This document shows, one piece after another, positions 1 through 43,146 of a stretch of 43,146 nt of DNA. The stretch's first letter is position 1. Every line of letters begins with the position of its first letter. Below the pieces are notes generated by a model. That model saw only the letters and a list, made by a program, of their open reading frames with translations, searched no databases and was not told the origin of the DNA. The stretch comes from a virus. The translations under genes and the position numbers were made by a program. Location of the stretch: the IMG/VR virus record IMGVR_UViG_3300031760_000155. One strand, given 5' to 3'.

Positions 1-127
1 CCGCCTCTATTTTCTTTTTTCAATTCCATTTATTCCCCTTCATCAATTTCTTGCCACACATGATAACCACGATACTCCTCTCGCATATATTCAAGATCCT
101 TTTTTCTTTCCTCTGGTGTATCTTTTA
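1..127. repeat. Terminal direct repeat identical to 43020-43146; most simply the overlap of a circular assembly (unit genome 43019 bp)
   Basis: Same 127-nt string at both window ends. Genes continue across the junction: the stop of ORF 30-239 at 30-32 is directly followed by the ATG equivalent to 43046-43048. Confidence 0.9.
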
Positions 128-239
128 GTTCTACAGAATTATCTCCACCAATTTCCTTATCATAAGCTGTATTAGGTGTCCTTCTTGGAAGTTCAATGCA
201 CGCATCAACATTTCCACCTCTTGCATAAGTTCTTGTCAT
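30..239 (-). CDS. Hypothetical 69-aa acidic protein, first gene of a small promoter-to-terminator cassette
   Basis: ATG at 237-239 preceded by AAGGAG (rc of 246-251). No recognisable motif. Confidence 0.6.
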   Translation of the reverse strand: MTRTYARGGNVDACIELPRRTPNTAYDKEIGGDNSVELKDTPEERKKDLEYMREEYRGYHVWQEIDEGE

Positions 240-281
240 AATTTTCTCCTTGCAAGGTCTCGATCCCTGCCCTACATCTTT

Positions 282-310
282 ATACTAACATGCCGTTTTG
301 ATTTTGTCAA
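282..310 (-). promoter_or_regulatory. Sigma70-like promoter for the 69aa/RHH/54aa cassette
   Basis: Minus sense TTGACA (305-310), 17-nt spacer, TAGTAT (282-287), about 40 nt upstream of the ATG at 239. Confidence 0.55.
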
Positions 311-332
311 TAATTTTTTCAAAAAAAAATTT

Positions 333-386
333 AAAAAAAAAAGAGCGGAAAAACCGCCCTTCAAAAAAAAATCACGTTTCCGTGAT
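333..386 (-). terminator. Tandem intrinsic terminators closing the gp43-gp45 block
   Basis: Minus sense: ATCACG-GAAA-CGTGAT followed by a T run (363-386), then GGGCGG-TTTTT-CCGCTC followed by T10 (333-359). Confidence 0.7.
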
Positions 387-388
387 AA

Positions 389-631
389 TTAGCTAACCGT
401 TCCTGTGCCCTCTTCAACTGTTGCCCATACAGGCTGCTGTTGCGTGCCCGTGTTGTCAACACCAATTCCCTTTTCCACAGTGACAACCGCGTTGTCCTGG
501 ATGTGCTTAACGATTACCTGCCCAATCCCTTCCCATAGTTCGCGGATGCGTGTCTGCATATGTGCCGGTGCATCCGGTGACATAATTAAATCAACTATAG
601 CATCCCCTAGAACAACTCCATTCATTCCCAT
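389..631 (-). CDS. Hypothetical 80-aa protein downstream of the baseplate spike gene
   Basis: AGGAGG 8 nt upstream of the ATG; last gene before the terminators; no motif recognised. Confidence 0.6.
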   Translation of the reverse strand: MGMNGVVLGDAIVDLIMSPDAPAHMQTRIRELWEGIGQVIVKHIQDNAVVTVEKGIGVDNTGTQQQPVWATVEEGTGTVS

Positions 632-642
632 CGTAATTCCTC

Positions 643-1182
643 CTAAGCATTAAACACATTCTGCCCGGTCTGCGGTGCGCCGGAAAAAAGGCAGTAAGGC
701 TGGGCGCAAAAGCACCCGCTCCCATCCGGCTGGGCAACCCCTTTGCAAACTATCTGCTCTCCTGTCAACTCTGTCTTTTGGCTTGACAGCTTAAGGCTCT
801 CCGTCCCTTCAAGCTTGAGCTTCTTTTCCGCGCTTATTTTTATATTTTTTCCTGTCAACTCAAAGTCAACAGGGCTCACCATCTCAATTTTACCGTCGTT
901 AAGAAGTTTTATTGCCGCCTTTACCTCGCCGTTTGAACCGCGCGAATAAAGAATTTTTTCTCCCGGCTTTGCCCCCTGCGACTTAGAAAGCACACCCACG
1001 GCAACAAAATTGCCAGTGCCGTCAACCTGGACAAGCACTATGCGGTCATTTTCCAGCGGCGGCGAATCATCCCCGCTTGGCGCAAAGGTTTCCGCAGTAA
1101 CGTTTGCACCAAAATAAGCCTCTACCGTCTGGACTATGAATTCTTCAATTTTTGTCGAAATCAACTTTGCTATTCTTCCCAT
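643..1182 (-). CDS. Baseplate central spike / assembly protein V (Mu gp45, P2 gpV-like)
   Basis: Follows the gp44/gpD-like gene with a 13-nt overlap. Size and repetitive beta-rich C-terminus (KLKLEGTESLKLSSQKTELTGEQ) fit gpV-type spikes. Confidence 0.65.
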   Translation of the reverse strand: MGRIAKLISTKIEEFIVQTVEAYFGANVTAETFAPSGDDSPPLENDRIVLVQVDGTGNFVAVGVLSKSQGAKPGEKILYSRGSNGEVKAAIKLLNDGKIEMVSPVDFELTGKNIKISAEKKLKLEGTESLKLSSQKTELTGEQIVCKGVAQPDGSGCFCAQPYCLFSGAPQTGQNVFNA

Positions 1183-2453
1183 GGAAAACCCTCCGGCAAG
1201 TTGCCATCCCTGCTGCCGGGAAGCACAAGCGAAAATTCCGCGGTCATGCCGCTTGAATCGTCGCGCCTGAGTGTCACTTCATCCACAAGCAGTTTTGTGT
1301 CCTTGTATATTTCCGCTCCAGGGGCTTTGACGCTCACCGCCATATTCTCGCGGTAAAGCTTTCCGTCCTTGTCCCTGTAGCCGCTAACCGTCAACTTATA
1401 CTTAACGCACTTGCCAAACATTCTGCCTGCCATCGCCTTAACAGAATCTTCAAGCGTCCCTTCTACCGCATCGTCTATCACATCGGCATAGCAGCGCAAA
1501 ACACCCTTGTCTATCAGCAATTTATTTTCATAAGTCCACTTTGCAGACGGTGCTTTGTTCGTCGTCTTGGTGTAGCCGGTTATGTGGCTGTACATGCTCT
1601 GCGCGTCAAAAGTGGGAGCGCAAGAAACAAAGGGAACTTCCCCCTGCGCAAAAGTCATAGAAACAGCTTCCGTTTCCGGCCTGTAAATCAAAAGGTTGCC
1701 GTCCGGCAAGTTCGTCAAATACATGCCCCTTTGCTCTGCCAATTTTTCCAAAAAATCCCAGGCCTTGTCCTTAAGCTCTGCCTCTACCTTGTCAAATGCC
1801 GCACCCACGTCCCCTTTGACGGTAACGCTAATCCCAAAAGGCTGGCAAACTGTTTCCGCTATCTGCTTAAGGTTAAGCCCGCTGTACTCTGCCGGAAAGA
1901 GCGACGGCGGCAAGGTCGAATCCACAAGCACACCGCAAAGCGGATAGCCCTGCACGTTAAGCGTCTGCGCATCCGGCTGCACCGCCGGTGCCGGTGTCAA
2001 AATGCGCCCCTTAAAAATAAGCTCGTTGGAAAAGTAGACCTCGCAAGGCGCATAGGCAAACGGCCTGAAAGCGTTGCGCAAATCCTGCCGTCCACTGTCC
2101 CAGACAGAAGAAAAAGAAAAGGCATCAACTCCAAAAACAGAGCGCACAAGGGTGCAACCGGTAAAGCCTGTGAATTTCTTTCCGTTTACAATAACCGAAA
2201 AATCGGTCGGCGCATTTTCATCAAGCACCACCGTTTCTTTTACCGGCTCTTGGATAAAACTTTGCGCAAATGAATCTTCGGGAATGATAAGGACATCACC
2301 GGGGTAAATTGTGGGGCTGCCGTCATAGACAAGTTTGCGCCCGGCAAGTTGGGGATTGGCCTTTACTATTTCCGTCCACCTTTGCGGCGTTCCGTAATAC
2401 CGCACGGATATGCGGTTAAGCGTGTCCCCGCTTTTCACGGTGTAGCTACGCAT
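1170..2453 (-). CDS. Baseplate hub protein (Mu gp44 / P2 gpD-like) with N-terminal LysM domain (gpX-gpD type fusion)
   Basis: N-terminus YTVKSGDTLNRISVRYYGTPQRWTEIVKANP...GDVLIIP is a LysM motif. The remainder has gpD-like length and sits between gp43-like and gp45-like genes. Confidence 0.75.
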   Translation of the reverse strand: MRSYTVKSGDTLNRISVRYYGTPQRWTEIVKANPQLAGRKLVYDGSPTIYPGDVLIIPEDSFAQSFIQEPVKETVVLDENAPTDFSVIVNGKKFTGFTGCTLVRSVFGVDAFSFSSVWDSGRQDLRNAFRPFAYAPCEVYFSNELIFKGRILTPAPAVQPDAQTLNVQGYPLCGVLVDSTLPPSLFPAEYSGLNLKQIAETVCQPFGISVTVKGDVGAAFDKVEAELKDKAWDFLEKLAEQRGMYLTNLPDGNLLIYRPETEAVSMTFAQGEVPFVSCAPTFDAQSMYSHITGYTKTTNKAPSAKWTYENKLLIDKGVLRCYADVIDDAVEGTLEDSVKAMAGRMFGKCVKYKLTVSGYRDKDGKLYRENMAVSVKAPGAEIYKDTKLLVDEVTLRRDDSSGMTAEFSLVLPGSRDGNLPEGFPWEE

Positions 2454-3768
2454 AGTAGCGCACCTCCCTTCCCATAGGGATGCAGACTATCTCGTCGGCC
2501 GTCAGCCTGTTGTCCACTATGAACTGGTCAAGGCGCGTGAATCCTTCCTGGCCGTAAAGTTCGCAAAGAAGCTCCATAATTTGTCTGTCACGTCCCAGCC
2601 TGATAATTCTAGTTACCGGCAACTCAAATGCCACCGTCTGCATCACCTGTATGGCACAAATTACCATGTCAAGCAAAACTTCGTAGCCCTCGCCTGTGTC
2701 AACGAATGCGTTCTTGCTCACCTGGCTGTCCATGTAGCATTTGTACACGTCAAACTCTTTTGCAATCAAATCGGCTGCTTCAAGAACGGAAGCCCGCGAT
2801 TCAAAACCGCCGTCCGAGATGCCACTACTAGCGTTAGAAGTTCCGGCAGCAACAGCCGTCTTTGCAACACCCAGGCTCATTGAATCCACAAGAACTCCAA
2901 CCATTAAGCTGGTAGACGCATACTGATTTTTTATTCCCGCCGCGCCTGCAATGTCTTTTTTAACACTGTTGATTATATCCGTTATGGCAGTGGCATAGCC
3001 TGAAATTTTTTCCGATGCCGCCATTGCCGTTTGTGCGGTAAGACGCGCCGCCTGCGTCAAAACCGACGCAATGTTTTGCGCATTTTCCTTAAGCTTGTCA
3101 ATTTTGCTCGTCCATTCGTTGACGTTCTTTTTTAGGTTGTTAATTTTTTGCAGTACCGCGCTTTTTTCTTTAAAATCGTTTATTTTTTCCGCAATGGCAG
3201 AAACATTTTTAAAAAGTGAATCCGCCTGCGCCTTAAGAACGCTTTGCAGCTGCATCTCGTCTTCTACGCTGCCTGTCTCAATCATGCCAATAAAAGACAC
3301 TTCTGCCGCATTCTCATATTCTGCCGCAGCTTCATCCAATGCATCAACCGCAGACACTTTGCTTTCCGGCAGTGGTTTGTCCGTTATGCTTTCAGAAAAG
3401 GTCACGTCAACGGTGGCTTCGTTAAGGCCTGAAAGAACGTTGTCGGCACGGCTAATTTCGCCTGTAGGCACAACCGTATGCTTGCCATAGACAGGATGTT
3501 CAAGAGTACCATAGCCACGGACGCTAAGCAGTTTTTCAAAATCGTCGGCATCCCTCATGCAGTCTGGCCCGCTAAAAATTGCGGTCATCGGGAATTTTTT
3601 TCCGCCCAAGCCCAGGGGCTGCACTTCCGCGCCGTCTACATCCGGGAAGGTATGCTCCGCCGTCTTTAGCGGTGTCTCCCTTCTAAGCTGCGATTCAAAA
3701 TTGAAAACCATCCGCCTGCCGTCTGGTGATGTGTACGCCGCTTGTCTAATTTGTTCAGTCCATGCCAT
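2446..3768 (-). CDS. Mu gp43-like DNA circulation (tail/baseplate) protein
   Basis: N-terminus ...HTFPDVDGAEVQPLGLGGKKFPMTAIFSG...GYGTLEHPVYG matches the DNA_circ_N pattern (H-FP-D...DLG...G-G-L-HP-G). Confidence 0.8.
   Translation of the reverse strand: MAWTEQIRQAAYTSPDGRRMVFNFESQLRRETPLKTAEHTFPDVDGAEVQPLGLGGKKFPMTAIFSGPDCMRDADDFEKLLSVRGYGTLEHPVYGKHTVVPTGEISRADNVLSGLNEATVDVTFSESITDKPLPESKVSAVDALDEAAAEYENAAEVSFIGMIETGSVEDEMQLQSVLKAQADSLFKNVSAIAEKINDFKEKSAVLQKINNLKKNVNEWTSKIDKLKENAQNIASVLTQAARLTAQTAMAASEKISGYATAITDIINSVKKDIAGAAGIKNQYASTSLMVGVLVDSMSLGVAKTAVAAGTSNASSGISDGGFESRASVLEAADLIAKEFDVYKCYMDSQVSKNAFVDTGEGYEVLLDMVICAIQVMQTVAFELPVTRIIRLGRDRQIMELLCELYGQEGFTRLDQFIVDNRLTADEIVCIPMGREVRYYA
2825..2840 (-). 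promoter_or_regulatory. 16-bp near-palindrome, plus strand CTACTAGCGTTAGAAG (copy 1 of 4), inside the gp43-like gene
   Basis: Minus sense CTTCTAACGCTAGTAG, encoding TSNASS. Confidence 0.75.
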
Positions 3769-3795
3769 TTTTTTTCTTTCCGCCTTTCCTTTGTT

Positions 3796-3990
3796 TTAAT
3801 TCAGCTTTTTATTTTTCGCTAGGTTTTTTGTAAAAGGCTCGTTCATTTCTCTCCAGGTTTTCTTTGGCCCATTTCCGGCATTGCACATCCTATAGCCCTT
3901 TTGGAATTCCGCATAATTCTTGGCCGTTATCATCGTGACCAAACCTATTAGGTTTGTTATGTTGCTCCTGTTTACCCGCCCTGAATGCAT
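3796..3990 (-). CDS. Hypothetical 64-aa protein (short version of track ORF 3796-4104)
   Basis: The ATG at 3988-3990 overlaps the TGA of the upstream gene by 1 nt (TGATG), suggesting translational coupling. Confidence 0.45.
   Translation of the reverse strand: MHSGRVNRSNITNLIGLVTMITAKNYAEFQKGYRMCNAGNGPKKTWREMNEPFTKNLAKNKKLN
3813..3828 (-). promoter_or_regulatory. AACCTAGCGAAA box (copy upstream of the gp43-gp45 block)
   Basis: Minus sense AAAACCTAGCGAAAAA, 46 nt upstream of the gp43-like ATG. Overlaps the end of the 64-aa ORF. Confidence 0.55.
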
Positions 3991-4616
3991 CACGCCTCCT
4001 CGTCTATGTACCAGCCTTTGTATTCGTTCCCGTCCTTCAATAATTTGTGCATCACCTCTATCGGTATCTCTGCACCGAATTTTTTTTTGAGCACACATCT
4101 GCAAACATAAATATTAGTAAAGTGATATATGCGGCCATTGTTAATATTTTTGTTAAAAGCAATTACCGCCTTTAAGGCCGCGTTGTGCTTAAGTTCCAGC
4201 TCCTCTTTAATTCCCTTTATATCTTCCCATTTATAATAGCGTCGCGGATAAAAGCTCACATCATCCACGTAGAGATAACCTTTGATCCCCTTTTTTTTTA
4301 CGATTGCATAAAGCCGCTCTGGCGAAATCCCTAATTTTTTGGCGGCAACCTTCCATGCCACCAAAAAATTAGGGACTTTATTCATATAAATTTTTTCGCC
4401 ATTCTTTGAAGCTGCCGCCCTTTTCTTTATTTGTGCCTGCCTCTTTTCATCTTCATACTCAAAGAGCCATCTGCGCCCTGTGAGAACCCCATTCTTAATC
4501 CTGTTGGACACTGTTGACTGCGACAAATTGAAGTATCGTGCACATTCTGCTATCTGCCCAAAGCAAAAGCTTTCCCCTGTCTGTACATCCTTGACAAGAA
4601 CCCTAACGTCCTTCAT
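3990..4616 (-). CDS. Putative DNA-binding protein with two NUMOD1-like helix-turn-helix segments
   Basis: Start MKDVRV at 4616 with GGAGGT upstream. HTH-like segments are FGQIAECARYFNLSQSTVSNRIKNG and WKVAAKKLGISPERLYAIVKKKG. No nuclease motif seen. Confidence 0.5.
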   Translation of the reverse strand: MKDVRVLVKDVQTGESFCFGQIAECARYFNLSQSTVSNRIKNGVLTGRRWLFEYEDEKRQAQIKKRAAASKNGEKIYMNKVPNFLVAWKVAAKKLGISPERLYAIVKKKGIKGYLYVDDVSFYPRRYYKWEDIKGIKEELELKHNAALKAVIAFNKNINNGRIYHFTNIYVCRCVLKKKFGAEIPIEVMHKLLKDGNEYKGWYIDEEA

Positions 4617-4744
4617 TTGAACCTCCAGTGAATTATTGCCGCAACCAAAAGGCAAAAAACTATTATCAAAGCTCCAAAAGGAATAATCAAATCCTGGTAA
4701 ACAAAAGCAAAAGTTTCCAACCGCTCAAAAAGCCGTCCAACCAT
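4613..4744 (-). CDS. Small 43-aa membrane protein (below the track cutoff)
   Basis: Hand translation: MVGRLFERLETFAFVYQDLIIPFGALIIVFCLLVAAIIHWRFK. The ATG overlaps the upstream TGA and its TGA overlaps the downstream ATG (ATGA). Confidence 0.45.
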   Translation of the reverse strand: MVGRLFERLETFAFVYQDLIIPFGALIIVFCLLVAAIIHWRFK

Positions 4745-4917
4745 CAGCCCTGCCTCCTTGCCGTTTCCATCCTGTCTGCCAGCTTCATTGCCTCACTTAC
4801 CCTTATGTAGTTTATTTTCCGCAGGGCATCCTCCAGCCTTATGCCCTGTTGCACCTGGCTTTTTATGAAGTCTGCAATCTTTTCGTCTCTGCTCTTTTTG
4901 CGCTCGTTTCCGTTCAT
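4744..4917 (-). CDS. Hypothetical 57-aa protein coupled to terL
   Basis: The ATG at 4915-4917 overlaps the terL TGA at 4914-4916 (ATGA). The longer track version 4744-4977 would lie inside terL. Confidence 0.5.
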   Translation of the reverse strand: MNGNERKKSRDEKIADFIKSQVQQGIRLEDALRKINYIRVSEAMKLADRMETARRQG

Positions 4918-6905
4918 GAATTGCCCTCCCTGTAGAATGCCTGGGTGGCCTTTGCGTAAGTCCAAAAGGCCTGCCATTCAAGCGACTTAAAGCCCAGGTC
5001 ATTCCGGCAAATGTCATCCGCAAAAATCTCCAAAGCGGCCTTGTTGTAAACGCGCGTATCGAACGCGTGGTTGTCCGCGCCGAATTTCTGCCGCCAGACC
5101 GTCTTTTGATAGCGTCCGTTCCTGTCCACAAGCTCGACCTTTTCTTCTGCCTCGTACATCTTGAAATAGTCGTCGCCAAAATCTTCCGGAAAATTCGGGT
5201 ACCAATTCGGCTGCGCCTGCCCGTCATTCCAGAAGAGGCGGTTCATTTCATTTGCTATTCTGTCCTTAATCAAACCTGTGTTGACGTGGTAGGCAAGCGG
5301 AAGCCCTATCTGCTGCAAAGTGCCCTTTGAGAATAGCTGCCATGTTGCGCCGTCCTTAATCCAGTCCTGTCCCTTGCAGGCGTAAACACCCGCCGCAAAC
5401 TGCTGCACAAAGGCATAGACCCATCCAGTGTAGTGGCCGCTGTCCACAAGCGTTATCATGGGGCGGTACTTGCGCCCGTCTTCATCGGTGTAATCGGTTT
5501 GTATCAACTCTGAAAGCTTTGTCCAGGGCCCGCCAAACTGCTCCACGTCCCCCTCAATCCATTTGAAGTCAATGGAAAAATTGCAGCCCCTGTCAGTATA
5601 GCCAACAAGGTCAAAATAAAGGCCGTTTTTCTGAACGTCAACGGATGCAACAAGAATTAAAATTGGTGAGCCTGTGTCACGCACGGCAAGGCGGTTGGGA
5701 ACATGCCCACGCGCAAAGCCCAGCCGCCTGTAGCGCAGGGCCCGCTCATAGCGTACCGTCTCATGCTGTTCACGGAAGGGCAGCCCCTGCTTAAGGTTGC
5801 GGAACACCCTGTATTTTTCTATGTCCTTAATTCTGTTTGTCTTTATGTCCCAGACCGTAGCCCATTCCGCTACATAATCCTCCCAGCTAAACATTCCGGG
5901 CGGATTATACAATGCGGTGATGTGGTAACTTTCAGCCCCTGGCCTTTCCGGCTGTGCCACGCTTGCCCGCCACTCACCTTTGGAAATAATTTCTGCCTTG
6001 TCATAGTTCCGCATGACCTTTCCGCAATGCGGGCATTTGTAGCCGACTGTATCAAGACGCGGCCGGAAGTTTTCATCATTTTCCCAAACGATGCCACCCA
6101 CCTGTTTGCCCTTGTCGTGCTCGTCCCAGATTGCCCATTCAAGCTTCTGCATGGTCCCGCAAAATTTGCAGGGCACATAAAAATATTTTTGCGTTCCAGT
6201 CAAAAAAAGAGAATGAATCAAAGAGCTGCCTTCATTCTTTGGCGTTGAACCTATGACAAGTTTTGAATGCGAGCCAAAGGCATCCTGCCTTGCCTTCATC
6301 AAAGTAAAAATATCGCCCTCACCCTTTAGCGTCATAAGGGCTGCATCCGCTTCATCTGCAAAAATGACCTTGAAGGAAAAGTTTCTGAACCGCGTTCCGC
6401 TTTTGCTTCCAAAAAGACGAAGGTTCCCACCCGGGTACTGCTTATGAAAGACCGTGTCTCCCGTGGTCCTTGCGCCTTTTGCTTTTTTTGACGTGCTTGT
6501 AATTCTTTCACGAAGCCCGCAATTGTCGATGCAGTTTTCAAGCTTCGTTTCTGAATAGCGTCTAACCATGCCGTCATCGGGAAGGAACAAAGCCTGCTCT
6601 TCCGGGTCGCTGCCAATGAAGTACATCATGCCAGGCTCAAGCACTCCTGTCGTGTACCCGCATTGATTGCCCTTCATCACAAAAATATATTTAGCCGGGC
6701 TTTCCGGGGAAAGGTTGTCCACAATTTCCTTGAAGTACGGGAATTTGTCATAGGTGAATTTTCCGGGGAATGGAGACAGCGAGCGGTCTATGTAGCGGAC
6801 GCGCTGAATGTATTCACTGGGCCGCTCATATTCACGCCGCTCCGGCAGACGCGCAAAGCGTTCAATGAGAAAGTCTATGTCCGATTTTTTTACAGCCACT
6901 TCCAT
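4914..6905 (-). CDS. terL: Terminase large subunit, lambda GpA family
   Basis: 663 aa. GpA-like layout: N-terminal ATPase region (VMKGNQCGYTTG, FADEAD) and a C-terminal nuclease part. Confidence 0.9.
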   Translation of the reverse strand: MEVAVKKSDIDFLIERFARLPERREYERPSEYIQRVRYIDRSLSPFPGKFTYDKFPYFKEIVDNLSPESPAKYIFVMKGNQCGYTTGVLEPGMMYFIGSDPEEQALFLPDDGMVRRYSETKLENCIDNCGLRERITSTSKKAKGARTTGDTVFHKQYPGGNLRLFGSKSGTRFRNFSFKVIFADEADAALMTLKGEGDIFTLMKARQDAFGSHSKLVIGSTPKNEGSSLIHSLFLTGTQKYFYVPCKFCGTMQKLEWAIWDEHDKGKQVGGIVWENDENFRPRLDTVGYKCPHCGKVMRNYDKAEIISKGEWRASVAQPERPGAESYHITALYNPPGMFSWEDYVAEWATVWDIKTNRIKDIEKYRVFRNLKQGLPFREQHETVRYERALRYRRLGFARGHVPNRLAVRDTGSPILILVASVDVQKNGLYFDLVGYTDRGCNFSIDFKWIEGDVEQFGGPWTKLSELIQTDYTDEDGRKYRPMITLVDSGHYTGWVYAFVQQFAAGVYACKGQDWIKDGATWQLFSKGTLQQIGLPLAYHVNTGLIKDRIANEMNRLFWNDGQAQPNWYPNFPEDFGDDYFKMYEAEEKVELVDRNGRYQKTVWRQKFGADNHAFDTRVYNKAALEIFADDICRNDLGFKSLEWQAFWTYAKATQAFYREGNS

Positions 6906-6920
6906 TTTTTTTTTAGGGGA

Positions 6921-6936
6921 CTTCTAACGTTAGAAG
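6921..6936. promoter_or_regulatory. Perfect 16-bp palindrome CTTCTAACGTTAGAAG (copy 2 of 4)
   Basis: Overlaps the MTase stop codon, 15 nt upstream of the terL ATG. Confidence 0.8.
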
Positions 6937-8165
6937 CCGCAGACCTCCTCCCAGCCAAAGAGCTCACCCGGCACGGAAAATTTTTCCGCCTGGTGCCGTG
7001 GCATGAAAACTTTTTCGCAAACCTTCAAGGCCGCCCCAGAACACAAAGTTGCACGGTGTGTAATTTTTTTTACGCAGCAGAATTTTTTTTCCGGCATTTC
7101 ATAGCTTGAAATAAAAACAGGCTCGGTCTGCTTTTCGCACCAGGCATAGAATTTTTCATAATCAAAGTCCATGCCATAGCCGTCCGTGTCTTTGTAGGGA
7201 ATGTCACAGTAGAGAATTGAATTTTTTAAAATGGGAATTTCATCATAGGACTTGGAGCAGACCTCCAGCCTTTGCAACCTTTGCAACCTTTGCAACCTTT
7301 GCAACCTTTGCAACCTTTGCAACCTTTGCAACCTTTGCAACCTTTCCAAACTTTCCAAACTTTGCAAACTTTGCACTGTCTCCAGAAGGAGGGCTACCCC
7401 GGACACCTCATCATAGTCAAGTGGTAAATCAATAATTTCTTGTAATTTCTGGTAATTTTCCTTTGTCGGAAATTCCCACTGGCTCTTGCTAAAGTAATGG
7501 CCTGCCATGCCGTTCGTTCCAAGATGGCGGTCAACGTCTGCCGCCGTCCTGCCGGATTTTTTCAGGCCGTCCACAAGGTACTGCCTAAGCTCCTCGCTTG
7601 TTTTTTTTATCTTTTCTTCAAGATTCTTTCTAAGCTCTTCTGTGTCAAGCTTTGTCTTTTCAATTTTTTTCAAATACCATTCAACGTAAAGCTTTTTGTA
7701 CTGCTCTTTATTTTCGCGGATGTCTTTTCTTGTTCCGTCAGTCCTTATTCCAAATTCGTTGAACAAGTCAAAGTTCCCAAACACACGCGCAAAATGCAAA
7801 GCCTTTTTCCAAGGTTCAACTTCCTTGCTGTAAAGATAGTCCTCGCCGTTGTTGCCAAAGCTCCAGACGTAGCGCACATAAGGCTCGCTGTCTTTTAGCC
7901 TGTAAAAATCACCGCGGGAGATCCACCTCCTTTCATTCTCAAACTTGCCCTCTATGGCATCGCGGAAAAGCTGGACCGGCCCCGCGTTAATGTCATTGGC
8001 TATGATGCGCTTGTAATTTTTGTGGGCAATGGCAAAGTGTGTCATTGCGCAGCCACCGGCAAAGAGGTCGTAGAAGTTTTCTGCCGTAGGAAAAATTTCA
8101 AAAATCTTTGCGGCAAGCTTTGACTTGCTTCCCTTGTATGGCAGGCCATATCTGTCGAAGTCCAT
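6930..8165 (-). CDS. Orphan DNA N6-adenine methyltransferase (Dam / D12 class) with an internal (LQR)n repeat
   Basis: YKGSKSKLA and FAGGCAM (SAM-binding region) at the N-terminus; CDIPY (DPPY-type catalytic motif) near the C-terminus. Inserted between terS and terL. Confidence 0.85.
   Translation of the reverse strand: MDFDRYGLPYKGSKSKLAAKIFEIFPTAENFYDLFAGGCAMTHFAIAHKNYKRIIANDINAGPVQLFRDAIEGKFENERRWISRGDFYRLKDSEPYVRYVWSFGNNGEDYLYSKEVEPWKKALHFARVFGNFDLFNEFGIRTDGTRKDIRENKEQYKKLYVEWYLKKIEKTKLDTEELRKNLEEKIKKTSEELRQYLVDGLKKSGRTAADVDRHLGTNGMAGHYFSKSQWEFPTKENYQKLQEIIDLPLDYDEVSGVALLLETVQSLQSLESLERLQRLQRLQRLQRLQRLQRLQRLQRLEVCSKSYDEIPILKNSILYCDIPYKDTDGYGMDFDYEKFYAWCEKQTEPVFISSYEMPEKKFCCVKKITHRATLCSGAALKVCEKVFMPRHQAEKFSVPGELFGWEEVCGF
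7269..7376. repeat. Tandem 9-bp repeat, 8 perfect CCTTTGCAA units plus 4 degenerate units, in-frame inside the Dam-like gene
   Basis: Counted directly. Encodes LQS LQS LES LER (LQR)x8 on the minus strand. Confidence 0.95.
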
Positions 8166-8959
8166 TAGATGGCCTCCTGCTCTTCAAGGCCACCGCCCAT
8201 TAGGTCGCGCTGCATAACCGCCTCTGTTTCCGCTTTGTCGTAGCGTCCCTTTAGCGCGTTAAGCTCTTCCACGATGTGCTCCTTTGCACCCGCTATGCAC
8301 TTTGTCAGGTTGTCAGACAAGATGTGCATCACGTTAATTCTGGCATCGTTTCCGCCTGCCAGGCTAACGGCTATCACCTGGTCGCATACCGCTTCCGGCA
8401 CGTCTAGCAGTTGGTTCATAAGGCCGTCCATGTAGCCAAAGACGCGCTGGACAACAAAGTCCTTTGGGATTTGCAGCAGGCGGCGTTCCTGTGTCTTCTG
8501 CTCGCGTTCGTCTGCCGCGGAAAGGTCGCGCTGTATCTTGGAAAATTGCTCCACGTTGTCCAGTGTACTGAATGAGCGCAACAGCTGCCGGATTGTCATA
8601 TCCATCATCAGGCGCGGTTTGTTTGGCGATGCCATGAGCCTCTTGCGCTCTTCTGTTTCTGCCGGGCCTGTCTGCTTTTCCTGTAGCGGTTGCATAGCAA
8701 TTTCTTGCGCCTGGAAATCTTGCCCAGGTTCAAAGTCTAGGCCGGATGCAACGGCTGCTTCTATTTTTTGAGTTCTTAGCTTTGTTTTTATTTTGTCCTG
8801 CTTGCGCTCCAGGTATGCGCGGTTCTTTGGATTGTCCGTGTCCAGTTTGCGGCCATTCTTTCCGCAATCCCTAACCAGCGTGCCGTCTTTTATTTTTTTG
8901 CACACCATCATGGCCGACACGCCGCACATCCGCGCAAAGTCCGATGCAGATACTTCCAT
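8165..8959 (-). CDS. terS: Putative terminase small subunit (N-terminal HTH)
   Basis: First gene of the late block, upstream of terL. N-terminal HTH-like segment SASDFARMCGVSAMMVCKKIKDGTL. Confidence 0.55.
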   Translation of the reverse strand: MEVSASDFARMCGVSAMMVCKKIKDGTLVRDCGKNGRKLDTDNPKNRAYLERKQDKIKTKLRTQKIEAAVASGLDFEPGQDFQAQEIAMQPLQEKQTGPAETEERKRLMASPNKPRLMMDMTIRQLLRSFSTLDNVEQFSKIQRDLSAADEREQKTQERRLLQIPKDFVVQRVFGYMDGLMNQLLDVPEAVCDQVIAVSLAGGNDARINVMHILSDNLTKCIAGAKEHIVEELNALKGRYDKAETEAVMQRDLMGGGLEEQEAI

Positions 8960-9495
8960 AGCGAAAATTTAAACATAGTTTATTCGTTTTCGCTAGGTTA
9001 TTGGAAAAAAAATAAACTCTTGTTTAAACTAAGGGTATGAGCGACAAAACGCACCCGCCGCCGAATAATTGCACCCCCGTATAGGGGGCTGGCAGTACCT
9101 TTTAACTTTTTACTATATATAGAGATAGACCTTTTTTAGTTCTTGTAACGTAACATTTTGTAACAATCTAAATCTTTATAATACAATGAATTACACGATT
9201 TTGTAACATTTCTAGGCATGTTTCATATCAATATGTACAGAAAAAAATTTTTTAAAAAGCCCGGAAAAAAGCTTCCAAAAACCCTTTAAAAAAATTTTTT
9301 TTTGTGTTTTTCAAATTAAACTCTTTAATTTATGTTACAATATTTTTACTTATTTCTTTATAATATAAAGAAATATAAACTTGTAACAATAAAAAACAGT
9401 AAAATGAGCAAAAAATAAAATTTTTTAAAAGAGGAAAATTTAAACTTTTTAACCGGAAAAATGAGCGCAAAAAAATTTTTTATTTTTTTTCAAAA
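8960..9495. promoter_or_regulatory. AT-rich 536-bp non-coding region between int and terS (candidate cos/pac plus late promoter region)
   Basis: Five TTGTAAC(A) copies at 9143, 9159, 9201, 9381 and inverted at 9333. A 10-bp inverted repeat TTTCTTTATA-A-TATAAAGAAA at 9353-9373. A CCCCC-GTATA-GGGGG hairpin near 9075-9089. Confidence 0.5.
8986..9000 (-). promoter_or_regulatory. AATAACCTAGCGAAA box (copy upstream of terS)
   Basis: Minus sense AATAACCTAGCGAAA, 26 nt upstream of the terS ATG. Identical 15-mer at 41869-41883. Confidence 0.6.
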
Positions 9496-10626
9496 TTAAT
9501 CAAATAAATTTTCTACGGCGGTTTTGGTATCTTTGATTCCGGCAAGACCGTCTTCTATGGAGGCGCGGGTGTAATATTCCGTCATTTTCTCCGCCGCATG
9601 CCCCACAAGCTTGCGAACAGTATCAACAGGCAGGGTACGGCGCATCTTGGTCACGTAGGTGTAGCGCAACGAATGGGGGGTGAGTTTCCGACCGTCAAGG
9701 TCTATGCCAGCTTTTTCCAGAGCCTTTCTAAAAATCGTTTCAAGATACTCTTTGCGCATGGGCTTATTTTCATGTGTGAAAATGAATTGCTCCGCGTCAA
9801 TGCCCCTTTTTTGAATGTAATTTTCAACTAAACCGCACACGCGCTCAGGCAATAAAACGATGCGGAACTTGCGGTTTGATTCGTTGCCGGATTTGTTAAA
9901 GTCTGTCCGCACGTTGTCCCCGCGCATAAAACCGTCAATAACAAGGGCTTTGTCCGCAAGCAAAAACTGCTTAGGCCGTAACGCGCGAGCCTCACCCAGC
10001 CGCAACCCCGCAAAGGCAGACACAAGAAAAAGTAAATAAACCGTTTCCGCATCCACCGCAAAGCCCTGGAAGTTTTCAGGCACAAAAAGCCGCTTTAGTT
10101 CGCTGGAGCTGAATATGTCGGTCTTGCCCTGGGCACGAGTAAACGTAGGAAATATAGGCAAAGTCACCTTAAGCCCTTGCCATGCTGCCTCGTCGTAAAT
10201 CTCATAGAATACGGTGATGTAGTGCTTTTTCCAGCTGCCGGAACGGTCAACGCCAAGAAGGTAGTTGCCCACATCGCTAACTTTAATGTCGCGGATGTCG
10301 TAACTGCCCCATTTTTCAATGATTTTTTCTAAGTAGGTACGGCTTTCCTTTAGTGTTGATTCAAGCACCCCGCGCCCAAAGGCAGCACGGCGCTTGACGT
10401 GGTTAGAGCCTGGAAGGAACATGTCCCTTGCTATCTCGCGGATTGTGGCAACTTCCCTGTTGATTGGTGGCAATGCGCAAACAAAGGCCCATGCCTCGGC
10501 CTTGTTTTGACAGCCTTTGCAGACCTTTTGAATCTGCTTGCCGTCTTTGTAAAACCAATAGTACCAACGCTTTACGGTCTTTTTGCCCTTGCCAACCGTT
10601 TTTTTTTGGAAGATGTTATAGTCCAT
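9496..10626 (-). CDS. int: Tyrosine integrase with N-terminal arm-binding-type domain
   Basis: Catalytic signature AGLRLGEARAL, HSLRYTY, GHAAEKMTEYY (R, H-x-x-R, Y). N-terminus KRWYYWFYKDGKQ resembles arm-type DNA-binding domains. Confidence 0.9.
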   Translation of the reverse strand: MDYNIFQKKTVGKGKKTVKRWYYWFYKDGKQIQKVCKGCQNKAEAWAFVCALPPINREVATIREIARDMFLPGSNHVKRRAAFGRGVLESTLKESRTYLEKIIEKWGSYDIRDIKVSDVGNYLLGVDRSGSWKKHYITVFYEIYDEAAWQGLKVTLPIFPTFTRAQGKTDIFSSSELKRLFVPENFQGFAVDAETVYLLFLVSAFAGLRLGEARALRPKQFLLADKALVIDGFMRGDNVRTDFNKSGNESNRKFRIVLLPERVCGLVENYIQKRGIDAEQFIFTHENKPMRKEYLETIFRKALEKAGIDLDGRKLTPHSLRYTYVTKMRRTLPVDTVRKLVGHAAEKMTEYYTRASIEDGLAGIKDTKTAVENLFD

Positions 10627-10653
10627 TATGGCACTCCCACCAGCGCGGCATCT

Positions 10654-11091
10654 CTAGGCAAGGCGCGTCTTGACTTTGGCGGCATCATCTGCCGCGTATA
10701 GACCTGCTAGGAAGTCTTCCAGCCTTAGCCTGTTTCCAGCTGAAAGCGCATCGTATTTGCGGGCAACTTCCATTGCAGATGAACTAACTTCCGGCGCAAA
10801 TTCCTTGCCGGTAATAAGCCAGTCACAAGAAACGCCCATGGCATGGGCAAGAAGAAGGATATTTTCGCCCTTGGGAAGACCGTCTGATTTACGCCACCCA
10901 AAATAAACAGCTTCAGTCCATTTGTTTCTTGAAGCTTTTTTCATTAACAATTCAAGTGTAGTTTTTTTTTCTTTGCACCACGTTTTCACACGATTAAAAA
11001 ACTCTTCATGAATTTCGATTGTTTCCATGCTTTGTATTTTAGATATTTTTTGACAAAAAGCTATCATTTTTGCTAATTTTTCACTTGACAA
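10654..11091 (-). CDS. CI-like repressor (XRE-type HTH); start uncertain
   Basis: LLLAHAMGVSCDWLITGKE is the end of an XRE HTH. Divergent from the Cro-like gene. The track start is TTG; in-frame ATGs lie at 11067 and 11028. Confidence 0.7.
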   Translation of the reverse strand: MSSEKLAKMIAFCQKISKIQSMETIEIHEEFFNRVKTWCKEKKTTLELLMKKASRNKWTEAVYFGWRKSDGLPKGENILLLAHAMGVSCDWLITGKEFAPEVSSSAMEVARKYDALSAGNRLRLEDFLAGLYAADDAAKVKTRLA

Positions 11092-11160
11092 AATAGCAAA
11101 TGTGATAGTATTATCATTTTAAGAACTTGCAAAAACGATAGTTTTGCATAAAAATTTATG
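11069..11160. promoter_or_regulatory. Immunity switch: divergent promoters and operator-like repeats
   Basis: Rightward TTGACA (11085-11090) and TATTAT (11109-11114). Leftward TTGCAA-16 nt-TACTAT on the minus strand. Inverted TTTGCTA/TAGCAAA (11069-11075, 11094-11100), TGATA-GTAT-TATCA (11103-11116), and TATCATTTT twice. Confidence 0.5.
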
Positions 11161-11193
11161 GGGTCGCGATTCGCTACCCCATCGGGAGGAATA

Positions 11194-11367
11194 ATGGAAA
11201 ATCCAATTTCTGAAAAATTGTCAGTTTCCATCCCTCTTACTCCACAAGAGCGGCAAGAATTTGACCGTTATTGTTTTGTGAAAGGAGTTAAAAGGGGTGG
11301 TTTTTTGCGAAAAGTAATTCTTGAAGCAATCAAAGAAACAAAACAGGAGGCAGAAAATGAAAAATGA
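11194..11367 (+). CDS. Ribbon-helix-helix (CopG/Arc-like) Cro-type regulator, 57 aa
   Basis: GGGAGGA SD before the ATG at 11194. KLSVSIPLTPQERQEFDRYCFVKGVKRGGFLRKVILEAI has the RHH pattern. Confidence 0.65.
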   Translation: MENPISEKLSVSIPLTPQERQEFDRYCFVKGVKRGGFLRKVILEAIKETKQEAENEK

Positions 11368-12214
11368 ATTAGCAGTAAGGTCATGGGCTTATGACGATAA
11401 TTTAATTCGTACCGTCAAATTAAATGAAGAGGCATGGTTTGTCGGAAAAGATGCCGCAAAAGCTTTAGGTTATACAAACACCCGTGATGCTTTGGCAAAT
11501 CATGTTGACGAAGAAGACAAGAATACCGTCGCAATTCGCGACGTTTTAAAACGCGAACAAAACACAACCATAATAAATGAATCGGGTCTTTATTCCCTAA
11601 TTTTCGGTTCAAAACTCGAAACCGCCCGCCAGTTTAAACGCTGGGTAACATCCGAAGTCCTTCCCGCCATCCGCAAGACAGGAAGCTACACAAAGCCAAC
11701 AAACGAAGCCGAGAGAGCACAGAGGTATCTGCACCAGACAAACGCAAACACTAAAGGACTTCATGCGGAATCGGGCATCATCGGACAGCAAATCCGCCTG
11801 CTTGACCGCGTGGAACGCCTGGCAGACCGCGGCCTAATCAAAAAAGAATCATTCCTTTCAGTTGTCGAGGCATTCAACGCCAGGGCAAGAACCTTGGAGC
11901 CTCTTGTAAACATCCGCGAAAAGGAAATCGAAGAAAACGCAAAAATCATGGCCTTTGTCTCCGAGCGTCTCTATGTCACAGGCAGCGACACAGACTATCT
12001 GGATGCAGACATGCTCTATGTGCTCTATATGGACAACACGGACGGAGAGCTTGTTAAGTCGCTCACATTCAAGACGCGCATGGAAGCACTCTTCCCTAAT
12101 GTCCGCTATGCAATGAAGGAAGATCACGGCATCCTTGAACAGGTGGTTTATGGCATCCGGCTTAAGACTGCGGGCAAAAATAAAAGCCTTCCAGTTACCA
12201 CACTGGAAGGCTAA
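11357..12214 (+). CDS. Antirepressor, Bro-N domain plus C-terminal domain
   Basis: WFVGKDAAKALGYTNTRDALANHVDEEDK...ESGLYSLIFGSKLETARQFKRWVTSEVLPAIRKTGSY is a classic Bro-N domain. AGGAGG before the ATG at 11357. Confidence 0.85.
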   Translation: MKNELAVRSWAYDDNLIRTVKLNEEAWFVGKDAAKALGYTNTRDALANHVDEEDKNTVAIRDVLKREQNTTIINESGLYSLIFGSKLETARQFKRWVTSEVLPAIRKTGSYTKPTNEAERAQRYLHQTNANTKGLHAESGIIGQQIRLLDRVERLADRGLIKKESFLSVVEAFNARARTLEPLVNIREKEIEENAKIMAFVSERLYVTGSDTDYLDADMLYVLYMDNTDGELVKSLTFKTRMEALFPNVRYAMKEDHGILEQVVYGIRLKTAGKNKSLPVTTLEG

Positions 12215-12299
12215 CGTCTCGCTCTTGATGGAGGAGCAAAAATAAAAAGCACCATGTTCATAATAGCACGGTGGCAATAAAAAAGCAAGAGGGGATTTT

Positions 12300-12629
12300 A
12301 TGACAGAAGAAGAATTCAACATAAAGACCATAAGGACGCAGCTTGACTACTTGGTTAGCCAGGTAGAAAAGCTTCCTTGGCAAGCTCCAAAGGAAGCGGA
12401 AGACCTTCCCGAAAACGTGACGCTTGAACTTGCGGCGCGTCACAAGGGTGGCTGCTCTTTTGCAACCTACAAGACCCGCGCCTTTCTCCAGCCGTGCGGG
12501 GGAACGAACAGCCACCGTGTGGGCGGGCGCAAATGCTGGAAGCGCAAGGACGTACTTGAATGGCTGACCGTTGACGATGCAGCCCTTCCAGAGTACCTTA
12601 AGCGGTTCGGAGTAGCAGTCAAGAAATAA
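12300..12629 (+). CDS. Putative excisionase-like / HTH_17-type DNA-binding protein
   Basis: C-terminal VGGRKCWKRKDVLEWL resembles the GGR-W-(R/K)-x-D-(V/L)-x-x-W(L) signature of Xis/AlpA-type proteins. Confidence 0.4.
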   Translation: MTEEEFNIKTIRTQLDYLVSQVEKLPWQAPKEAEDLPENVTLELAARHKGGCSFATYKTRAFLQPCGGTNSHRVGGRKCWKRKDVLEWLTVDDAALPEYLKRFGVAVKK

Positions 12630-12895
12630 TGGGTAGGCAGTACAAGCGGCGGGAGGGCAGCTGGAACATGATGCCCTGCATGATTGATGGAATTCTCTAC
12701 AAGAGCCTTTTCACCTTGGCGATTGACTTTGAATTCTCTTATTCTACCCTGCGCTTGAAGCTCGCAAAAAGAAACGGTGCGCCGGTCCCCTATTCCGGCC
12801 ATGTGGTCTGCACCGCAGAATGGTTTGAAAGCCACAAAGACTTTGACTTTAATAACTTTAACCCCGCCGGGGGCAAAGCCGGCAAGGAGCAGTAA
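12629..12895 (+). CDS. Hypothetical protein (possible small DNA-binding protein)
   Basis: ORF with ATGA-type coupling on both sides. IDGILYKSLFTLAIDFEFSYSTLRLKLAKRNG resembles a NUMOD-like HTH. Confidence 0.5.
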   Translation: MGRQYKRREGSWNMMPCMIDGILYKSLFTLAIDFEFSYSTLRLKLAKRNGAPVPYSGHVVCTAEWFESHKDFDFNNFNPAGGKAGKEQ

Positions 12896-13347
12896 TGAGC
12901 GACACAAACATCGTGTGCATTAAGGGACGCTTAACAAAAAGCGCGGAACTTAAGTACACGCAAAACCAGAAGCCTTTTGTGAGCTTCTCTATTGCAGTTA
13001 ATGAATCCGTTAAAGACGGCGCAACAGGCGAATGGTCAAGCCGTGCAAATTATTTCGACGTAACCGCCTGGGGAAAGTACGGAGAGGCAGTTGCCAAGTA
13101 CATGACCAAGGGGCGCGAAATTCTGATTGGCGGACACTTGCGACAAGACCGATGGACAAACGCAGACGGCAGCACAAAAAGTCGTGTGGGAATTATTGCC
13201 GACAACTTTGAGCTTTTGCGCGAACCAAAAGGCAGCAATCCTGCTTCACCTAATGAAGCACCCCAGCAAACACCACCGCCGGACGATGCGCCAAGCTTTG
13301 GCGAGTTCCCGCCACCAGAGGGCAACCCGGACACAATCGTTTTTTAA
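12895..13347 (+). CDS. ssb: Single-stranded DNA-binding protein
   Basis: OB-fold N-terminus (IKGRLTKSAELKYTQNQKPFVSFSIAVNE...FDVTAWGKYGE...GHLRQDRW), Pro-rich linker, and C-terminal tip PDTIVF. Confidence 0.9.
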   Translation: MSDTNIVCIKGRLTKSAELKYTQNQKPFVSFSIAVNESVKDGATGEWSSRANYFDVTAWGKYGEAVAKYMTKGREILIGGHLRQDRWTNADGSTKSRVGIIADNFELLREPKGSNPASPNEAPQQTPPPDDAPSFGEFPPPEGNPDTIVF

Positions 13348-13368
13348 TTCAATGACAAGGAGCATAAA

Positions 13369-14091
13369 ATGAAAATCACCATAACAAACGGAAAAGGCGG
13401 AACAGGAAAGACAACGCTTAACACGTTCCTTGCCTTTACCCTATTCAGCAGGGGCAAAAAAGTCCTGCTCATAGACCTAGACCCTAACTGCTCGCTAAGC
13501 GAAGTAATGGGAAAAATTCTTCTGCCGGAAAATTCAAAAGTGCTTTTGACCGGGCGCGAGGTAAAGCCCTACACCCTAAAGCAGACCGCAGAAGGTGCGA
13601 CACTTGACTTAATCCCATCCGACCTTGAGATGGACATGCTTGCCAACATCACCGACATGCAGTTAAAGCTACAGCTTAAAAAACAGGGCTTTGAGCAAAA
13701 ATATGACTACATCATAATTGACCCGCCGGGAACATGGAACGCCCAGACGCGCAACGCGGTCTTTGCAGCTGAAAGCGTCGTGGTTGTGGGCAAGTGCTCA
13801 CCGCTTGACTTTGCAGCAACTTCCAACTACATGCAGAAGCTTTCCGACTGTTGCCTTGACGCAGATGTAACCGTCGTATGCAATAGCTACAACCCCTTGG
13901 GCGACCCGGACAACATCTGGCAGCAATACAAGGACACATTCGGCGACTACCTCTTGCCCCAGGCAATGCCAAAGCTTAACAGCTTAAAGCGGTTCATGTT
14001 CAATCCCGATTACCACATCCGCGCAGACCTAGCGGAACGATTGGAGCCTTTTATTAAGGCGGCAACATTAGAAAACGGAGATGCAAAATGA
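13369..14091 (+). CDS. parA: ParA/Soj-family partition ATPase
   Basis: Deviant Walker A NGKGGTGKTT, LIDLDPN, IIIDPPG. Confidence 0.85.
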   Translation: MKITITNGKGGTGKTTLNTFLAFTLFSRGKKVLLIDLDPNCSLSEVMGKILLPENSKVLLTGREVKPYTLKQTAEGATLDLIPSDLEMDMLANITDMQLKLQLKKQGFEQKYDYIIIDPPGTWNAQTRNAVFAAESVVVVGKCSPLDFAATSNYMQKLSDCCLDADVTVVCNSYNPLGDPDNIWQQYKDTFGDYLLPQAMPKLNSLKRFMFNPDYHIRADLAERLEPFIKAATLENGDAK

Positions 14092-14300
14092 GCGAAAACA
14101 CATACAAATGGAAAAATTCCAAAAGAGCGATACCGGAAGAAAATAAAGACCTTATAGCCTGGACAAAAGACAGGGGCTTTTCCAAGGCTAAAAGGTCAAA
14201 AGAAGGAAAATGGACGCTGTCAAACCATGACGGCCAAGACCGGTACATGGACGATGAGGGCGTCTGGTGGTGCGAAATTAAACCCCCATTCATGAAATAG
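14088..14300 (+). CDS. Hypothetical 70-aa protein
   Basis: ATGA coupling to parA; no motif recognised. Confidence 0.55.
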   Translation: MSENTYKWKNSKRAIPEENKDLIAWTKDRGFSKAKRSKEGKWTLSNHDGQDRYMDDEGVWWCEIKPPFMK

Positions 14301-14317
14301 AAAACGGAGGAACAAAA

Positions 14318-14716
14318 ATGATGAAAACTATCAAGATTGACAAAACCCGCTCTTGTACGGTAGACACAGAAAAGACAACTATCTATCCGAGTGTGGAAGC
14401 ATGGCAAGCAGAAGCAGAAAAACGCTTTGGAAAAGATTATATGAATTGGAAATTCCAGTGTCCGATGTGCGGACATATTGCTTCTATTGCCGATTTCAAG
14501 GCAGCAGGGGCAAAATCACCGAATTGCGCTTATCAAGAATGTATTGGACGATACACGGGTAAAGGCAGCCCAAAAGAAGGCGATTCATCAGGATGCAACT
14601 GGGCAGCATACGGATTATTCGGCATACCAAACGGAAAAAGTGTTTTCGTTATGACTGGCAACGAAGAAGGTCAAGAAATTTTTGATTACGCGCCTGCGCA
14701 GGGAGAAGAAAAATGA
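14318..14716 (+). CDS. Cys-rich (zinc-ribbon-like) hypothetical protein
   Basis: FQCPMCGH ... CAYQECIGRY ... SGCNW. GGAGGA SD upstream. Confidence 0.55.
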   Translation: MMKTIKIDKTRSCTVDTEKTTIYPSVEAWQAEAEKRFGKDYMNWKFQCPMCGHIASIADFKAAGAKSPNCAYQECIGRYTGKGSPKEGDSSGCNWAAYGLFGIPNGKSVFVMTGNEEGQEIFDYAPAQGEEK

Positions 14717-15795
14717 AACTTCAAAGCAACAACGCCAGCCACGTCAAAGTCCCGCTCGAATGCCTGCGCATAACAAGCAACGTGCGCCTTAACTTTGACG
14801 AAGAGCAGATAAAAGAACTGGCTGTTTCCATAAAGGAAAACGGCCTAATCAATGCCATCACGGTTAAGCCGCCTGTAGAAGAAAACGGCGTAAAATACTA
14901 CGAGGTCATAGCAGGCGGAAGGCGCATCCGTGCCCTAAAATGGCTTTGCGACCACGGGGACGATTTTTCTATGGTTGACTGCAAGGTGTCAAACGGCGAT
15001 GCCTGGACAATCCAGATGATAGAGAATATCCAGCGTGCAGACCTTTCCCCGCGCGAAAAGGAAAGTGCCCTTGCCCTTGCCCTTGAAAACGGCCTTACCC
15101 AGACGCAGATAGCAGACCGCCTTTCAAAGCCAATCTCTTGGGTATCGGACACAATGGCAGGTGCAAAAGTCCGCCGTGTGGCAGATGCACAGGGGCTTAA
15201 GACAGATGAAATTAGCACAAAGACGCTTTCTCAATTAAGGTCAATTCCAGACGCAAACCTTCCGGAAGTTCTTTCCCGCCTTGTAAGCGAGGGGGGCTCA
15301 TACCGTACCGCCACAAGGCTTGCCCAGGAATGGAAGGCAGAGCAAGAGGCAAAGGCATACGGTCAAAAGCCCTTCTTTGCTCCAGAGGCAATTTCTAACG
15401 CTAGTAGTCCAAAAGAAGACCCTGTAATGGAAAGGCAGCAGATCCGGGAAACAGAAAAAGAAGAAGAAGATGCCTTTGCAATGGTAGAGCATGAAAGACC
15501 GCAGGAAGAAGAAGCAACCTGTTCCAAATTGGAAACAGTTGCGCCAGATCCAGAAGTAAAGACGCGGGAAATTGTCAACAAGCCCGATTGTTTTATCTGG
15601 GAAATAAGCAACGAACTGGACATGGAAGCGGCGATACTTTCACTTAGAGACAAAATAAAAAAGATGCCGCAAAACACCAAGCTGTGCATAAAAGACTGCG
15701 GGCGTGTTCTTACCATTTCCGGCATTGAATACAGGCCTGGAACAGACGAACTGGTCTTTATGTCTCAAACGCCAGATGCGAGGGTGCTAGGCTAA
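14713..15795 (+). CDS. parB: ParB-like N-terminal domain protein (partition / nuclease-like)
   Basis: ENGLINAITVKP...YEVIAGGRRIRALKWL is the ParB box (GxRRxRA). Acidic C-terminal half. Follows parA. Confidence 0.8.
   Translation: MKLQSNNASHVKVPLECLRITSNVRLNFDEEQIKELAVSIKENGLINAITVKPPVEENGVKYYEVIAGGRRIRALKWLCDHGDDFSMVDCKVSNGDAWTIQMIENIQRADLSPREKESALALALENGLTQTQIADRLSKPISWVSDTMAGAKVRRVADAQGLKTDEISTKTLSQLRSIPDANLPEVLSRLVSEGGSYRTATRLAQEWKAEQEAKAYGQKPFFAPEAISNASSPKEDPVMERQQIRETEKEEEDAFAMVEHERPQEEEATCSKLETVAPDPEVKTREIVNKPDCFIWEISNELDMEAAILSLRDKIKKMPQNTKLCIKDCGRVLTISGIEYRPGTDELVFMSQTPDARVLG
15392..15407 (+). promoter_or_regulatory. 16-bp near-palindrome TTTCTAACGCTAGTAG (copy 3 of 4), inside parB
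   Basis: Encodes ISNASS. Its reverse complement matches copy 1 at 15 of 16 positions. Confidence 0.75.
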
Positions 15796-16052
15796 TGGCA
15801 AAAGGTGACTGGCAGTACATGGCAAGCGAAACGCTCAAACAGACCATCGCATTCGACAAGAAAAGCGGCTGGCTCTTTTGCCAGGACGGGACGCGCTACA
15901 GTCCGCAGGAACTGGCAAAGATAACCAAAAACTGGACACAGGCAATCGACTTCCCGCTGCAAGTCCACCTTCTAAAAAAAGAATTTGGCGGCGAAATTGA
16001 ATTTGTGGGAGAAAAAGCTCCTGTTTCAGAAACGGGGCAAATTAGAAAATGA
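15795..16052 (+). CDS. Hypothetical 85-aa protein
   Basis: Coupled ORF (TAATG) between parB and the primase gene. Confidence 0.55.
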   Translation: MAKGDWQYMASETLKQTIAFDKKSGWLFCQDGTRYSPQELAKITKNWTQAIDFPLQVHLLKKEFGGEIEFVGEKAPVSETGQIRK

Positions 16053-19000
16053 AAAAAGAACTACCATTCGAAAAATACAAGACACACCTCTTTGACTATT
16101 TGCGCCTGCACGGAATTAACGCTGAATCCGGGCAAATGATCTGTTGTCCCTGGCACGATGACCCCACACCTTCCCTTTCCTTTTTCACAGACAGCGACGG
16201 CTTCCCCCGATTCAAATGCTTTGGTTGCGGAAAGCAGGGAGACATCTACAGTGCCGTGGAATTCTGCGAGGGCATCACCGACGCTAAAAAACAGTTTGAA
16301 GAAATAGAAAACATTTTCGGAACTGGCGGGGACATTTCAAAGCAGTTTGTCCCGCCGCCAAAAAAAGAAAAGTACCAGTTTGTCCCGGACAGGGAAAAGC
16401 TGGCAAAAATTCAAAAGTGGCTCGACGGCCTTGAACACAAAAAAGAAAACATCCTGTCTTATTTCCGCACCCGCGCGGAATACAAGACCGCAGGGGAGCA
16501 GTCAAGCTACCCTCTCAACCCCTACGAGCTTGACCGCCTGGCATCCTTTTTCTTCTGGTGGCCGGGCGCATCACAGGCCGTGGCAGAGTTTGGCAACACG
16601 TTCCTTTTTTCTGCCGGAGTTCCCTATAAAAAAAGCAAGAACGGCTCGCGCATTGTGGAAGAATTTCAAAATGCAGAGGACTTCCCAAAAGAAGGTGCTG
16701 CCGGAAAGATTTATCTTGAACAAAAAACCGACACCTGTTTTTTCTGGAATGAAACAAGCAAAAGCTATGAAAAGGCAAAGGAAGACCCCCGCGAGCTTGC
16801 CTGGTGGCATTCCGGCATTCTTGCAAAGTCCCCGGACGGCATGAAGCTTCTTTATATGAATGAAAAGGACTTTGAAAGCATGAAGGTAAACCCGCGCACG
16901 GGAGTGTCCTTCTTCCCCATTCCGGGAGAGCTTCCAACGGAAAAGCCTGTTGTCCTTATGGAGGGCGAAATAGATGCAATCCTTTGCCAGTCCATCGGCA
17001 TAGGGAACGCTTTTTCCATGGGTGGTCTGGGAAACCTTTCTGTCCCAAAAATTAAAAAGTTTTTGATGCCAAAAAAAATCCCGGAAATAATTCTTTTTGC
17101 TGACAATGACAAAGCCCCTAAGTGCCAGAGCCAAAAGGCTTTCGGCATGATGCCTTATGCAGAAGGCGATGCTGTTGTACAGACAATCCCGGAAAAGCTT
17201 TTGGAAGCGGGCTTTGAAGGAAAAATAAAGGTAACTTCCCTCCCGCCCGAATGTCCATACAAAGACCCGGACGATGCCATCCGCAACGGAAAGCGGCAGC
17301 TTGTCTTTGATGCCATAGCCAATGCCTTGGATTATGTCGCACCAAAAAAGCCGGAAAAGAAGACGGCAAAAAAGGAAGCAGAAAAAAGCCAGCCAAAAAA
17401 AATCCGGGGTACTGTTTACCAGGAATGGGACACAATCCCATTAAAATTTTACAAATCCCTTTTGAAAAAATTCAAATGGTCCAACCTCCAGGAAGAAGAC
17501 AAGAAGCCCTTTGTGTGCGCCGCATACAAGGCCTGCAAAGAAGACGGCGCACTGGATGCGCTCATAAGCTTTACCAACAATGACTTTGACAAGGAAGCAA
17601 TAGAAAAAGCCTCGGAGCTTTCCGCAACTCCCTTCTACCTCTTGGAACTTGGCGAAAAGTATGAGCTTTCAAAGTTCATAATTGACAAGCTGGAAGAGCA
17701 TCTTGTTCCGGCAAAAGAAATCCTGCGCATTTTTAAAATCGAAGAGACTGTTGTCCCTGTTGACTACGAGGCAATGGCAGAAAATGAAAATTTGATCGCT
17801 TTTATAGAAAAGAAGGACAACTTCTTTGCCGCTTGCGTTATAGCCGATGCAACGGACGGCAATATTATTTATGTTGAAAAGGAGAAAGCTCATTATGCGT
17901 TCCGAGGCGTTGCTTGGGAGCGTCTGCCAGGCCTTGCCGTGGAAGCACACAAAATTCTTCAAAACATTCTTTTAACTTACTTGGAAAAAAATCTGTCCCA
18001 GAAGGACGTTATCAATAAAATTTTAAAGCAAATCGGAAGCCGCCGGTTCCGACTTGACCTTGTTAAAGACTTCAATGAATTCCGCGGTGAGACCTACCGC
18101 GAAGAGGTCATGTTCGACAGTGTACCTATACAGGCTACGCTCACCATGCAGGACGGTGTTGTTGATTTTTCTGGAGACAAGCTCATTTACCGTAAGGCAA
18201 CGCGCGAAGAGTACCGCCGTGCAGTCCTTCCCTACACCATCGGGCAAATTAAAAAAGCCGGAAAGCCAGAGCAGTTCTTGAAGCTCCTGGAAGGAGACTT
18301 TGAAAAGCCCAGCGTGGAAACGTTGCAAAGAAACTCCGTAACAACTGTAAAAACTTTGCTTTACTATCTGTCATTAGTCCAGAGCAGAAACACCCAGTAT
18401 AAATACGGCGGCTTTTTCCTTGGTCATGGTGGTACTGGAAAATCTACACTTTGTTCAATAATAGATGCTATCTACCCGGACAATTGCACGCAGCTCCAGA
18501 ACGAAATTTTAATTTCTGTGGGAAAACGCTTCCAAAGTTCAAACGGCCCTACACCGGAAATTGCAAAACTGGAAGGTAAACTTATAGCATTTGTCCAGGA
18601 GACCCCTAAAGATGGACGGCTCAACACTAATACGTTCAAACTGTTGACAGGCGGCGATAAACTTTCCGCCCGCTTCCTTAACCGCGACCCGCACGAATTT
18701 TTCCCCACGGCACAAATCCTTGTAAGCTCAAACAATTCCCCGGACTTTGAACACGGAGATGATGCCGCAATTAAAAGAATGATAATTTTCCGCTTCAACA
18801 TTGAGCATGAAAAAGGATTAAAGGAAAGCAAAACTCCCAAAGAATTTATCGAAGAATTGCGCCCGGAATTTCCTGCCATAATCAAGATGCTCGCGGAGCA
18901 CTACATAGAACTGCATACAGTGTTCAAGGGTAAAATCCCCATGAGCACGGAATGTGTAAACGAAAAAAACCTCTATGTCCAGGAACAGGAAAAGGACACT

Positions 19001-19465
19001 GACCGTTTCGTAAAGCTTTGCATCCGCTACGCCTTCACCGACAACGATGCATTCATAACTAGCCGTGACCTTTATTTGATTTACCTTAATTTACTTGGCA
19101 TCCAGGAAGGCTCCAAGGAAGCTGCAACACAAAGGCAATTCACTACATGGTTAAAGGCAGACTACAAGGAGTTCCGCCGTTCATACAAGCAAAAACGTCT
19201 GGACGGCAGCGCAAACCCTGAATGGGGCTTTGAGCACATTGCCCTGACTGACTACGGCAAGGAACTTCTAAAGCAAACCCCGCCCGAACCAAGTGACCAG
19301 CTGGGCTTTGACCAGTCCGCAACACCGCCGGACGATGACCCCTTTGCCAATGCAAGCTTTGCCCCACCACCCAAAAAGAAGGCAGCAAAGAAAAAGCCGG
19401 AAGCATCATTAAAGATGCCGGAGCCAGAAGAAGACACTGGCAACGATGACTTTGACATTTACTAG
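16049..19465 (+). CDS. Primase-helicase fusion (CHC2 zinc finger, TOPRIM, D5/P4-type SF3 helicase)
   Basis: CCPWHDDPTPSLSFF...FKCFGCG (CHC2); MEGEIDAIL and FADNDKA (TOPRIM); GHGGTGKST Walker A with downstream LIAFVQE (Walker B-like); Lys/Pro-rich acidic C-terminal tail. Confidence 0.85.
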   Translation: MKKELPFEKYKTHLFDYLRLHGINAESGQMICCPWHDDPTPSLSFFTDSDGFPRFKCFGCGKQGDIYSAVEFCEGITDAKKQFEEIENIFGTGGDISKQFVPPPKKEKYQFVPDREKLAKIQKWLDGLEHKKENILSYFRTRAEYKTAGEQSSYPLNPYELDRLASFFFWWPGASQAVAEFGNTFLFSAGVPYKKSKNGSRIVEEFQNAEDFPKEGAAGKIYLEQKTDTCFFWNETSKSYEKAKEDPRELAWWHSGILAKSPDGMKLLYMNEKDFESMKVNPRTGVSFFPIPGELPTEKPVVLMEGEIDAILCQSIGIGNAFSMGGLGNLSVPKIKKFLMPKKIPEIILFADNDKAPKCQSQKAFGMMPYAEGDAVVQTIPEKLLEAGFEGKIKVTSLPPECPYKDPDDAIRNGKRQLVFDAIANALDYVAPKKPEKKTAKKEAEKSQPKKIRGTVYQEWDTIPLKFYKSLLKKFKWSNLQEEDKKPFVCAAYKACKEDGALDALISFTNNDFDKEAIEKASELSATPFYLLELGEKYELSKFIIDKLEEHLVPAKEILRIFKIEETVVPVDYEAMAENENLIAFIEKKDNFFAACVIADATDGNIIYVEKEKAHYAFRGVAWERLPGLAVEAHKILQNILLTYLEKNLSQKDVINKILKQIGSRRFRLDLVKDFNEFRGETYREEVMFDSVPIQATLTMQDGVVDFSGDKLIYRKATREEYRRAVLPYTIGQIKKAGKPEQFLKLLEGDFEKPSVETLQRNSVTTVKTLLYYLSLVQSRNTQYKYGGFFLGHGGTGKSTLCSIIDAIYPDNCTQLQNEILISVGKRFQSSNGPTPEIAKLEGKLIAFVQETPKDGRLNTNTFKLLTGGDKLSARFLNRDPHEFFPTAQILVSSNNSPDFEHGDDAAIKRMIIFRFNIEHEKGLKESKTPKEFIEELRPEFPAIIKMLAEHYIELHTVFKGKIPMSTECVNEKNLYVQEQEKDTDRFVKLCIRYAFTDNDAFITSRDLYLIYLNLLGIQEGSKEAATQRQFTTWLKADYKEFRRSYKQKRLDGSANPEWGFEHIALTDYGKELLKQTPPEPSDQLGFDQSATPPDDDPFANASFAPPPKKKAAKKKPEASLKMPEPEEDTGNDDFDIY

Positions 19466-19475
19466 GAGGAACAAA

Positions 19476-19856
19476 ATGAAAACTATTTTAAAGGATTTGA
19501 AAATTAATGAGGCAAGTTTTTTTCCAGAGCCAAACGAAATATTCAAAGAAAATAAAAACTTTTCAAACGAATACTGCAAAGTCTGGACCTTTAACGGCCT
19601 GTCCGTCATTGCATCTGTAAGAATAATGGCCGACGGCCTTGAATGGCTGCATGTCTCTTTTTCCAGGGCAAGGAAAATGCCCACCTATACTGATTTGCAG
19701 CTTGTCAAGCGGAATTTTATTGGCGCAGATAAAAAGGCAATAATGATTTTCCCGGAACAAGAAAACTATGTAAACCTGCATCCTAACTGCCTGCACCTTT
19801 GGTATTCAGCACAAAATCCCATCCCGGAATTTTCGATGGGCTTAGGAACAATCTAG
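19476..19856 (+). CDS. Conserved-looking hypothetical phage protein, 126 aa
   Basis: AGGAGGA SD before the ATG at 19476. WLHVSFSRARKMPTYTDL...NLHPNCLHLW motif of unknown function. Confidence 0.6.
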   Translation: MKTILKDLKINEASFFPEPNEIFKENKNFSNEYCKVWTFNGLSVIASVRIMADGLEWLHVSFSRARKMPTYTDLQLVKRNFIGADKKAIMIFPEQENYVNLHPNCLHLWYSAQNPIPEFSMGLGTI

Positions 19857-20009
19857 CAGGCGTTGCCTGAATAGATAAGCCTTGACTGTTTCCCGAAGGC
19901 GCAGGCACAATTTGGAACCGCCCCCCTTTGCGTGGTGCTTAAAGGCGGTGTGCGAAATCCTGCAAAATTGGTTGGCAGCCGGAACAGACGGCAACTTATG
20001 GAGGTTAAA

Positions 20010-20234
20010 ATGCTTATTGCAGCTTATGGGAGAAAAAAAGAAGTTTACCTCGGAGAATTGTCGGAAAGAATTGCGCATCTCGACTTTGACGAAGAAAATG
20101 AAATTTATTTTTCTGGAATAAAATTTCTTTACAAAAAAAAGACAAAAGATTTTCATTATGAAATAGCAGAAAAAATACAAATGAGTAAAGAAGAATTTTA
20201 CGAAAACGTAAAAAGCTTTACGGAAATATTTTAA
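20010..20234 (+). CDS. Hypothetical 74-aa protein
   Basis: GGAGG SD before the ATG at 20010. The longer track version (19932) would start inside a GC-rich non-coding stretch. Confidence 0.5.
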   Translation: MLIAAYGRKKEVYLGELSERIAHLDFDEENEIYFSGIKFLYKKKTKDFHYEIAEKIQMSKEEFYENVKSFTEIF

Positions 20235-20249
20235 AAAGGAGGTTGAATA

Positions 20250-21014
20250 ATGAAAATTGATGGCAAAGTGCATTGTCTTTTTGAGCAATCGGGTACCTTC
20301 AAAAATGAATTTAAGAAGCTGGGGATTCTGGCGGAGGATTATGACATCCAGAATAATTTCGGAGAAACAGACCACGTAATTGATTTGTTCAATGAAATAA
20401 AAGTGGCATACAGGCAACAGGCAACAGGCAACAGGCAACAGGCAACTATATTCGATTCAATCAATCCATGTCAAGACCTGGTTGTTGCTTTTTTCCCTTG
20501 CATATATTTCGAGACGATACAACAGCTTTATTTTTGTCTGGCAAAAAATGAATTGCAGAAAAAACCAAAAACTTGGCAGATAGACTATGCCATCAAAAGA
20601 CTGGAGAAAAGAACTATGTTGCACAAATTGCTTTATAAATTAGCGTGGCTTTCTTATAAGATGAATTTTCGCATGATAATTGAAAACCCTGCGGCATCAC
20701 CTAATTATTTGATAACTGGTCAAAACTTCCCCACTCCTACGATTATTGATAAGAACAGAATGTTAAGGGGAGATGTTTTTAAGAAGCCGACCGCGTATTG
20801 GTTTTTTAATTGCGAACCGACCCGCGGATTTACTTTGCAAAATGATAAGAAACAAAAAATAATTCAAGACTGTCATAGGTCGAACGGCGATGGTTTGTGT
20901 TCAGAAGAAAAAAGCATGATAACCCCAGACTATGCAAGAAATTTTATTTGCGATTTCATTTTGGGTAAAGTCCAACATAATATAGGCGAACCCCAATTTG
21001 ATTTTGGTAATTAA
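20250..21014 (+). CDS. Orphan DNA methyltransferase, C5-cytosine-MTase-like motifs, carrying a heptanucleotide repeat
   Basis: VHCLFEQSGTF (motif I-like), DLVVAFFPCIYFE (PC motif IV-like), IIENPAAS (ENV motif VI-like). AAGGAGG SD upstream. The family assignment is tentative. Confidence 0.6.
   Translation: MKIDGKVHCLFEQSGTFKNEFKKLGILAEDYDIQNNFGETDHVIDLFNEIKVAYRQQATGNRQQATIFDSINPCQDLVVAFFPCIYFETIQQLYFCLAKNELQKKPKTWQIDYAIKRLEKRTMLHKLLYKLAWLSYKMNFRMIIENPAASPNYLITGQNFPTPTIIDKNRMLRGDVFKKPTAYWFFNCEPTRGFTLQNDKKQKIIQDCHRSNGDGLCSEEKSMITPDYARNFICDFILGKVQHNIGEPQFDFGN
20411..20445. repeat. Perfect tandem heptanucleotide repeat (CAGGCAA)x5 inside the MTase ORF
   Basis: Counted base by base. Translated as RQQATGNRQQAT. 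The unit length is not a multiple of 3. Confidence 0.95.
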
Positions 21015-21041
21015 TTTTTTATACAAAGGGAGATTTTTATT

Positions 21042-21308
21042 ATGAAAGATTCTATCTACAAAAAATACTGCGAACAAAAACTTCCGTATGATTTCCAAAA
21101 GAAAGCGGAGGGTTTTGCATCCATGTCCGACACGGTGCAAGAAGAAATGTTCCGCGCGGGCTTTTACTGCGGAAAAAACATCAAGAAAATTTTTCTTGAC
21201 CCAGACCGCCCTGTTCTGGACGACGGCTACATTCTGGTAAAGAAAGAAGATATAAACCTTGACTGGTACAAAAAAGTAAAAGCAGAAATAGCCAAGGAAC
21301 CAAAATGA
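21042..21308 (+). CDS. Hypothetical 88-aa protein
   Basis: ORF with GGGAGA SD in an AT-rich early/accessory block. Confidence 0.55.
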   Translation: MKDSIYKKYCEQKLPYDFQKKAEGFASMSDTVQEEMFRAGFYCGKNIKKIFLDPDRPVLDDGYILVKKEDINLDWYKKVKAEIAKEPK

Positions 21309-21589
21309 CTAAAGAAGAGCTTATTAACAGCATAAGGAATGCGGAATATTTCATTGAGCAAAACGCAGCTTATTACCATGCAAAGGAAAGCGACTGCCCC
21401 GATTCATTCAAGTTCCTTATGCTCCTTAACGGCTGGCACAATCCCTTTATCGCCCTTAGCGAGCTTCTGAAAGTCATTTACACAAACGAGATGCTCTTGA
21501 AAAGAAATGGAATGAAAAAGGGCTATAAGAGCCGCTACCGAGAAATGGAAAAGCTGGTCCAGGAACATTCAACAGCTAAGGAGATGTAA
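21305..21589 (+). CDS. Hypothetical 94-aa protein
   Basis: ATGA coupling to the previous ORF. Confidence 0.55.
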   Translation: MTKEELINSIRNAEYFIEQNAAYYHAKESDCPDSFKFLMLLNGWHNPFIALSELLKVIYTNEMLLKRNGMKKGYKSRYREMEKLVQEHSTAKEM

Positions 21590-21595
21590 AAAAAA

Positions 21596-21823
21596 ATGAA
21601 TTGCCCTAGATGGATGTTTTCCTTTACTTATGTCTATTTAACAGGCGAATGGTCTTTTGCTTGTATTTATGCAGACGATTTAATAAGCGCGCAAGAAAAA
21701 TTTGAACGAATCCCAAGCGGTTTGTATTTTATAAAAACAATCGACCGTAAGGACAATGTTTACCATGCTGGAGAGAAGAACTTTGTGCCAGATACACGGA
21801 TTTATGACGTGAATGAGAAATAG
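21596..21823 (+). CDS. Hypothetical 75-aa protein
   Basis: ORF in the same block; no motif recognised. Confidence 0.5.
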   Translation: MNCPRWMFSFTYVYLTGEWSFACIYADDLISAQEKFERIPSGLYFIKTIDRKDNVYHAGEKNFVPDTRIYDVNEK

Positions 21824-21832
21824 GAAGTTCAA

Positions 21833-22129
21833 ATGACAGATAAGAAAAAACAAAAAATCTTAAAACTTGTAGAAAGGGCAGAAAATACATTTACTTCTTA
21901 TCTTACAATTTGTCAGCAAATTACAAGATTGATACAAGAAGAAACAAATGAAGAAATAATAGATGTTTTGAAACAAATGTCAGATGGAATTTGTGTAGTT
22001 ATAAATCGAGAAGACGGAGCACCACTAAACATTCCTGTTGATGAATATTTACAAGAGATTGAAAATGACAGTCAAACAGATAGAAGAAAAAGCGGACTTG
22101 TTTCTAAGCCAAGACAACAAAATGCTTGA
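21833..22129 (+). CDS. Hypothetical 98-aa protein
   Basis: ORF in the same block. Its 3' end overlaps the next ORF. Confidence 0.5.
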   Translation: MTDKKKQKILKLVERAENTFTSYLTICQQITRLIQEETNEEIIDVLKQMSDGICVVINREDGAPLNIPVDEYLQEIENDSQTDRRKSGLVSKPRQQNA

Positions 22130-22331
22130 CAAATACATGGATGACATAATATGTTATTCGATGGGTATGGTAGAAATGAAGGGACACTTTGTTGTAGGGG
22201 CTTATGACGGAAAGAATTTTTCCGGGACGGAGTACGACAGCAAGAACAATGAGCTGGGGCAGGTGTCTTACAACAAGGAAGAATTTTCAGAAAACATACA
22301 AAGGTTTCACATAGTAAGGGGTGAGGAATGA
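22038..22331 (+). CDS. Hypothetical protein; start uncertain (in-frame ATGs at 22065 and 22122)
   Basis: Track ORF. A start at 22122 would reduce the overlap with the previous gene to 8 nt. Confidence 0.45.
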   Translation: MMNIYKRLKMTVKQIEEKADLFLSQDNKMLDKYMDDIICYSMGMVEMKGHFVVGAYDGKNFSGTEYDSKNNELGQVSYNKEEFSENIQRFHIVRGEE

Positions 22332-22582
22332 GGTATTACAAACTAAATGAAATATATGTGGAGTATGACGAATTGCATGGAAATTTTTATCATTGGAACT
22401 CTATCACGAGGATAGGGAAGAAAGATAAAATTTCTGAACGAACGGCAAGAAAACTGGTGGCAAAAATTTTAACTCCGATTTTTGAATATGAATTTAGAGA
22501 GATGTTTGACCATGTTGTATGGTTAAAAACCCCCGCTATTGAATATATAACAATCGAATGCTGTATAAAAAAGGAGGCTTAA
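22328..22582 (+). CDS. Hypothetical 84-aa protein
   Basis: ATGA coupling to the previous ORF. Confidence 0.55.
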   Translation: MRYYKLNEIYVEYDELHGNFYHWNSITRIGKKDKISERTARKLVAKILTPIFEYEFREMFDHVVWLKTPAIEYITIECCIKKEA

Positions 22583-22600
22583 CGTGGAGGATTAAAGAAA

Positions 22601-22936
22601 ATGAAAATTTACATTGCCGGAAAAATAAGTGGCGAAAAGCGTTTTGAGATGCAGGAAAAATTTTATGACGCGGCAGCCTTCCTTACCAGTAGAGGAAACG
22701 AGCCGTTCATTCCAAGCATCCTCCCAGCCTACGAAGATGTGCCGCATGAAGACTACCTTCACATTTGCTACGCAATGATAGACATTTGCGATGCAATCTA
22801 CATGCTAAGGGACTGGCAGCAAAGCAAAGGCGCACGCCTGGAATTGCAGTATGCCGCTGATTGGAAAAAGGACATCTACTACCAAGACCCTGCCACAATA
22901 GAAGAAAACTTCCCGGTAAGACATGATCTTGGCTGA
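22601..22936 (+). CDS. DUF4406 / nucleoside 2-deoxyribosyltransferase-like protein
   Basis: MKIYIAGKISG...CDAIYMLRDWQQSKGARLELQYA matches the YIAGPI(S/T)G...CDA...W..S.GA..E pattern. Confidence 0.65.
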   Translation: MKIYIAGKISGEKRFEMQEKFYDAAAFLTSRGNEPFIPSILPAYEDVPHEDYLHICYAMIDICDAIYMLRDWQQSKGARLELQYAADWKKDIYYQDPATIEENFPVRHDLG

Positions 22937-23234
22937 AAAAAAAGAAGAGTGTCATGGCAAGGACATAATTGTCCTTACCATATACGCCCTTGAAGACGGC
23001 AGCTTCACATTCTCACTCCAGTGTGCCGTAGCCGGAATAATCCGCGCCGCCTACCCGCACCAGTTGCCGGACAAATACGCATCCCCCGCAAGCGCAAAAA
23101 CCGCCGCCCTTGCCCTACTTAAGAACTGGACCGCTCAAAGCCGCACCGCCAAAGCCCGCCTAAAAGAATTCGGCATCACTTTCTGCGACACCCAGCTGGA
23201 ATTTAACTTTGACATCCAAGAAGAAAACGGATAA
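22923..23234 (+). CDS. Hypothetical 103-aa protein, last plus-strand early gene
   Basis: Track ORF. Its 3' end converges on and overlaps the RT gene end by 32 nt. Confidence 0.5.
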   Translation: MILAEKKEECHGKDIIVLTIYALEDGSFTFSLQCAVAGIIRAAYPHQLPDKYASPASAKTAALALLKNWTAQSRTAKARLKEFGITFCDTQLEFNFDIQEENG

Positions 23235-24174
23235 CCTTTAAAAGTTGCCGAACATAAAACATGTAGTTGTCTGTATGCACTGCATGTCCGCACATACTCG
23301 CAATACTTTTACAAAATTTTTCTGCTTTAACTTCTCCTTTTAGAAATTTATTCACAAACCTTCTTGTTTTATAAATAGTTTGCTTTTTTATCATTTTACC
23401 TTTTGGGTAAATTTTATAACCTACAAATTCAACGCCTTTTGCAATTTTTCCTATTGTAGTCTTTTTATTTAATTTTAGAAAAAGTTTTGTATTCAAAAAA
23501 TATTCTATTAAATGCAAAACTCGTTTTAACTCGGATTTATTTCCAAGCAAAATAAAATCGTCCATATAACGCACATAAAATTTTATTTTCAAATTTTGTT
23601 TTACAAATTTATCAAGCTCATTTAAATATAAATTTGCCGTAAGCTGACTTAATCTATTCCCGATTTTTATACCTTTTTCTGGATTATCTTTATGTAAAAT
23701 CTGAAATATTAAATTTAAAGTCCTTATGTCTGATATATGTCTTTTATAAAGTTCAAAAGCTATATCAAGATCTACATTATAAAAATATTTTTCAATATCG
23801 CATTTTAAATAATATTCTGTTTTGTTTTTGCCTATAAAATAACTAAGTCTATTGGCAGCTTTTAATGCACCTTTTTCTTTTAAACAGGCATAACTATCAT
23901 AAATAAAAGTTTTAATTATTTCTGGTTCTATCACATTACAAAGGGCACTTTGGACAACTCTATCACGATAAGGCAATGCATTTATTTCACGTCTTTTTGG
24001 TTCGTATTTTATAAATGTATAAAAATCGCCTAATTTGTATAAATTCCATAATAATTCATTTTGTAATTGTATTAAATTTTCTTCTAAATGATTATAAAAT
24101 TTTAATGATGCAGCTTTATAAGCTGCAAGTAAATTGTCAAAACTGCAAATTTTTTCAAAAATATTTTCCATCAT
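23203..24174 (-). CDS. DGR reverse transcriptase
   Basis: IGNRLSQLTANLYLNELD (DGR-typical SQ motif) and YMDDFILLG (YxDD catalytic box). About 320 aa. Adjacent to TR and avd. Confidence 0.9.
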   Translation of the reverse strand: MMENIFEKICSFDNLLAAYKAASLKFYNHLEENLIQLQNELLWNLYKLGDFYTFIKYEPKRREINALPYRDRVVQSALCNVIEPEIIKTFIYDSYACLKEKGALKAANRLSYFIGKNKTEYYLKCDIEKYFYNVDLDIAFELYKRHISDIRTLNLIFQILHKDNPEKGIKIGNRLSQLTANLYLNELDKFVKQNLKIKFYVRYMDDFILLGNKSELKRVLHLIEYFLNTKLFLKLNKKTTIGKIAKGVEFVGYKIYPKGKMIKKQTIYKTRRFVNKFLKGEVKAEKFCKSIASMCGHAVHTDNYMFYVRQLLKVIRFLLGCQS

Positions 24175-24190
24175 ATATTTTTTTTAATTA

Positions 24191-24222
24191 TAAAAAACAG
24201 GAAGGTTCGCAAACCTTCCTGT
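24191..24222 (-). terminator. 11-bp stem hairpin plus T run between TR and RT (DGR spacer structure or attenuator)
   Basis: Minus sense ACAGGAAGGTT-TGCG-AACCTTCCTGT followed by TTTTTA, ending about 17 nt upstream of the RT ATG. Confidence 0.5.
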
Positions 24223-24336
24223 CAGTAAATGATTTTAGTTTATATAAAAAAACTAAAGACGACTAATCTGATTCAAACTCCTAAAAAGAGCAACCACTGC
24301 TAAAAATCCGTAAACATTTTAGCTTCCTTTTTTTTT

Positions 24337-24470
24337 GAATCACAGGCAAGCCGGGAGCCAATGTTGCATTCACATTCCAAGGAGAATTGTTCCCATTGAC
24401 CGTGCGCGGGCCATAGTGAACCCCTTCATTCCAGTTGCCACCGCAAATGAAAGCGCGCAAACCTTCGCTG
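24337..24470 (-). repeat. DGR template repeat (TR), 134 nt
   Basis: Near-identical to 24894-25028. Abuts the avd stop codon (24473-24475). Confidence 0.9.
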
Positions 24471-24472
24471 CA

Positions 24473-24847
24473 TTAGCCGCCTTGTTTTATTAAGCCGCCC
24501 AAAATACGCCCTAATTCTGCCATCATTTTTTCAGCTGTCTCATAGCTTTTTAATGACAAATATTTTGAACCTTTGGAATAAGCAAAGCGAATGTAAAAGC
24601 GTAAAATCTCAAACTCTGTATCAATTTTGTACCAACCTTCGTTTTTTCTGGCGCTTCGATTAGTTCTTATTATTAACTCTATAATGCGATGTAAACAGTT
24701 TTTTATATCTGTCTCAAGTGCAAAGTGTTCATAATGCGGGAACTTTTCAATCCTTGGTTCAAAATAAATTATAAAATCTTCAAATTTTCTAAACAAGATT
24801 AAATTTTGAACATTTCCTGCTCGAAAATTTATGTTTGCTGTTTTCAT
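24473..24847 (-). CDS. avd: Accessory variability determinant (Avd, four-helix-bundle protein)
   Basis: 124 aa, basic helical protein (KFPHYEHFALETDIKNCLHRIIELIIRTN...) located between the target gene and TR, as in BPP-1-type DGRs. Confidence 0.8.
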   Translation of the reverse strand: MKTANINFRAGNVQNLILFRKFEDFIIYFEPRIEKFPHYEHFALETDIKNCLHRIIELIIRTNRSARKNEGWYKIDTEFEILRFYIRFAYSKGSKYLSLKSYETAEKMMAELGRILGGLIKQGG

Positions 24848-24880
24848 AAAACCAGATTTCCAGAATTTCAGAAAACAGGT

Positions 24881-24898
24881 GATTCGCTAACGCGAATC
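24881..24898 (-). promoter_or_regulatory. VR-flanking hairpin (7-bp stem, 4-nt loop) overlapping the target stop codon
   Basis: GATTCGC-TAAC-GCGAATC on the plus strand. Absent at the equivalent TR end, where the sequence runs into a T run. Confidence 0.7.
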
Positions 24899-26092
24899 AC
24901 AGGCAAGCCGGGAGCCAACGTTCGCATCCACACGCCAAGGAGAATAGTTCCCAGTGACCGCGCGCGGGCCATAGTGAACCCCTTCATTGCAGCGCCCACC
25001 GCAAATGAAAGCGCGCAAACCCTCGCTGTTAGGTAAATATGCCTGTCCTTGTTCTGCGCCCAAAACATTTTGCCAGCCCCAAGATATACTTCCAAAATCT
25101 AAAAAATTATCTTTTGTCCATTCGTAAATATTTCCAACGCAGTCAACAATATTTTTTGCAGATATTGCGTATGGCTTTACTCCAGACACATTGTCGAAGG
25201 CTCCAGTCGAGGTATTAACTTGGCACCCTGTGAATGTTTTCGCTGTATTTGTAGTCTTTGCCCATGCATAATTATTGGCTCCGTTTTCGGCCTGTGGGCT
25301 GCCAAAAGCAGAAGCCAGCCATTCTGTATATGAGAGCAACCGCAATCCCTGTCGCTCTGCAAGTTCATTGAAATTATACATATTCAAGCCCTCTGTTCCT
25401 GTCAATGGCAAGCAACCATATTTTGACTGTAGTTTTCCTTCCGCAACGGATAAACCGTTTGTCCCGCTCATAAATGTAACCGTTTCTAAAGCTGACGGTT
25501 GATAAATGAAACACCACAAATTCTTATTAACCTGCGCCATTCCACCAAACAAAGTCTTAGGCCTGTTCTTCAAATCCCACACCGAATTCGGCACGATGCC
25601 AGTAGTTACATTATCCTGCCACTTGGTGCCGGAAGAGCCCCATTTTGTACCTGTAGAATCAACAGGCACCCAAAGCCCATCCTCGCTAACTTTGCGGATG
25701 TGCCCCACGTGGAAGCCGCCAATCTTTCGCGAATTGTCCGCCGTAAATCCATCCGGGTAGGTTGTATTCAAAGACACAACGATGGCCGGGTCTTCGTTGC
25801 CGTCAATAACAAGATAAACAAAGTAATCGTTCCCGATGGCAAGTGTGTCCCCAGTGTCAAGGTTTGCCACCGGATCAAACTCAATGTCCCCGCGGTTAAT
25901 GAACTGCCGCCAGGTGTTGCCGTCGTAAAGGTCAATACCAGTGCCGTCCTTTAAAATCAATTTGTTTTCATCGTAAAGGAACGGGTCTTTCTTCTGTAAA
26001 AACGAATCGCCGACACATTTGAAATTTCCGCTTTCCGGGATGCACGCAACGGTGCAATCGTCAACTAAATCTTTATATATAAGCAAACTCAT
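24887..26092 (-). CDS. DGR target protein: tail-fibre/receptor-binding protein with C-terminal FGE-type C-type-lectin fold
   Basis: C-terminal SYTEWLASAFG...NIYEWTKDN...RAFICGGRCNEG...SPWR is typical of FGE/SUMF1-like DGR variable proteins. Last gene of the fibre module. Confidence 0.85.
   Translation of the reverse strand: MSLLIYKDLVDDCTVACIPESGNFKCVGDSFLQKKDPFLYDENKLILKDGTGIDLYDGNTWRQFINRGDIEFDPVANLDTGDTLAIGNDYFVYLVIDGNEDPAIVVSLNTTYPDGFTADNSRKIGGFHVGHIRKVSEDGLWVPVDSTGTKWGSSGTKWQDNVTTGIVPNSVWDLKNRPKTLFGGMAQVNKNLWCFIYQPSALETVTFMSGTNGLSVAEGKLQSKYGCLPLTGTEGLNMYNFNELAERQGLRLLSYTEWLASAFGSPQAENGANNYAWAKTTNTAKTFTGCQVNTSTGAFDNVSGVKPYAISAKNIVDCVGNIYEWTKDNFLDFGSISWGWQNVLGAEQGQAYLPNSEGLRAFICGGRCNEGVHYGPRAVTGNYSPWRVDANVGSRLACDSR
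24894..25028 (-). repeat. DGR variable repeat (VR), 135 nt, at the 3' end of the target ORF
   Basis: Aligned by hand to TR. There are 10-11 differences at TR adenines (coding sense), 2 at non-adenines and a 1-nt indel. Confidence 0.9.
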
Positions 26093-26367
26093 GCCAACAC
26101 CTCCATCAGTGCATTTATTTCCGCATCGGTAATTCCAATTTTATACTTTGCGGCCGCAGGATTGTCCACAAGCTCATAGTCCTCGTCTGTAAGCTCTTCC
26201 GAGGGCTTACCCTTGCTTGCATCCTTCAAGACCTTCATATAGTGGTCATCACGCAAATGCTTAAGCCGTGAATACAAAAGCCTTTTTCCGCTGTTTGTCT
26301 TCACCGCAAAATCTACGGCATTCTGCCAGTCCTTTTTTGTTTGGCAGTAATCAGGTATTCCAACCAT
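26089..26367 (-). CDS. Hypothetical 92-aa protein (possible fibre assembly/adaptor)
   Basis: ATGA coupling to the DGR target gene; no motif recognised. Confidence 0.55.
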   Translation of the reverse strand: MVGIPDYCQTKKDWQNAVDFAVKTNSGKRLLYSRLKHLRDDHYMKVLKDASKGKPSEELTDEDYELVDNPAAAKYKIGITDAEINALMEVLA

Positions 26368-26379
26368 CTTTTATTCCTC

Positions 26380-26958
26380 CTATTCAATCTCCGAAAATTG
26401 CAAATTAACCTTCATCGTGTCAAACTCTCCCCACTTCCCTATTCCCCATTTTCTCACACCCCACTTTATGCGCCTAGTGCCAGGAATTATTTTCCCGTCA
26501 ACCAACCGCCGGGGGTATATGTGAAGGCCGTCGCTACGGCATTCAGTCCCAAAGGGAAGGAACTCTTCATAGTTCCCGTTAGGCGTGACCACCGCGGCAT
26601 AGGTCTTTGCAGGGTCAAAGTTAATGCCAAGCGTTCCCCATGGAATTGTAGTCTCCACCCCGGACACGTCAAACGCAAAGATGCGCGAATTGAGTGCATC
26701 CTGTATGATGCGCAGAATTGCGTCAAGAACGTCCGAACTGTCCATGTTGTCCGGCACGTTTGAAGGCTGCCTTGCCGTAGTGCCAAAAGCCTTTTTAAAA
26801 ATTGCCGTCCTTGCGCCAAGCAGATCGTTGAACCAAAGCGCACGCCAGGGCGTACCGTCTATGCTCCCCGGTGACGTTGCCGGAACCGCCTTGCCGTATG
26901 GATATGCAGTATCCGTATCGTCGCGGAAGTCCGTATAATTTCCATCAATCTTAAGCAT
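26380..26958 (-). CDS. Putative tail fibre / fibre-adaptor protein
   Basis: GGAGGA SD before the ATG at 26958 (MLKIDGNYTDFRDDTD...). Lies between the gp48-like gene and the DGR target. Confidence 0.5.
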   Translation of the reverse strand: MLKIDGNYTDFRDDTDTAYPYGKAVPATSPGSIDGTPWRALWFNDLLGARTAIFKKAFGTTARQPSNVPDNMDSSDVLDAILRIIQDALNSRIFAFDVSGVETTIPWGTLGINFDPAKTYAAVVTPNGNYEEFLPFGTECRSDGLHIYPRRLVDGKIIPGTRRIKWGVRKWGIGKWGEFDTMKVNLQFSEIE

Positions 26959-26960
26959 CC

Positions 26961-27665
26961 TTATTCCTCCGTCCATTCAACCGCAAGCACCGCCACCGTA
27001 TGGACAGGCTTAATGCGCAGAATGAAGTATTCAATGTAATTTTTGTAAATCCGCGGAATCTGCAATTTCTCCACATAAAGAATTTCATTGCGTGAATTGC
27101 GGACGATGTTCTTGCAAACATAAAAGCAGAACTCCCAGTACCGCTCGTCATTGGGGATTGAATAAGGCCCCGCCGTTCCATTCCTTAGAATTGTAGGCAC
27201 AAAGCTTTCATCGCCCTCGCGGTAGTCGCAGACCGCCTTTTCCCCATCGCACACCATTATCTCGTTATCGCAAACCGCAAAATAAGCGATGTTCGATTCG
27301 CGCGGATTTGCGCAAGGAATGTTTTCTTCAACAACAATTCCGGGAAAAACATTTTCCAAAACGCTGCGGATAAAATACAAGGACTGCCCGCCGTGGTTCA
27401 TGCCCCACAAAAGGCTTAGAAAGTTCCGCCTCTGCTCAATGTCCATGTTTGCCGAAAGAACGGTAAAAACCTCTTCCCACCTGTCAATGCAACGCGTTGA
27501 ATCCGGGAAGAAGTCCATGTAAACCCTTTCAATTTCCCGCCGCAAATCCTCCGGCAAGACGGCAATAGCCTCGAAAAGTTTCCGCACGTTCTTTTCCTGC
27601 GTCAAATTCCAGGCACTGCTGGAGGGAAGCAAATTTTTAACGGCGTTAAAAAAACTAGCCCTCAT
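26961..27665 (-). CDS. Mu gp48-like tail protein (YmfQ / DUF2313-like)
   Basis: LLPSSSAWNLTQEKNVRKLFEAIAVLPEDLRREIERVYMDFFPDSTRCIDRWEEVF fits the DUF2313 pattern. Start chosen at 27665 (11-nt overlap with the J-like gene). Confidence 0.65.
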   Translation of the reverse strand: MRASFFNAVKNLLPSSSAWNLTQEKNVRKLFEAIAVLPEDLRREIERVYMDFFPDSTRCIDRWEEVFTVLSANMDIEQRRNFLSLLWGMNHGGQSLYFIRSVLENVFPGIVVEENIPCANPRESNIAYFAVCDNEIMVCDGEKAVCDYREGDESFVPTILRNGTAGPYSIPNDERYWEFCFYVCKNIVRNSRNEILYVEKLQIPRIYKNYIEYFILRIKPVHTVAVLAVEWTEE

Positions 27666-28869
27666 ATAGCTCTCCGTTAATATAGAGATTGCCCAACGCT
27701 GCAAGCTCACCTTTGCCAAGGTCATATTCGCTAATTTCCGGGCCGTTAATGTTCATTGTCACCGTATCAAACTTGGCCTTCATGCTGACCGCCACACTGT
27801 TGGCAATGGATATTAGCGAGTTCCTAAGAATTGAATCGCTCCTGTTGTTGTCGCTCGAAAGCCCGCGGATGTACGGCTCGCGGTTGTCAAAAAAAGTTTC
27901 AAGCTCCGTTTTTAATTGGCTTCCAAAATCGCCGTCCCCGGAAAAACCAGTAACATAAACATTGAATGTAATAATTCTTACCGCGCGGACATTGGGATAA
28001 GATTCATCCCCCCGCGGGTCAAGAATTGCCGTTATCGGCTTCCTATTGGCAACCCCTGTGTCCGGGTCATAGGTGCAGGCGTGTCCCACTTGCTTAAGCA
28101 AAGTTGAATCGGGCACTCTGTCCGGGAACAAATCAGTCGTCCCTGAAACATAAAGCAGAACTCCCCCGGGCGAATCTTCATCATTGTATGGATAGGTCTG
28201 CAAAACACCAGGCACGTCAAAAGCCCAAAGACGGTAATCAGCCAAAGCCCCACCTTGTGGCTGCGTGCTATACCTGTTAAGAACCCTGCTTCTATAGTGT
28301 GCCTCTGTCTCGTCGTCAACACCCAGCTTCACCGTCTCCACCACTTCTGCATCTTCCTGGACAAATCCAATCGGTGAGACAAAATGAAGGCTGTCCCCTT
28401 CGTCAAGATTTCCGACAATCCCAGACTGTGTGCAGTAAACGGGAATGTCAACGCTTTCGCCCTCCGTCATCACGGAAACGGAAGTCGCATAAAGGCAGCC
28501 GGTCTTTTCACTCTTAAGCTGCGTACCCGCCATAACCGCGTTGCCTGTATAAATGACGTTGGCCCTAACAGTTCCTTCCCATGCTGTGCCGCTCGTAGGA
28601 TTCCCCACGCCAAACAAATTGCCCAGCTTAACAAGCGGACGCAAGGTGTAGCCAAGAACGTCCACCTCGTCAAAGGATGCTGTATCTGGAAAAAGCTGCA
28701 AATAAAACCACCCGGTCAATTTATAAGGAATTAAAAAAATTCCCGCAAGTACCTTGGACAAAACAACAATAAAGGACTTGGGCAAGAGCCTAAGCCTGTT
28801 GTTGAATTTCTCCTGAAAACTTTGAATCAATAAGTTATATATGTAGTCAACCGTTTTATTCTCGTACAT
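27655..28869 (-). CDS. Baseplate J-like protein (Mu gp47)
   Basis: 404 aa. Lies between the gp46-like and gp48-like genes and has the usual size of baseplate J proteins. Confidence 0.7.
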   Translation of the reverse strand: MYENKTVDYIYNLLIQSFQEKFNNRLRLLPKSFIVVLSKVLAGIFLIPYKLTGWFYLQLFPDTASFDEVDVLGYTLRPLVKLGNLFGVGNPTSGTAWEGTVRANVIYTGNAVMAGTQLKSEKTGCLYATSVSVMTEGESVDIPVYCTQSGIVGNLDEGDSLHFVSPIGFVQEDAEVVETVKLGVDDETEAHYRSRVLNRYSTQPQGGALADYRLWAFDVPGVLQTYPYNDEDSPGGVLLYVSGTTDLFPDRVPDSTLLKQVGHACTYDPDTGVANRKPITAILDPRGDESYPNVRAVRIITFNVYVTGFSGDGDFGSQLKTELETFFDNREPYIRGLSSDNNRSDSILRNSLISIANSVAVSMKAKFDTVTMNINGPEISEYDLGKGELAALGNLYINGELYEG

Positions 28870-29331
28870 TTACCGCACCGCCTCTGTCCATTGGAATTCA
28901 TAAGCGCACCCGCCCGTCTTTTTTCCGTCCTGCATGACCTCAACGCTAAGGTTGACGCTCTTTGCGCTGGTGGCAGAAAGCGACACATTAACCTCGTCCG
29001 CATCCACCTCAGTCCTTAACCATGCAAGGTCACGCCCAGCCGCCGCCTCTGCCTTCTGGATGTTCGCGCTTGTCAAAGGGTAGCCCGCAACTGTTGCCCC
29101 GAACTCGCTCTGCATCCATTCGCTCCTGTCTGTGCCTGGAATAAGGTTCCCCCACCAGGTCTCTTTCTCGCGCCCGTCCGCATCGCTTTCGTTCCCGCCA
29201 AAAAGTGAAAGATAAGCCGCCGTATCAAAGTTCCGGCAGTCCTTGACAAGCCCGTTTTCAATCTTTATGTCTCCGCCGTCCGGGGTCGCCGTGTAAAGCA
29301 CGTCCCCTTCAAATACGTTTACATCTTCCAT
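28870..29331 (-). CDS. Mu gp46-like baseplate protein (GP46 family)
   Basis: TAAYLSLFGGNESDADGREKETWWGNLIPGTDRSEW...AGRDLAWL fits the GP46 pattern (SLF...R..WWG...GS.LW...AL.WL). Confidence 0.7.
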   Translation of the reverse strand: MEDVNVFEGDVLYTATPDGGDIKIENGLVKDCRNFDTAAYLSLFGGNESDADGREKETWWGNLIPGTDRSEWMQSEFGATVAGYPLTSANIQKAEAAAGRDLAWLRTEVDADEVNVSLSATSAKSVNLSVEVMQDGKKTGGCAYEFQWTEAVR

Positions 29332-31493
29332 CAGAAGCTCCCGTTAGATCCGCCACGGTTAATAGTAACACCGGGGGCATTGCTGCCGCCCTTTGCCTTA
29401 AGCCCATTGTCAAGGCCTATCTGGACCCTGCTCGTAGTAACCGTCTCCTGTCTGCTGTAGCTGTTGGCTGCCGCTGCCGTCCTTGTCGGAATCGGAATGT
29501 ATGGGTGATTTCCTGCCGCATCCTCTGCGCCGTAGCTAACAGTTTCCTTTGGCATGAGCCCCGCCTTTGAGCTTTCAATCCAGCTGTTAAGCTCACCGCT
29601 AAAGTCCTTGAACTTGTCACCGACAAACGGAATTTGTGAAAGAAGGTCAAGGAATTTCTGAATGGGCGGAAGAAGCGTCTCTACTATCGTAAGTCCCAGC
29701 ATCTTAATGCCGTCAACAAATCCGCCGGAAGTAAAGACCGTGAATATATTTACAATGCCGTCAAGAAGGTTGCGTGCCATCTCTAGCGGAACAGCAAGAA
29801 TGTTTGTTATCGTTCCGACAGGCCCTTCCATTGAATTAGCCTTGTTAATAATGTTGTCAAAAAATCCTGTGACATTCTGAATGGCAGTGGTTACAACCTC
29901 TTTGACGGCAACACCAAACCGTTTGACCGCCGCAACAATTTCGTCCCAGTATTTAATTATAAGAATGATTAAAGCAACCAAAGCCGCAACGGCAGCAATG
30001 ACACCCATTATGATTAGCCCGATTGGATTTGCAGACACCGCCACATTGAATGCCGTCTGTGCAGCCGTAGCCACTCCCATTCCTATTTGATAGGCCGCCA
30101 TTGCACCATGTGCGATGCCCATTATGACATTGTATGCCTTCATCGCTATGGCTGCACCCATAGTCGCAACCTTCCACGCAACCATTACGCCGGTAACAAC
30201 CATAATAACACCGCGCAGCTTCCATGCCGTCTTAATGAATGAACTCGCAACGGTCACTCCAGTTGAAAGCGCATCTATGACAGGCTTAGGGTCAAAATTG
30301 CTGACAGCTTCTGTTATGGTCTTTATCGCGTCTCCACCCTGGACCGCAAACGCATCAACGAATTTAAAGCCCAGCTCCGTAAGAGCGGACAAAAGCACCT
30401 TGAATTGATTGGAAAGCGAACCGCGCATAGCCTCTGCATTTGCCGTAACCGTCCCCGTTGATTTAGCTGCCGCAAGCGCATAATTTTCAAGCGCAGCCTG
30501 TCCAGTGTCAAGAAGGGCTGTAACTGCCGCAATGTTCTGCTTGCCGAAAATTTCGTAGATGTTCGCATTCCTTTCCGCATCACCCATTCCGGCCATTGCC
30601 GTGTTGAACTGGCCGATAATTTCCGGAAGGGCAAGCAGGTTGCCTGCCGCATCGGTCGTCTTAATTCCCATCGCTTCCAGAGCCTTTGTTGCCTTTGCCG
30701 TAGGTGCAGAAAGGTTGGTCATAATATTGCGCAAAGCCGTTCCAGCTTCTGCGCCTGCTATCGAGTGTCCGGCTAAAGCCGTCAAGCTGCCGGAAAGAAC
30801 GTCAAGATTATTTGCTGTTGTCTTGAAGAAGCTGCCGCCCGCTGTAATTGCCGCGCCTACATCCTGCAAGCTCATCTTTGCACTGTTGGCAGTGTGTGCC
30901 ATAACATCGGAAAGCCGCGTCATATTTGCCGCAAGCTCGTCGGGCTTATCGCTCATCATTCCCATTGTATTGAGTGCGCCAACGGCAAGCCCTACCGCTT
31001 CGTCCATGCTGGTCATGGCAGCCGTTGCAAGGTTTGCAACACCCGGAAGAAGGGATATGGCCTGCTCACTCTTAACACCAGCCTGTGCGAGCGTTTTCAT
31101 TGCGTTTGCACTTTGAACCGCATCAAATTCCGTGGTGGCGGCAACCTCGCGGACGGCCTTTCCAATTTCGGAAATTTTGTCCTCAAAGTCTGCCGCCTGT
31201 GAGAATGCAGGGCCGTAGCTGGCACCCGCTGCCCTTACCGCCGCGTCAAATTCTGCATACTGCTTTGTAGCAACCGCAAGCCCCGCGCTAACCGCTCCAA
31301 CGCCAAGCCCGACGGCCATCTTGCCCGCAGTCTTAATGCTCTGGCCGAACGCGTCAAGCTGCCTTTGCGCCTGTGCAACTCCATTCCGCCAAGCACCGCC
31401 AAGTCCCCTACCGGCAGCCGACATCCTGTTAAGTGAAGCTGTGGCCCTGTCTGTGATGGTAAACTCTGTAGCTACCTGGTAGTTCCTTGCCAT
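29331..31493 (-). CDS. Tail tape measure protein (TP901-type core)
   Basis: 720 aa, Ala/Gly-rich helical protein. TTEFDAVQSANAMKTLAQAGV...MSLQDVGAAITAGG...GAEAGTALRNIMTNL is the typical TMP core. Hydrophobic segments lie in the C-terminal third. Confidence 0.9.
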   Translation of the reverse strand: MARNYQVATEFTITDRATASLNRMSAAGRGLGGAWRNGVAQAQRQLDAFGQSIKTAGKMAVGLGVGAVSAGLAVATKQYAEFDAAVRAAGASYGPAFSQAADFEDKISEIGKAVREVAATTEFDAVQSANAMKTLAQAGVKSEQAISLLPGVANLATAAMTSMDEAVGLAVGALNTMGMMSDKPDELAANMTRLSDVMAHTANSAKMSLQDVGAAITAGGSFFKTTANNLDVLSGSLTALAGHSIAGAEAGTALRNIMTNLSAPTAKATKALEAMGIKTTDAAGNLLALPEIIGQFNTAMAGMGDAERNANIYEIFGKQNIAAVTALLDTGQAALENYALAAAKSTGTVTANAEAMRGSLSNQFKVLLSALTELGFKFVDAFAVQGGDAIKTITEAVSNFDPKPVIDALSTGVTVASSFIKTAWKLRGVIMVVTGVMVAWKVATMGAAIAMKAYNVIMGIAHGAMAAYQIGMGVATAAQTAFNVAVSANPIGLIIMGVIAAVAALVALIILIIKYWDEIVAAVKRFGVAVKEVVTTAIQNVTGFFDNIINKANSMEGPVGTITNILAVPLEMARNLLDGIVNIFTVFTSGGFVDGIKMLGLTIVETLLPPIQKFLDLLSQIPFVGDKFKDFSGELNSWIESSKAGLMPKETVSYGAEDAAGNHPYIPIPTRTAAAANSYSRQETVTTSRVQIGLDNGLKAKGGSNAPGVTINRGGSNGSF

Positions 31494-33142
31494 TACTCTT
31501 CACCCTCCGCATCCGTGCCGTATGCCGGGAAGCCGTTGTTGTCTTCAAGAACGTGCGGCGTGAAGTCCATGCGCTTCATAAGCTCGCGCTCGCGCTTAAT
31601 CGTCTGCATGACCTGGGCAAAGCTAAGGCCTGAATGTCTTCTTGCCTCTATGTCATAAGTGGTCAAACCGTTGTCCAAAAGCGTCTGGCTGGCCTGTGCC
31701 TCTTTGTTCCTATCAACTGCCGGACGGTTAAGTCCTGTCCAGGTGCATTGCATCCATGCGCTTGTGATGCGCCAACCGTCTGTAGTTCCCCATGAACGGA
31801 CAAAACCGGGAAGGTCAATCTGCCCGGTCAAAGCCATCTGGGTAAGCCATTCATTATAAATTGGCTGCGTAACCATTCCAGCGAACTTGCGGACAAAGCG
31901 GCTAAGGTAAACTTCAAATTCATTGTTGGCCTGTCTGGAAGCTGAATAGTTGTTCCCGAATTCAAGCATCAAAACTTCCGGCGGCAAGCCGTGGCTCCAA
32001 GCCAAAACAGAAATAACCGCTTTTTCAAAAGTTGCATAATTTACATTAGGCCTGTTGGTCTGGAAGCTCGTAATTTTTCCACCGTTAGGAGCCTTGTAGA
32101 CAGTACCGGGATTCATAATGTCAATCTGATTTGTCGGCGGTGTTACCGCAGGATAGTTTGGCGGCATGATTCCATCCGGCGCAGGTGGCAACGGTGCACC
32201 GCCAACCGCACCCGCTGCGGGAACCGCTCCCGGAACTGCCCCTGCCCTTGCAAGGTCGCTTGGCCTTGCAACGCTTATCGTGCCGGGGGCTTCCTCAAGG
32301 AAAAGCGGAATCATTGCATTAACAAGGGATGCGCGGACTTCTGCATCGCGTGTCCTGTCAAGGTCTTTGAGCATGTAAATTGAATCGGAAAGGAACGGCT
32401 CCCCGCGTACATCGTCTACGAAGTGCTCCCCACCGTAAACCATCCAGCTTATAAGCCGTCCGCTTCTTTCACCTCTTACCGGGATGCGCTCATATTTGAA
32501 TTCACCATTAACTTCACTCTGGACGTAAAAGGCAACACGCTTTCCCCATTTGTCAAATTCAACACCGTGCTTGATGTAGTGACCTTCAAGAAGGTTGTAT
32601 GTGTCAGGCGTTCTTACATGATCCCCATTCACCCACTGCCAGCGCGGAAGGTTTGTGTTCTTGTCGATGCGGGAAATTATGATGCCGTCTCCAGAAATAA
32701 GGCTTTCCATTCTAACACGTTCCTGGAAAGCTCCAAAATTTTCTTTTTTGCTCCAGTCAAAAACAGCGGGCGTATTTGAATACAGGTCAAACTGGGTGGC
32801 AATTTTGTCTCCCCATTCAACAGCTTCTTCTTCCCTCTCTATTTCATTCTTTCCAGGAAAAAGCACTGCCCCTACAGGCGTAGGGGTCGCAATTATGCCG
32901 GTATGAATCTCATTCCACACAAGGCGGCGTATAACACCCTTGGCATAAATGTTGGTGCGGAAAAGCTGCATTGACCTTTTTCTAAGTCTCCAGTAGTCAA
33001 CAAACGTCCATTCACTCACCGGGCCAAGAGAGCCAAAAAACTTTGAGCCGTCCCAAAAGTCGCGGCCAAAATAATCCGCCAAAGCCTTTACCGTGGTCTC
33101 TTTAAGAAATTTACTGTAGTTTGAAATTGATTTTTCGCTCAT
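31493..33142 (-). CDS. Portal protein, lambda gpB family
   Basis: 549 aa. NNYSASRQANNEFEVYLSRFVRKF and WTGLNRPAVDRNKEAQASQTLLDNGLTTY parallel lambda gpB segments. Confidence 0.85.
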   Translation of the reverse strand: MSEKSISNYSKFLKETTVKALADYFGRDFWDGSKFFGSLGPVSEWTFVDYWRLRKRSMQLFRTNIYAKGVIRRLVWNEIHTGIIATPTPVGAVLFPGKNEIEREEEAVEWGDKIATQFDLYSNTPAVFDWSKKENFGAFQERVRMESLISGDGIIISRIDKNTNLPRWQWVNGDHVRTPDTYNLLEGHYIKHGVEFDKWGKRVAFYVQSEVNGEFKYERIPVRGERSGRLISWMVYGGEHFVDDVRGEPFLSDSIYMLKDLDRTRDAEVRASLVNAMIPLFLEEAPGTISVARPSDLARAGAVPGAVPAAGAVGGAPLPPAPDGIMPPNYPAVTPPTNQIDIMNPGTVYKAPNGGKITSFQTNRPNVNYATFEKAVISVLAWSHGLPPEVLMLEFGNNYSASRQANNEFEVYLSRFVRKFAGMVTQPIYNEWLTQMALTGQIDLPGFVRSWGTTDGWRITSAWMQCTWTGLNRPAVDRNKEAQASQTLLDNGLTTYDIEARRHSGLSFAQVMQTIKRERELMKRMDFTPHVLEDNNGFPAYGTDAEGEE

Positions 33143-33457
33143 TTAGTACCCCGGCACTACTTGGCTCCACCGGCTATTGCCGTAGAGTGCATCTGTTAGC
33201 TGATTTATTTCCGCGACAAGCTTCTGCCGCCACGAATAAAGGGAGGCAAGATCTGAACGCTTGACCGTCTGCTTATCCTGCCCCGTGTCAATCGTATATT
33301 CTTGAATGCCCTGCGTCTCTGCCAGGTCATTTGTGAATGATGCTATCGCCCTGTCCACCTGGTTAAGAATGATGCGGTCATTCTTTAATTGTGTCTCCCA
33401 AAAAGTGAACGAATCTAAATTAGCAACACCATTGGGGTCTGGCAGAAGCATTCCCAT
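33143..33457 (-). CDS. gpW-like head-tail joining protein (short start at 33457)
   Basis: GAGGT SD before ATG 33457. EYTIDTGQDKQTVKRSDLASLYSWRQKLVAEI resembles gpW. Directly precedes the portal gene (TAAATG), as in lambda. Confidence 0.55.
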   Translation of the reverse strand: MGMLLPDPNGVANLDSFTFWETQLKNDRIILNQVDRAIASFTNDLAETQGIQEYTIDTGQDKQTVKRSDLASLYSWRQKLVAEINQLTDALYGNSRWSQVVPGY

Positions 33458-33588
33458 TTGAACCTCGCAAAAAATAGCAATAAAAATATCAATAAAGCTA
33501 TAAACGCTTAGCAATTTATAGCAAATTATCTTCTTATATAGTAGCAATTAATAACGCGTATAAACTCGCGTCAAAATCGCTTTATATG

Positions 33589-33632
33589 TCTGGGGGGCAA
33601 GAGGTCTCGGATTCGAATTCCGATAGCCCGAC
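33589..33632 (+). other. 3' half of a tRNA-Pro(GGG)-like sequence (anticodon loop to CC), not a complete tRNA gene
   Basis: CTGGGGG loop, GCAAG, AGGTC variable loop, TCGGA-TTCGAAT-TCCGA T-arm, TAGCCCG acceptor 3' strand, A73, CC. No complementary 5' acceptor or anticodon-stem strand upstream. Confidence 0.7.
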
Positions 33633-33633
33633 C

Positions 33634-33667
33634 TATAACTCCTTGTTTTACAAGGAGTTATTTTTTT
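33634..33667 (+). terminator. Strong intrinsic terminator immediately after the tRNA-like fragment
   Basis: ATAACTCCTTG-TTTTA-CAAGGAGTTAT (11-bp stem) followed by a T run. Confidence 0.8.
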
Positions 33668-33703
33668 ACCCAAAACCCCCGGGCAAAAAATATCAATAAA
33701 ATA

Positions 33704-34105
33704 TCAATAGCCACCCTTGCGCCAAAGGCAGCCCAAAAGCCCTTCCCTGCTCCTAAAAGCAAGCCTTGCCCCATCCTGCTTAAAACCGTCCTGTTCAAAA
33801 ACAATAAAATATTTCGTATTGTAGACGGCCACAAGAATTGCAACATGCCCATATTTATTTGAATTTGTCGCATCCCACACAAGAATATCCCCTCTTGAAT
33901 AGTCCGCAAGGGCGGAATCCCTTGTAACTTCAAGAACCCCCGGCTTGGTGATAATGTCCTTTGCACCTGCCACGGCCGGCGTTTGTTGAATGTCAAGAAC
34001 ATCACGGCAATAGGCTCGGTAAAGGTCAACACATTGTGCACCGTACTTGCCGTCAAAGTCAACCTTCTTGCCCTGGTTAGTTTTAATGAATTGTGTCAAA
34101 GTCAT
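33704..34105 (-). CDS. CHAP-domain endolysin
   Basis: GAQCVDLYRAY (catalytic Cys) and KYGHVAILVAV (His), 133 aa. GAGGTG SD upstream. Confidence 0.8.
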   Translation of the reverse strand: MTLTQFIKTNQGKKVDFDGKYGAQCVDLYRAYCRDVLDIQQTPAVAGAKDIITKPGVLEVTRDSALADYSRGDILVWDATNSNKYGHVAILVAVYNTKYFIVFEQDGFKQDGARLAFRSREGLLGCLWRKGGY

Positions 34106-34116
34106 TTCACACCTCT

Positions 34117-34169
34117 AAAAAAAACCGCGGGGTAAGCATGGGATGGGAATCGTGGGACAAACCCCGCGG
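34117..34169 (-). terminator. Hairpin plus T8 between the small membrane-protein gene and the endolysin gene
   Basis: Minus sense CCGCGGGG (rc of 34162-34169), 29-nt loop, CCCCGCGG (rc of 34125-34132), then T8. The large loop lowers confidence. Confidence 0.4.
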
Positions 34170-34179
34170 CTGGCAAACC

Positions 34180-34356
34180 CTAGTTCTTCTCTTCAACGAA
34201 GAGTGAGCAGACTTCTGTTGCTGCCGTAGACGCGATGCCGATGGCAGCAACAATCTGGACGGCATAAGCCGGCTGCATGTAAGTAACAACGGCACTGGCT
34301 ATGGCAGCCACACCGCCAACGATTCCAACAACAAGGTTGAACATCTTCTTGCTCAT
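34180..34356 (-). CDS. Small 58-aa hydrophobic protein (below the track cutoff)
   Basis: Hand translation: MSKKMFNLVVGIVGGVAAIASAVVTYMQPAYAVQIVAAIGIASTAATEVCSLFVEEKN. Its ATG directly follows the o-spanin stop (TAAATG). Confidence 0.55.
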   Translation of the reverse strand: MSKKMFNLVVGIVGGVAAIASAVVTYMQPAYAVQIVAAIGIASTAATEVCSLFVEEKN

Positions 34357-34626
34357 TTATTTCTCCTTGCCCTCATACAGGGCCTTTATGTCATTGTAAT
34401 TTTTTTCAGTCTCTTCAATCCTTATCCTGTACTCTGCCAGGCGGACAAGCCATTCCCCGGAAACGCTAACCGTCCCGTCCGGATTTTTTACCCCACTATC
34501 AAGGGAAGGAAAAACAGGAAAAACCAAATCAGGCACAAAAACCTTTTCCCTTGTGCCATTACTTGCGCAACTGCTCAAGAGCGTTGTCAACAGCGTCGCC
34601 ATCATGCAAAGCATCAATTTCCGCAT
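34357..34626 (-). CDS. Outer-membrane lipoprotein spanin (o-spanin, Rz1-like)
   Basis: Signal peptide with lipobox LLSSC (MRKLMLCMMATLLTTLLSSCASNG). The start overlaps the 3' end of the i-spanin gene by 68 nt. Confidence 0.7.
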   Translation of the reverse strand: MRKLMLCMMATLLTTLLSSCASNGTREKVFVPDLVFPVFPSLDSGVKNPDGTVSVSGEWLVRLAEYRIRIEETEKNYNDIKALYEGKEK

Positions 34627-34837
34627 CCGCTTTCCTCCTGTTTTCGCTCACCGCCTGCGAGGCATTCGTAAGCCGGGCAACCTGCCGCGCAAATTCGTTC
34701 TTTTCCTTTTCCAGGGCATCGCATTTACATTCTGCCATCTTAAGCTTTGCCTTAACGCTAAAAATTATCATCAACAGAAAAAAGCAAAGGAGCACCATAA
34801 AAAAAATGGCATAAAACAAAATTCTCTCAGCGTTCAT
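34559..34837 (-). CDS. Inner-membrane spanin (i-spanin, Rz-like)
   Basis: N-terminal TM segment (ILFYAIFFMVLLCFFLLMIIF) then a coiled-coil-like charged domain. Start chosen at ATG 34837. Confidence 0.65.
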   Translation of the reverse strand: MNAERILFYAIFFMVLLCFFLLMIIFSVKAKLKMAECKCDALEKEKNEFARQVARLTNASQAVSENRRKADAEIDALHDGDAVDNALEQLRK

Positions 34838-35075
34838 CCTCTGCCCTTCCCGTTCCCGTGAACTTGTCAAACATCAGGTTAAGGTCAATCGTTCCAGCCC
34901 CAAGGCCGTAAACAACAGACCATACGGTGCAAATCTCGCCGATGCTCGCACCGGGCAAAATCCCCATCCATTTCAAAACAGCGCAAAGCACAAGCCCGGA
35001 AGCTGCAACAATCTTAAAAACTTTGCTTATTACCTTTGCGGAAAATTTCTTCTTTTCCTCTTCTTCGTCTGCCAT
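34827..35075 (-). CDS. Holin candidate (82 aa, two hydrophobic segments)
   Basis: Charged N-terminus, two TM-like stretches, charged C-terminus. Located in the lysis cluster. Confidence 0.55.
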   Translation of the reverse strand: MADEEEEKKKFSAKVISKVFKIVAASGLVLCAVLKWMGILPGASIGEICTVWSVVYGLGAGTIDLNLMFDKFTGTGRAEDER

Positions 35076-35084
35076 GTCCCGCTC

Positions 35085-35405
35085 CTACCTTTGCGCAAGC
35101 CCGTCAATCTTCGTGTCGATTTTATTGACTAGGGCTGTCAAAGCCTCCACGCTCTTTGCAATGCGCTCCACATCCTTCTCGACGCGCACCACCCTTTCGT
35201 GCGTCTCGTTCTTCCCCTCATAAAGACGGTCAAACTTTCCGGCATCCTTCTGCCTGTCCTCTGCCGTCCTTTGCTCCAGGGTAAAGACGCGCTGCTCCAT
35301 CTTTCCATTTTGCTTCCCGATTTCAATCAATTTGAAAATCAAACCGCCACCAATAAGGAAGCTCCCGGCGGAAACGCAAATTGAAACGATGGAAAACACA
35401 TTCAT
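35085..35405 (-). CDS. Membrane-anchored coiled-coil protein (106 aa), lysis-cassette associated
   Basis: N-terminal TM segment (IVSICVSAGSFLIGGGLIF) followed by a charged helical region. Confidence 0.5.
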   Translation of the reverse strand: MNVFSIVSICVSAGSFLIGGGLIFKLIEIGKQNGKMEQRVFTLEQRTAEDRQKDAGKFDRLYEGKNETHERVVRVEKDVERIAKSVEALTALVNKIDTKIDGLAQR

Positions 35406-35614
35406 TCTTTTTCAGTCCTTTGCATTTTGATAAGACCTGGAATAAGCGGATCGTACCAAAAACGCAACTCGCCAAGCGTCAGGCTTTGCGGCATCATCGG
35501 CAGGTGGTAATTCTGATAGACCTCGCGAATCATCACCGGCACGCCCTCTTCCGCATTCACCTTCCGCCTTTGGCCGTTAAGGGCAACCTCAACCGTCAGC
35601 CCGCAATAAAAAAA
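35402..35614 (-). other. Programmed -1 frameshift site and 68-codon -1 frame extension (GT-like chaperone product)
   Basis: Slippery AGT TTT TTT ATT (35608-35614, minus sense). The -1 frame was hand-translated and is open from 35608 to the TGA at 35402-35404, which overlaps the next ATG. Confidence 0.7.
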
Positions 35615-36018
35615 CTTGTAATTATGTTCAGAATTTTGTAGTCAATGTTGTCCAGTTTTGCAAACCAGCCAACATCTCTTCCAGTCATTGAACTTAACAG
35701 GGCAAAGGTCTTGTGGACGCTTTGCTGGTCCTTGTAAGAATCCAATGCCATATAAGCCGCACTTGTCGGCCTTTTGATTACAAGCTTTGTTCCGGCATAC
35801 CCCTCGGGGCTCTTGTCGCTAACCGTGTACTCGAACTCGCAGTTGTCATTCACGATAAGCGAACCCCTGCGGATTGCCTTTATGAGCTTTGGAGCCGTTG
35901 CGTCAAGAAGTTTTGTCCCGTCCTTTACAGTCACGTAAAGGTCGATGTCGTTGTCATCCGCCCACCGCTCAATTTCCTGCATTGCCAGCTCTTCGCTCAT
36001 TTTTTCTTCGTTTGCCAT
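35596..36018 (-). CDS. Tail assembly chaperone (G-like, zero-frame product)
   Basis: Located directly after the tube gene. Ends just past a slippery T TTT TTT heptamer. Confidence 0.7.
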   Translation of the reverse strand: MANEEKMSEELAMQEIERWADDNDIDLYVTVKDGTKLLDATAPKLIKAIRRGSLIVNDNCEFEYTVSDKSPEGYAGTKLVIKRPTSAAYMALDSYKDQQSVHKTFALLSSMTGRDVGWFAKLDNIDYKILNIITSFFIAG

Positions 36019-36032
36019 TTTTTGTTCCTTCT

Positions 36033-36410
36033 TTACAGAATTCTTATTCTACCCGTCAGGGTAACTTCCATTGTTGATTCGTTGTCATTAAGTGAAGTTG
36101 AATCAGTGATCATCACCTCACCTTCGTACATCTTGCCGTCAACCCTTGTCGCAGAAAGCGGGACAGGTGCAAGCTTTGCCTTTACCTCGTTAATAAAATC
36201 AACGTCCCCGCGGTCCACGTCTATCTCAAGAGTAAGGCTCTCTATCTTCTGGACATGCCTTGTCTTTACGGTGCGGAAAGTTCCGTCTGAATTCGGCTTT
36301 ACCTCGTTGTCCCATTCGCTAAGGTCAACGCTTGCTTCACTTTCCGCATCGCATGTAAACCTGCGTCCGTTAAGCACTACGCTTTCAAGTGCGCCGTTTG
36401 CTTTAGCCAT
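36033..36410 (-). CDS. Tail tube protein
   Basis: 125 aa, immediately downstream of the sheath gene. AAGGAGGA SD upstream. Confidence 0.7.
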   Translation of the reverse strand: MAKANGALESVVLNGRRFTCDAESEASVDLSEWDNEVKPNSDGTFRTVKTRHVQKIESLTLEIDVDRGDVDFINEVKAKLAPVPLSATRVDGKMYEGEVMITDSTSLNDNESTMEVTLTGRIRIL

Positions 36411-36423
36411 CGCCTAATCCTCC

Positions 36424-37899
36424 TTAACCTACATACTGGCCAAAATACACATCGCCGGATACAACTTCAACGTTGCCGCTAATCTTGCATGGGAACGTGT
36501 AGTTGACGCGCTTAGGATTTTCGCTGTCAATGCCCACTTCGATGTTCTTGACTGTGAATTCAGGGTCGCTTATGATGGCAGCCATTCCAAGCGATGTCGC
36601 AAGGTTTGCGAGCCAAGTGTGGAACATCTTTGGCTGTATTGCAGTCGGATTGCTTGTCACCTGCTCGTCAGGAACAAGCGGTGCACCCTTAACCTCATCA
36701 CTTTCAGTAATAAGGCGCAAGTTGTAAACAACATTTGCAAGCTTTACCGCATCCACAACATAGCGGCGGATAGGGAACTTTCCGCTTCCTGCCGGATGGT
36801 AGAAAGTAACGATGTCGTTAAGCTCTGCCACGCTGCCGTTTGTTATGTTCGTGCTTGCACCCTTTATCACGCTTTGGTTTCTTACCGTGTAGCTTTCCTG
36901 TACGGTGTCAACACCGCGCTTCAAACCTGTAAGAACTCCCTTATAGTTCTGTGCCGGATTTGTGTCGGCAGTAGAAAGAATGTCAAGAAGTCCGCGGGCA
37001 GCAACAACAAAAGGAAGCTCAGGGCTTCCAACACTTTCAATCAGGAAGTTGATGTAGTCGCTTGGGCGTGCATCCGTGATGGCCGTGCGTGTTGCATAGT
37101 CATCGGTGCAGCCGTGCGCAACCATGACAGGTTTCTTTTCAAGTGCGCTCCATCTTCCCTCGCCCCATACCTGGAAGGCTTCGAGCTGTGCAGAAGCGTC
37201 TGCACCGTCCTTATAGTCGAATGTGTCAAGAATGAATGTTTCCCAGACCACATCGCCAATAGTTGCGAGCGCACCATCAACAGATGGCGTTCCCATTCCT
37301 CCAGCAAAAGCGGTCGTTGCAAATGTCAAACCGGCAACGTCTCCCTTCACTGAAAGGGAAATTCTGTTTCCGATTGCGCCGCTCCATTTTGCGGTAAAGG
37401 TAACAACACCGTCTGCCGCGGATGCGGACACGCAAGAGTTAAGCTCTGCATTCACGGCGGTTGCAATAAGGTCTGCAACGTCTGCCGCTGCCGCTTCCTT
37501 AAGAACCGCTATCTGAACGTCAAGCCCTGCGATGGAAACAACCACCGGGGCGGATGCCGTTGCGGTTCCTGTTATAGTGATGGAGCCCTTCGAAGCAACA
37601 AAGCCGCTGTCTCCTTTTTTTACCGGAACAATTGAAACCGGGAAGGTTGCCATCGCTCCAGAAGAAGGGAAAAGCTGCAAGGCGGCCAAATGCAAAGGCG
37701 AACCAAATCCGTAACGCTCGCCAACGCTTGCCGCGCTTCCATCACATTCATATTTGTTTGTAGAATAGGCAACGCTGTCATTTCCCTGGCCAATAATTAC
37801 CAGCCTCTGGGGAAGCATTGAAGCATTGCCTACGTTAAAGTTCCTAGGCGTAACAGATATGCCTGTAACGCGGGAAACCGCGCTTGCACTCACACCCAT
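36424..37899 (-). CDS. Contractile tail sheath protein (Mu gpL-like)
   Basis: 491 aa. Located upstream of the tube and chaperone genes. AAGGAG SD upstream. Confidence 0.75.
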   Translation of the reverse strand: MGVSASAVSRVTGISVTPRNFNVGNASMLPQRLVIIGQGNDSVAYSTNKYECDGSAASVGERYGFGSPLHLAALQLFPSSGAMATFPVSIVPVKKGDSGFVASKGSITITGTATASAPVVVSIAGLDVQIAVLKEAAAADVADLIATAVNAELNSCVSASAADGVVTFTAKWSGAIGNRISLSVKGDVAGLTFATTAFAGGMGTPSVDGALATIGDVVWETFILDTFDYKDGADASAQLEAFQVWGEGRWSALEKKPVMVAHGCTDDYATRTAITDARPSDYINFLIESVGSPELPFVVAARGLLDILSTADTNPAQNYKGVLTGLKRGVDTVQESYTVRNQSVIKGASTNITNGSVAELNDIVTFYHPAGSGKFPIRRYVVDAVKLANVVYNLRLITESDEVKGAPLVPDEQVTSNPTAIQPKMFHTWLANLATSLGMAAIISDPEFTVKNIEVGIDSENPKRVNYTFPCKISGNVEVVSGDVYFGQYVG

Positions 37900-37915
37900 C
37901 TTTTATCTCCTTTCA

Positions 37916-37931
37916 CTTCTAGCGTTAGAAG
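37916..37931 (-). promoter_or_regulatory. 16-bp near-palindrome, plus strand CTTCTAGCGTTAGAAG (copy 4 of 4)
   Basis: Minus sense CTTCTAACGCTAGAAG, 16 nt upstream of the sheath ATG, just before its SD. Confidence 0.75.
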
Positions 37932-37937
37932 TTTTTT

Positions 37938-38582
37938 TTATCCGACGATAACCTGTCCGTTTTCGTCGGTTATTAATCCAACTGTATTCCAGTCAAGAAC
38001 GCCACCTGTTATCGCAACGTCCTCGGCATATTCAACGGTAAGCGTAATTCTTACCATCTTTACATTTATTGCGCTTTGGCTCTGGCTTGGTGAGCCTGCC
38101 TGGAATTTCCAGCTAATGCCACCAACAACACCGCGCATCCTTAAGTAGGTGTTTGGCTCTGCCCTTAGAATCCTGCGGACAAGCCTTGCTACCTTCCAAG
38201 CCTTAAGGCTAGCCTTTGTGCCAAAGTCGGCATCGCTTGAAGTGTTCCCTGTTGCATAGCAGTCAACAAGCACCTGTGCCGCAAACTTCTGCACGTTTAC
38301 TCCTGCCGTCGCGTTCGATGCGTTGGAAGAATCAAGCGAAACATTCACGCACGGAAAAGGATTGGATTCAGGCACCTCATCATCAACGTACTGGAGCGGG
38401 TCATCGTTTTCAACGTAGACCGCAACCTTGTAGTCCTGCGCGTTCGGGTCTTCCGCATCCACTGCAAGCTCGTACTGCTTTTGCAAATCCAAAAACAATA
38501 AAGCCGCTATCTGGTCGCGGATAACCTCAATGTTATCAGGTGAGCTTTGCAGTTCATCGTATGCCGGTTCAAAGTCGCTCAT
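37938..38582 (-). CDS. Putative neck / tail-terminator-type protein
   Basis: 214 aa, between the head-completion genes and the sheath gene. Assigned by position only. Confidence 0.45.
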   Translation of the reverse strand: MSDFEPAYDELQSSPDNIEVIRDQIAALLFLDLQKQYELAVDAEDPNAQDYKVAVYVENDDPLQYVDDEVPESNPFPCVNVSLDSSNASNATAGVNVQKFAAQVLVDCYATGNTSSDADFGTKASLKAWKVARLVRRILRAEPNTYLRMRGVVGGISWKFQAGSPSQSQSAINVKMVRITLTVEYAEDVAITGGVLDWNTVGLITDENGQVIVG

Positions 38583-38959
38583 GCCGCATCCCCTTTAAGC
38601 TGTACCGCCATAAAGAGGCGCGTCCATCCAACCGTCTTGTCCGGCTCTGCAAATATAACGAACATCTCCTGCTGCCGTGCGTCAATGTCCGTCCAGCTAA
38701 GCCGCCAACCCTTACGCGGTGTCAGAATTTTTTTGCTTCCGTTAATCTCCACGTAAACGCGGTCGGCTATGTAAGTAGCCCAGCATGTGCGCCCTGCAAC
38801 GCGGTTGCCGTCCGTGTCAAGCTCGTAGCCGATGTCGGAAAGTATCATGGGGATTTCCCATGTATTCACACCGTCCGAAAGGGTGCAGAAGGTATTGCCC
38901 GCCTGCTCCCCTTCTATCGTGTGCACTGCATCCCGCTTTGCAAGGTCACGCAAATTCAT
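38579..38959 (-). CDS. Putative head-tail connector/completion protein
   Basis: 126 aa with ATGA coupling on both sides. Assigned by position only. Confidence 0.45.
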   Translation of the reverse strand: MNLRDLAKRDAVHTIEGEQAGNTFCTLSDGVNTWEIPMILSDIGYELDTDGNRVAGRTCWATYIADRVYVEINGSKKILTPRKGWRLSWTDIDARQQEMFVIFAEPDKTVGWTRLFMAVQLKGDAA

Positions 38960-39192
38960 TTTTCTTCCTTTGGTTCAGCCTTTGGTTTTTCAGCCTTCTT
39001 GGCCTCTTCCTTTTTTGGCTCTGCCTTTGCAGGCTGGGCACCGTCCTTTCCTTCTACAATTTTTTTTGCAGCGGAAAGTTTCTGGATGCTCTCCTGGGAA
39101 AGAACGCCTTCGGGAATTTCTTCCCCGGGCTTGTATATGATGCCCTTTGCTGTAAGGGCTACACCCTCGGCAACAACGTACTTCTTAGCCAT
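38956..39192 (-). CDS. Lys/Glu/Pro-rich 78-aa protein downstream of the capsid gene
   Basis: Low-complexity C-terminus AKAEPKKEEAKKAEKPKAEPKEEK. Confidence 0.55.
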   Translation of the reverse strand: MAKKYVVAEGVALTAKGIIYKPGEEIPEGVLSQESIQKLSAAKKIVEGKDGAQPAKAEPKKEEAKKAEKPKAEPKEEK

Positions 39193-39202
39193 GGAGTACC
39201 TC

Positions 39203-40288
39203 CTACTGCTTTGTTTTCAAGCAGCCTACGCGGTCAATTGAAACAAGAATGGCAAGGGCACGCATCTTGCTTTCTGCCGTGTATGTGTCCTGCTGTTCAT
39301 CCTCGAACACGCGGTTGTGCACGCGGATAAAACCGTCGTATGTAACAACAGGCGGAACAACGTCTGTAAACGGTGCCTTCATTCCAAGAGTAGGAACACC
39401 GCCAAAGACAACACGGAGGTCGAGGTCTTCAAGGCTTGTTGTAATTATTACCTTGTCAGGGTCAAGATAGTCATACTTTGTGTTTCCGGCAAGTGTCTTG
39501 TACTTGCTTGTATAAACCCAAAGTTCGAGACGGTGGCTGCCAAAGTCTGCATAGCCCATGTACCTAGCACCCTTGTCGCGCAATCCAGGATTAAGGGCAC
39601 CAAGTCCCATTCCGTCGCGTTTAATCATGTCCTTGAAGTCTGCATCGGCAAGAATGTTCTGCCATGCGTTTGCACCAAATACAGCGATTGCAGGATCTGC
39701 CTGGCCGTCTTCTGCGATAACGTCACAAAGAGCGGTGATGTCTGCTATTGGTGTTGCGCCGACCGAACCCCAGTCTGTTGTAACTGTAGGCAAGTGGCTT
39801 GCGCTCTGGTGGTAGTCAAGGTCGTATGTAATGCCATTCTTGTCATCGGTAAGCTGGATGTGTCCAGTCTGCAAAGCCTGGGCACACTGAAGCTCAATGT
39901 TGCGGGCAAACATGCGGTGGTACTTTGTAAGGATGCGGGTAATCTTGCGCACAAGACGGCCGAACCATGTACCAACTGAATCGGCGTCATCGCTTTCGCC
40001 CGGCTGCCGTTCCATAAGCTCGTGAAGGTTGATTGGATCCTTCATTGCTGAATAAGGCGGGCGGTACTTGTTTTCAGTCCAGACCTCTTCGTTGACGATA
40101 ATTGCACCTGTGCGTGCATCGCTCAAGGTAGGTGCAACAGCTTCGGTGTTGCGCTCTACGTCAATTTCCACATATTCCGCTTCAGTGTAGTCTTCCTCTG
40201 TTGTGCGGAAAAATGAAGACAAAAAGCCACGAACAGGAACACCGCGTCCCTGTGTGAACATACGCAAAACTTTCTTCAAAAAGTCCAT
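39203..40288 (-). CDS. Major capsid protein, lambda gpE family
   Basis: 361 aa. Follows a gpD-like decoration gene and the prohead protease, as in lambda-type head modules. Confidence 0.8.
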   Translation of the reverse strand: MDFLKKVLRMFTQGRGVPVRGFLSSFFRTTEEDYTEAEYVEIDVERNTEAVAPTLSDARTGAIIVNEEVWTENKYRPPYSAMKDPINLHELMERQPGESDDADSVGTWFGRLVRKITRILTKYHRMFARNIELQCAQALQTGHIQLTDDKNGITYDLDYHQSASHLPTVTTDWGSVGATPIADITALCDVIAEDGQADPAIAVFGANAWQNILADADFKDMIKRDGMGLGALNPGLRDKGARYMGYADFGSHRLELWVYTSKYKTLAGNTKYDYLDPDKVIITTSLEDLDLRVVFGGVPTLGMKAPFTDVVPPVVTYDGFIRVHNRVFEDEQQDTYTAESKMRALAILVSIDRVGCLKTKQ

Positions 40289-40311
40289 AATTTTCTCCTA
40301 GAAAATTTTTC

Positions 40312-40689
40312 CTATTCGTTTACAGAATAGGCATCCATTGCAAGAATTCCGTTAGCACGAAGTGCGTCAACGTCTGCGTCTGTAAGCTCACTGCCTGCAA
40401 GATTTACCTTGCGGCGGTCAACGCGTCCGCTAATGACAACGCGGACAGGGTAATCACCGGCAGCCGTGAAAGGTGTATTCACTTCATTGCAAAGAATGAA
40501 AAGTGCACCTGTTGCGGTTGATGCGGCAACGAGCTTGCCTGTGTCGCTGTCCCTTGTAAGGACTGTACCATCGCCGATGCTGCTGTTTGCTGCAACAGTG
40601 AGAGTTTCCGTTCTAAATTCATTATTGCCAAAAAGCAGGGAACCGATAGCGTGATTTTCGCTTTCAAAAACTCCGTTTATTTTTCCCAT
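40312..40689 (-). CDS. Head decoration protein (gpD-like)
   Basis: 125 aa between the protease/scaffold and major capsid genes. GTVLTRDSDTGKLVAAS...ALFILCNEV fits the decoration-protein family pattern. Confidence 0.65.
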   Translation of the reverse strand: MGKINGVFESENHAIGSLLFGNNEFRTETLTVAANSSIGDGTVLTRDSDTGKLVAASTATGALFILCNEVNTPFTAAGDYPVRVVISGRVDRRKVNLAGSELTDADVDALRANGILAMDAYSVNE

Positions 40690-41840
40690 TTGTCTGCTCC
40701 TACCTCGCGGTCAAATGCTGCCATGACTGCATTCATGTCCGCGTTCTTTTCGTTCTTTGGCGGATTGACGTTTGGAACGTCCCCGTCTTCCTTCTGTGCC
40801 TGCAAAGCCTTTGCGGCTGCGCCCTTTTCCATAAAGGTGTCAATGACCTTTTCGTTCGATGGGTCAGACCCGTCTTTGATGCAAGCAAGGGCAAATTCGC
40901 CTGCGCCGGATTTTTCCCCCAAAGCCAAAAGACGGCTAACACGGGCCTGCTCTTTTGCGATGCCAGCCTTTTCACCGTCTGCGACTACCTGTGCATATAC
41001 GTCAGGATTATCGCGCTTCAAATCCTCAGCTGTGATTTTCATACAGCCTCCTTTATTTTTTTCCTCGGTTGCGAGTGCAACCGCTCCAGACGGCTTGCCG
41101 CCTTTAAATCCCAATGCCATTGCCGCAGCCTTAAGGTTGCGGTCTTTCTTTGCATGTGCGTGGACCTGCTGCATCATTTTCTTTGCATCTGAAAACTTTG
41201 CCTTTGCGGAAAGCACGTTCATTTCCTTGCTGTCTGGCTGGACGTTTCCGTTTGCGATGTCCCTCTTCATTCCTTCGTCCGGAACAAATTCAATTATGCG
41301 GTCCGCAAATCCCGCATCCTTTATCTCATTTCCCCAGAGCCATGTCTCTGCATCCATCATGGACTTTATTTCTTTTTCTGTTTTACCCGTTCTAGCTATG
41401 TATGCAGATGCCAGCATGTTGTCTATCTGTTCAAGGAATGCCGCAGCCTCGCGCAAATCGTTTTCATTTCCAATGGCAACGTCCCAGGCATCGTGAATCA
41501 TAAAGACGGCGTTGTCTTCTGCCTCAATCTTGTTTTCGCTATTTACAGAATTTGCAGCAAGGGCAATGACACTTGCCATGCTTGCCGCCATGCCCTGTAT
41601 GTAGGTTGTGATTTTAACGTCTGGATGGTTCCGCGCAAAGTCGCGGATAATGTTGAAAATTGTAATCCCCTCGAAAACGTCACCACCTGGGGAATCTATG
41701 GTTATTTTTAATTCTGTCTCATTTGCCGGAAAAGAGTTAAGCTGGTCGCGAACCCAGCGCGCGGATGTCTCTGTTGACACGCCTGCGAACTCCTCCCACC
41801 AGTCTTCACCTATGACCTTATCAATTAACAGTTCTTTCAT
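40677..41840 (-). CDS. Prohead protease (ClpP/S49-type) fused to a scaffold-like C-terminal region
   Basis: IDSPGGDVFEGITIFNIIRDF and YIQGMAASMASVIALAA (catalytic Ser context). The C-terminal 150 aa are Ala/Lys/Glu-rich. Confidence 0.85.
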   Translation of the reverse strand: MKELLIDKVIGEDWWEEFAGVSTETSARWVRDQLNSFPANETELKITIDSPGGDVFEGITIFNIIRDFARNHPDVKITTYIQGMAASMASVIALAANSVNSENKIEAEDNAVFMIHDAWDVAIGNENDLREAAAFLEQIDNMLASAYIARTGKTEKEIKSMMDAETWLWGNEIKDAGFADRIIEFVPDEGMKRDIANGNVQPDSKEMNVLSAKAKFSDAKKMMQQVHAHAKKDRNLKAAAMALGFKGGKPSGAVALATEEKNKGGCMKITAEDLKRDNPDVYAQVVADGEKAGIAKEQARVSRLLALGEKSGAGEFALACIKDGSDPSNEKVIDTFMEKGAAAKALQAQKEDGDVPNVNPPKNEKNADMNAVMAAFDREVGADKWEK

Positions 41841-41868
41841 ACTATCTATTTTTTTACAAAAAAAATAA

Positions 41869-41883
41869 TTTCGCTAGGTTATT
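41869..41883 (-). promoter_or_regulatory. AATAACCTAGCGAAA box (copy upstream of the protease/head block)
   Basis: Minus sense 15-mer identical to 8986-9000, 28 nt upstream of the protease ATG. Confidence 0.6.
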
Positions 41884-41933
41884 ATTAAAAAAAAAGAATT
41901 CAAAAAAAATATTTTTTGTTTTATAATTTGCTC

Positions 41934-42617
41934 ATGGGAAAGAACATAGTCTATTCAGGAATTAACGCATTCGCCAAGGTAATGGCAGACACTCAGGCAG
42001 CAATGCTCAAGGCGGCAAATACCGCCGTAAACAAAACGGCATTCACCGCCAGAAAAAATGCCATTGAAAACATAGAAAAAAATTTTACGCTAAGAAACAA
42101 TTTTACAACAAAGAATATTTACACGCAGCCGTCTTCCCGCCCGCAAAACTTTGCAGACATCCGCGCCTACACTGGAGTTCTTGAACCGGCAGGCTACATG
42201 GAGCGGCAGGAATTCGGCGGAAAAAGAACGAACCCGACAGGTGCAAACCTGGTAATTCCCAACACCCGCGCCCGCGGAAACAACAACAAGAAGAAGGTGC
42301 AGACGCGCTACTACCTCGGAGTTGTAAGCCGCAACACCGTCCACTGGTCGCGCCGGAATGGCAGCCGGAAAGCCCGCCTTGTCGCCACCGCCTTTGTCGC
42401 CGCAAAGGAAAAGAAATTTATAAGAATGAATAATGCCTTTTTTCAGGTCTCCAATTTTAGAAAGACAAAAAAAAGCGCGTCCTTCAGGCTAAAGGAAATC
42501 CTCAACCTAAAGCACGCATCCACAAGAACACCCGCCCAGCCCTGGCTCTCCCCGGCCAGTGAGTATGCCGCAAAGCTCACCCCGGAATTCTACGCCCAGG
42601 AGATGGACAAGCTTTAA
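41934..42617 (+). CDS. Hypothetical 227-aa basic protein on the opposite strand to the late genes
   Basis: The track start 41916 is TTG; the first ATG is at 41934. Function not recognised, though a virion-morphogenesis-like role is possible. Confidence 0.55.
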   Translation: MGKNIVYSGINAFAKVMADTQAAMLKAANTAVNKTAFTARKNAIENIEKNFTLRNNFTTKNIYTQPSSRPQNFADIRAYTGVLEPAGYMERQEFGGKRTNPTGANLVIPNTRARGNNNKKKVQTRYYLGVVSRNTVHWSRRNGSRKARLVATAFVAAKEKKFIRMNNAFFQVSNFRKTKKSASFRLKEILNLKHASTRTPAQPWLSPASEYAAKLTPEFYAQEMDKL

Positions 42618-42625
42618 AATAAAAT

Positions 42626-42662
42626 CGAGCCTGTAAGAAAAACTTACAGGCTCGTTTTTTTT
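42626..42662. terminator. Bidirectional intrinsic terminator
   Basis: CGAGCCTGTAAG-AAAAA-CTTACAGGCTCG (12-bp stem) with T8 downstream on the plus strand and A/T-rich runs on the other side. Confidence 0.85.
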
Positions 42663-42825
42663 ATCTATTTTTTAAATCTTTTATCCCCCAAATTATGTTA
42701 ATAACTAATGCAATAAAAACAAGTATCATTACTATAACCGCAAAAAAAAACAAATCATCATCATTATAATTATTATTAGATTTACTCATAATACAGCCAA
42801 CAATTAAACCTATTATAAATTTCAT
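42661..42825 (-). CDS. Small 54-aa membrane protein (below the track cutoff), AT-rich
   Basis: Hand translation: MKFIIGLIVGCIMSKSNNNYNDDDLFFFAVIVMILVFIALVINIIWGIKDLKNR. GGGAGAAAG SD upstream. Confidence 0.5.
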   Translation of the reverse strand: MKFIIGLIVGCIMSKSNNNYNDDDLFFFAVIVMILVFIALVINIIWGIKDLKNR

Positions 42826-42850
42826 TTTCTACTTTCTCCCATTCTTCAAG

Positions 42851-43048
42851 TTAATTGTTCGTAAAAAACAAACAGCTGGCAATATACGCGCTTTGGGTCA
42901 AGCCAGAATCTTGAACAGCCTTGTCAAGCTTTTCTTTCTGCTCCGGCGTGCAGCAAAAAGAAACGGTCACGGCCTTTGCGCCGTCTTCCTTTTGCTTGCG
43001 CCCGACATTCTTCCGGGCACCGCCTCTATTTTCTTTTTTCAATTCCAT
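42851..43048 (-). CDS. Ribbon-helix-helix (CopG/MobC-like) DNA-binding protein, 65 aa
   Basis: Basic N-terminal arm then VTVSFCCTPEQKEKLDKAVQDSGLTQSAYIASCL (beta-alpha-alpha pattern). Confidence 0.6.
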   Translation of the reverse strand: MELKKENRGGARKNVGRKQKEDGAKAVTVSFCCTPEQKEKLDKAVQDSGLTQSAYIASCLFFTNN

Positions 43049-43146
43049 TTATTCCCCTTCATCAATTTCTTGCCACACATGATAACCACGATACTCCTCT
43101 CGCATATATTCAAGATCCTTTTTTCTTTCCTCTGGTGTATCTTTTA
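43020..43146. repeat. Second copy of the terminal repeat (identical to 1-127)
   Basis: Identical string read at both ends. Confidence 0.9.

Follow-up and report, generated by a model that had tools for sequence, protein, structure and literature searches.

A near-palindromic 16-mer occurs four times in this phage genome, once inside a parB gene, which raises the question of whether it is read on DNA by a partition protein, acts as an RNA hairpin in transcripts, or serves some other factor. The window, meaning the whole stretch of 43,146 nucleotides that was analysed, is a complete circular genome of ~43 kb; the assembly is circular with a terminal overlap of 127 nt. The phage is a temperate myophage and encodes a tyrosine integrase in addition to its parA-parB pair. 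The comparative evidence described below makes it quite probable that the four copies serve the phage's own ParA and ParB as centromere-like parS sites.

Four non-random copies of a 16-bp palindrome

A pattern search of both strands with YTTCTAACGYTAGWAG returned four exact matches, at the positions listed in the preliminary description:

2825..2840, minus strand: copy CTTCTAACGCTAGTAG, inside the Mu gp43-like baseplate hub gene
6921..6936, unstranded: candidate parS, the perfect 16-bp palindrome CTTCTAACGTTAGAAG, between the D12-class methyltransferase gene and terL
15392..15407, plus strand: parB-internal copy TTTCTAACGCTAGTAG, in the linker behind the ParB DNA-binding domain (aa 227-232)
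37916..37931, minus strand: copy CTTCTAACGCTAGAAG, upstream of the sheath ATG

Dinucleotide shuffles of the window gave 0.00 matches to YTTCTAACGYTAGWAG against the four observed, which bears out the earlier view that this number is far beyond chance. The search for degenerate copies that had been recommended added none in the window at up to 3 mismatches from the perfect palindrome (0.13 expected), and a generalised family pattern with 2 mismatches gave six weak extra matches where 3.1 in total are expected by chance. Because the shuffles yield no matches and the mismatch searches reveal no halo around the motif, the motif is not a compositional artefact, and its four copies are non-random.

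The two intergenic copies lie 15 nt before the terL ATG and 16 nt before the sheath ATG, as had been described. The upstream methyltransferase gene stops at the TAA within the 6921 copy, and the relative L175 keeps a copy at the equivalent place, as CTTCTAACGCTAGAAG. The 37916 copy is part of a ~25-nt insertion (A8 plus the motif) that is missing in relatives with 77% sheath identity or less and kept solely in four near-identical fragments (L003, L019, L096, and L132); the insertion is recent. The two coding copies were correctly said to read S-N-A-S-S in one frame: the 15392 copy encodes I-S-N-A-S-S (ParB context EAISNASSPK), and the 2825 copy is translated as T-S-N-A-S-S (AGTSNASSGI) within a hypervariable Ser/Gly/Ala-rich linker of the gp43-like protein.

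A ParA-ParB cassette with a Spo0J-like ParB

The parA-parB pair is located between the SSB and primase genes and, together with the gene that follows it, forms the par cassette:

13369..14091, plus strand: ParA-type Walker ATPase, 240 aa, the ParB partner, with a deviant Walker A motif (KGGTGKT)
14713..15795, plus strand: ParB, 360 aa, the proposed binder of the motif, with a ParB_N CTPase-type domain and a helix-turn-helix (HTH) domain
15795..16052, plus strand: 85-aa protein with no assigned function, always after parB in relatives

The ParA-family ATPase beside parB matches the PHROG ParA-like family (7.4e-35) and Pfam AAA_31, CbiA, MipZ, and ParA; its gene is ~0.6 kb upstream of parB with only two small ORFs in between. 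The N-terminal region of ParB matches Pfam ParB_N (1.1e-10) and contains the GxxRxxA and ENxQRxxL boxes as IAGGRRIRA and ENIQRADLSP, both invariant in the homologue alignment. In a phmmer search against the PDB, Spo0J 1vz0 aligned with residues 6-204 of ParB (4.7e-16), including the CTP-box region. Further matches were ParB 6t1f and 4umk, Noc 7ol9, and KorB 8qa8 (3.4e-7), and together these solved Spo0J/ParB/Noc/KorB structures span residues 6-220, DNA-binding domain included. The Pfam HTH_ParB match was under its cut-off; by phmmer, the HTH domain, with the recognition helix SKPISWVSDTMAGAK, is homologous to domains that bind 16-bp palindromic parS. The protein is a Spo0J/Noc-like ParB with CTP-binding motifs retained, encoded on the same replicon as the four palindromic candidate sites, one of which lies in its own gene.

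The site family is kept within parB and diversified among relatives

The search for conservation in related phages showed that the in-parB palindrome family is kept and that dispersed copies are present. In phages that encode a ParB homologue, a 16-bp palindrome fitting CTWCTNNCGNNAGWAG lies in the part of parB that encodes the disordered linker; this applies to most homologues compared at the DNA level, down to ~41% ParB identity, and the palindrome is read in frame 2 in every case. Over the same range the in-parB site shows zero synonymous changes, and the five motif codons were identical in 133/133 pairwise comparisons, against a background of 67% for identical residues. Non-synonymous changes that preserve the family pattern do exist in this site (V to A).

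Each related genome carries 1-7 further copies, usually of that genome's own variant, and at least eight variants occur among close relatives. The commonest, CTACTCACGTGAGTAG, has a centre, TCACGTGA, common to canonical chromosomal parS TGTTNCACGTGAAACA. Contig 3300022661_000159 has CTACTCACGTGAGTAG six times, and contig 3300032007_000191 has CTACTTACGTAAGTAG four times together with CTACTAACGTAAGTAa as its in-gene site. A prophage in a Treponema MAG (37-60% amino acid identity to the window) carries the window's own variant as four perfect copies at other positions. Variants are mixed within a genome in L134-136 and L155. The family is not host-specific: it is found in prophages from backgrounds of GC 0.42, 0.47, and 0.545, and the exact 16-mer occurs at background frequency across 185,579 genomes. 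Copies seem to occur at any place that tolerates a 16-bp palindrome: in intergenic spacers, in terminator hairpins (in relatives), and in flexible protein linkers.

Co-occurrence and co-variation with ParB

The motif is present in 21 of the 24 parA/parB-positive genome fragments that reach 10 kb or more; in the other three (L213, L165/L142, and L170) the family motif was not found in the parts examined. The syntenic relative L215, in which SSB is followed directly by primase with no parAB, has zero copies in 21.9 kb and retains homologues of TerS, TerL, integrase, SSB, and primase.

In a set of 120 ParB homologues, variants of the recognition helix go together with the linker peptides encoded by the site: helix KPIQWVSDIVAGAK pairs with TTHVST (47 homologues), KPISWVSDTMAGAK with TSNASS, and CKPISYVSDIVAGMK with TTNVSS. 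Via Thermus Spo0J and the GKSRSxVANxLRLL consensus, the helix residue that differs, T147, corresponds to Caulobacter T179. Helix clade tracks site variant with exceptions: L138-141 have Ser at helix position 142 yet the CAC variant, and within the ParB clade to which the window belongs, half-site positions 1 and 3 of the in-gene site are variable. This clade-level covariation is not phylogenetically independent and does not amount to a clean recognition code. Caulobacter T179 is one of four ParB/Noc specificity positions (PMC7383237). The earlier suggestion of a parS candidate gains strong comparative support from the in-parB site, the genome-specific variants, the co-occurrence with parAB, and the ParB homology.

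Hairpin potential of the copies

It was also suggested that the element is an RNA hairpin for processing or translational control. Such a hairpin, in late or early transcripts, could terminate or attenuate transcription, mark a processing site, or act as a translational operator before the RBS, and conservation of its sequence would then reflect spread by recombination or an RNA-binding protein. In the window, the two intergenic copies can fold 7-8 bp hairpins, at -6.5 kcal/mol (z -3.3) and -10 kcal/mol (z -1.3), but this folding is weak, no U-run follows on the sense strand, and the two coding copies do not fold as a hairpin (z +0.4 and +1.7). In relatives, 23 of 73 non-coding copies are extended by at least three further palindromic pairs in their flanks, which differ in sequence, and a T-run adjoins 34 of the 73, whereas copies within long ORFs have extended flanks in 0/31. 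Two copies in L109 take the first, third, and fourth terminator-like ranks, and its third copy ranked lower; the two L109 copies whose folding was computed gave -17.6 and -21.4 kcal/mol (z -5.8 and -7.3).

Several further observations speak against a hairpin as the conserved entity. The exact 16-mer is retained at non-homologous positions with unrelated flanks, and within parB, an identity that a stem alone does not need. The window's asymmetric copies join two half-site types (the 15392 copy has one half of the window type and the other of the CTACTAGC type). Such hybrids introduce 1-2 stem mismatches and suit independent recognition of the halves by a dimer, not a hairpin. The position before the RBS is not conserved among relatives for the sheath-upstream copy, and the motif is absent from L215 despite the same late genes. 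The reported sense-strand bias is real in the window, where all three asymmetric copies have ACGC on the local sense strand, but it does not hold as a signal: its chance probability is 1/4, and relatives do not share it (the L175 copy before terL has its asymmetry on the antisense strand, and in L260 the other half-site of the parB-internal copy is the differing one).

The hairpin reading fails for the window, with its unfolded coding copies and unconserved positions, and is unlikely as an explanation of the motif; the part of it that stands is that strong terminator-like hairpins enclose many of the intergenic copies found in relatives. Because of these, an RNA- or transcription-level role may exist alongside a parS role.

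Other binders and recombination

The motif could instead be bound by another phage protein, namely the 85-aa protein, a CI-like repressor (in a stoperator-like manner), TerS, or the primase-helicase (at an origin). In relatives the 85-aa gene accompanies parAB, and L215 lacks both; the protein may have a DNA-binding role or even be the motif binder, but no recognisable DNA-binding domain was found in it. Repressor homologues also follow the clades, yet the repressor and early switch region has zero copies in every genome examined, and L176 has a different, non-homologous gene beside int while keeping ParB and the motif family. The presence of TerS, TerL, integrase, SSB, and primase homologues in the motif-free L215 argues against these as binders, and a 16-bp palindrome with a CG/ACGT centre fits the known site architecture of the ParB/Noc family. 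We regard a different binder as very unlikely.

A recombination hotspot or small mobile palindrome that reshuffles late gene blocks at module boundaries is highly improbable: late-module order does vary among relatives, many copies sit at block boundaries (terS/terL, terL/protease, portal/TMP, tube/next gene, and lysin/protease), and the sheath-upstream copy was recently inserted, but tolerance of a 16-bp insert predicts intergenic placement equally well, none of the window's novel junctions has a copy (the portal and TMP genes share 1 nt, and the steps from terL to gp43 and from gp45 to the protease are motif-free), the conserved in-parB copy and the linker copies are away from junctions, and no dedicated recombinase correlates with the motif.

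A model for ParB loading at dispersed sites

From sequence comparison we infer that ParB physically binds the candidate parS sites, loads as a clamp, and acts in partition. A ParB dimer would use its helix-turn-helix to read the two 8-bp half-sites CT[T/A]CTA[A/G]C on double-stranded DNA, then bind CTP, close as a clamp, and slide off in the manner of Spo0J. Loading from four sites around the 43-kb circle would spread a ParB coat over the phage genome, and ParA would position and segregate the ParB complexes, stabilising an extrachromosomal form of the phage; in addition, the coat might damp gene expression or insulate it. A plasmid-like prophage state is hypothetical: the circular assembly is indirect evidence for it, but the phage also has a tyrosine integrase gene, and relatives are found within long bacterial contigs. 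L176 lies within a 568-kb bacterial contig and L178 is flanked by host genes, and some relatives appear to be integrated.

A more far-reaching version, which we consider rather unlikely, is that the dispersed ParB sites are more than centromeres and are systematically incorporated in the tips of late-operon terminator hairpins and in protein linkers, that loading is coupled to transcription-unit boundaries, and that the at least eight specificities are incompatibility or exclusion groups. If true, ParB-CTP loading could silence or insulate the late genes of the lysogen in a KorB- or N15-like way, and rapid ParB-parS diversification would set up such groups among co-resident, integrase-keeping Treponema-type rumen prophages.

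Comparison with known partition systems

The candidate system resembles chromosomal ParABS in a ParB that is homologous across the N-terminal CTPase and HTH domains, a small Walker ATPase as ParA partner, a 16-bp palindromic site with a central CG/ACGT (and inner TCACGTGA in the commonest phage variant), and several dispersed copies with one in the parB gene. The first B. subtilis parS was likewise located inside spo0J. It differs in residing on a 43-kb temperate phage genome and in sites diversified into many phage-specific variants. The outer arms of the phage sites are CTWCT rather than TGTTT, the window variant has TAAC-GTTA inside, and in the recognition helix of the window ParB, I, D, and A stand in place of the R173, N178, and R181 of chromosomal ParBs (Caulobacter numbering). 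With up to 3 mismatches allowed, canonical TGTTNCACGTGAAACA has 0 matches in the window, whose own variant has only the central ACGT in common with it; identity with a host chromosomal parS was rejected on this ground.

RK2 KorB is also a ParB-family CTPase with dispersed palindromic operators (OB), of which there are about a dozen copies, and serves both partition and global repression. The Pfam KorB match to the window ParB is faint (17.5 bits against a cut-off of 22.3), and no KorA partner was found in the window. Unlike OB, the window sites are not at promoters, and a repressor role of the window ParB is hypothetical. Cluster A mycobacteriophages, which are temperate, are said to carry parABS of varied specificity with partition incompatibility among related phages; there parABS reportedly takes the place of the integration cassette, with parS repeats clustered beside parAB, whereas the present phage also has an integrase and its sites are single and dispersed.

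In the temperate phage N15, which shares a lambda-type gpA terminase with the window phage, four single palindromic centromere sites are likewise scattered rather than clustered, and the Sop system reportedly also aids late gene expression. These four dispersed SopB sites, IR1-4, have slightly different centres (PMC7205306). The likeness is limited to this dispersed layout: N15 has an F-like type Ia SopB/SopA and a linear plasmid prophage with protelomerase, whereas the window has a Spo0J-like ParB, a short ParA, a circular assembly, an integrase, and one site within parB. An N15/F-type (type Ia) SopABC, which would have a long SopA with a DNA-binding domain at its N-terminus, was rejected on the 240-aa ParA and the absence of a SopB structure from the phmmer PDB matches of ParB, the best of which are Spo0J, ParB, and Noc. 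The closest parallels are the dispersed SopB sites of N15 and chromosomal parS, and the phage most likely adds a new member to a known type of system, a ParB with dispersed palindromic sites.

Genome organisation and the four motif copies

Because positions 1-127 are identical to 43020-43146, the window is a circular assembly and the phage genome is ~43,019 bp (~43.0 kb). PHROG and Pfam scans identify a temperate myophage with terS, a methyltransferase, a gpA-type terL, Mu gp43/gp44-like hub proteins, head genes, sheath and tube, a lysis cassette, portal, tape measure, baseplate, a diversity-generating retroelement (DGR), an integrase and a CI-like repressor. The same scans give the order of the early operon as Ant, SSB, ParA, two small ORFs, ParB, an 85-aa ORF and primase-helicase. 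No close relative was found among deposited phage genomes (INPHARED, megablast).

Par cassette and motif copies in the window
2825-2840, asymmetric motif copy inside the gp43-like gene
6921-6936, perfectly palindromic motif copy upstream of terL
13369-14091, ParA
14713-15795, ParB
15392-15407, asymmetric motif copy inside parB
15795-16052, 85-aa ORF after parB, without known domain
37916-37931, asymmetric motif copy upstream of the sheath gene

The four copies of the 16-bp near-palindrome reported in the preliminary description were recovered: the pattern YTTCTAACGYTAGWAG occurs at exactly 2825, 6921, 15392 and 37916, with 0.00 matches in dinucleotide shuffles, and allowing up to three mismatches to the perfect palindrome yielded no extra copies in the window. 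Searching with a generalised family pattern that tolerated two mismatches gave six weak extra window matches, about three matches in all being expected by chance. The described contexts also hold. The terL ATG lies 15 nt downstream of the 6921 copy, the sheath ATG lies 16 nt downstream of the 37916 copy, and both coding copies are read as S-N-A-S-S. The 6921 copy contains the TAA that ends the upstream D12-class methyltransferase gene, and both coding copies are hosted by hypervariable linkers. As a general pattern, the sites sit where a fixed 16-mer is tolerated.

Several other features of the genome were recorded. A complete DGR spans 23203-26092, and 9 of the 11 differences between its template and variable repeats are at template adenines.

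Components of the DGR
23203-24174 (-), reverse transcriptase
24366-24470, template repeat
24473-24847 (-), bAvd
24887-26092, Mtd-like tail gene
24924-25028, variable repeat, 3' end of the Mtd-like tail gene

GC content dips to ~0.36 in 20000-24000, compared with ~0.47 elsewhere; this segment, in which a series of small ORFs accompanies a second DNA methyltransferase (20250-21014), is probably accessory or recently gained. Three AAAAAATTTTTT palindromes (9242, 9288 and 9470) lie in the AT-rich terS-int gap (8960-9495) and are kept in L092 (L-numbers denote loci or genome fragments of other phages collected for comparison). The gap is probably the cos/att region, since several relatives have linear contigs that stop no more than a few hundred bases from it.

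ParB is a Spo0J-type protein by sequence

The window ParB carries a Pfam ParB_N domain and matches solved structures in phmmer searches, including Thermus Spo0J (4.7e-16), Myxococcus and Caulobacter ParB, H. pylori Spo0J, Noc and KorB. Because the structure matches span ParB residues 6-220, both the CTPase domain and the DNA-binding domain are covered. An arginine box (IAGGRRIRA) and an ENIQRADLSP box are invariant across the ParB family alignment. By sequence, the window ParB is a genuine Spo0J-type protein.

Recognition-helix residue T147 is one position that sets the window ParB clade apart, being Ile elsewhere. Its counterpart in an alignment made via Thermus Spo0J and the established GKSRSxVANxLRLL consensus is Caulobacter T179. 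Caulobacter T179 is one of four specificity positions defined for ParB/Noc, and the palindromes bound by ParB/Noc-type relatives are 16 bp long and centred on ACGT or CG (PMC7383237). A simple residue-to-base code, pairing helix Ser/Gln142 with half-site base 6 and Thr147/Met148 with base 3, was rejected as a strict rule; helix and site variants match by clade, with exceptions, and not by a clean code. The 5mYOX-associated phage ParBs were considered and rejected, as they have no DNA-binding domain and their partner is a dioxygenase and not ParA (PMC13229309).

The site inside parB is conserved as DNA

Relatives were gathered by ParB, ParA, sheath and TerL homologues from IMG/VR, ENA/Logan assemblies and JGI metagenomes. 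In most ParB homologues with DNA sequence, the variable linker that follows the DNA-binding domain contains a 16-bp palindrome; its reading frame is the same throughout, and the pattern extends down to ~41% ParB identity. The in-gene site varies by clade yet is always of the form CTWCTNNCGNNAGWAG.

In-gene site by clade (left half, right half)
Window clade: (C/T)T(T/A)CTAAC, GCTAGTAG
L094: CTACTAGC, GCTAGTAa
Most others: CTACTCAC, GTGAGTA(C/G)
L156 and L176: CTACTAAC, GTAAGTA(A/G)

The codons ACT ACT CAC GTG AGT are identical in 133/133 pairwise comparisons, as against 67% of comparisons in which identical residues elsewhere in parB have the same codon. Non-synonymous changes that stay inside the family pattern do occur in the site. 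As judged from these comparisons, the constraint on the in-gene site acts on the DNA and not on the peptide. Such a constraint explains why the linker peptides (TTHVST, TSNASS and TTNVSS) are semi-conserved; they track the recognition-helix variant among 120 ParB homologues. The comparative evidence is decisive for reading the motif as a predicted parS.

The commonest variant and canonical parS have the central eight bases TCACGTGA in common; the window motif itself does not match canonical parS. Three variant strings, and the 12-bp core of one, had no occurrence in the searchable literature, and CTWCTNNCGNNAGWAG would represent a predicted parS family without earlier description.

Dispersed copies and their association with parAB

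Dispersed copies are usually of the variant of their own genome. Six copies of CTACTCACGTGAGTAG are present in a 43,060-bp relative pieced together from three loci, a 39.7-kb relative carries CTACTTACGTAAGTAG four times in addition to its in-gene copy, and other clades have CTACTTTTGAAAGTAG, CTACTTACAAAAGTAG or CTTCTAATGTTAGAAG. Four perfect copies of the window variant are present in a Treponema MAG prophage, all at positions unlike those of the window; its structural proteins are only 37-60% identical to the window's. Among 24 genome fragments (10 kb or longer) with parA or parB detected, the motif was found in 21. L215, a syntenic relative that serves as a control, is without parAB, since its SSB is directly followed by primase; it has integrase, TerS, TerL, SSB and primase homologues and no motif copy in 21.9 kb.

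The motif family spans sequence backgrounds of GC 0.42 to 0.545, and no bacterial genome is enriched in the exact 16-mer, the sole genome with several exact copies being the Treponema MAG that carries the related prophage. These two observations argue that the recogniser is encoded by the phage and not by the host. A host-factor site or host-wide repeat was rejected, as the exact 16-mer is no commoner than chance predicts across 596 Gb of genomes.

Late-gene order is non-canonical and varies among relatives (window 1-8959 and 24887-41840; L101, L104, L109, L114). In the window, terL is followed by a gp43-gp45 hub block, and the lysis cassette by portal, which in turn has the tape measure gene directly after it; relatives have terL-portal-lysis-protease or terL-protease...tube-lysis-portal-TMP-gp43. 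Block boundaries often hold motif copies in relatives; the novel junctions of the window hold none. Several relatives carry a family-type palindrome, CTACTTACGTAAGTAC, within the primase-helicase gene, each time at the same conserved position (L134-136, about 13033-13934; L176, 13159; L261, 7396; L262, 6238); the window primase has no equivalent copy.

Up to 12 copies of the window's 16-mer occur in the early region of a separate phage group (L005/L015, L012, L018). Phmmer found no protein common to this group and the window, and a shared protein was rejected as the cause. The group's palindrome family is TCTAA-NN-TTAGA with centres CG, GC or TA, and its relatives carry TCTAAGCTTAGA or TCTAATATTAGA in place of the 16-mer. 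Phages of this family (L005+L015 = IMGVR_UViG_3300025417_000106, L012, L018, L145-L150) have 4-12 palindrome copies per ~20 kb; these lie in the early region, for the most part where genes end. One member happens to share the window's exact 16-mer, and no ParB was detected in the family. The identity of the 16-mer is a coincidence of two families and speaks neither for nor against ParB.

Alternative readings of the motif

The product of the 85-aa ORF is a possible, less likely binder: the ORF co-occurs with the parAB cassette, but its product has no recognisable DNA-binding domain. The ORF always follows parB in relatives, is absent along with parAB in L215, and may belong to the par cassette as its third component.

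The motif had alternatively been read as an RNA hairpin preceding ribosome-binding sites, a reading that is not supported for the window. The three asymmetric window copies are half-site hybrids, combining CTTCTAAC with a half-site of the relatives' type (CTACTAGC or CTTCTAGC); such hybrids would be tolerated by a dimeric protein reading the halves independently but not by a stem. Neither coding copy folds at all (z +0.4 and +1.7), and the two intergenic copies fold only modestly. The sheath-upstream copy is held by a ~25-nt insertion that is missing in every relative with sheath identity of 77% or less, where stop codon, RBS and ATG stand in direct succession. The proposed sense-strand bias did not survive comparison, as the terL-upstream copy of L175 is asymmetric on the antisense strand.

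Hairpins do accompany the site in relatives. At least three extra palindromic flank pairs of differing sequence surround 23/73 unique copies outside long ORFs, and 34/73 have an adjacent T-run; extra palindromic flanks were found at 0/31 copies inside long ORFs. All three late-region copies of L109 are among the terminator-like matches, and two of them account for the first, third and fourth ranked entries (folds of -17.6 and -21.4 kcal/mol). These data suggest that in the motif family the site often lies at the tip of an intergenic terminator hairpin, which is not a feature of the window's own copies. The embedding may be mere economy, the terminator being the one already palindromic intergenic element, or it may tie ParB loading to transcription-unit boundaries.

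Binding by the CI-like repressor is unlikely, given that its switch region has no motif copy and that L176, with an unrelated gene at the repressor position, keeps ParB and the motif. As for the small parA-parB intervening ORF, L138 lacks it and still has six sites. Also dropped were a LacI/CcpA-type operator (cre/PurR-type operators are poorly matched by the half-site), a methyltransferase or restriction target (the motif is kept in L102, a relative without the terS-terL methyltransferase) and a homing-endonuclease site (a multi-copy 16-bp site is unlike a nuclease target).

A predicted phage partition system

In the best-supported model, ParB dimers would load at the four window sites and spread as CTP-dependent clamps, and ParA would act on the ParB complexes, positioning or segregating the circular genome of the phage. 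The abundance of site variants in close relatives would be consistent with selection against partition incompatibility. Lifestyle evidence is mixed: the window has an integrase and a circular assembly, and some relatives are in long bacterial contigs. ParB-bearing relatives of the latter kind are L178/L179 and L176, one in a 568-kb contig, and another (Treponema sp., NCBI name) is directly flanked by host genes, suggesting that at least some members are integrated or remnants despite parAB. The presence of integrase and parABS in one phage raises the question of when the episomal state is used.

The analysis assigns a predicted parS function to an unannotated repeat, and the motif provides a simple annotation marker of these ParB systems, its family belonging to a large group of rumen/Treponema-associated DGR-bearing myophages. 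Three points are of interest: the natural series of ParB recognition-helix and site variants, a data set for the evolution of ParB/Noc DNA specificity; the parS copy read as peptide, a clear case in which DNA constraint fixes part of a disordered linker as TTHVS / TSNAS; and the terminator-embedded copies in relatives.

Among known systems, the window system is not of the type Ia Sop kind. It would work like chromosomal ParABS; its motif differs from canonical parS, and the dispersed layout of its sites resembles that of N15 IR1-4 (PMC7205306).

Follow-up and report, generated by a model that had tools for sequence, protein, structure and literature searches.

Methyltransferases that are switched by simple sequence repeats (SSRs) are a textbook bacterial device. 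In phages, contingency loci have been recognized only recently and only with homopolymers, in the receptor-binding proteins of Campylobacter phages and, in a 2025 preprint, in T2/T4. In T2, slippage in an A9 homopolymer of agt toggles the glucosylation of the DNA, with TgvAB attacking the modified form and McrA/BC the unmodified form (Gomez, Barrick & Waters, bioRxiv 10.1101/2025.10.21.683753).

The bacterial phasevarions based on Type III mod genes (H. influenzae modA and M. catarrhalis modM; PMC4525171, PMC6902483) share several properties with the locus described here, namely an intragenic repeat in a methyltransferase ORF with a unit that is not a multiple of three, the ON/OFF frame shift that goes with it, and tract-length polymorphism among near-identical alleles. 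On the other hand, the phasevarion genes code for Mod subunits that methylate N6-adenine and are paired with a cognate res gene; they reside on bacterial chromosomes and mostly carry tetra- or pentanucleotide repeats near the 5' end. The present gene, in contrast, is a 254-aa orphan of C5-like type that lies among the replication genes of a phage, carries its heptamer between motifs I and IV and has no restriction partner. With no res or hsd gene among its neighbours, it does not fit the description of a Mod or HsdM subunit from a Type III or Type I R-M locus. We consider it highly probable that (CAGGCAA)n acts as a contingency (phase-variation) locus, situated in a small orphan C5-methyltransferase-like gene of a temperate, DGR-carrying, contractile-tailed phage.

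The tract and its reading frames

The stretch of DNA that we analysed, 43,146 bases in its full length (hereafter the window), is of phage origin, with genes for an integrase, a terminase, a portal and a sheath as well as a DGR, the template and variable repeats of which lie at 24366-24470 and 24924-25028. The element is a temperate, contractile-tailed, DGR-carrying phage, probably of Bacteroidales. The methyltransferase-like gene belongs to the replication module, where a primase-helicase gene, a DUF7694 gene and small ORFs adjoin it; neither res nor hsd genes are present there.

Direct reading of the sequence gave exactly five CAGGCAA units within the gene (Table 1), and Tandem Repeats Finder widened the array to 20405-20446 (period 7, 5.9 copies, score 75). 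The tract is the sole perfect multi-base repeat in the window that has at least four copies and a unit length other than a multiple of three; apart from it, the window has just one long array, a 9-nt repeat at 7269-7375. By our own arithmetic, the chance of 28 consecutive matched bases is about 4^-28 x 43 kb, or about 6e-13. Within the ORF, the tract sits between the segments LFEQSGTF (aa 10-17) and FFPCIYFE (aa 81-88).

The ORF was re-translated in silico with one to nine units. Full-length proteins were obtained with 2, 5 and 8 units (247, 254 and 261 aa, respectively). Four units yielded a 108-aa product that ends at a TAG stop 46 codons past the tract, and six units a 102-aa product that ends at a TGA stop 35 codons past it; the Pro-Cys motif is out of frame in both of the OFF frames. 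The sequence-only reading had described five perfect, in-frame units between a motif I-like and a motif IV-like region, and had estimated by hand that the loss of one unit brings a stop after about 46 codons and the gain of one a stop after about 35, with the PC motif out of frame in either case. The sequence and the re-translation bore out this description in full, and the absence of adjoining restriction genes agrees with the orphan status that it had assigned to the gene. In a sister haplotype, the OFF stop lies further downstream than 20549-20551, so that the products are 110 and 117 aa long.

Table 1. Positions in the window of the repeat tract, its gene and the associated sequence features
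Feature	Position	Strand	Basis or remark
AAGGAGG, Shine-Dalgarno-like, 7 nt 5' of the ATG	20236..20242	+	Sequence reading; function inferred
Orphan C5-cytosine-DNA-methyltransferase-like gene, 254 aa, ON frame in the window	20250..21014	+	PHROG 757, AF2 model, Foldseek, conserved residues
(CAGGCAA)x5, probable hypermutable switch	20411..20445	+	Encodes QQATGNRQQAT in the ON frame; 2-8 units among related alleles
FFPCIYFE codons, motif IV-like, with Cys84 as putative catalytic residue	20490..20513	+	Out of frame in every OFF allele
TGA stop for 3, 6 and 9 units (95-, 102- and 109-aa products) in the window's sequence background	20549..20551	+	Re-translation; 102-aa products in a public collection
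TAG stop for 1, 4 and 7 units (61-, 108- and 115-aa products)	20581..20583	+	Re-translation; 108- and 115-aa products annotated on many public contigs
Internal Met123 codon	20616..20618	+	Gene callers' start for the 132-aa C-terminal fragment on out-of-frame contigs

A minus-strand sigma-70-like promoter adjoining the tract (20474 to 20445, 11/12 matches) was considered as an alternative role and rejected, because both hexamers lie on one side of the tract, with a spacing independent of the repeats, and because they fall within conserved codons (TIFDSINPCQD). A further reason is that Bacteroidales are not known to use this consensus. Targeting of the tract by the DGR was also rejected, as the template and variable repeats are unrelated to it.

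Identity of the encoded protein

The protein matched PHROG 757, which is labelled 'DNA methyltransferase', with an E-value of 2.9e-16, and two phage records (the B40-8 RefSeq entry and UZM3) also name the protein family DNA methyltransferase. The AlphaFold (AF2) model of the 254-aa protein, computed with a 93-sequence alignment, reached a pLDDT of 93.9 and a pTM of 0.90, and replaced an earlier 38-sequence model with a pLDDT of 67.7. When the AF2 model was compared with the PDB by Foldseek, the top 50 matches were all C5 DNA methyltransferases, represented by the catalytic domains of DNMT3A/B/C or MET1; the E-values ranged from 1e-5 to 3e-4 and the probabilities from 0.99 to 1.0, but the TM-scores were low (0.27-0.46).

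Among 93 diverse homologues, E12, F81, P83, F87 and N146 are invariant, while C84, E145, P147 and R170 are nearly so (at least 90%). The Pro-Cys of motif IV, the ENP of motif VI and the Arg of motif VIII follow one another in the order of the C5 methyltransferases, with ENP instead of ENV. Motif I reads FEQSGTF and not FxGxG; the residues F11-E12-Q13-S14-G15 are conserved but non-canonical, and in the model they lie where strand 1 ends. The segment at the position of the target-recognition domain is very short (aa 187-225).

Pfam gave no match for the window protein, and PF00145 was matched by none of the 93 diverse relatives. NCBIfam searches with the protein and its relatives gave no match, nor did sequence and profile searches of the PDB with the single protein or with the profiles of 38 and 93 sequences. 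An hhalign comparison with E. coli Dcm was not significant (7% probability), although it paired FFPCIYFE with GFPCQPFS. An exact look-up of the protein of the second methyltransferase returned no match. The methyltransferase identity proposed in the sequence-only reading could therefore be sustained in part: the fold, PHROG 757 and the PC and ENP motifs speak for it, whereas the sequence HMM searches (Pfam, NCBIfam and PDB) gave it no support. As far as the predicted structure can tell, the call holds for the fold and the motifs; the enzymatic activity is inferred and the target motif is unassigned.

It is possible, though unlikely, that the switch is real but that the protein is a different Rossmann-fold enzyme with a catalytic Cys, acting on RNA or nucleotides or making a different DNA modification, so that the thing toggled would not be 5mC. 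The failure of the window protein and the 93 diverse members to match Pfam, NCBIfam or PDB sequences, the poor alignment with Dcm, the low TM-scores (taken here as 0.34-0.46), the unusual motifs I and VI and the very short target-recognition segment would all fit such an enzyme. These features have to be weighed against the best structural matches in the PDB, 50 of 50 of which are C5 catalytic domains with a probability of 1.0, and against the conserved F81, P83, N146, C84, E145, P147 and R170, which keep to the order of motifs IV, VI and VIII. The labels of PHROG 757, the B40-8 RefSeq entry and UZM3, and the position of the gene adjoining the primase in the replication module, also point away from a non-C5 enzyme.

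Unit number in natural alleles and repeats across the family

We obtained 28 alleles of the window gene from independent ENA/Logan metagenome assemblies, which were reached through protein clusters. The tract contains 2, 3, 4, 5, 6, 7 or 8 units in these alleles, and always whole units. Outside the tract, about 27 of the 28 alleles are 93-96% identical in nucleotide sequence, the exceptions being the 2- and 8-unit alleles. A single haplotype, in which the other 730 nt are identical, occurs with 3, 6 and 7 units, and with 5 units at a difference of 1 nt; another haplotype occurs with 4 and 7 units. The tract is thus not invariant, and its length differs among alleles that are otherwise identical, which strengthens the phase-variable switch first suspected from one copy of the gene. 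Judged from these alleles, the unit number changes faster than point substitution. Switching within one clonal population, its rate and its reversibility are inferred from homoplasy between samples, as each contig represents a population consensus. An exact pattern search for the right flank in the JGI metagenomes and IMG/VR found no match, and an exact search of IMG/VR for three heptamer units led to unrelated contexts at 15 of 16 loci; the only homologue (L013) has four units and is kept in frame by a left flank that differs.

Once reset to five units, each of the 21 complete OFF alleles encodes exactly 254 aa, indicating that the unit number is their only lesion. Downstream of the tract, comparison of the window with haplotypes known only from OFF copies gave a dN/dS of 0.05-0.09 in the ON frame, which equals the value between ON alleles; by this estimate, purifying selection on the ON reading frame is strong.

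Among public proteins, the 3-unit OFF product of 110 aa occurs on 13 contigs, the 4-unit product of 108 aa on about 14, the 7-unit product of 115 aa on about 8 and the 6-unit products of 117 or 102 aa on about 8, all of them N-terminal; among the members listed, ON proteins of 254 aa occur on about 12 contigs. The C-terminal counterparts of the OFF products begin at Met123 or Met138 and come from contigs of 24-43 kb. Gene callers fragment these genes both in the records of cultured B. fragilis phages and in many metagenome proteins. The ratio of OFF to ON alleles in the window lineage, about 3:1, does not differ much from the 2:1 that neutral drift over three frames would give, and the gene is therefore clearly dispensable in many settings. 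One 3-unit OFF allele, found on 13 contigs, has a degenerate third unit (CAGGTAA, following two CAGGCAA units) and may be semi-locked.

To place the tract in the gene family, we used 161 distinct near-full-length homologues, collected by homology and not by repeat. An SSR is present at the same site as the tract (gene nt 140-215) in 77 of them (48%). The 78 SSRs at this site consist of 49 homopolymers, nearly all G8-G11, together with 4 dinucleotide, 21 pentanucleotide and 4 heptanucleotide repeats, with AG among the types, and in none of the 78 is the unit a multiple of three. The frame is broken exactly at the repeat site in 11 genes among the 161. The comparison with flanking DNA, over 652 kb, gave 28 G/C homopolymers of at least 8 and 10 multi-base SSRs with units not divisible by three. 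The linker at the repeat position is about 3 to about 20 residues long in the homologues. On the evidence of this collection, SSRs have arisen many times in the gene family, with different units at the same permissive site. The family is very large: clustering at 90% identity gives more than 8000 clusters, and clustering at 50% identity gives 890. In bacterial MAGs, many of the homologues are frame-broken. Cultured B. fragilis phages have poly-G length differences (G5, G8 and G10) plus neighbouring substitutions; their frameshifts were rejected as cases of the linker site, as the poly-G lies elsewhere, at gene nt ~603.

A neutral mutational hotspot in a decaying, dispensable gene, with the OFF alleles as pseudogenes, would be in keeping with the OFF majority in the window lineage, with the widespread degenerate 3-unit allele and with the many frame-broken homologues of bacterial MAGs. 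We regard decay as improbable, given that no complete OFF allele carries any lesion besides its unit number and that the low dN/dS is retained downstream of the tract by haplotypes seen only OFF. Moreover, independent repeats of 1, 2, 5 and 7 nt at one site in nearly half of the homologues, none with a unit divisible by three, would be unexpected in a gene that is merely decaying.

Selection might instead act on the length of an in-frame surface linker, with 2, 5 and 8 units tuning activity or specificity and the out-of-frame alleles arising as deleterious by-products. Each of the three in-frame lengths occurs naturally, with 2 units in L104, 5 in the window and 8 in L103, and the homologues tolerate a wide range of lengths at this position. 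However, a unit divisible by three would vary the length without passing through lethal frames, yet no such unit occurs among the 78 SSRs; in addition, the OFF alleles are common and persistent across samples, and the poly-G of many members adds no more than one Gly per in-frame step. We therefore find this explanation very improbable. Finally, it is scarcely credible that errors of assembly or sequencing produced the differences in unit number: the comparative data do come entirely from short-read metagenome assemblies, and the poly-G tracts of other family members are error-prone, but the heptamer tracts (14-56 nt) are below the typical read length and the k=141 that the names of many contigs record, 28 of 28 have a length exactly divisible by 7, identical counts appear in different samples with different assemblers, and the poly-G differences of the cultured B. 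fragilis phages are analogous and accompanied by neighbouring substitutions.

The proposed switch and its relation to known systems

If the tract is a contingency locus, slipped-strand mispairing during phage or prophage replication would gain or lose whole 7-nt units; this mechanism is inferred, while its outcome is observed. With 2, 5 or 8 units, the full-length enzyme would be made, and the linker that follows helix 46-59, encoded 5' of the Pro-Cys strand, would vary in length. Any other unit number would lead to a stop 35-46 codons on and to a fragment of 95-117 aa, which would comprise the motif I region only, would lack Cys84 and should be inactive. Since the unit number decides whether the frame is kept or lost, the gene would be switched ON and OFF heritably and reversibly, at a rate that the comparison between alleles places far above that of point mutation. 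Progeny phages or lysogens would then be predicted to differ in the methyl mark of this enzyme on their DNA. That methylation of phage or lysogen DNA is turned ON and OFF stochastically can reasonably be inferred but is undemonstrated.

The most likely benefit, inferred from the analogy with T2 agt, is bet-hedging between hosts whose restriction the mark would block and hosts with methylation-dependent (Type IV) systems that would attack it. Opposing selection by R-M and Type IV systems is likewise an inference from analogy. Alternatively, the OFF state might allow escape from a cost of methylation in the lysogen, which is also inferred.

With regard to the wider proposition, we find the arguments evenly balanced. 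It holds that a very large, uncharacterised family of small C5-methyltransferase-like genes in gut and rumen Bacteroidales phages and prophages has repeatedly and independently evolved frame-shifting SSRs at one permissive loop (poly-G, AG, several pentamers and several heptamers), with poly-C (nt 455) or poly-G (nt 600) at two further sites, and that stochastic ON/OFF self-methylation is a general, selected form of bet-hedging. If true, this would possibly be the most widespread phage contingency locus of gut viromes, and a prophage-borne phasevarion in lysogens could result.

Three things set this locus apart from the known ones, namely a multi-base repeat switch in a phage orphan methyltransferase-like gene, the evidence from population data that its flips outpace point mutation even though purifying selection still acts on the protein, and the convergent origin of repeats at one site in about half of a very large gut and rumen phage family. 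The family provides an abundant test system for the hedging of phages between methylation-blocked and methylation-dependent restriction, and also allows the question of whether prophage methyltransferases cause epigenetic heterogeneity in Bacteroidales. A practical consequence is that phage methylomes may vary within a single stock.

With respect to the protein, the C5 DNA methyltransferases (DNMT3A/B/C, MET1 and the Dcm/M.HhaI class; PF00145) share the predicted fold and the succession of F-P-C, then E-N-x and Arg. However, the window protein is much smaller, has a minimal target-recognition segment and non-canonical motifs I and VI, and lacks a significant sequence-profile match to this class.

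With respect to the switch, the hypermutable poly-G tracts of Campylobacter Fletchervirus (Sorensen et al. 2021) are phage SSRs that generate ON/OFF subpopulations and serve bet-hedging. They differ from the present tract in that they affect receptor-binding proteins, and hence host recognition and not DNA modification, and are homopolymers only. Bordetella phage BPP-1 (Liu et al. 2004, J Bacteriol 186:1503, as cited in a later preprint) is also temperate, with a DGR on an Mtd-type tail protein and a slippage-prone tract in a DNA methylase gene. In contrast to the heptamer of the Bacteroidales-type phage, the tract of this Bordetella phage is a poly-G homopolymer, which according to the citing preprint was noted and not studied further.

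The closest functional analogue to the proposed benefit is T2 agt, a phage DNA-modification gene that SSR slippage turns off and back on. T2 itself is a virulent coliphage, its gene encodes a glucosyltransferase, its tract is an A homopolymer and its switching has been measured experimentally. The window phage, by comparison, is temperate and of a Bacteroidales-type lineage, and its gene is methyltransferase-like with a 7-nt unit; the evidence for its switching is comparative only, yet it is family-wide and convergent.

The heptanucleotide tract and its reading frame

The methyltransferase-like ORF contains five perfect CAGGCAA units between the segments LFEQSGTF and FFPCIYFE, exactly where the sequence-only reading had placed them. 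In the 43-kb window, the tract is the sole perfect multi-base repeat with at least four copies and a unit length that is not a multiple of three. When the ORF was re-translated in silico with one to nine units, only unit numbers of the form 3n+2 remained in frame (ON), as 2, 5 and 8 units gave full-length products of 247, 254 and 261 aa, respectively. With four units the product is 108 aa, ending at TAG 20581–20583, and with six units it is 102 aa, ending at TGA 20549–20551; the stops that had been derived by hand translation were correct in all details. Every frame-shifted (OFF) product stops upstream of the catalytic Cys.

A near-consensus promoter-like sequence of the sigma-70 type (TTGACA, 18-nt spacer, TATAGT; 11 of 12 matches) directly adjoins the tract on its right side and is oriented antisense through it. 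It was judged coincidental, given the conserved codons and a host promoter type that is probably different.

Features of the phage sequence, with positions in the window
Feature	Position	Strand	Remarks
Large terminase	4914–6905
D12-class methyltransferase ORF	6930–8165	−
9-nt tandem repeat	7269–7375		in D12-class gene
Tyrosine integrase	9496–10626	−
Primase-helicase	16049–19465		upstream of methyltransferase-like gene
Methyltransferase-like ORF	20250–21014	+	254 aa
Tandem Repeats Finder call on tract	20405–20446		period 7, 5.9 copies
Heptanucleotide tract CAGGCAA	20411–20445	+	five perfect units, read from the sequence
Promoter-like sequence	20445–20474	−
Diversity-generating retroelement (DGR)	23203–26092	−	complete
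DGR reverse transcriptase	23203–24174	−
DGR template repeat	24366–24470
DGR Avd	24473–24847	−
DGR Mtd-like target gene	24887–26092	−	tail protein, C-terminal FGE-sulfatase/CLec-type domain
DGR variable repeat	24924–25028

Identity of the enzyme and the phage that carries it

Neither the window protein nor 93 diverse relatives found a match in Pfam, NCBIfam or PDB sequence searches, and membership of PF00145 is not demonstrated. The earlier methyltransferase call, without support from these searches, gains it from the PHROGs assignment (phrog_757, 'DNA methyltransferase', E 2.9e-16), conserved motifs and the predicted fold. Among the 93 diverse members, E12, F81, P83, F87 and N146 are invariant, while C84, E145, P147, R170 and G174-D175 show conservation of 90% or more; F-P-C ... 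E-N-P ... R follows the order of C5 methyltransferase motifs IV, VI and VIII. The 93-member alignment gave a confident AlphaFold2 model (pLDDT 93.9, pTM 0.90), for which each of the best 50 PDB structural matches is the catalytic domain of a C5 DNA methyltransferase (DNMT3A/B/C, MET1; E 1e-5 to 3e-4, probability 0.99–1.0), with modest TM-scores of 0.27–0.46. The hhalign comparison with E. coli Dcm was not significant, though FFPCIYFE was paired with GFPCQPFS. On the strength of the PHROGs assignment, the motifs and the structural matches, we label the gene C5-DNA-methyltransferase-like. Judged from sequence and model, the protein quite probably methylates DNA, the activity itself being undemonstrated. 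That the enzyme is something other than a DNA C5 methyltransferase remains possible, though unlikely, and would change what is switched while leaving the switch itself standing. No restriction gene adjoins the gene, which bears out its description as an orphan; a DUF7694 protein is also encoded upstream, and small ORFs lie downstream.

The window is a temperate phage and essentially whole, with further genes for an anti-repressor, ParA/ParB-like proteins, portal protein, head protease, major head protein, tail sheath, tape measure and baseplate. The DGR has the same arrangement in the related loci L101 and L105, and its template and variable repeats share 90% identity across 105 nt, with 9 of the 11 differences at template adenines. 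Cultured Bacteroides fragilis and B. uniformis phages encode methyltransferase homologues at 50–55% aa identity. Homologue contigs, many of them from the guts of ruminants and other herbivores, fell for the most part into bins of Bacteroidales (Alistipes, Bacteroides, Prevotella and the isolate Duncaniella muris DSM 103720). A Bacteroidales host is suggested only tentatively, because bins can misassign phage contigs.

The second methyltransferase of the phage is a D12-class N6-adenine enzyme (Dam-like; PF02086, E 4e-13) with 11.9 copies, 8 of them perfect, of the 9-nt unit TTGCAAAGG (coding strand). Both phage methyltransferases thus carry tandem repeats. The 9-nt repeat, which is translated as LQS/LES/LER and then (LQR)n, lies after the AdoMet-binding N-terminus and before the DIPY catalytic motif. 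It keeps the frame, but changes in its length could affect a linker or coiled coil. A search of IMG/VR for three of its units and an exact look-up of the D12-class protein gave no match.

Unit-number variation among close relatives

The 90% cluster of the window protein comprises 43 members. Many of them, on contigs 24–43 kb long, are C-terminal fragments whose first residue is an internal methionine (Met123, Met138 or Met142), the output that gene callers give for a gene whose 5′ portion is not in frame. The DNA of fragment and full-length members provided 28 alleles. Outside the tract, 26 of these share 93–96% identity with the window gene; the contigs L104 (2 units) and L103 (8 units) carry more divergent alleles. 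The tract has 2, 3, 4, 5, 6, 7 or 8 units, always whole, between conserved flanks, and the invariance that would have refuted a switch was not seen. Alleles of one haplotype that match at all of the other 730 nt have 3, 6 or 7 units, and a 5-unit form differs by 1 nt; a second haplotype occurs with both 4 and 7 units, indicating that the tract changes far faster than point substitution.

When the tract was reset to five units, 21 of 21 complete out-of-frame alleles yielded exactly 254 codons. Downstream of the tract, dN/dS in the ON frame was 0.05–0.09 between the window and OFF-only haplotypes, the same as between ON alleles, implying that selection maintains the full-length protein and that OFF states are transient on an evolutionary scale. 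The absence of second lesions and the low dN/dS contradict the view of OFF alleles as decaying pseudogenes. An assembly artefact is contradicted by differences of exact whole units, by recurrence of the same counts across samples and assemblers, and by tract lengths below those of reads and k-mers. The finding is real, and its interpretation as a phase-variable switch is supported by the polymorphism, the otherwise intact OFF alleles and the constraint on the ON frame.

Products by exact protein look-up, among the members listed
State	Units	Product (aa)	Contigs
OFF	3	110	13
OFF	4	108	about 14
ON	5	254	about 12
OFF	6	117/102	about 8
OFF	7	115	about 8

Among the members listed, OFF to ON stands at about 3:1, where random drift over three frames would give 2:1. 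A 3-unit OFF allele with a mutated last unit (CAGGCAA CAGGCAA CAGGTAA) is present in 13 contigs from different samples (including L105–L110, L244 and L245), and could represent a variant that is partly locked in the OFF state and spreads well in the absence of the enzyme.

Repeats across the family and their proposed function

The family is very large (>8000 clusters at 90% identity, E ≤ 1e-3, by word-indexed search; 890 clusters at 50% identity by full HMM scan), with members typically of ~242 aa. Homologues were drawn solely on protein similarity, with IMG/VR and metagenomes contributing 80 loci each and GTDB genomes a further 40; this yielded 161 distinct genes of near-full length. Of these, 77 (48%) carry a simple-sequence repeat (SSR) at the place of the tract, gene nt 140–215, between the EIxxAY helix and the FDSI segment. 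Among 78 such site SSRs, 49 are homopolymers (nearly all G8–G11), 4 AG dinucleotides (6–11 copies), 21 pentamers (GACAA/ACAAG/AGACA, AACAG and GAACA; 3–13 copies) and 4 heptamers (ACAAGAC ×5; GAACGCA ×3.4 and ×12.4); none has a unit divisible by three. CAGGCAA ×4 in homologue L013 was added from a heptamer pattern search, not from the similarity sampling. In the 652 kb of DNA that flank the same loci, G/C homopolymers of at least 8 nt number only 28 and non-3n multi-base SSRs only 10, which by our own arithmetic makes the enrichment at the site roughly 100-fold. In eleven genes, the coding sequence passes from one reading frame to another exactly at the site SSR, as in L047 (GACAA ×5.8), L058 (G8), L096 (G10) and L226–L230 (G7–G10). 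By back-translation only, TRHKTQD repeats in further homologues correspond to the ACAAGAC unit, and the 8-residue period of the homologue P0078 would imply an 8-nt unit.

An explanation by selection for linker length alone conflicts with two observations: no site SSR has a 3n unit, and OFF alleles are abundant. Frame-shifting repeats appear to have been gained repeatedly and independently at one tolerant loop, a sequence pattern that is hard to explain other than by selection for switchability.

Other slippery sites were observed within the gene, namely poly-C (C8–C12) at nt 455 in L039, L040, L052, L078 and L216, and (TG)×8.5 at nt 369, adjoining a frame break, in L233. In cultured B. fragilis phages, a poly-G at nt ~603, a site different from that of the tract, is in frame in vB_BfrS_23 and UZM3 (G5) and frameshifted in BF766P1 (L097; G8) and in BF10P3 (L098), BF8P1 and BF10P1 (G10), whose methyltransferase CDSs are annotated as truncated. 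It may be a second contingency site, in isolates open to laboratory testing. The 28 flank homopolymers (around L017–L096 and L121–L240) lie in otherwise AT-leaning genomes, and some may mark additional phase-variable genes of these phages. The CAGGCAA heptamer also occurs on unrelated IMG/VR contigs, with 16 units in L002; in L006 and L014 (both 9250, −), which share flanks, there are 9 and 8 units, respectively, and a CAGGCTGA-type repeat comes next. Further phage contingency loci may be represented here.

SSR contingency loci change repeat number reversibly by slipped-strand mispairing during replication, and the tract would be expected to do the same. The OFF fragments, N-terminal pieces of 95–117 aa with the motif I region only, are presumed inactive, as is any re-initiated C-terminal piece, which would lack that region. 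ON and OFF phages or lysogens would then differ in DNA methylation. By analogy, the likeliest benefit is bet-hedging, in that some defences would be blocked by the methyl mark and others would target it, though our confidence in this particular benefit is slightly less than even; alternatively, switching could relieve lysogens of a methylation cost. The best experimental precedent for bet-hedging is the T2 agt A9 tract, which toggles DNA glucosylation, the OFF state escaping TgvAB and the ON state McrA/BC (bioRxiv 10.1101/2025.10.21.683753).

Full-text literature searches found no account of this family, nor of SSR switching in Bacteroidales phage methyltransferases, and a 2026 review of prokaryotic methyltransferase epigenetics treats phage-encoded and phase-variable enzymes separately, with none being both. 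There appears to be no earlier report of a multi-base repeat switch in an orphan methyltransferase-like gene of a phage, of population evidence such as that given here, or of convergent origins in a very large phage family of gut and rumen. The principle of SSR-switched genes is already established. Known relatives of the idea are the bacterial Type III mod phasevarions, the poly-G tracts of Campylobacter phage receptor-binding proteins, the homopolymer contingency loci of T-even phages and a poly-G tract reported from a methylase gene of the DGR phage BPP-1.

Follow-up and report, generated by a model that had tools for sequence, protein, structure and literature searches.

The window analysed here (the whole 43,146-nt stretch of IMG/VR record IMGVR_UViG_3300031760_000155) carries on its minus strand what is, judging from its sequence, almost certainly a diversity-generating retroelement (DGR) of the BPP-1 type. 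It is probable that the element is of this type and, jointly, that the copy in the window can no longer diversify its target productively. The host genome is that of a complete, circular, temperate, contractile-tailed phage of ~43 kb from a gut or rumen-type metagenome. It encodes a sheath protein, baseplate J, a Mu gp48-like protein, an integrase and ParA/ParB, and a related contig, IMGVR_UViG_3300032038_005059, is held in IMG/VR.

Layout of the element and identity of its proteins

All of the features described below lie on the minus strand, and their coordinates are given 5′ to 3′ along it. The gene for the target, an Mtd-like tail protein (26092..24887, 401 aa), is followed by avd (accessory variability determinant; 24847..24473, 124 aa), the template repeat (TR; 24470..24337, 134 nt), a spacer (Sp) RNA between TR and the reverse transcriptase (RT) gene (24336..24175, 162 nt) and the RT gene itself (24174..23203, 323 aa). 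The variable region (VR; 25028..24894, 135 nt) is the 3′-terminal 135 nt of the target ORF, exclusive of the final 7 nt (..CGTTAG) that hold the stop codon, and is the single TR-like copy within the window. The coordinates given to the target gene, avd, TR, VR and the RT gene in a first-pass annotation of this DNA were all correct. The HMM checks that it had proposed for a DGR RT, Avd and an FGE domain were run, and RVT_1, NF033474 and FGE-sulfatase were matched.

The target protein scored 76.4 bits against Pfam mtd_2nd, above the cut-off; its residues 237–397 scored 28.1 bits against Pfam FGE-sulfatase (cut-off 23.3), and it matched PHROG 11262 (tail protein) at 2e-45. The only PDB matches were to BPP-1 Mtd variants (E=2.7e-9, residues 80–399), and the alignment with BPP-1 Mtd extends up to the C-terminal ...G.R..CD. 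The closest relatives from phage isolates were those of Chromohalobacter phage YPCBV-1 (31.9%) and the BPP-1 family mtd. Genes for baseplate J, the Mu-gp48-like protein and a fibre-like protein lie upstream of the target gene. These data agree with the earlier proposals of an FGE-type C-type-lectin fold at the C-terminus and of a place in the tail module, and the target is accordingly annotated as a predicted Mtd-like receptor-binding tail protein with a C-terminal FGE/C-type-lectin-like domain.

The RT matched Pfam RVT_1 (66.4 bits) and PHROG 1423 (1.7e-95). Its best PDB match was the BPP-1 RT, bRT (8ub7_A, E=1e-45, residues 3–307), the next-best matches, of group II/retron type, being at 8e-15. 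The IGNRLSQ and YMDD motifs noted previously are present, in keeping with the [ILV]GxxxSQ and YxDD of the DGR clade, and the catalytic, template-contact and dNTP-contact residues of bRT are kept (F66, R74, I76, D138, I181, G182, Q187, D215 and D216). Avd scored 91.3 bits against NCBIfam NF033474 DivGenRetAVD (cut-off 80) and 84.4 bits against Pfam bAvd (PF22296), and its PDB matches were to BPP-1 Avd (4dwl, 8ub7_B). BPP-1 DGR proteins are thus the best solved-structure matches for target, Avd and RT alike, and the matches of RT and Avd bear out the original assignment to the BPP-1 type. The exact Avd protein was counted on 165 contigs (239 index blocks).

Comparison of TR and VR

TR and VR align over 134 columns, with 12 mismatches and one 1-nt gap (90.4% identity). 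Ten mismatches fall at the 27 adenine sites of TR (24464, 24436, 24435, 24403, 24396, 24388, 24376, 24375, 24370 and 24362), compared with two at its 107 non-adenine sites (Fisher one-sided p=1.2e-6). On realignment the ten positions were exactly those listed in the first-pass annotation, and the codon changes given there from TR to VR (N>R, T>A, N>T, N>Y, N>R and N>D) are also right. Its placing of the differences at TR adenines applies to 10 of the 12; the two non-adenine mismatches had been passed over. These are TR C24437 > VR G24995, which is synonymous (Gly), and TR G24431 > VR C24989, which replaces Trp with Cys within the GGxW motif. The eleventh difference that had been entertained at 24365 is not a substitution but a genuine 1-nt deletion in TR. 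With the missing G restored, 25 of the 27 TR adenines occupy codon positions 1–2, and eight AAY codons are found. TR is an island of 53.7% GC amid AT-rich avd and spacer sequences.

VR ends in an A-poor, IMH-like segment (24918..24894, TTGGCTCCCGGCTTGCCTGTGATTC; TR counterpart 24361..24337). The last varying adenine is at TR position 110, and A132 is constant in the 12 VRs. A TR change at position 135 in the related genome L056 has no counterpart in VR, nor does a VR change at position 131 in L059 and L062 have one in TR. The IMH-like segment would appear, from these markers, to fall outside the transferred zone. At its end is a VR-specific hairpin (24900..24879, GTGATTCGC-GTTA-GCGAATCAC) with a 9-bp stem and a 4-nt loop. 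The final 7 nt of TR/VR homology and a further 2 nt make up the 5′ arm; the stop codon of the target gene is in the loop and 3′ arm. The DNA fold has a centroid energy of -10.1 kcal/mol (z=-3.3), and the hairpin was also picked up by a terminator scan. It is identical in 10 of 12 genomes, L059 and L062 having an uncompensated G>A in the 5′ arm; in L068 (78% RT identity) the stem is kept and the loop is different. TR has no 3′ arm and is followed instead by a poly(A) run. The hairpin may be the counterpart of the BPP-1 target-site hairpin, and together with the IMH-like segment it would provide target-site determinants that TR does not have.

Diversification among related genomes

VR is different in each of 11 related phage genomes, with nearly all changes at TR-adenine sites. 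The TR/VR mismatches per genome numbered 6–16 at A sites and 0–4 at non-A sites (p from 2e-4 to 7e-12, 12 genomes), and in L068 16 of 17 were at A. Adenines in the TR consensus account for 24 of the 36 variable VR positions. At the polymorphic TR positions 7, 13, 17 and 34, the variant present in TR is mirrored by the cognate VR in most genomes; departures from this occur in L059 and L062 (positions 7 and 34), in the window (34) and in L063 (13). On the strength of this mirroring in natural sequences, the DGR family is demonstrably active. Since markers at TR position 7 are mirrored, transfer would normally cover the whole of VR, and so would take in the site of the TR deletion. The lineages that share the cassette have only ~70% identity in the neighbouring baseplate genes; the AT-rich avd-spacer-RT cassette may move between phage lineages as a module that also takes in the target gene’s 3′ half.

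Spacer RNA and proposed mechanism

The predicted elements of the spacer are, in order, an Avd-binding-type stem-loop with a UACG loop and a bulged U (24323..24299), stem-loop 2 (24291..24277), a candidate primer strand, GAAUCA (24274..24269), which would pair with the TR 3′ end, UGAUUC (24342..24337), the 3′ strand of an avd:Sp duplex (24267..24256), stem-loop 3 (24255..24236) with a single-stranded stretch next to it, and an RT-binding-type, terminator-like stem-loop (24223..24196). The 5′ strand of the duplex, a candidate ‘cPRT Stop’ duplex, is AAGGCGGCUAAU at the avd 3′ end (24483..24472). The order of these elements agrees with the published bRT-Avd:RNA structure, and the duplex predicted here corresponds to the one between avd and Sp in the BPP-1 RNP (10.1101/2023.10.23.563531).

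Folded on its own, the spacer RNA had z=-2.4, and with the avd end and TR included z=-3.4; no Rfam family match to the spacer RNA was obtained. The avd:Sp duplex has 12 of 12 pairs in all six sequences, and in L068 and L070 two of those pairs have both bases changed and a third has a single base changed. Across alignment A1 the 51 proposed RNA pairs were 99.3% paired. Changes on both sides were found at 11 pairs, compared with 3.4±1.4 in shuffled alignments (0 of 500 reached 11) and 0–2 in slid controls, in a set of only about three independent lineages from whose sequences the RNA structure was itself derived. The covariation supports the predicted BPP-1-like spacer RNA. The primer strand is invariant save for one C>U wobble; it shows no covariation, so its pairing cannot draw support from that source. 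The candidate 6-bp pairing does have the A:U-then-G geometry of BPP-1 Sp A56 / TR U118 / G117. By analogy with BPP-1, priming would occur in cis from a nucleotide at ~24269, with 24343 as the first template base, and the same analogy would extend to the mechanism of homing.

A mechanism for the family can be proposed around what is established here, namely the part list, the adenine bias, the family-wide VR diversification, the transfer of TR markers to VR and the covariation-supported helices. The RNA of the avd 3′ end, TR and spacer would fold around an RT-Avd complex, with the primer supplied by the spacer. TR would be copied by the RT into cDNA, as in BPP-1, with misincorporation opposite adenines, and the cDNA would take the place of VR in the 3′-terminal part of the Mtd-like gene, guided by the A-poor 3′ segment and the VR-only hairpin. 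About a dozen mostly AAY-coded residues on a C-type-lectin receptor-binding face would be rewritten as a result.

Two deletions in the window copy

All of the 11 sister TRs carry GCGAAC where the window TR has GC-AAC, which indicates that the latter has lost a G between 24366 and 24365; TR is also full length at this site in L068 and L070. The RT gene has a 27-nt in-frame deletion (nine codons) at 24121/24120, in the N-terminal extension loop, that spans the columns of bRT K29/R30. The RT ORFs of ten genomes (L056–L065) were called at 332 aa, or at 345 aa in two with another start, and the partial RT of L001 also has the 27 nt. No gap was present at this site in 25 other aligned DGR RTs, bRT and L057 included. 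Both deletions were seen in the window alone among the genomes compared. In bRT the N-terminal loop with Lys29 is braced by Avd and contacts the first template nucleotide at its 5′ phosphate (10.1101/2023.10.23.563531). The description of the DGR as complete, made in the first-pass annotation, is not supported, given a TR one base short of VR and an RT without nine residues of the conserved N-terminal-extension loop.

As computed, full-length homing with the window TR would change the C-terminal end of the target from ..NVGSRLACDSR to ..TLAPGLPVIRVSESPVF, in each case followed by a stop. The motif lost on frameshifting aligns with Mtd ...NIGARGVCD. The 1-nt shortfall of TR relative to VR lies within the stretch that transfer normally covers, so that the full-length product would be a frameshifted Mtd without the conserved G.R..CD end. 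Given this frameshift and the loss of nine N-terminal-loop residues from the RT, we judge that the window copy is probably disabled and can no longer diversify its target productively. Short conversion tracts 3′ of the TR deletion could still vary three adenines.

Alternative explanations

A reading without a DGR, in which ordinary duplication of part of a gene has left the TR-like copy beside an unrelated retron or group II-type RT, has in its favour that the top-scoring NCBIfam model for the RT is a group II RT/maturase. That model, however, reached 107 bits against a cut-off of 300, the group II, retron and Drt models as a whole were far below their cut-offs, and bRT surpassed the other PDB matches by 30 orders of magnitude. 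Avd, moreover, clears its curated NCBIfam model, the TR/VR mismatches are adenine-specific in 13 genomes, and TR markers have been carried over into VR in relatives. The adenine bias held on realignment and the RT did not group with retron or group II RTs, an identity that the first-pass annotation had named as contrary to its own; this reading was rejected, its probability being negligible. Also very improbable is a reading in which the two deletions are errors of sequencing or assembly, in a genome whose DGR is in reality as intact as those of its relatives. Assemblers could be confused by two 135-nt repeats as nearly identical as TR and VR, and a TATAAARCTG direct repeat flanks the 27-nt deletion. 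Nevertheless, a second assembly (ENA ERZ27256908, k141_802907, 35,131 nt) shows 100% identity to the window along 6,972 nt that take in both deletions and VR, and the exact 323-aa RT was found on 3 contigs. The missing TR G lies outside any homopolymer, and a 1-nt deletion would not result from repeat collapse. The three lesion-bearing contigs (JGI, Logan and ENA) may be re-assemblies of one sample; the exact window Mtd was likewise found on just 3 contigs, possibly all from one sample.

There is some case for a DGR that is complete and functional in the window genome, the RT deletion being tolerated and the TR deletion being either harmless or purged only from progeny. Each of the parts is there and every ORF is open, the RT ORF being otherwise intact with its catalytic and template-contact residues kept; the spacer RNA has its helices and other elements intact, no Avd allele is commoner in the population than the one in the window, and the A-biased TR/VR pattern is retained. 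The column of bRT Lys29 is His in the window’s family, and the loop may therefore matter less there. Non-A mismatches number two in the window VR and 0–4 in the VRs of intact relatives; the window count, being inside the family range, gives no sign of long drift. We nonetheless regard this alternative as rather unlikely. The window TR is shorter than VR by 1 nt within the normally transferred region, which frameshifts the full-length product, the RT loop is ungapped in the 25 other DGR RTs and in bRT touches both Avd and the template, and two independent lesions in one cassette would be unlikely under selection. The preferred reading remains that of a BPP-1-type DGR whose window copy is disabled. 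A further, tentative possibility is that the window genome represents a DGR in the course of being switched off, a natural two-hit knockout in an active and widespread family, with one receptor-binding variant locked in.

Comparison with known systems

The element resembles the BPP-1 DGR in its identical gene order (mtd - avd - TR - brt) and in a target that is a true Mtd homologue, with the Mtd second domain, a C-type-lectin/FGE-like domain and the same G.R..CD end. The RT is short (~330 aa) and without a maturase or endonuclease domain, and a TR of ~134–135 nt directly follows avd and precedes a spacer of 140–160 nt. The order within the spacer is also the same: Avd-binding tetraloop stem-loop, primer strand pairing with the TR 3′ end, avd:Sp duplex, stem-loop, single-stranded stretch and RT-binding stem-loop. 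A hairpin adjoins the VR 3′ end in both, although that of the window overlaps the end of the repeat and is not downstream of it. In contrast, Mtd identity is just ~27–29%, the RT match is distant, yet full-length (E=1e-45), and the window phage has a contractile tail, an integrase and ParA/ParB, whereas BPP-1 is a podovirus. The window family has His for Lys at the bRT K29 column, and the TR -1 and nine-residue RT deletions belong to the window copy only. The 3′ spacer stem-loop of the window differs in having a perfect helix of 12 bp with a U-run after it, and so looks like a terminator.

The RVT_1 palm and fingers are shared with group II intron and retron RTs, and an N-terminal extension is common to DGR and group II RTs (10.1101/2023.10.23.563531). 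The window element would further share with retrons its priming from a 2′-OH, as established for BPP-1. It differs from these systems in that PDB matches to them are at ~1e-14, as opposed to 1e-45 for bRT, in scoring below every curated NCBIfam cut-off of those families and in having no maturase/X domain, intron RNA or msr/msd.

Approximately 31,000 DGRs have been catalogued (10.1101/2023.10.23.563531), and the targets of viral DGRs are mostly tail proteins (Roux et al. 2021, PMC8144416). The present element is like the catalogued metagenomic phage DGRs (PMC8144416) in placing VR within a C-terminal C-type-lectin domain of a tail/host-attachment protein and in activity that is visible as VR diversity in natural populations. 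The two-lesion state, however, is a property of the window genome and not of the class.

Significance

Phage DGRs that diversify receptor-binding tail proteins are familiar and have been found in very large numbers, and the element thus adds a member and not a concept. Its natural relatives provide covariation support for the BPP-1 RNA architecture, specifically the Avd-binding stem-loop, the avd:spacer duplex and the RT-binding stem-loop, in a distant phage of an uncultured lineage. The TR polymorphisms copied to VR, together with uncopied markers at the 3′ end, delimit the transferred region without experiment. The two-lesion lineage draws attention to the N-terminal RT loop that Avd braces, and might be used as a natural knockout; if the two-hit knockout is real, it would constitute genetic evidence that the NTE loop is required in vivo. 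If the lock-in is adaptive, the window phage would offer a natural, near-isogenic control for the worth of tropism switching in the gut ecosystem.

Organization of the DGR cassette and its repeats

The cassette lies on the minus strand and consists of a target ORF of 401 aa (26092..24887), an avd ORF of 124 aa (24847..24473), a template repeat (TR) of 134 nt delimited by repeat alignment (24470..24337) and a reverse transcriptase (RT) ORF of 323 aa (24174..23203). These positions are exactly those proposed in the first-pass annotation, which was made from the sequence alone and had called a complete diversity-generating retroelement (DGR) at 23203–26092. The variable region (VR), identified by local alignment with the TR, occupies the last 135 nt of the target ORF (25028..24894).

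The TR–VR alignment spans 134 columns, with 12 mismatches and one single-base gap. Ten of the 12 mismatches are located at TR adenines, at the same ten coordinates that the annotation had listed. With adenine making up 27 of the 134 TR bases, the enrichment has a Fisher P value of 1.2e–6. The two mismatches at other bases were absent from the annotation; C24437>G (TR to VR) is synonymous in a Gly codon, and G24431>C changes the Trp of a GGxW motif to Cys. The latter change (TGG>TGC, window VR position 24989), which is not at a TR adenine, was also observed in the VR of the related genome L060, and has either arisen more than once or spread by recombination. Codon positions 1 and 2 of the TR reading frame hold 25 of the 27 adenines, and there are eight AAY codons. 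Besides the VR, no further TR-like copies were found in the window. At its 3′ end the RT gene overlaps a convergent 103-aa ORF (22923..23234, plus strand) by 32 nt (23203–23234); this ORF had no family match and is kept in relatives.

Identity of the DGR proteins

The RT matched Pfam RVT_1, and its best match among solved structures was bRT, the RT of the Bordetella phage BPP-1 (8ub7_A, E=1e–45, residues 3–307); group II and retron-type RTs followed at approximately 1e–14. Classification as a group II or retron enzyme was rejected; all of the NCBIfam group II, retron and Drt models scored far under their cut-offs. Avd scored 91.3 bits with the NCBI curated DGR Avd model (cut-off 80) and matched BPP-1 Avd in the PDB. 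For the target, the Pfam 'Mtd second domain' and an FGE-sulfatase domain were both over threshold, and the only PDB matches were to variants of Mtd, the BPP-1 target protein. The alignment with Mtd extends to the C-terminal end (..NVGSRLACD in the target, ..NIGARGVCD in Mtd). The target is preceded in the tail module by genes for the tape measure, baseplate J, a Mu gp48-like protein, a fibre-like protein of 198 aa and a protein of 92 aa. The protein matches, the tail-module position and the TR codon usage thus provide a sound basis for identifying a BPP-1-type DGR that acts on a receptor-binding tail protein. Insofar as they can be tested on sequence, all of the defining features of the BPP-1-type DGR family are present in the element.

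An active family: TR-to-VR copying in related genomes

Contigs were found by means of the invariant 3′ end of the repeat (one from IMG/VR and one from JGI), and the exact Avd protein was present in 165 counted contigs and 239 index blocks. Ten loci of 17–20 kb were retrieved, and the order mtd-avd-TR-RT was observed in all ten. In each of 12 close genomes, including the window, the TR and the VR differ at 6–16 adenine sites and at 0–4 other sites (P values from 2e–4 to 7e–12), and 24 of the 36 varying VR positions are adenines of the TR consensus. In L068, a more distant relative (78 % RT identity), 16 of 17 TR/VR mismatches are at adenines.

The TRs of the 12 genomes are nearly invariant. Their variable positions include 7, 13, 17 and 34, and at these the cognate VR has the same base in most genomes, the exceptions being L059 and L062 at 7 and 34, the window at 34 and L063 at 13. 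These matched variants represent a natural marker-transfer experiment; they show that TR-to-VR copying postdates the split of the lineages and that it usually extends over the whole VR. Changes seen at position 135 in a TR and at position 131 in a VR have no counterpart in the partner repeat, A132 is invariant, and the varying adenines end at position 110. On these grounds, we infer that the final ~25 nt of the repeat are an IMH-like target-site segment outside the copied zone.

Clusters at 90 % identity contained 137 (Mtd), 40 (Avd), 231 (RT) and 160 (baseplate J) members, but they take in fragments, and their sizes do not give a clean contrast in hypervariability. The sole usable contrast is the contig count of the top allele, 165 for Avd as against 7 or fewer for any Mtd.

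The VR-end hairpin and the spacer RNA

A hairpin, GTGATTCGC-GTTA-GCGAATCAC (24900..24879, minus strand), starts within the last bases of the VR, and its loop and 3′ arm contain the target stop codon. Ten of the 12 close genomes have this hairpin unchanged; in the other two, L059 and L062, a G>A in the 5′ arm lacks a compensating change. In L068 the stem is kept and the loop differs. Where the VR has this hairpin, the 3′ flank of the TR is a poly(A) run. The run (24328–24336 in the window) ranges in length from A8 to about A19 in the close relatives L056–L065, and is missing from the TR/spacer junction in L068 and in L070, a second distant relative.

In the cryo-EM structure of bRT-Avd:RNA, the first spacer element is an Avd-binding tetraloop stem-loop. 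The primer strand then pairs with the 3′ end of the TR, followed by a duplex of the spacer with the 3′ end of avd (the 'cPRT Stop') and, later along the spacer, by a single-stranded 'Thumb Ring' and an RT-binding stem-loop (10.1101/2023.10.23.563531). The window's 162-nt spacer can be drawn with the same order of elements. Covariation was assessed on a six-sequence alignment (A1), in which variation was supplied by the two IMG/VR relatives L068 and L070 (78–79 % RT identity). The 51 proposed pairs were 99.3 % paired, and 11 had changed on both sides, as compared with 3.4±1.4 in column shuffles (0 of 500 reached 11) and 0–2 with slid partners. The avd:spacer duplex (24483..24472 with 24267..24256, minus strand) accounts for two pairs changed on both sides and one on one side; four and one, respectively, were observed in both the Avd-binding-type stem-loop with its UACG loop (24323..24299, minus strand) and the 3′ spacer stem-loop (24223..24196, minus strand).

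RNAduplex energies, in comparison with shuffles, were only marginal for the avd:spacer duplex (P about 0.05) and not significant for the TR 3′ end with the spacer (P about 0.3), so that the duplex assignments derive from covariation. A candidate primer pairing, GAAUCA (24274..24269) with UGAUUC (24342..24337) on the minus strand, shares the BPP-1 geometry, in which the priming A is opposite U and template G follows; it is invariant, and is therefore offered as a guess. An Rfam scan of 22800–26400 at E≤1 returned no family and a single chance miRNA match.

The 3′ spacer stem-loop (24196–24223) forms a helix of 12 perfect base pairs, with a U-run after it, and is situated directly upstream of the RT start. 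From its sequence it looks like an intrinsic terminator, and it might both set the 3′ end of the DGR RNA and restrict RT expression. An 11-nt string, GAAGGTTTGCG, common to this stem-loop (24208–24218) and the TR 5′ end (24456–24466) was dismissed as being at chance level (BLAST E=1).

Two lesions in the window's copy

A further TR/VR difference, which the first-pass annotation had ascribed to gap placement, proved on comparison with sister TRs and VRs to be a 1-nt deletion in the window's TR, the loss of a G at 24366/24365. That TR reads GCAAC, while GCGAAC is found in each of the 11 sister TRs (12-genome set) and in every VR, the window's included; L068 and L070 also have a full-length TR at this site. 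The deletion falls within the zone that is normally transferred. The computed homing product would end in ..TLAPGLPVIRVSESPVF rather than ..NVGSRLACDSR, with loss of the motif matched to the Mtd C-terminal end.

The second lesion is in the RT gene, where 27 nt (9 residues; YKTVSKEHR or, equivalently, TVSKEHRYK) are missing at 24121/24120, flanked by a TATAAARCTG direct repeat. The RT ORFs of the ten genomes L056–L065 are 332 aa in length (345 aa in two, with a different start called), and the partial RT of the related genome L001 contains the 27 nt. In an alignment of 26 DGR RTs, only the window's RT has a gap at the deleted columns, which correspond to bRT K29/R30. The conserved Lys29 of bRT is on an Avd-braced loop of the N-terminal extension, which is the Avd interface, and touches the 5′ phosphate of the first template nucleotide (10.1101/2023.10.23.563531). 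The catalytic and dNTP/template-contact residues of the window's RT are all kept.

An ENA assembly matching the window at 100 % identity over 6,972 nt has both lesions, which are therefore not the artefact of one assembler. The window's genotype was found on three contigs (JGI, Logan and ENA). These may be one data set re-assembled, and the proposal that the VR is frozen across independent samples was accordingly dropped. On balance, it seems fairly likely that the two lesions block productive diversification by this copy.

Phage context and probable cassette exchange

In view of an exact terminal direct repeat of 127 nt (1–127 and 43020–43146), the window is circular and complete as assembled, at about 43,019 bp. 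It encodes a terminase, portal, protease, major capsid protein, tail sheath and baseplate proteins, along with a methyltransferase; a tRNA scan of the window found none. An integrase is encoded alongside ParA/ParB and a large DUF5906 primase (9496–10626, 13369–14091, 14713–15795 and 16049–19465). The phage may persist integrated or as a plasmid-like prophage.

Megablast of a 3.1-kb region against phage isolate genomes gave no match, and the best match of the TerL protein among phage isolates was at most 34 % identical (Vibrio phages); a close cultured relative is thus absent among the phage isolate genomes searched. In GTDB representative genomes the nearest RT was 45 % identical, so the prophage was not found among them. 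Neither the TerL comparison nor the GTDB search pointed to a host. Identical or near-identical Mtd, Avd and RT proteins (P0003, P0004, P0016 and P0033) were present in MAG bins labelled Lachnospiraceae, Treponema and Selenomonas, in which the phage contig has probably been mis-binned.

The G+C contents of avd (31.7 %), the spacer (27.2 %) and the RT gene (25.3 %; GC3 16 %) may be compared with those of the genome (46.3 %) and the tail module (50 %). Window 23203–24847 is a sharp compositional island, within which the TR forms an island of its own at 53.7 % G+C. Over 22923–29331, three related genomes (L056, L058 and L063) match the window at only 68–73 % identity in the genes for baseplate J, the 153-aa protein and the fibre-like protein. 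Across the intergenic stretch between VR and avd, avd itself, the spacer and the RT gene the figure is 98–100 %, and for the target's 3′ half it is 90 %. The far higher identity of the cassette suggests, as judged from these sequence comparisons, that the DGR cassette and the receptor-binding end were recently exchanged between phage lineages.

The element differs from the BPP-1 DGR in that its host phage is of another type, its VR-end hairpin overlaps the end of the repeat, its 3′ spacer stem-loop is terminator-like and, in the window's genome, it carries two lesions. The element probably works like the BPP-1 DGR, and adds a member to that known family.
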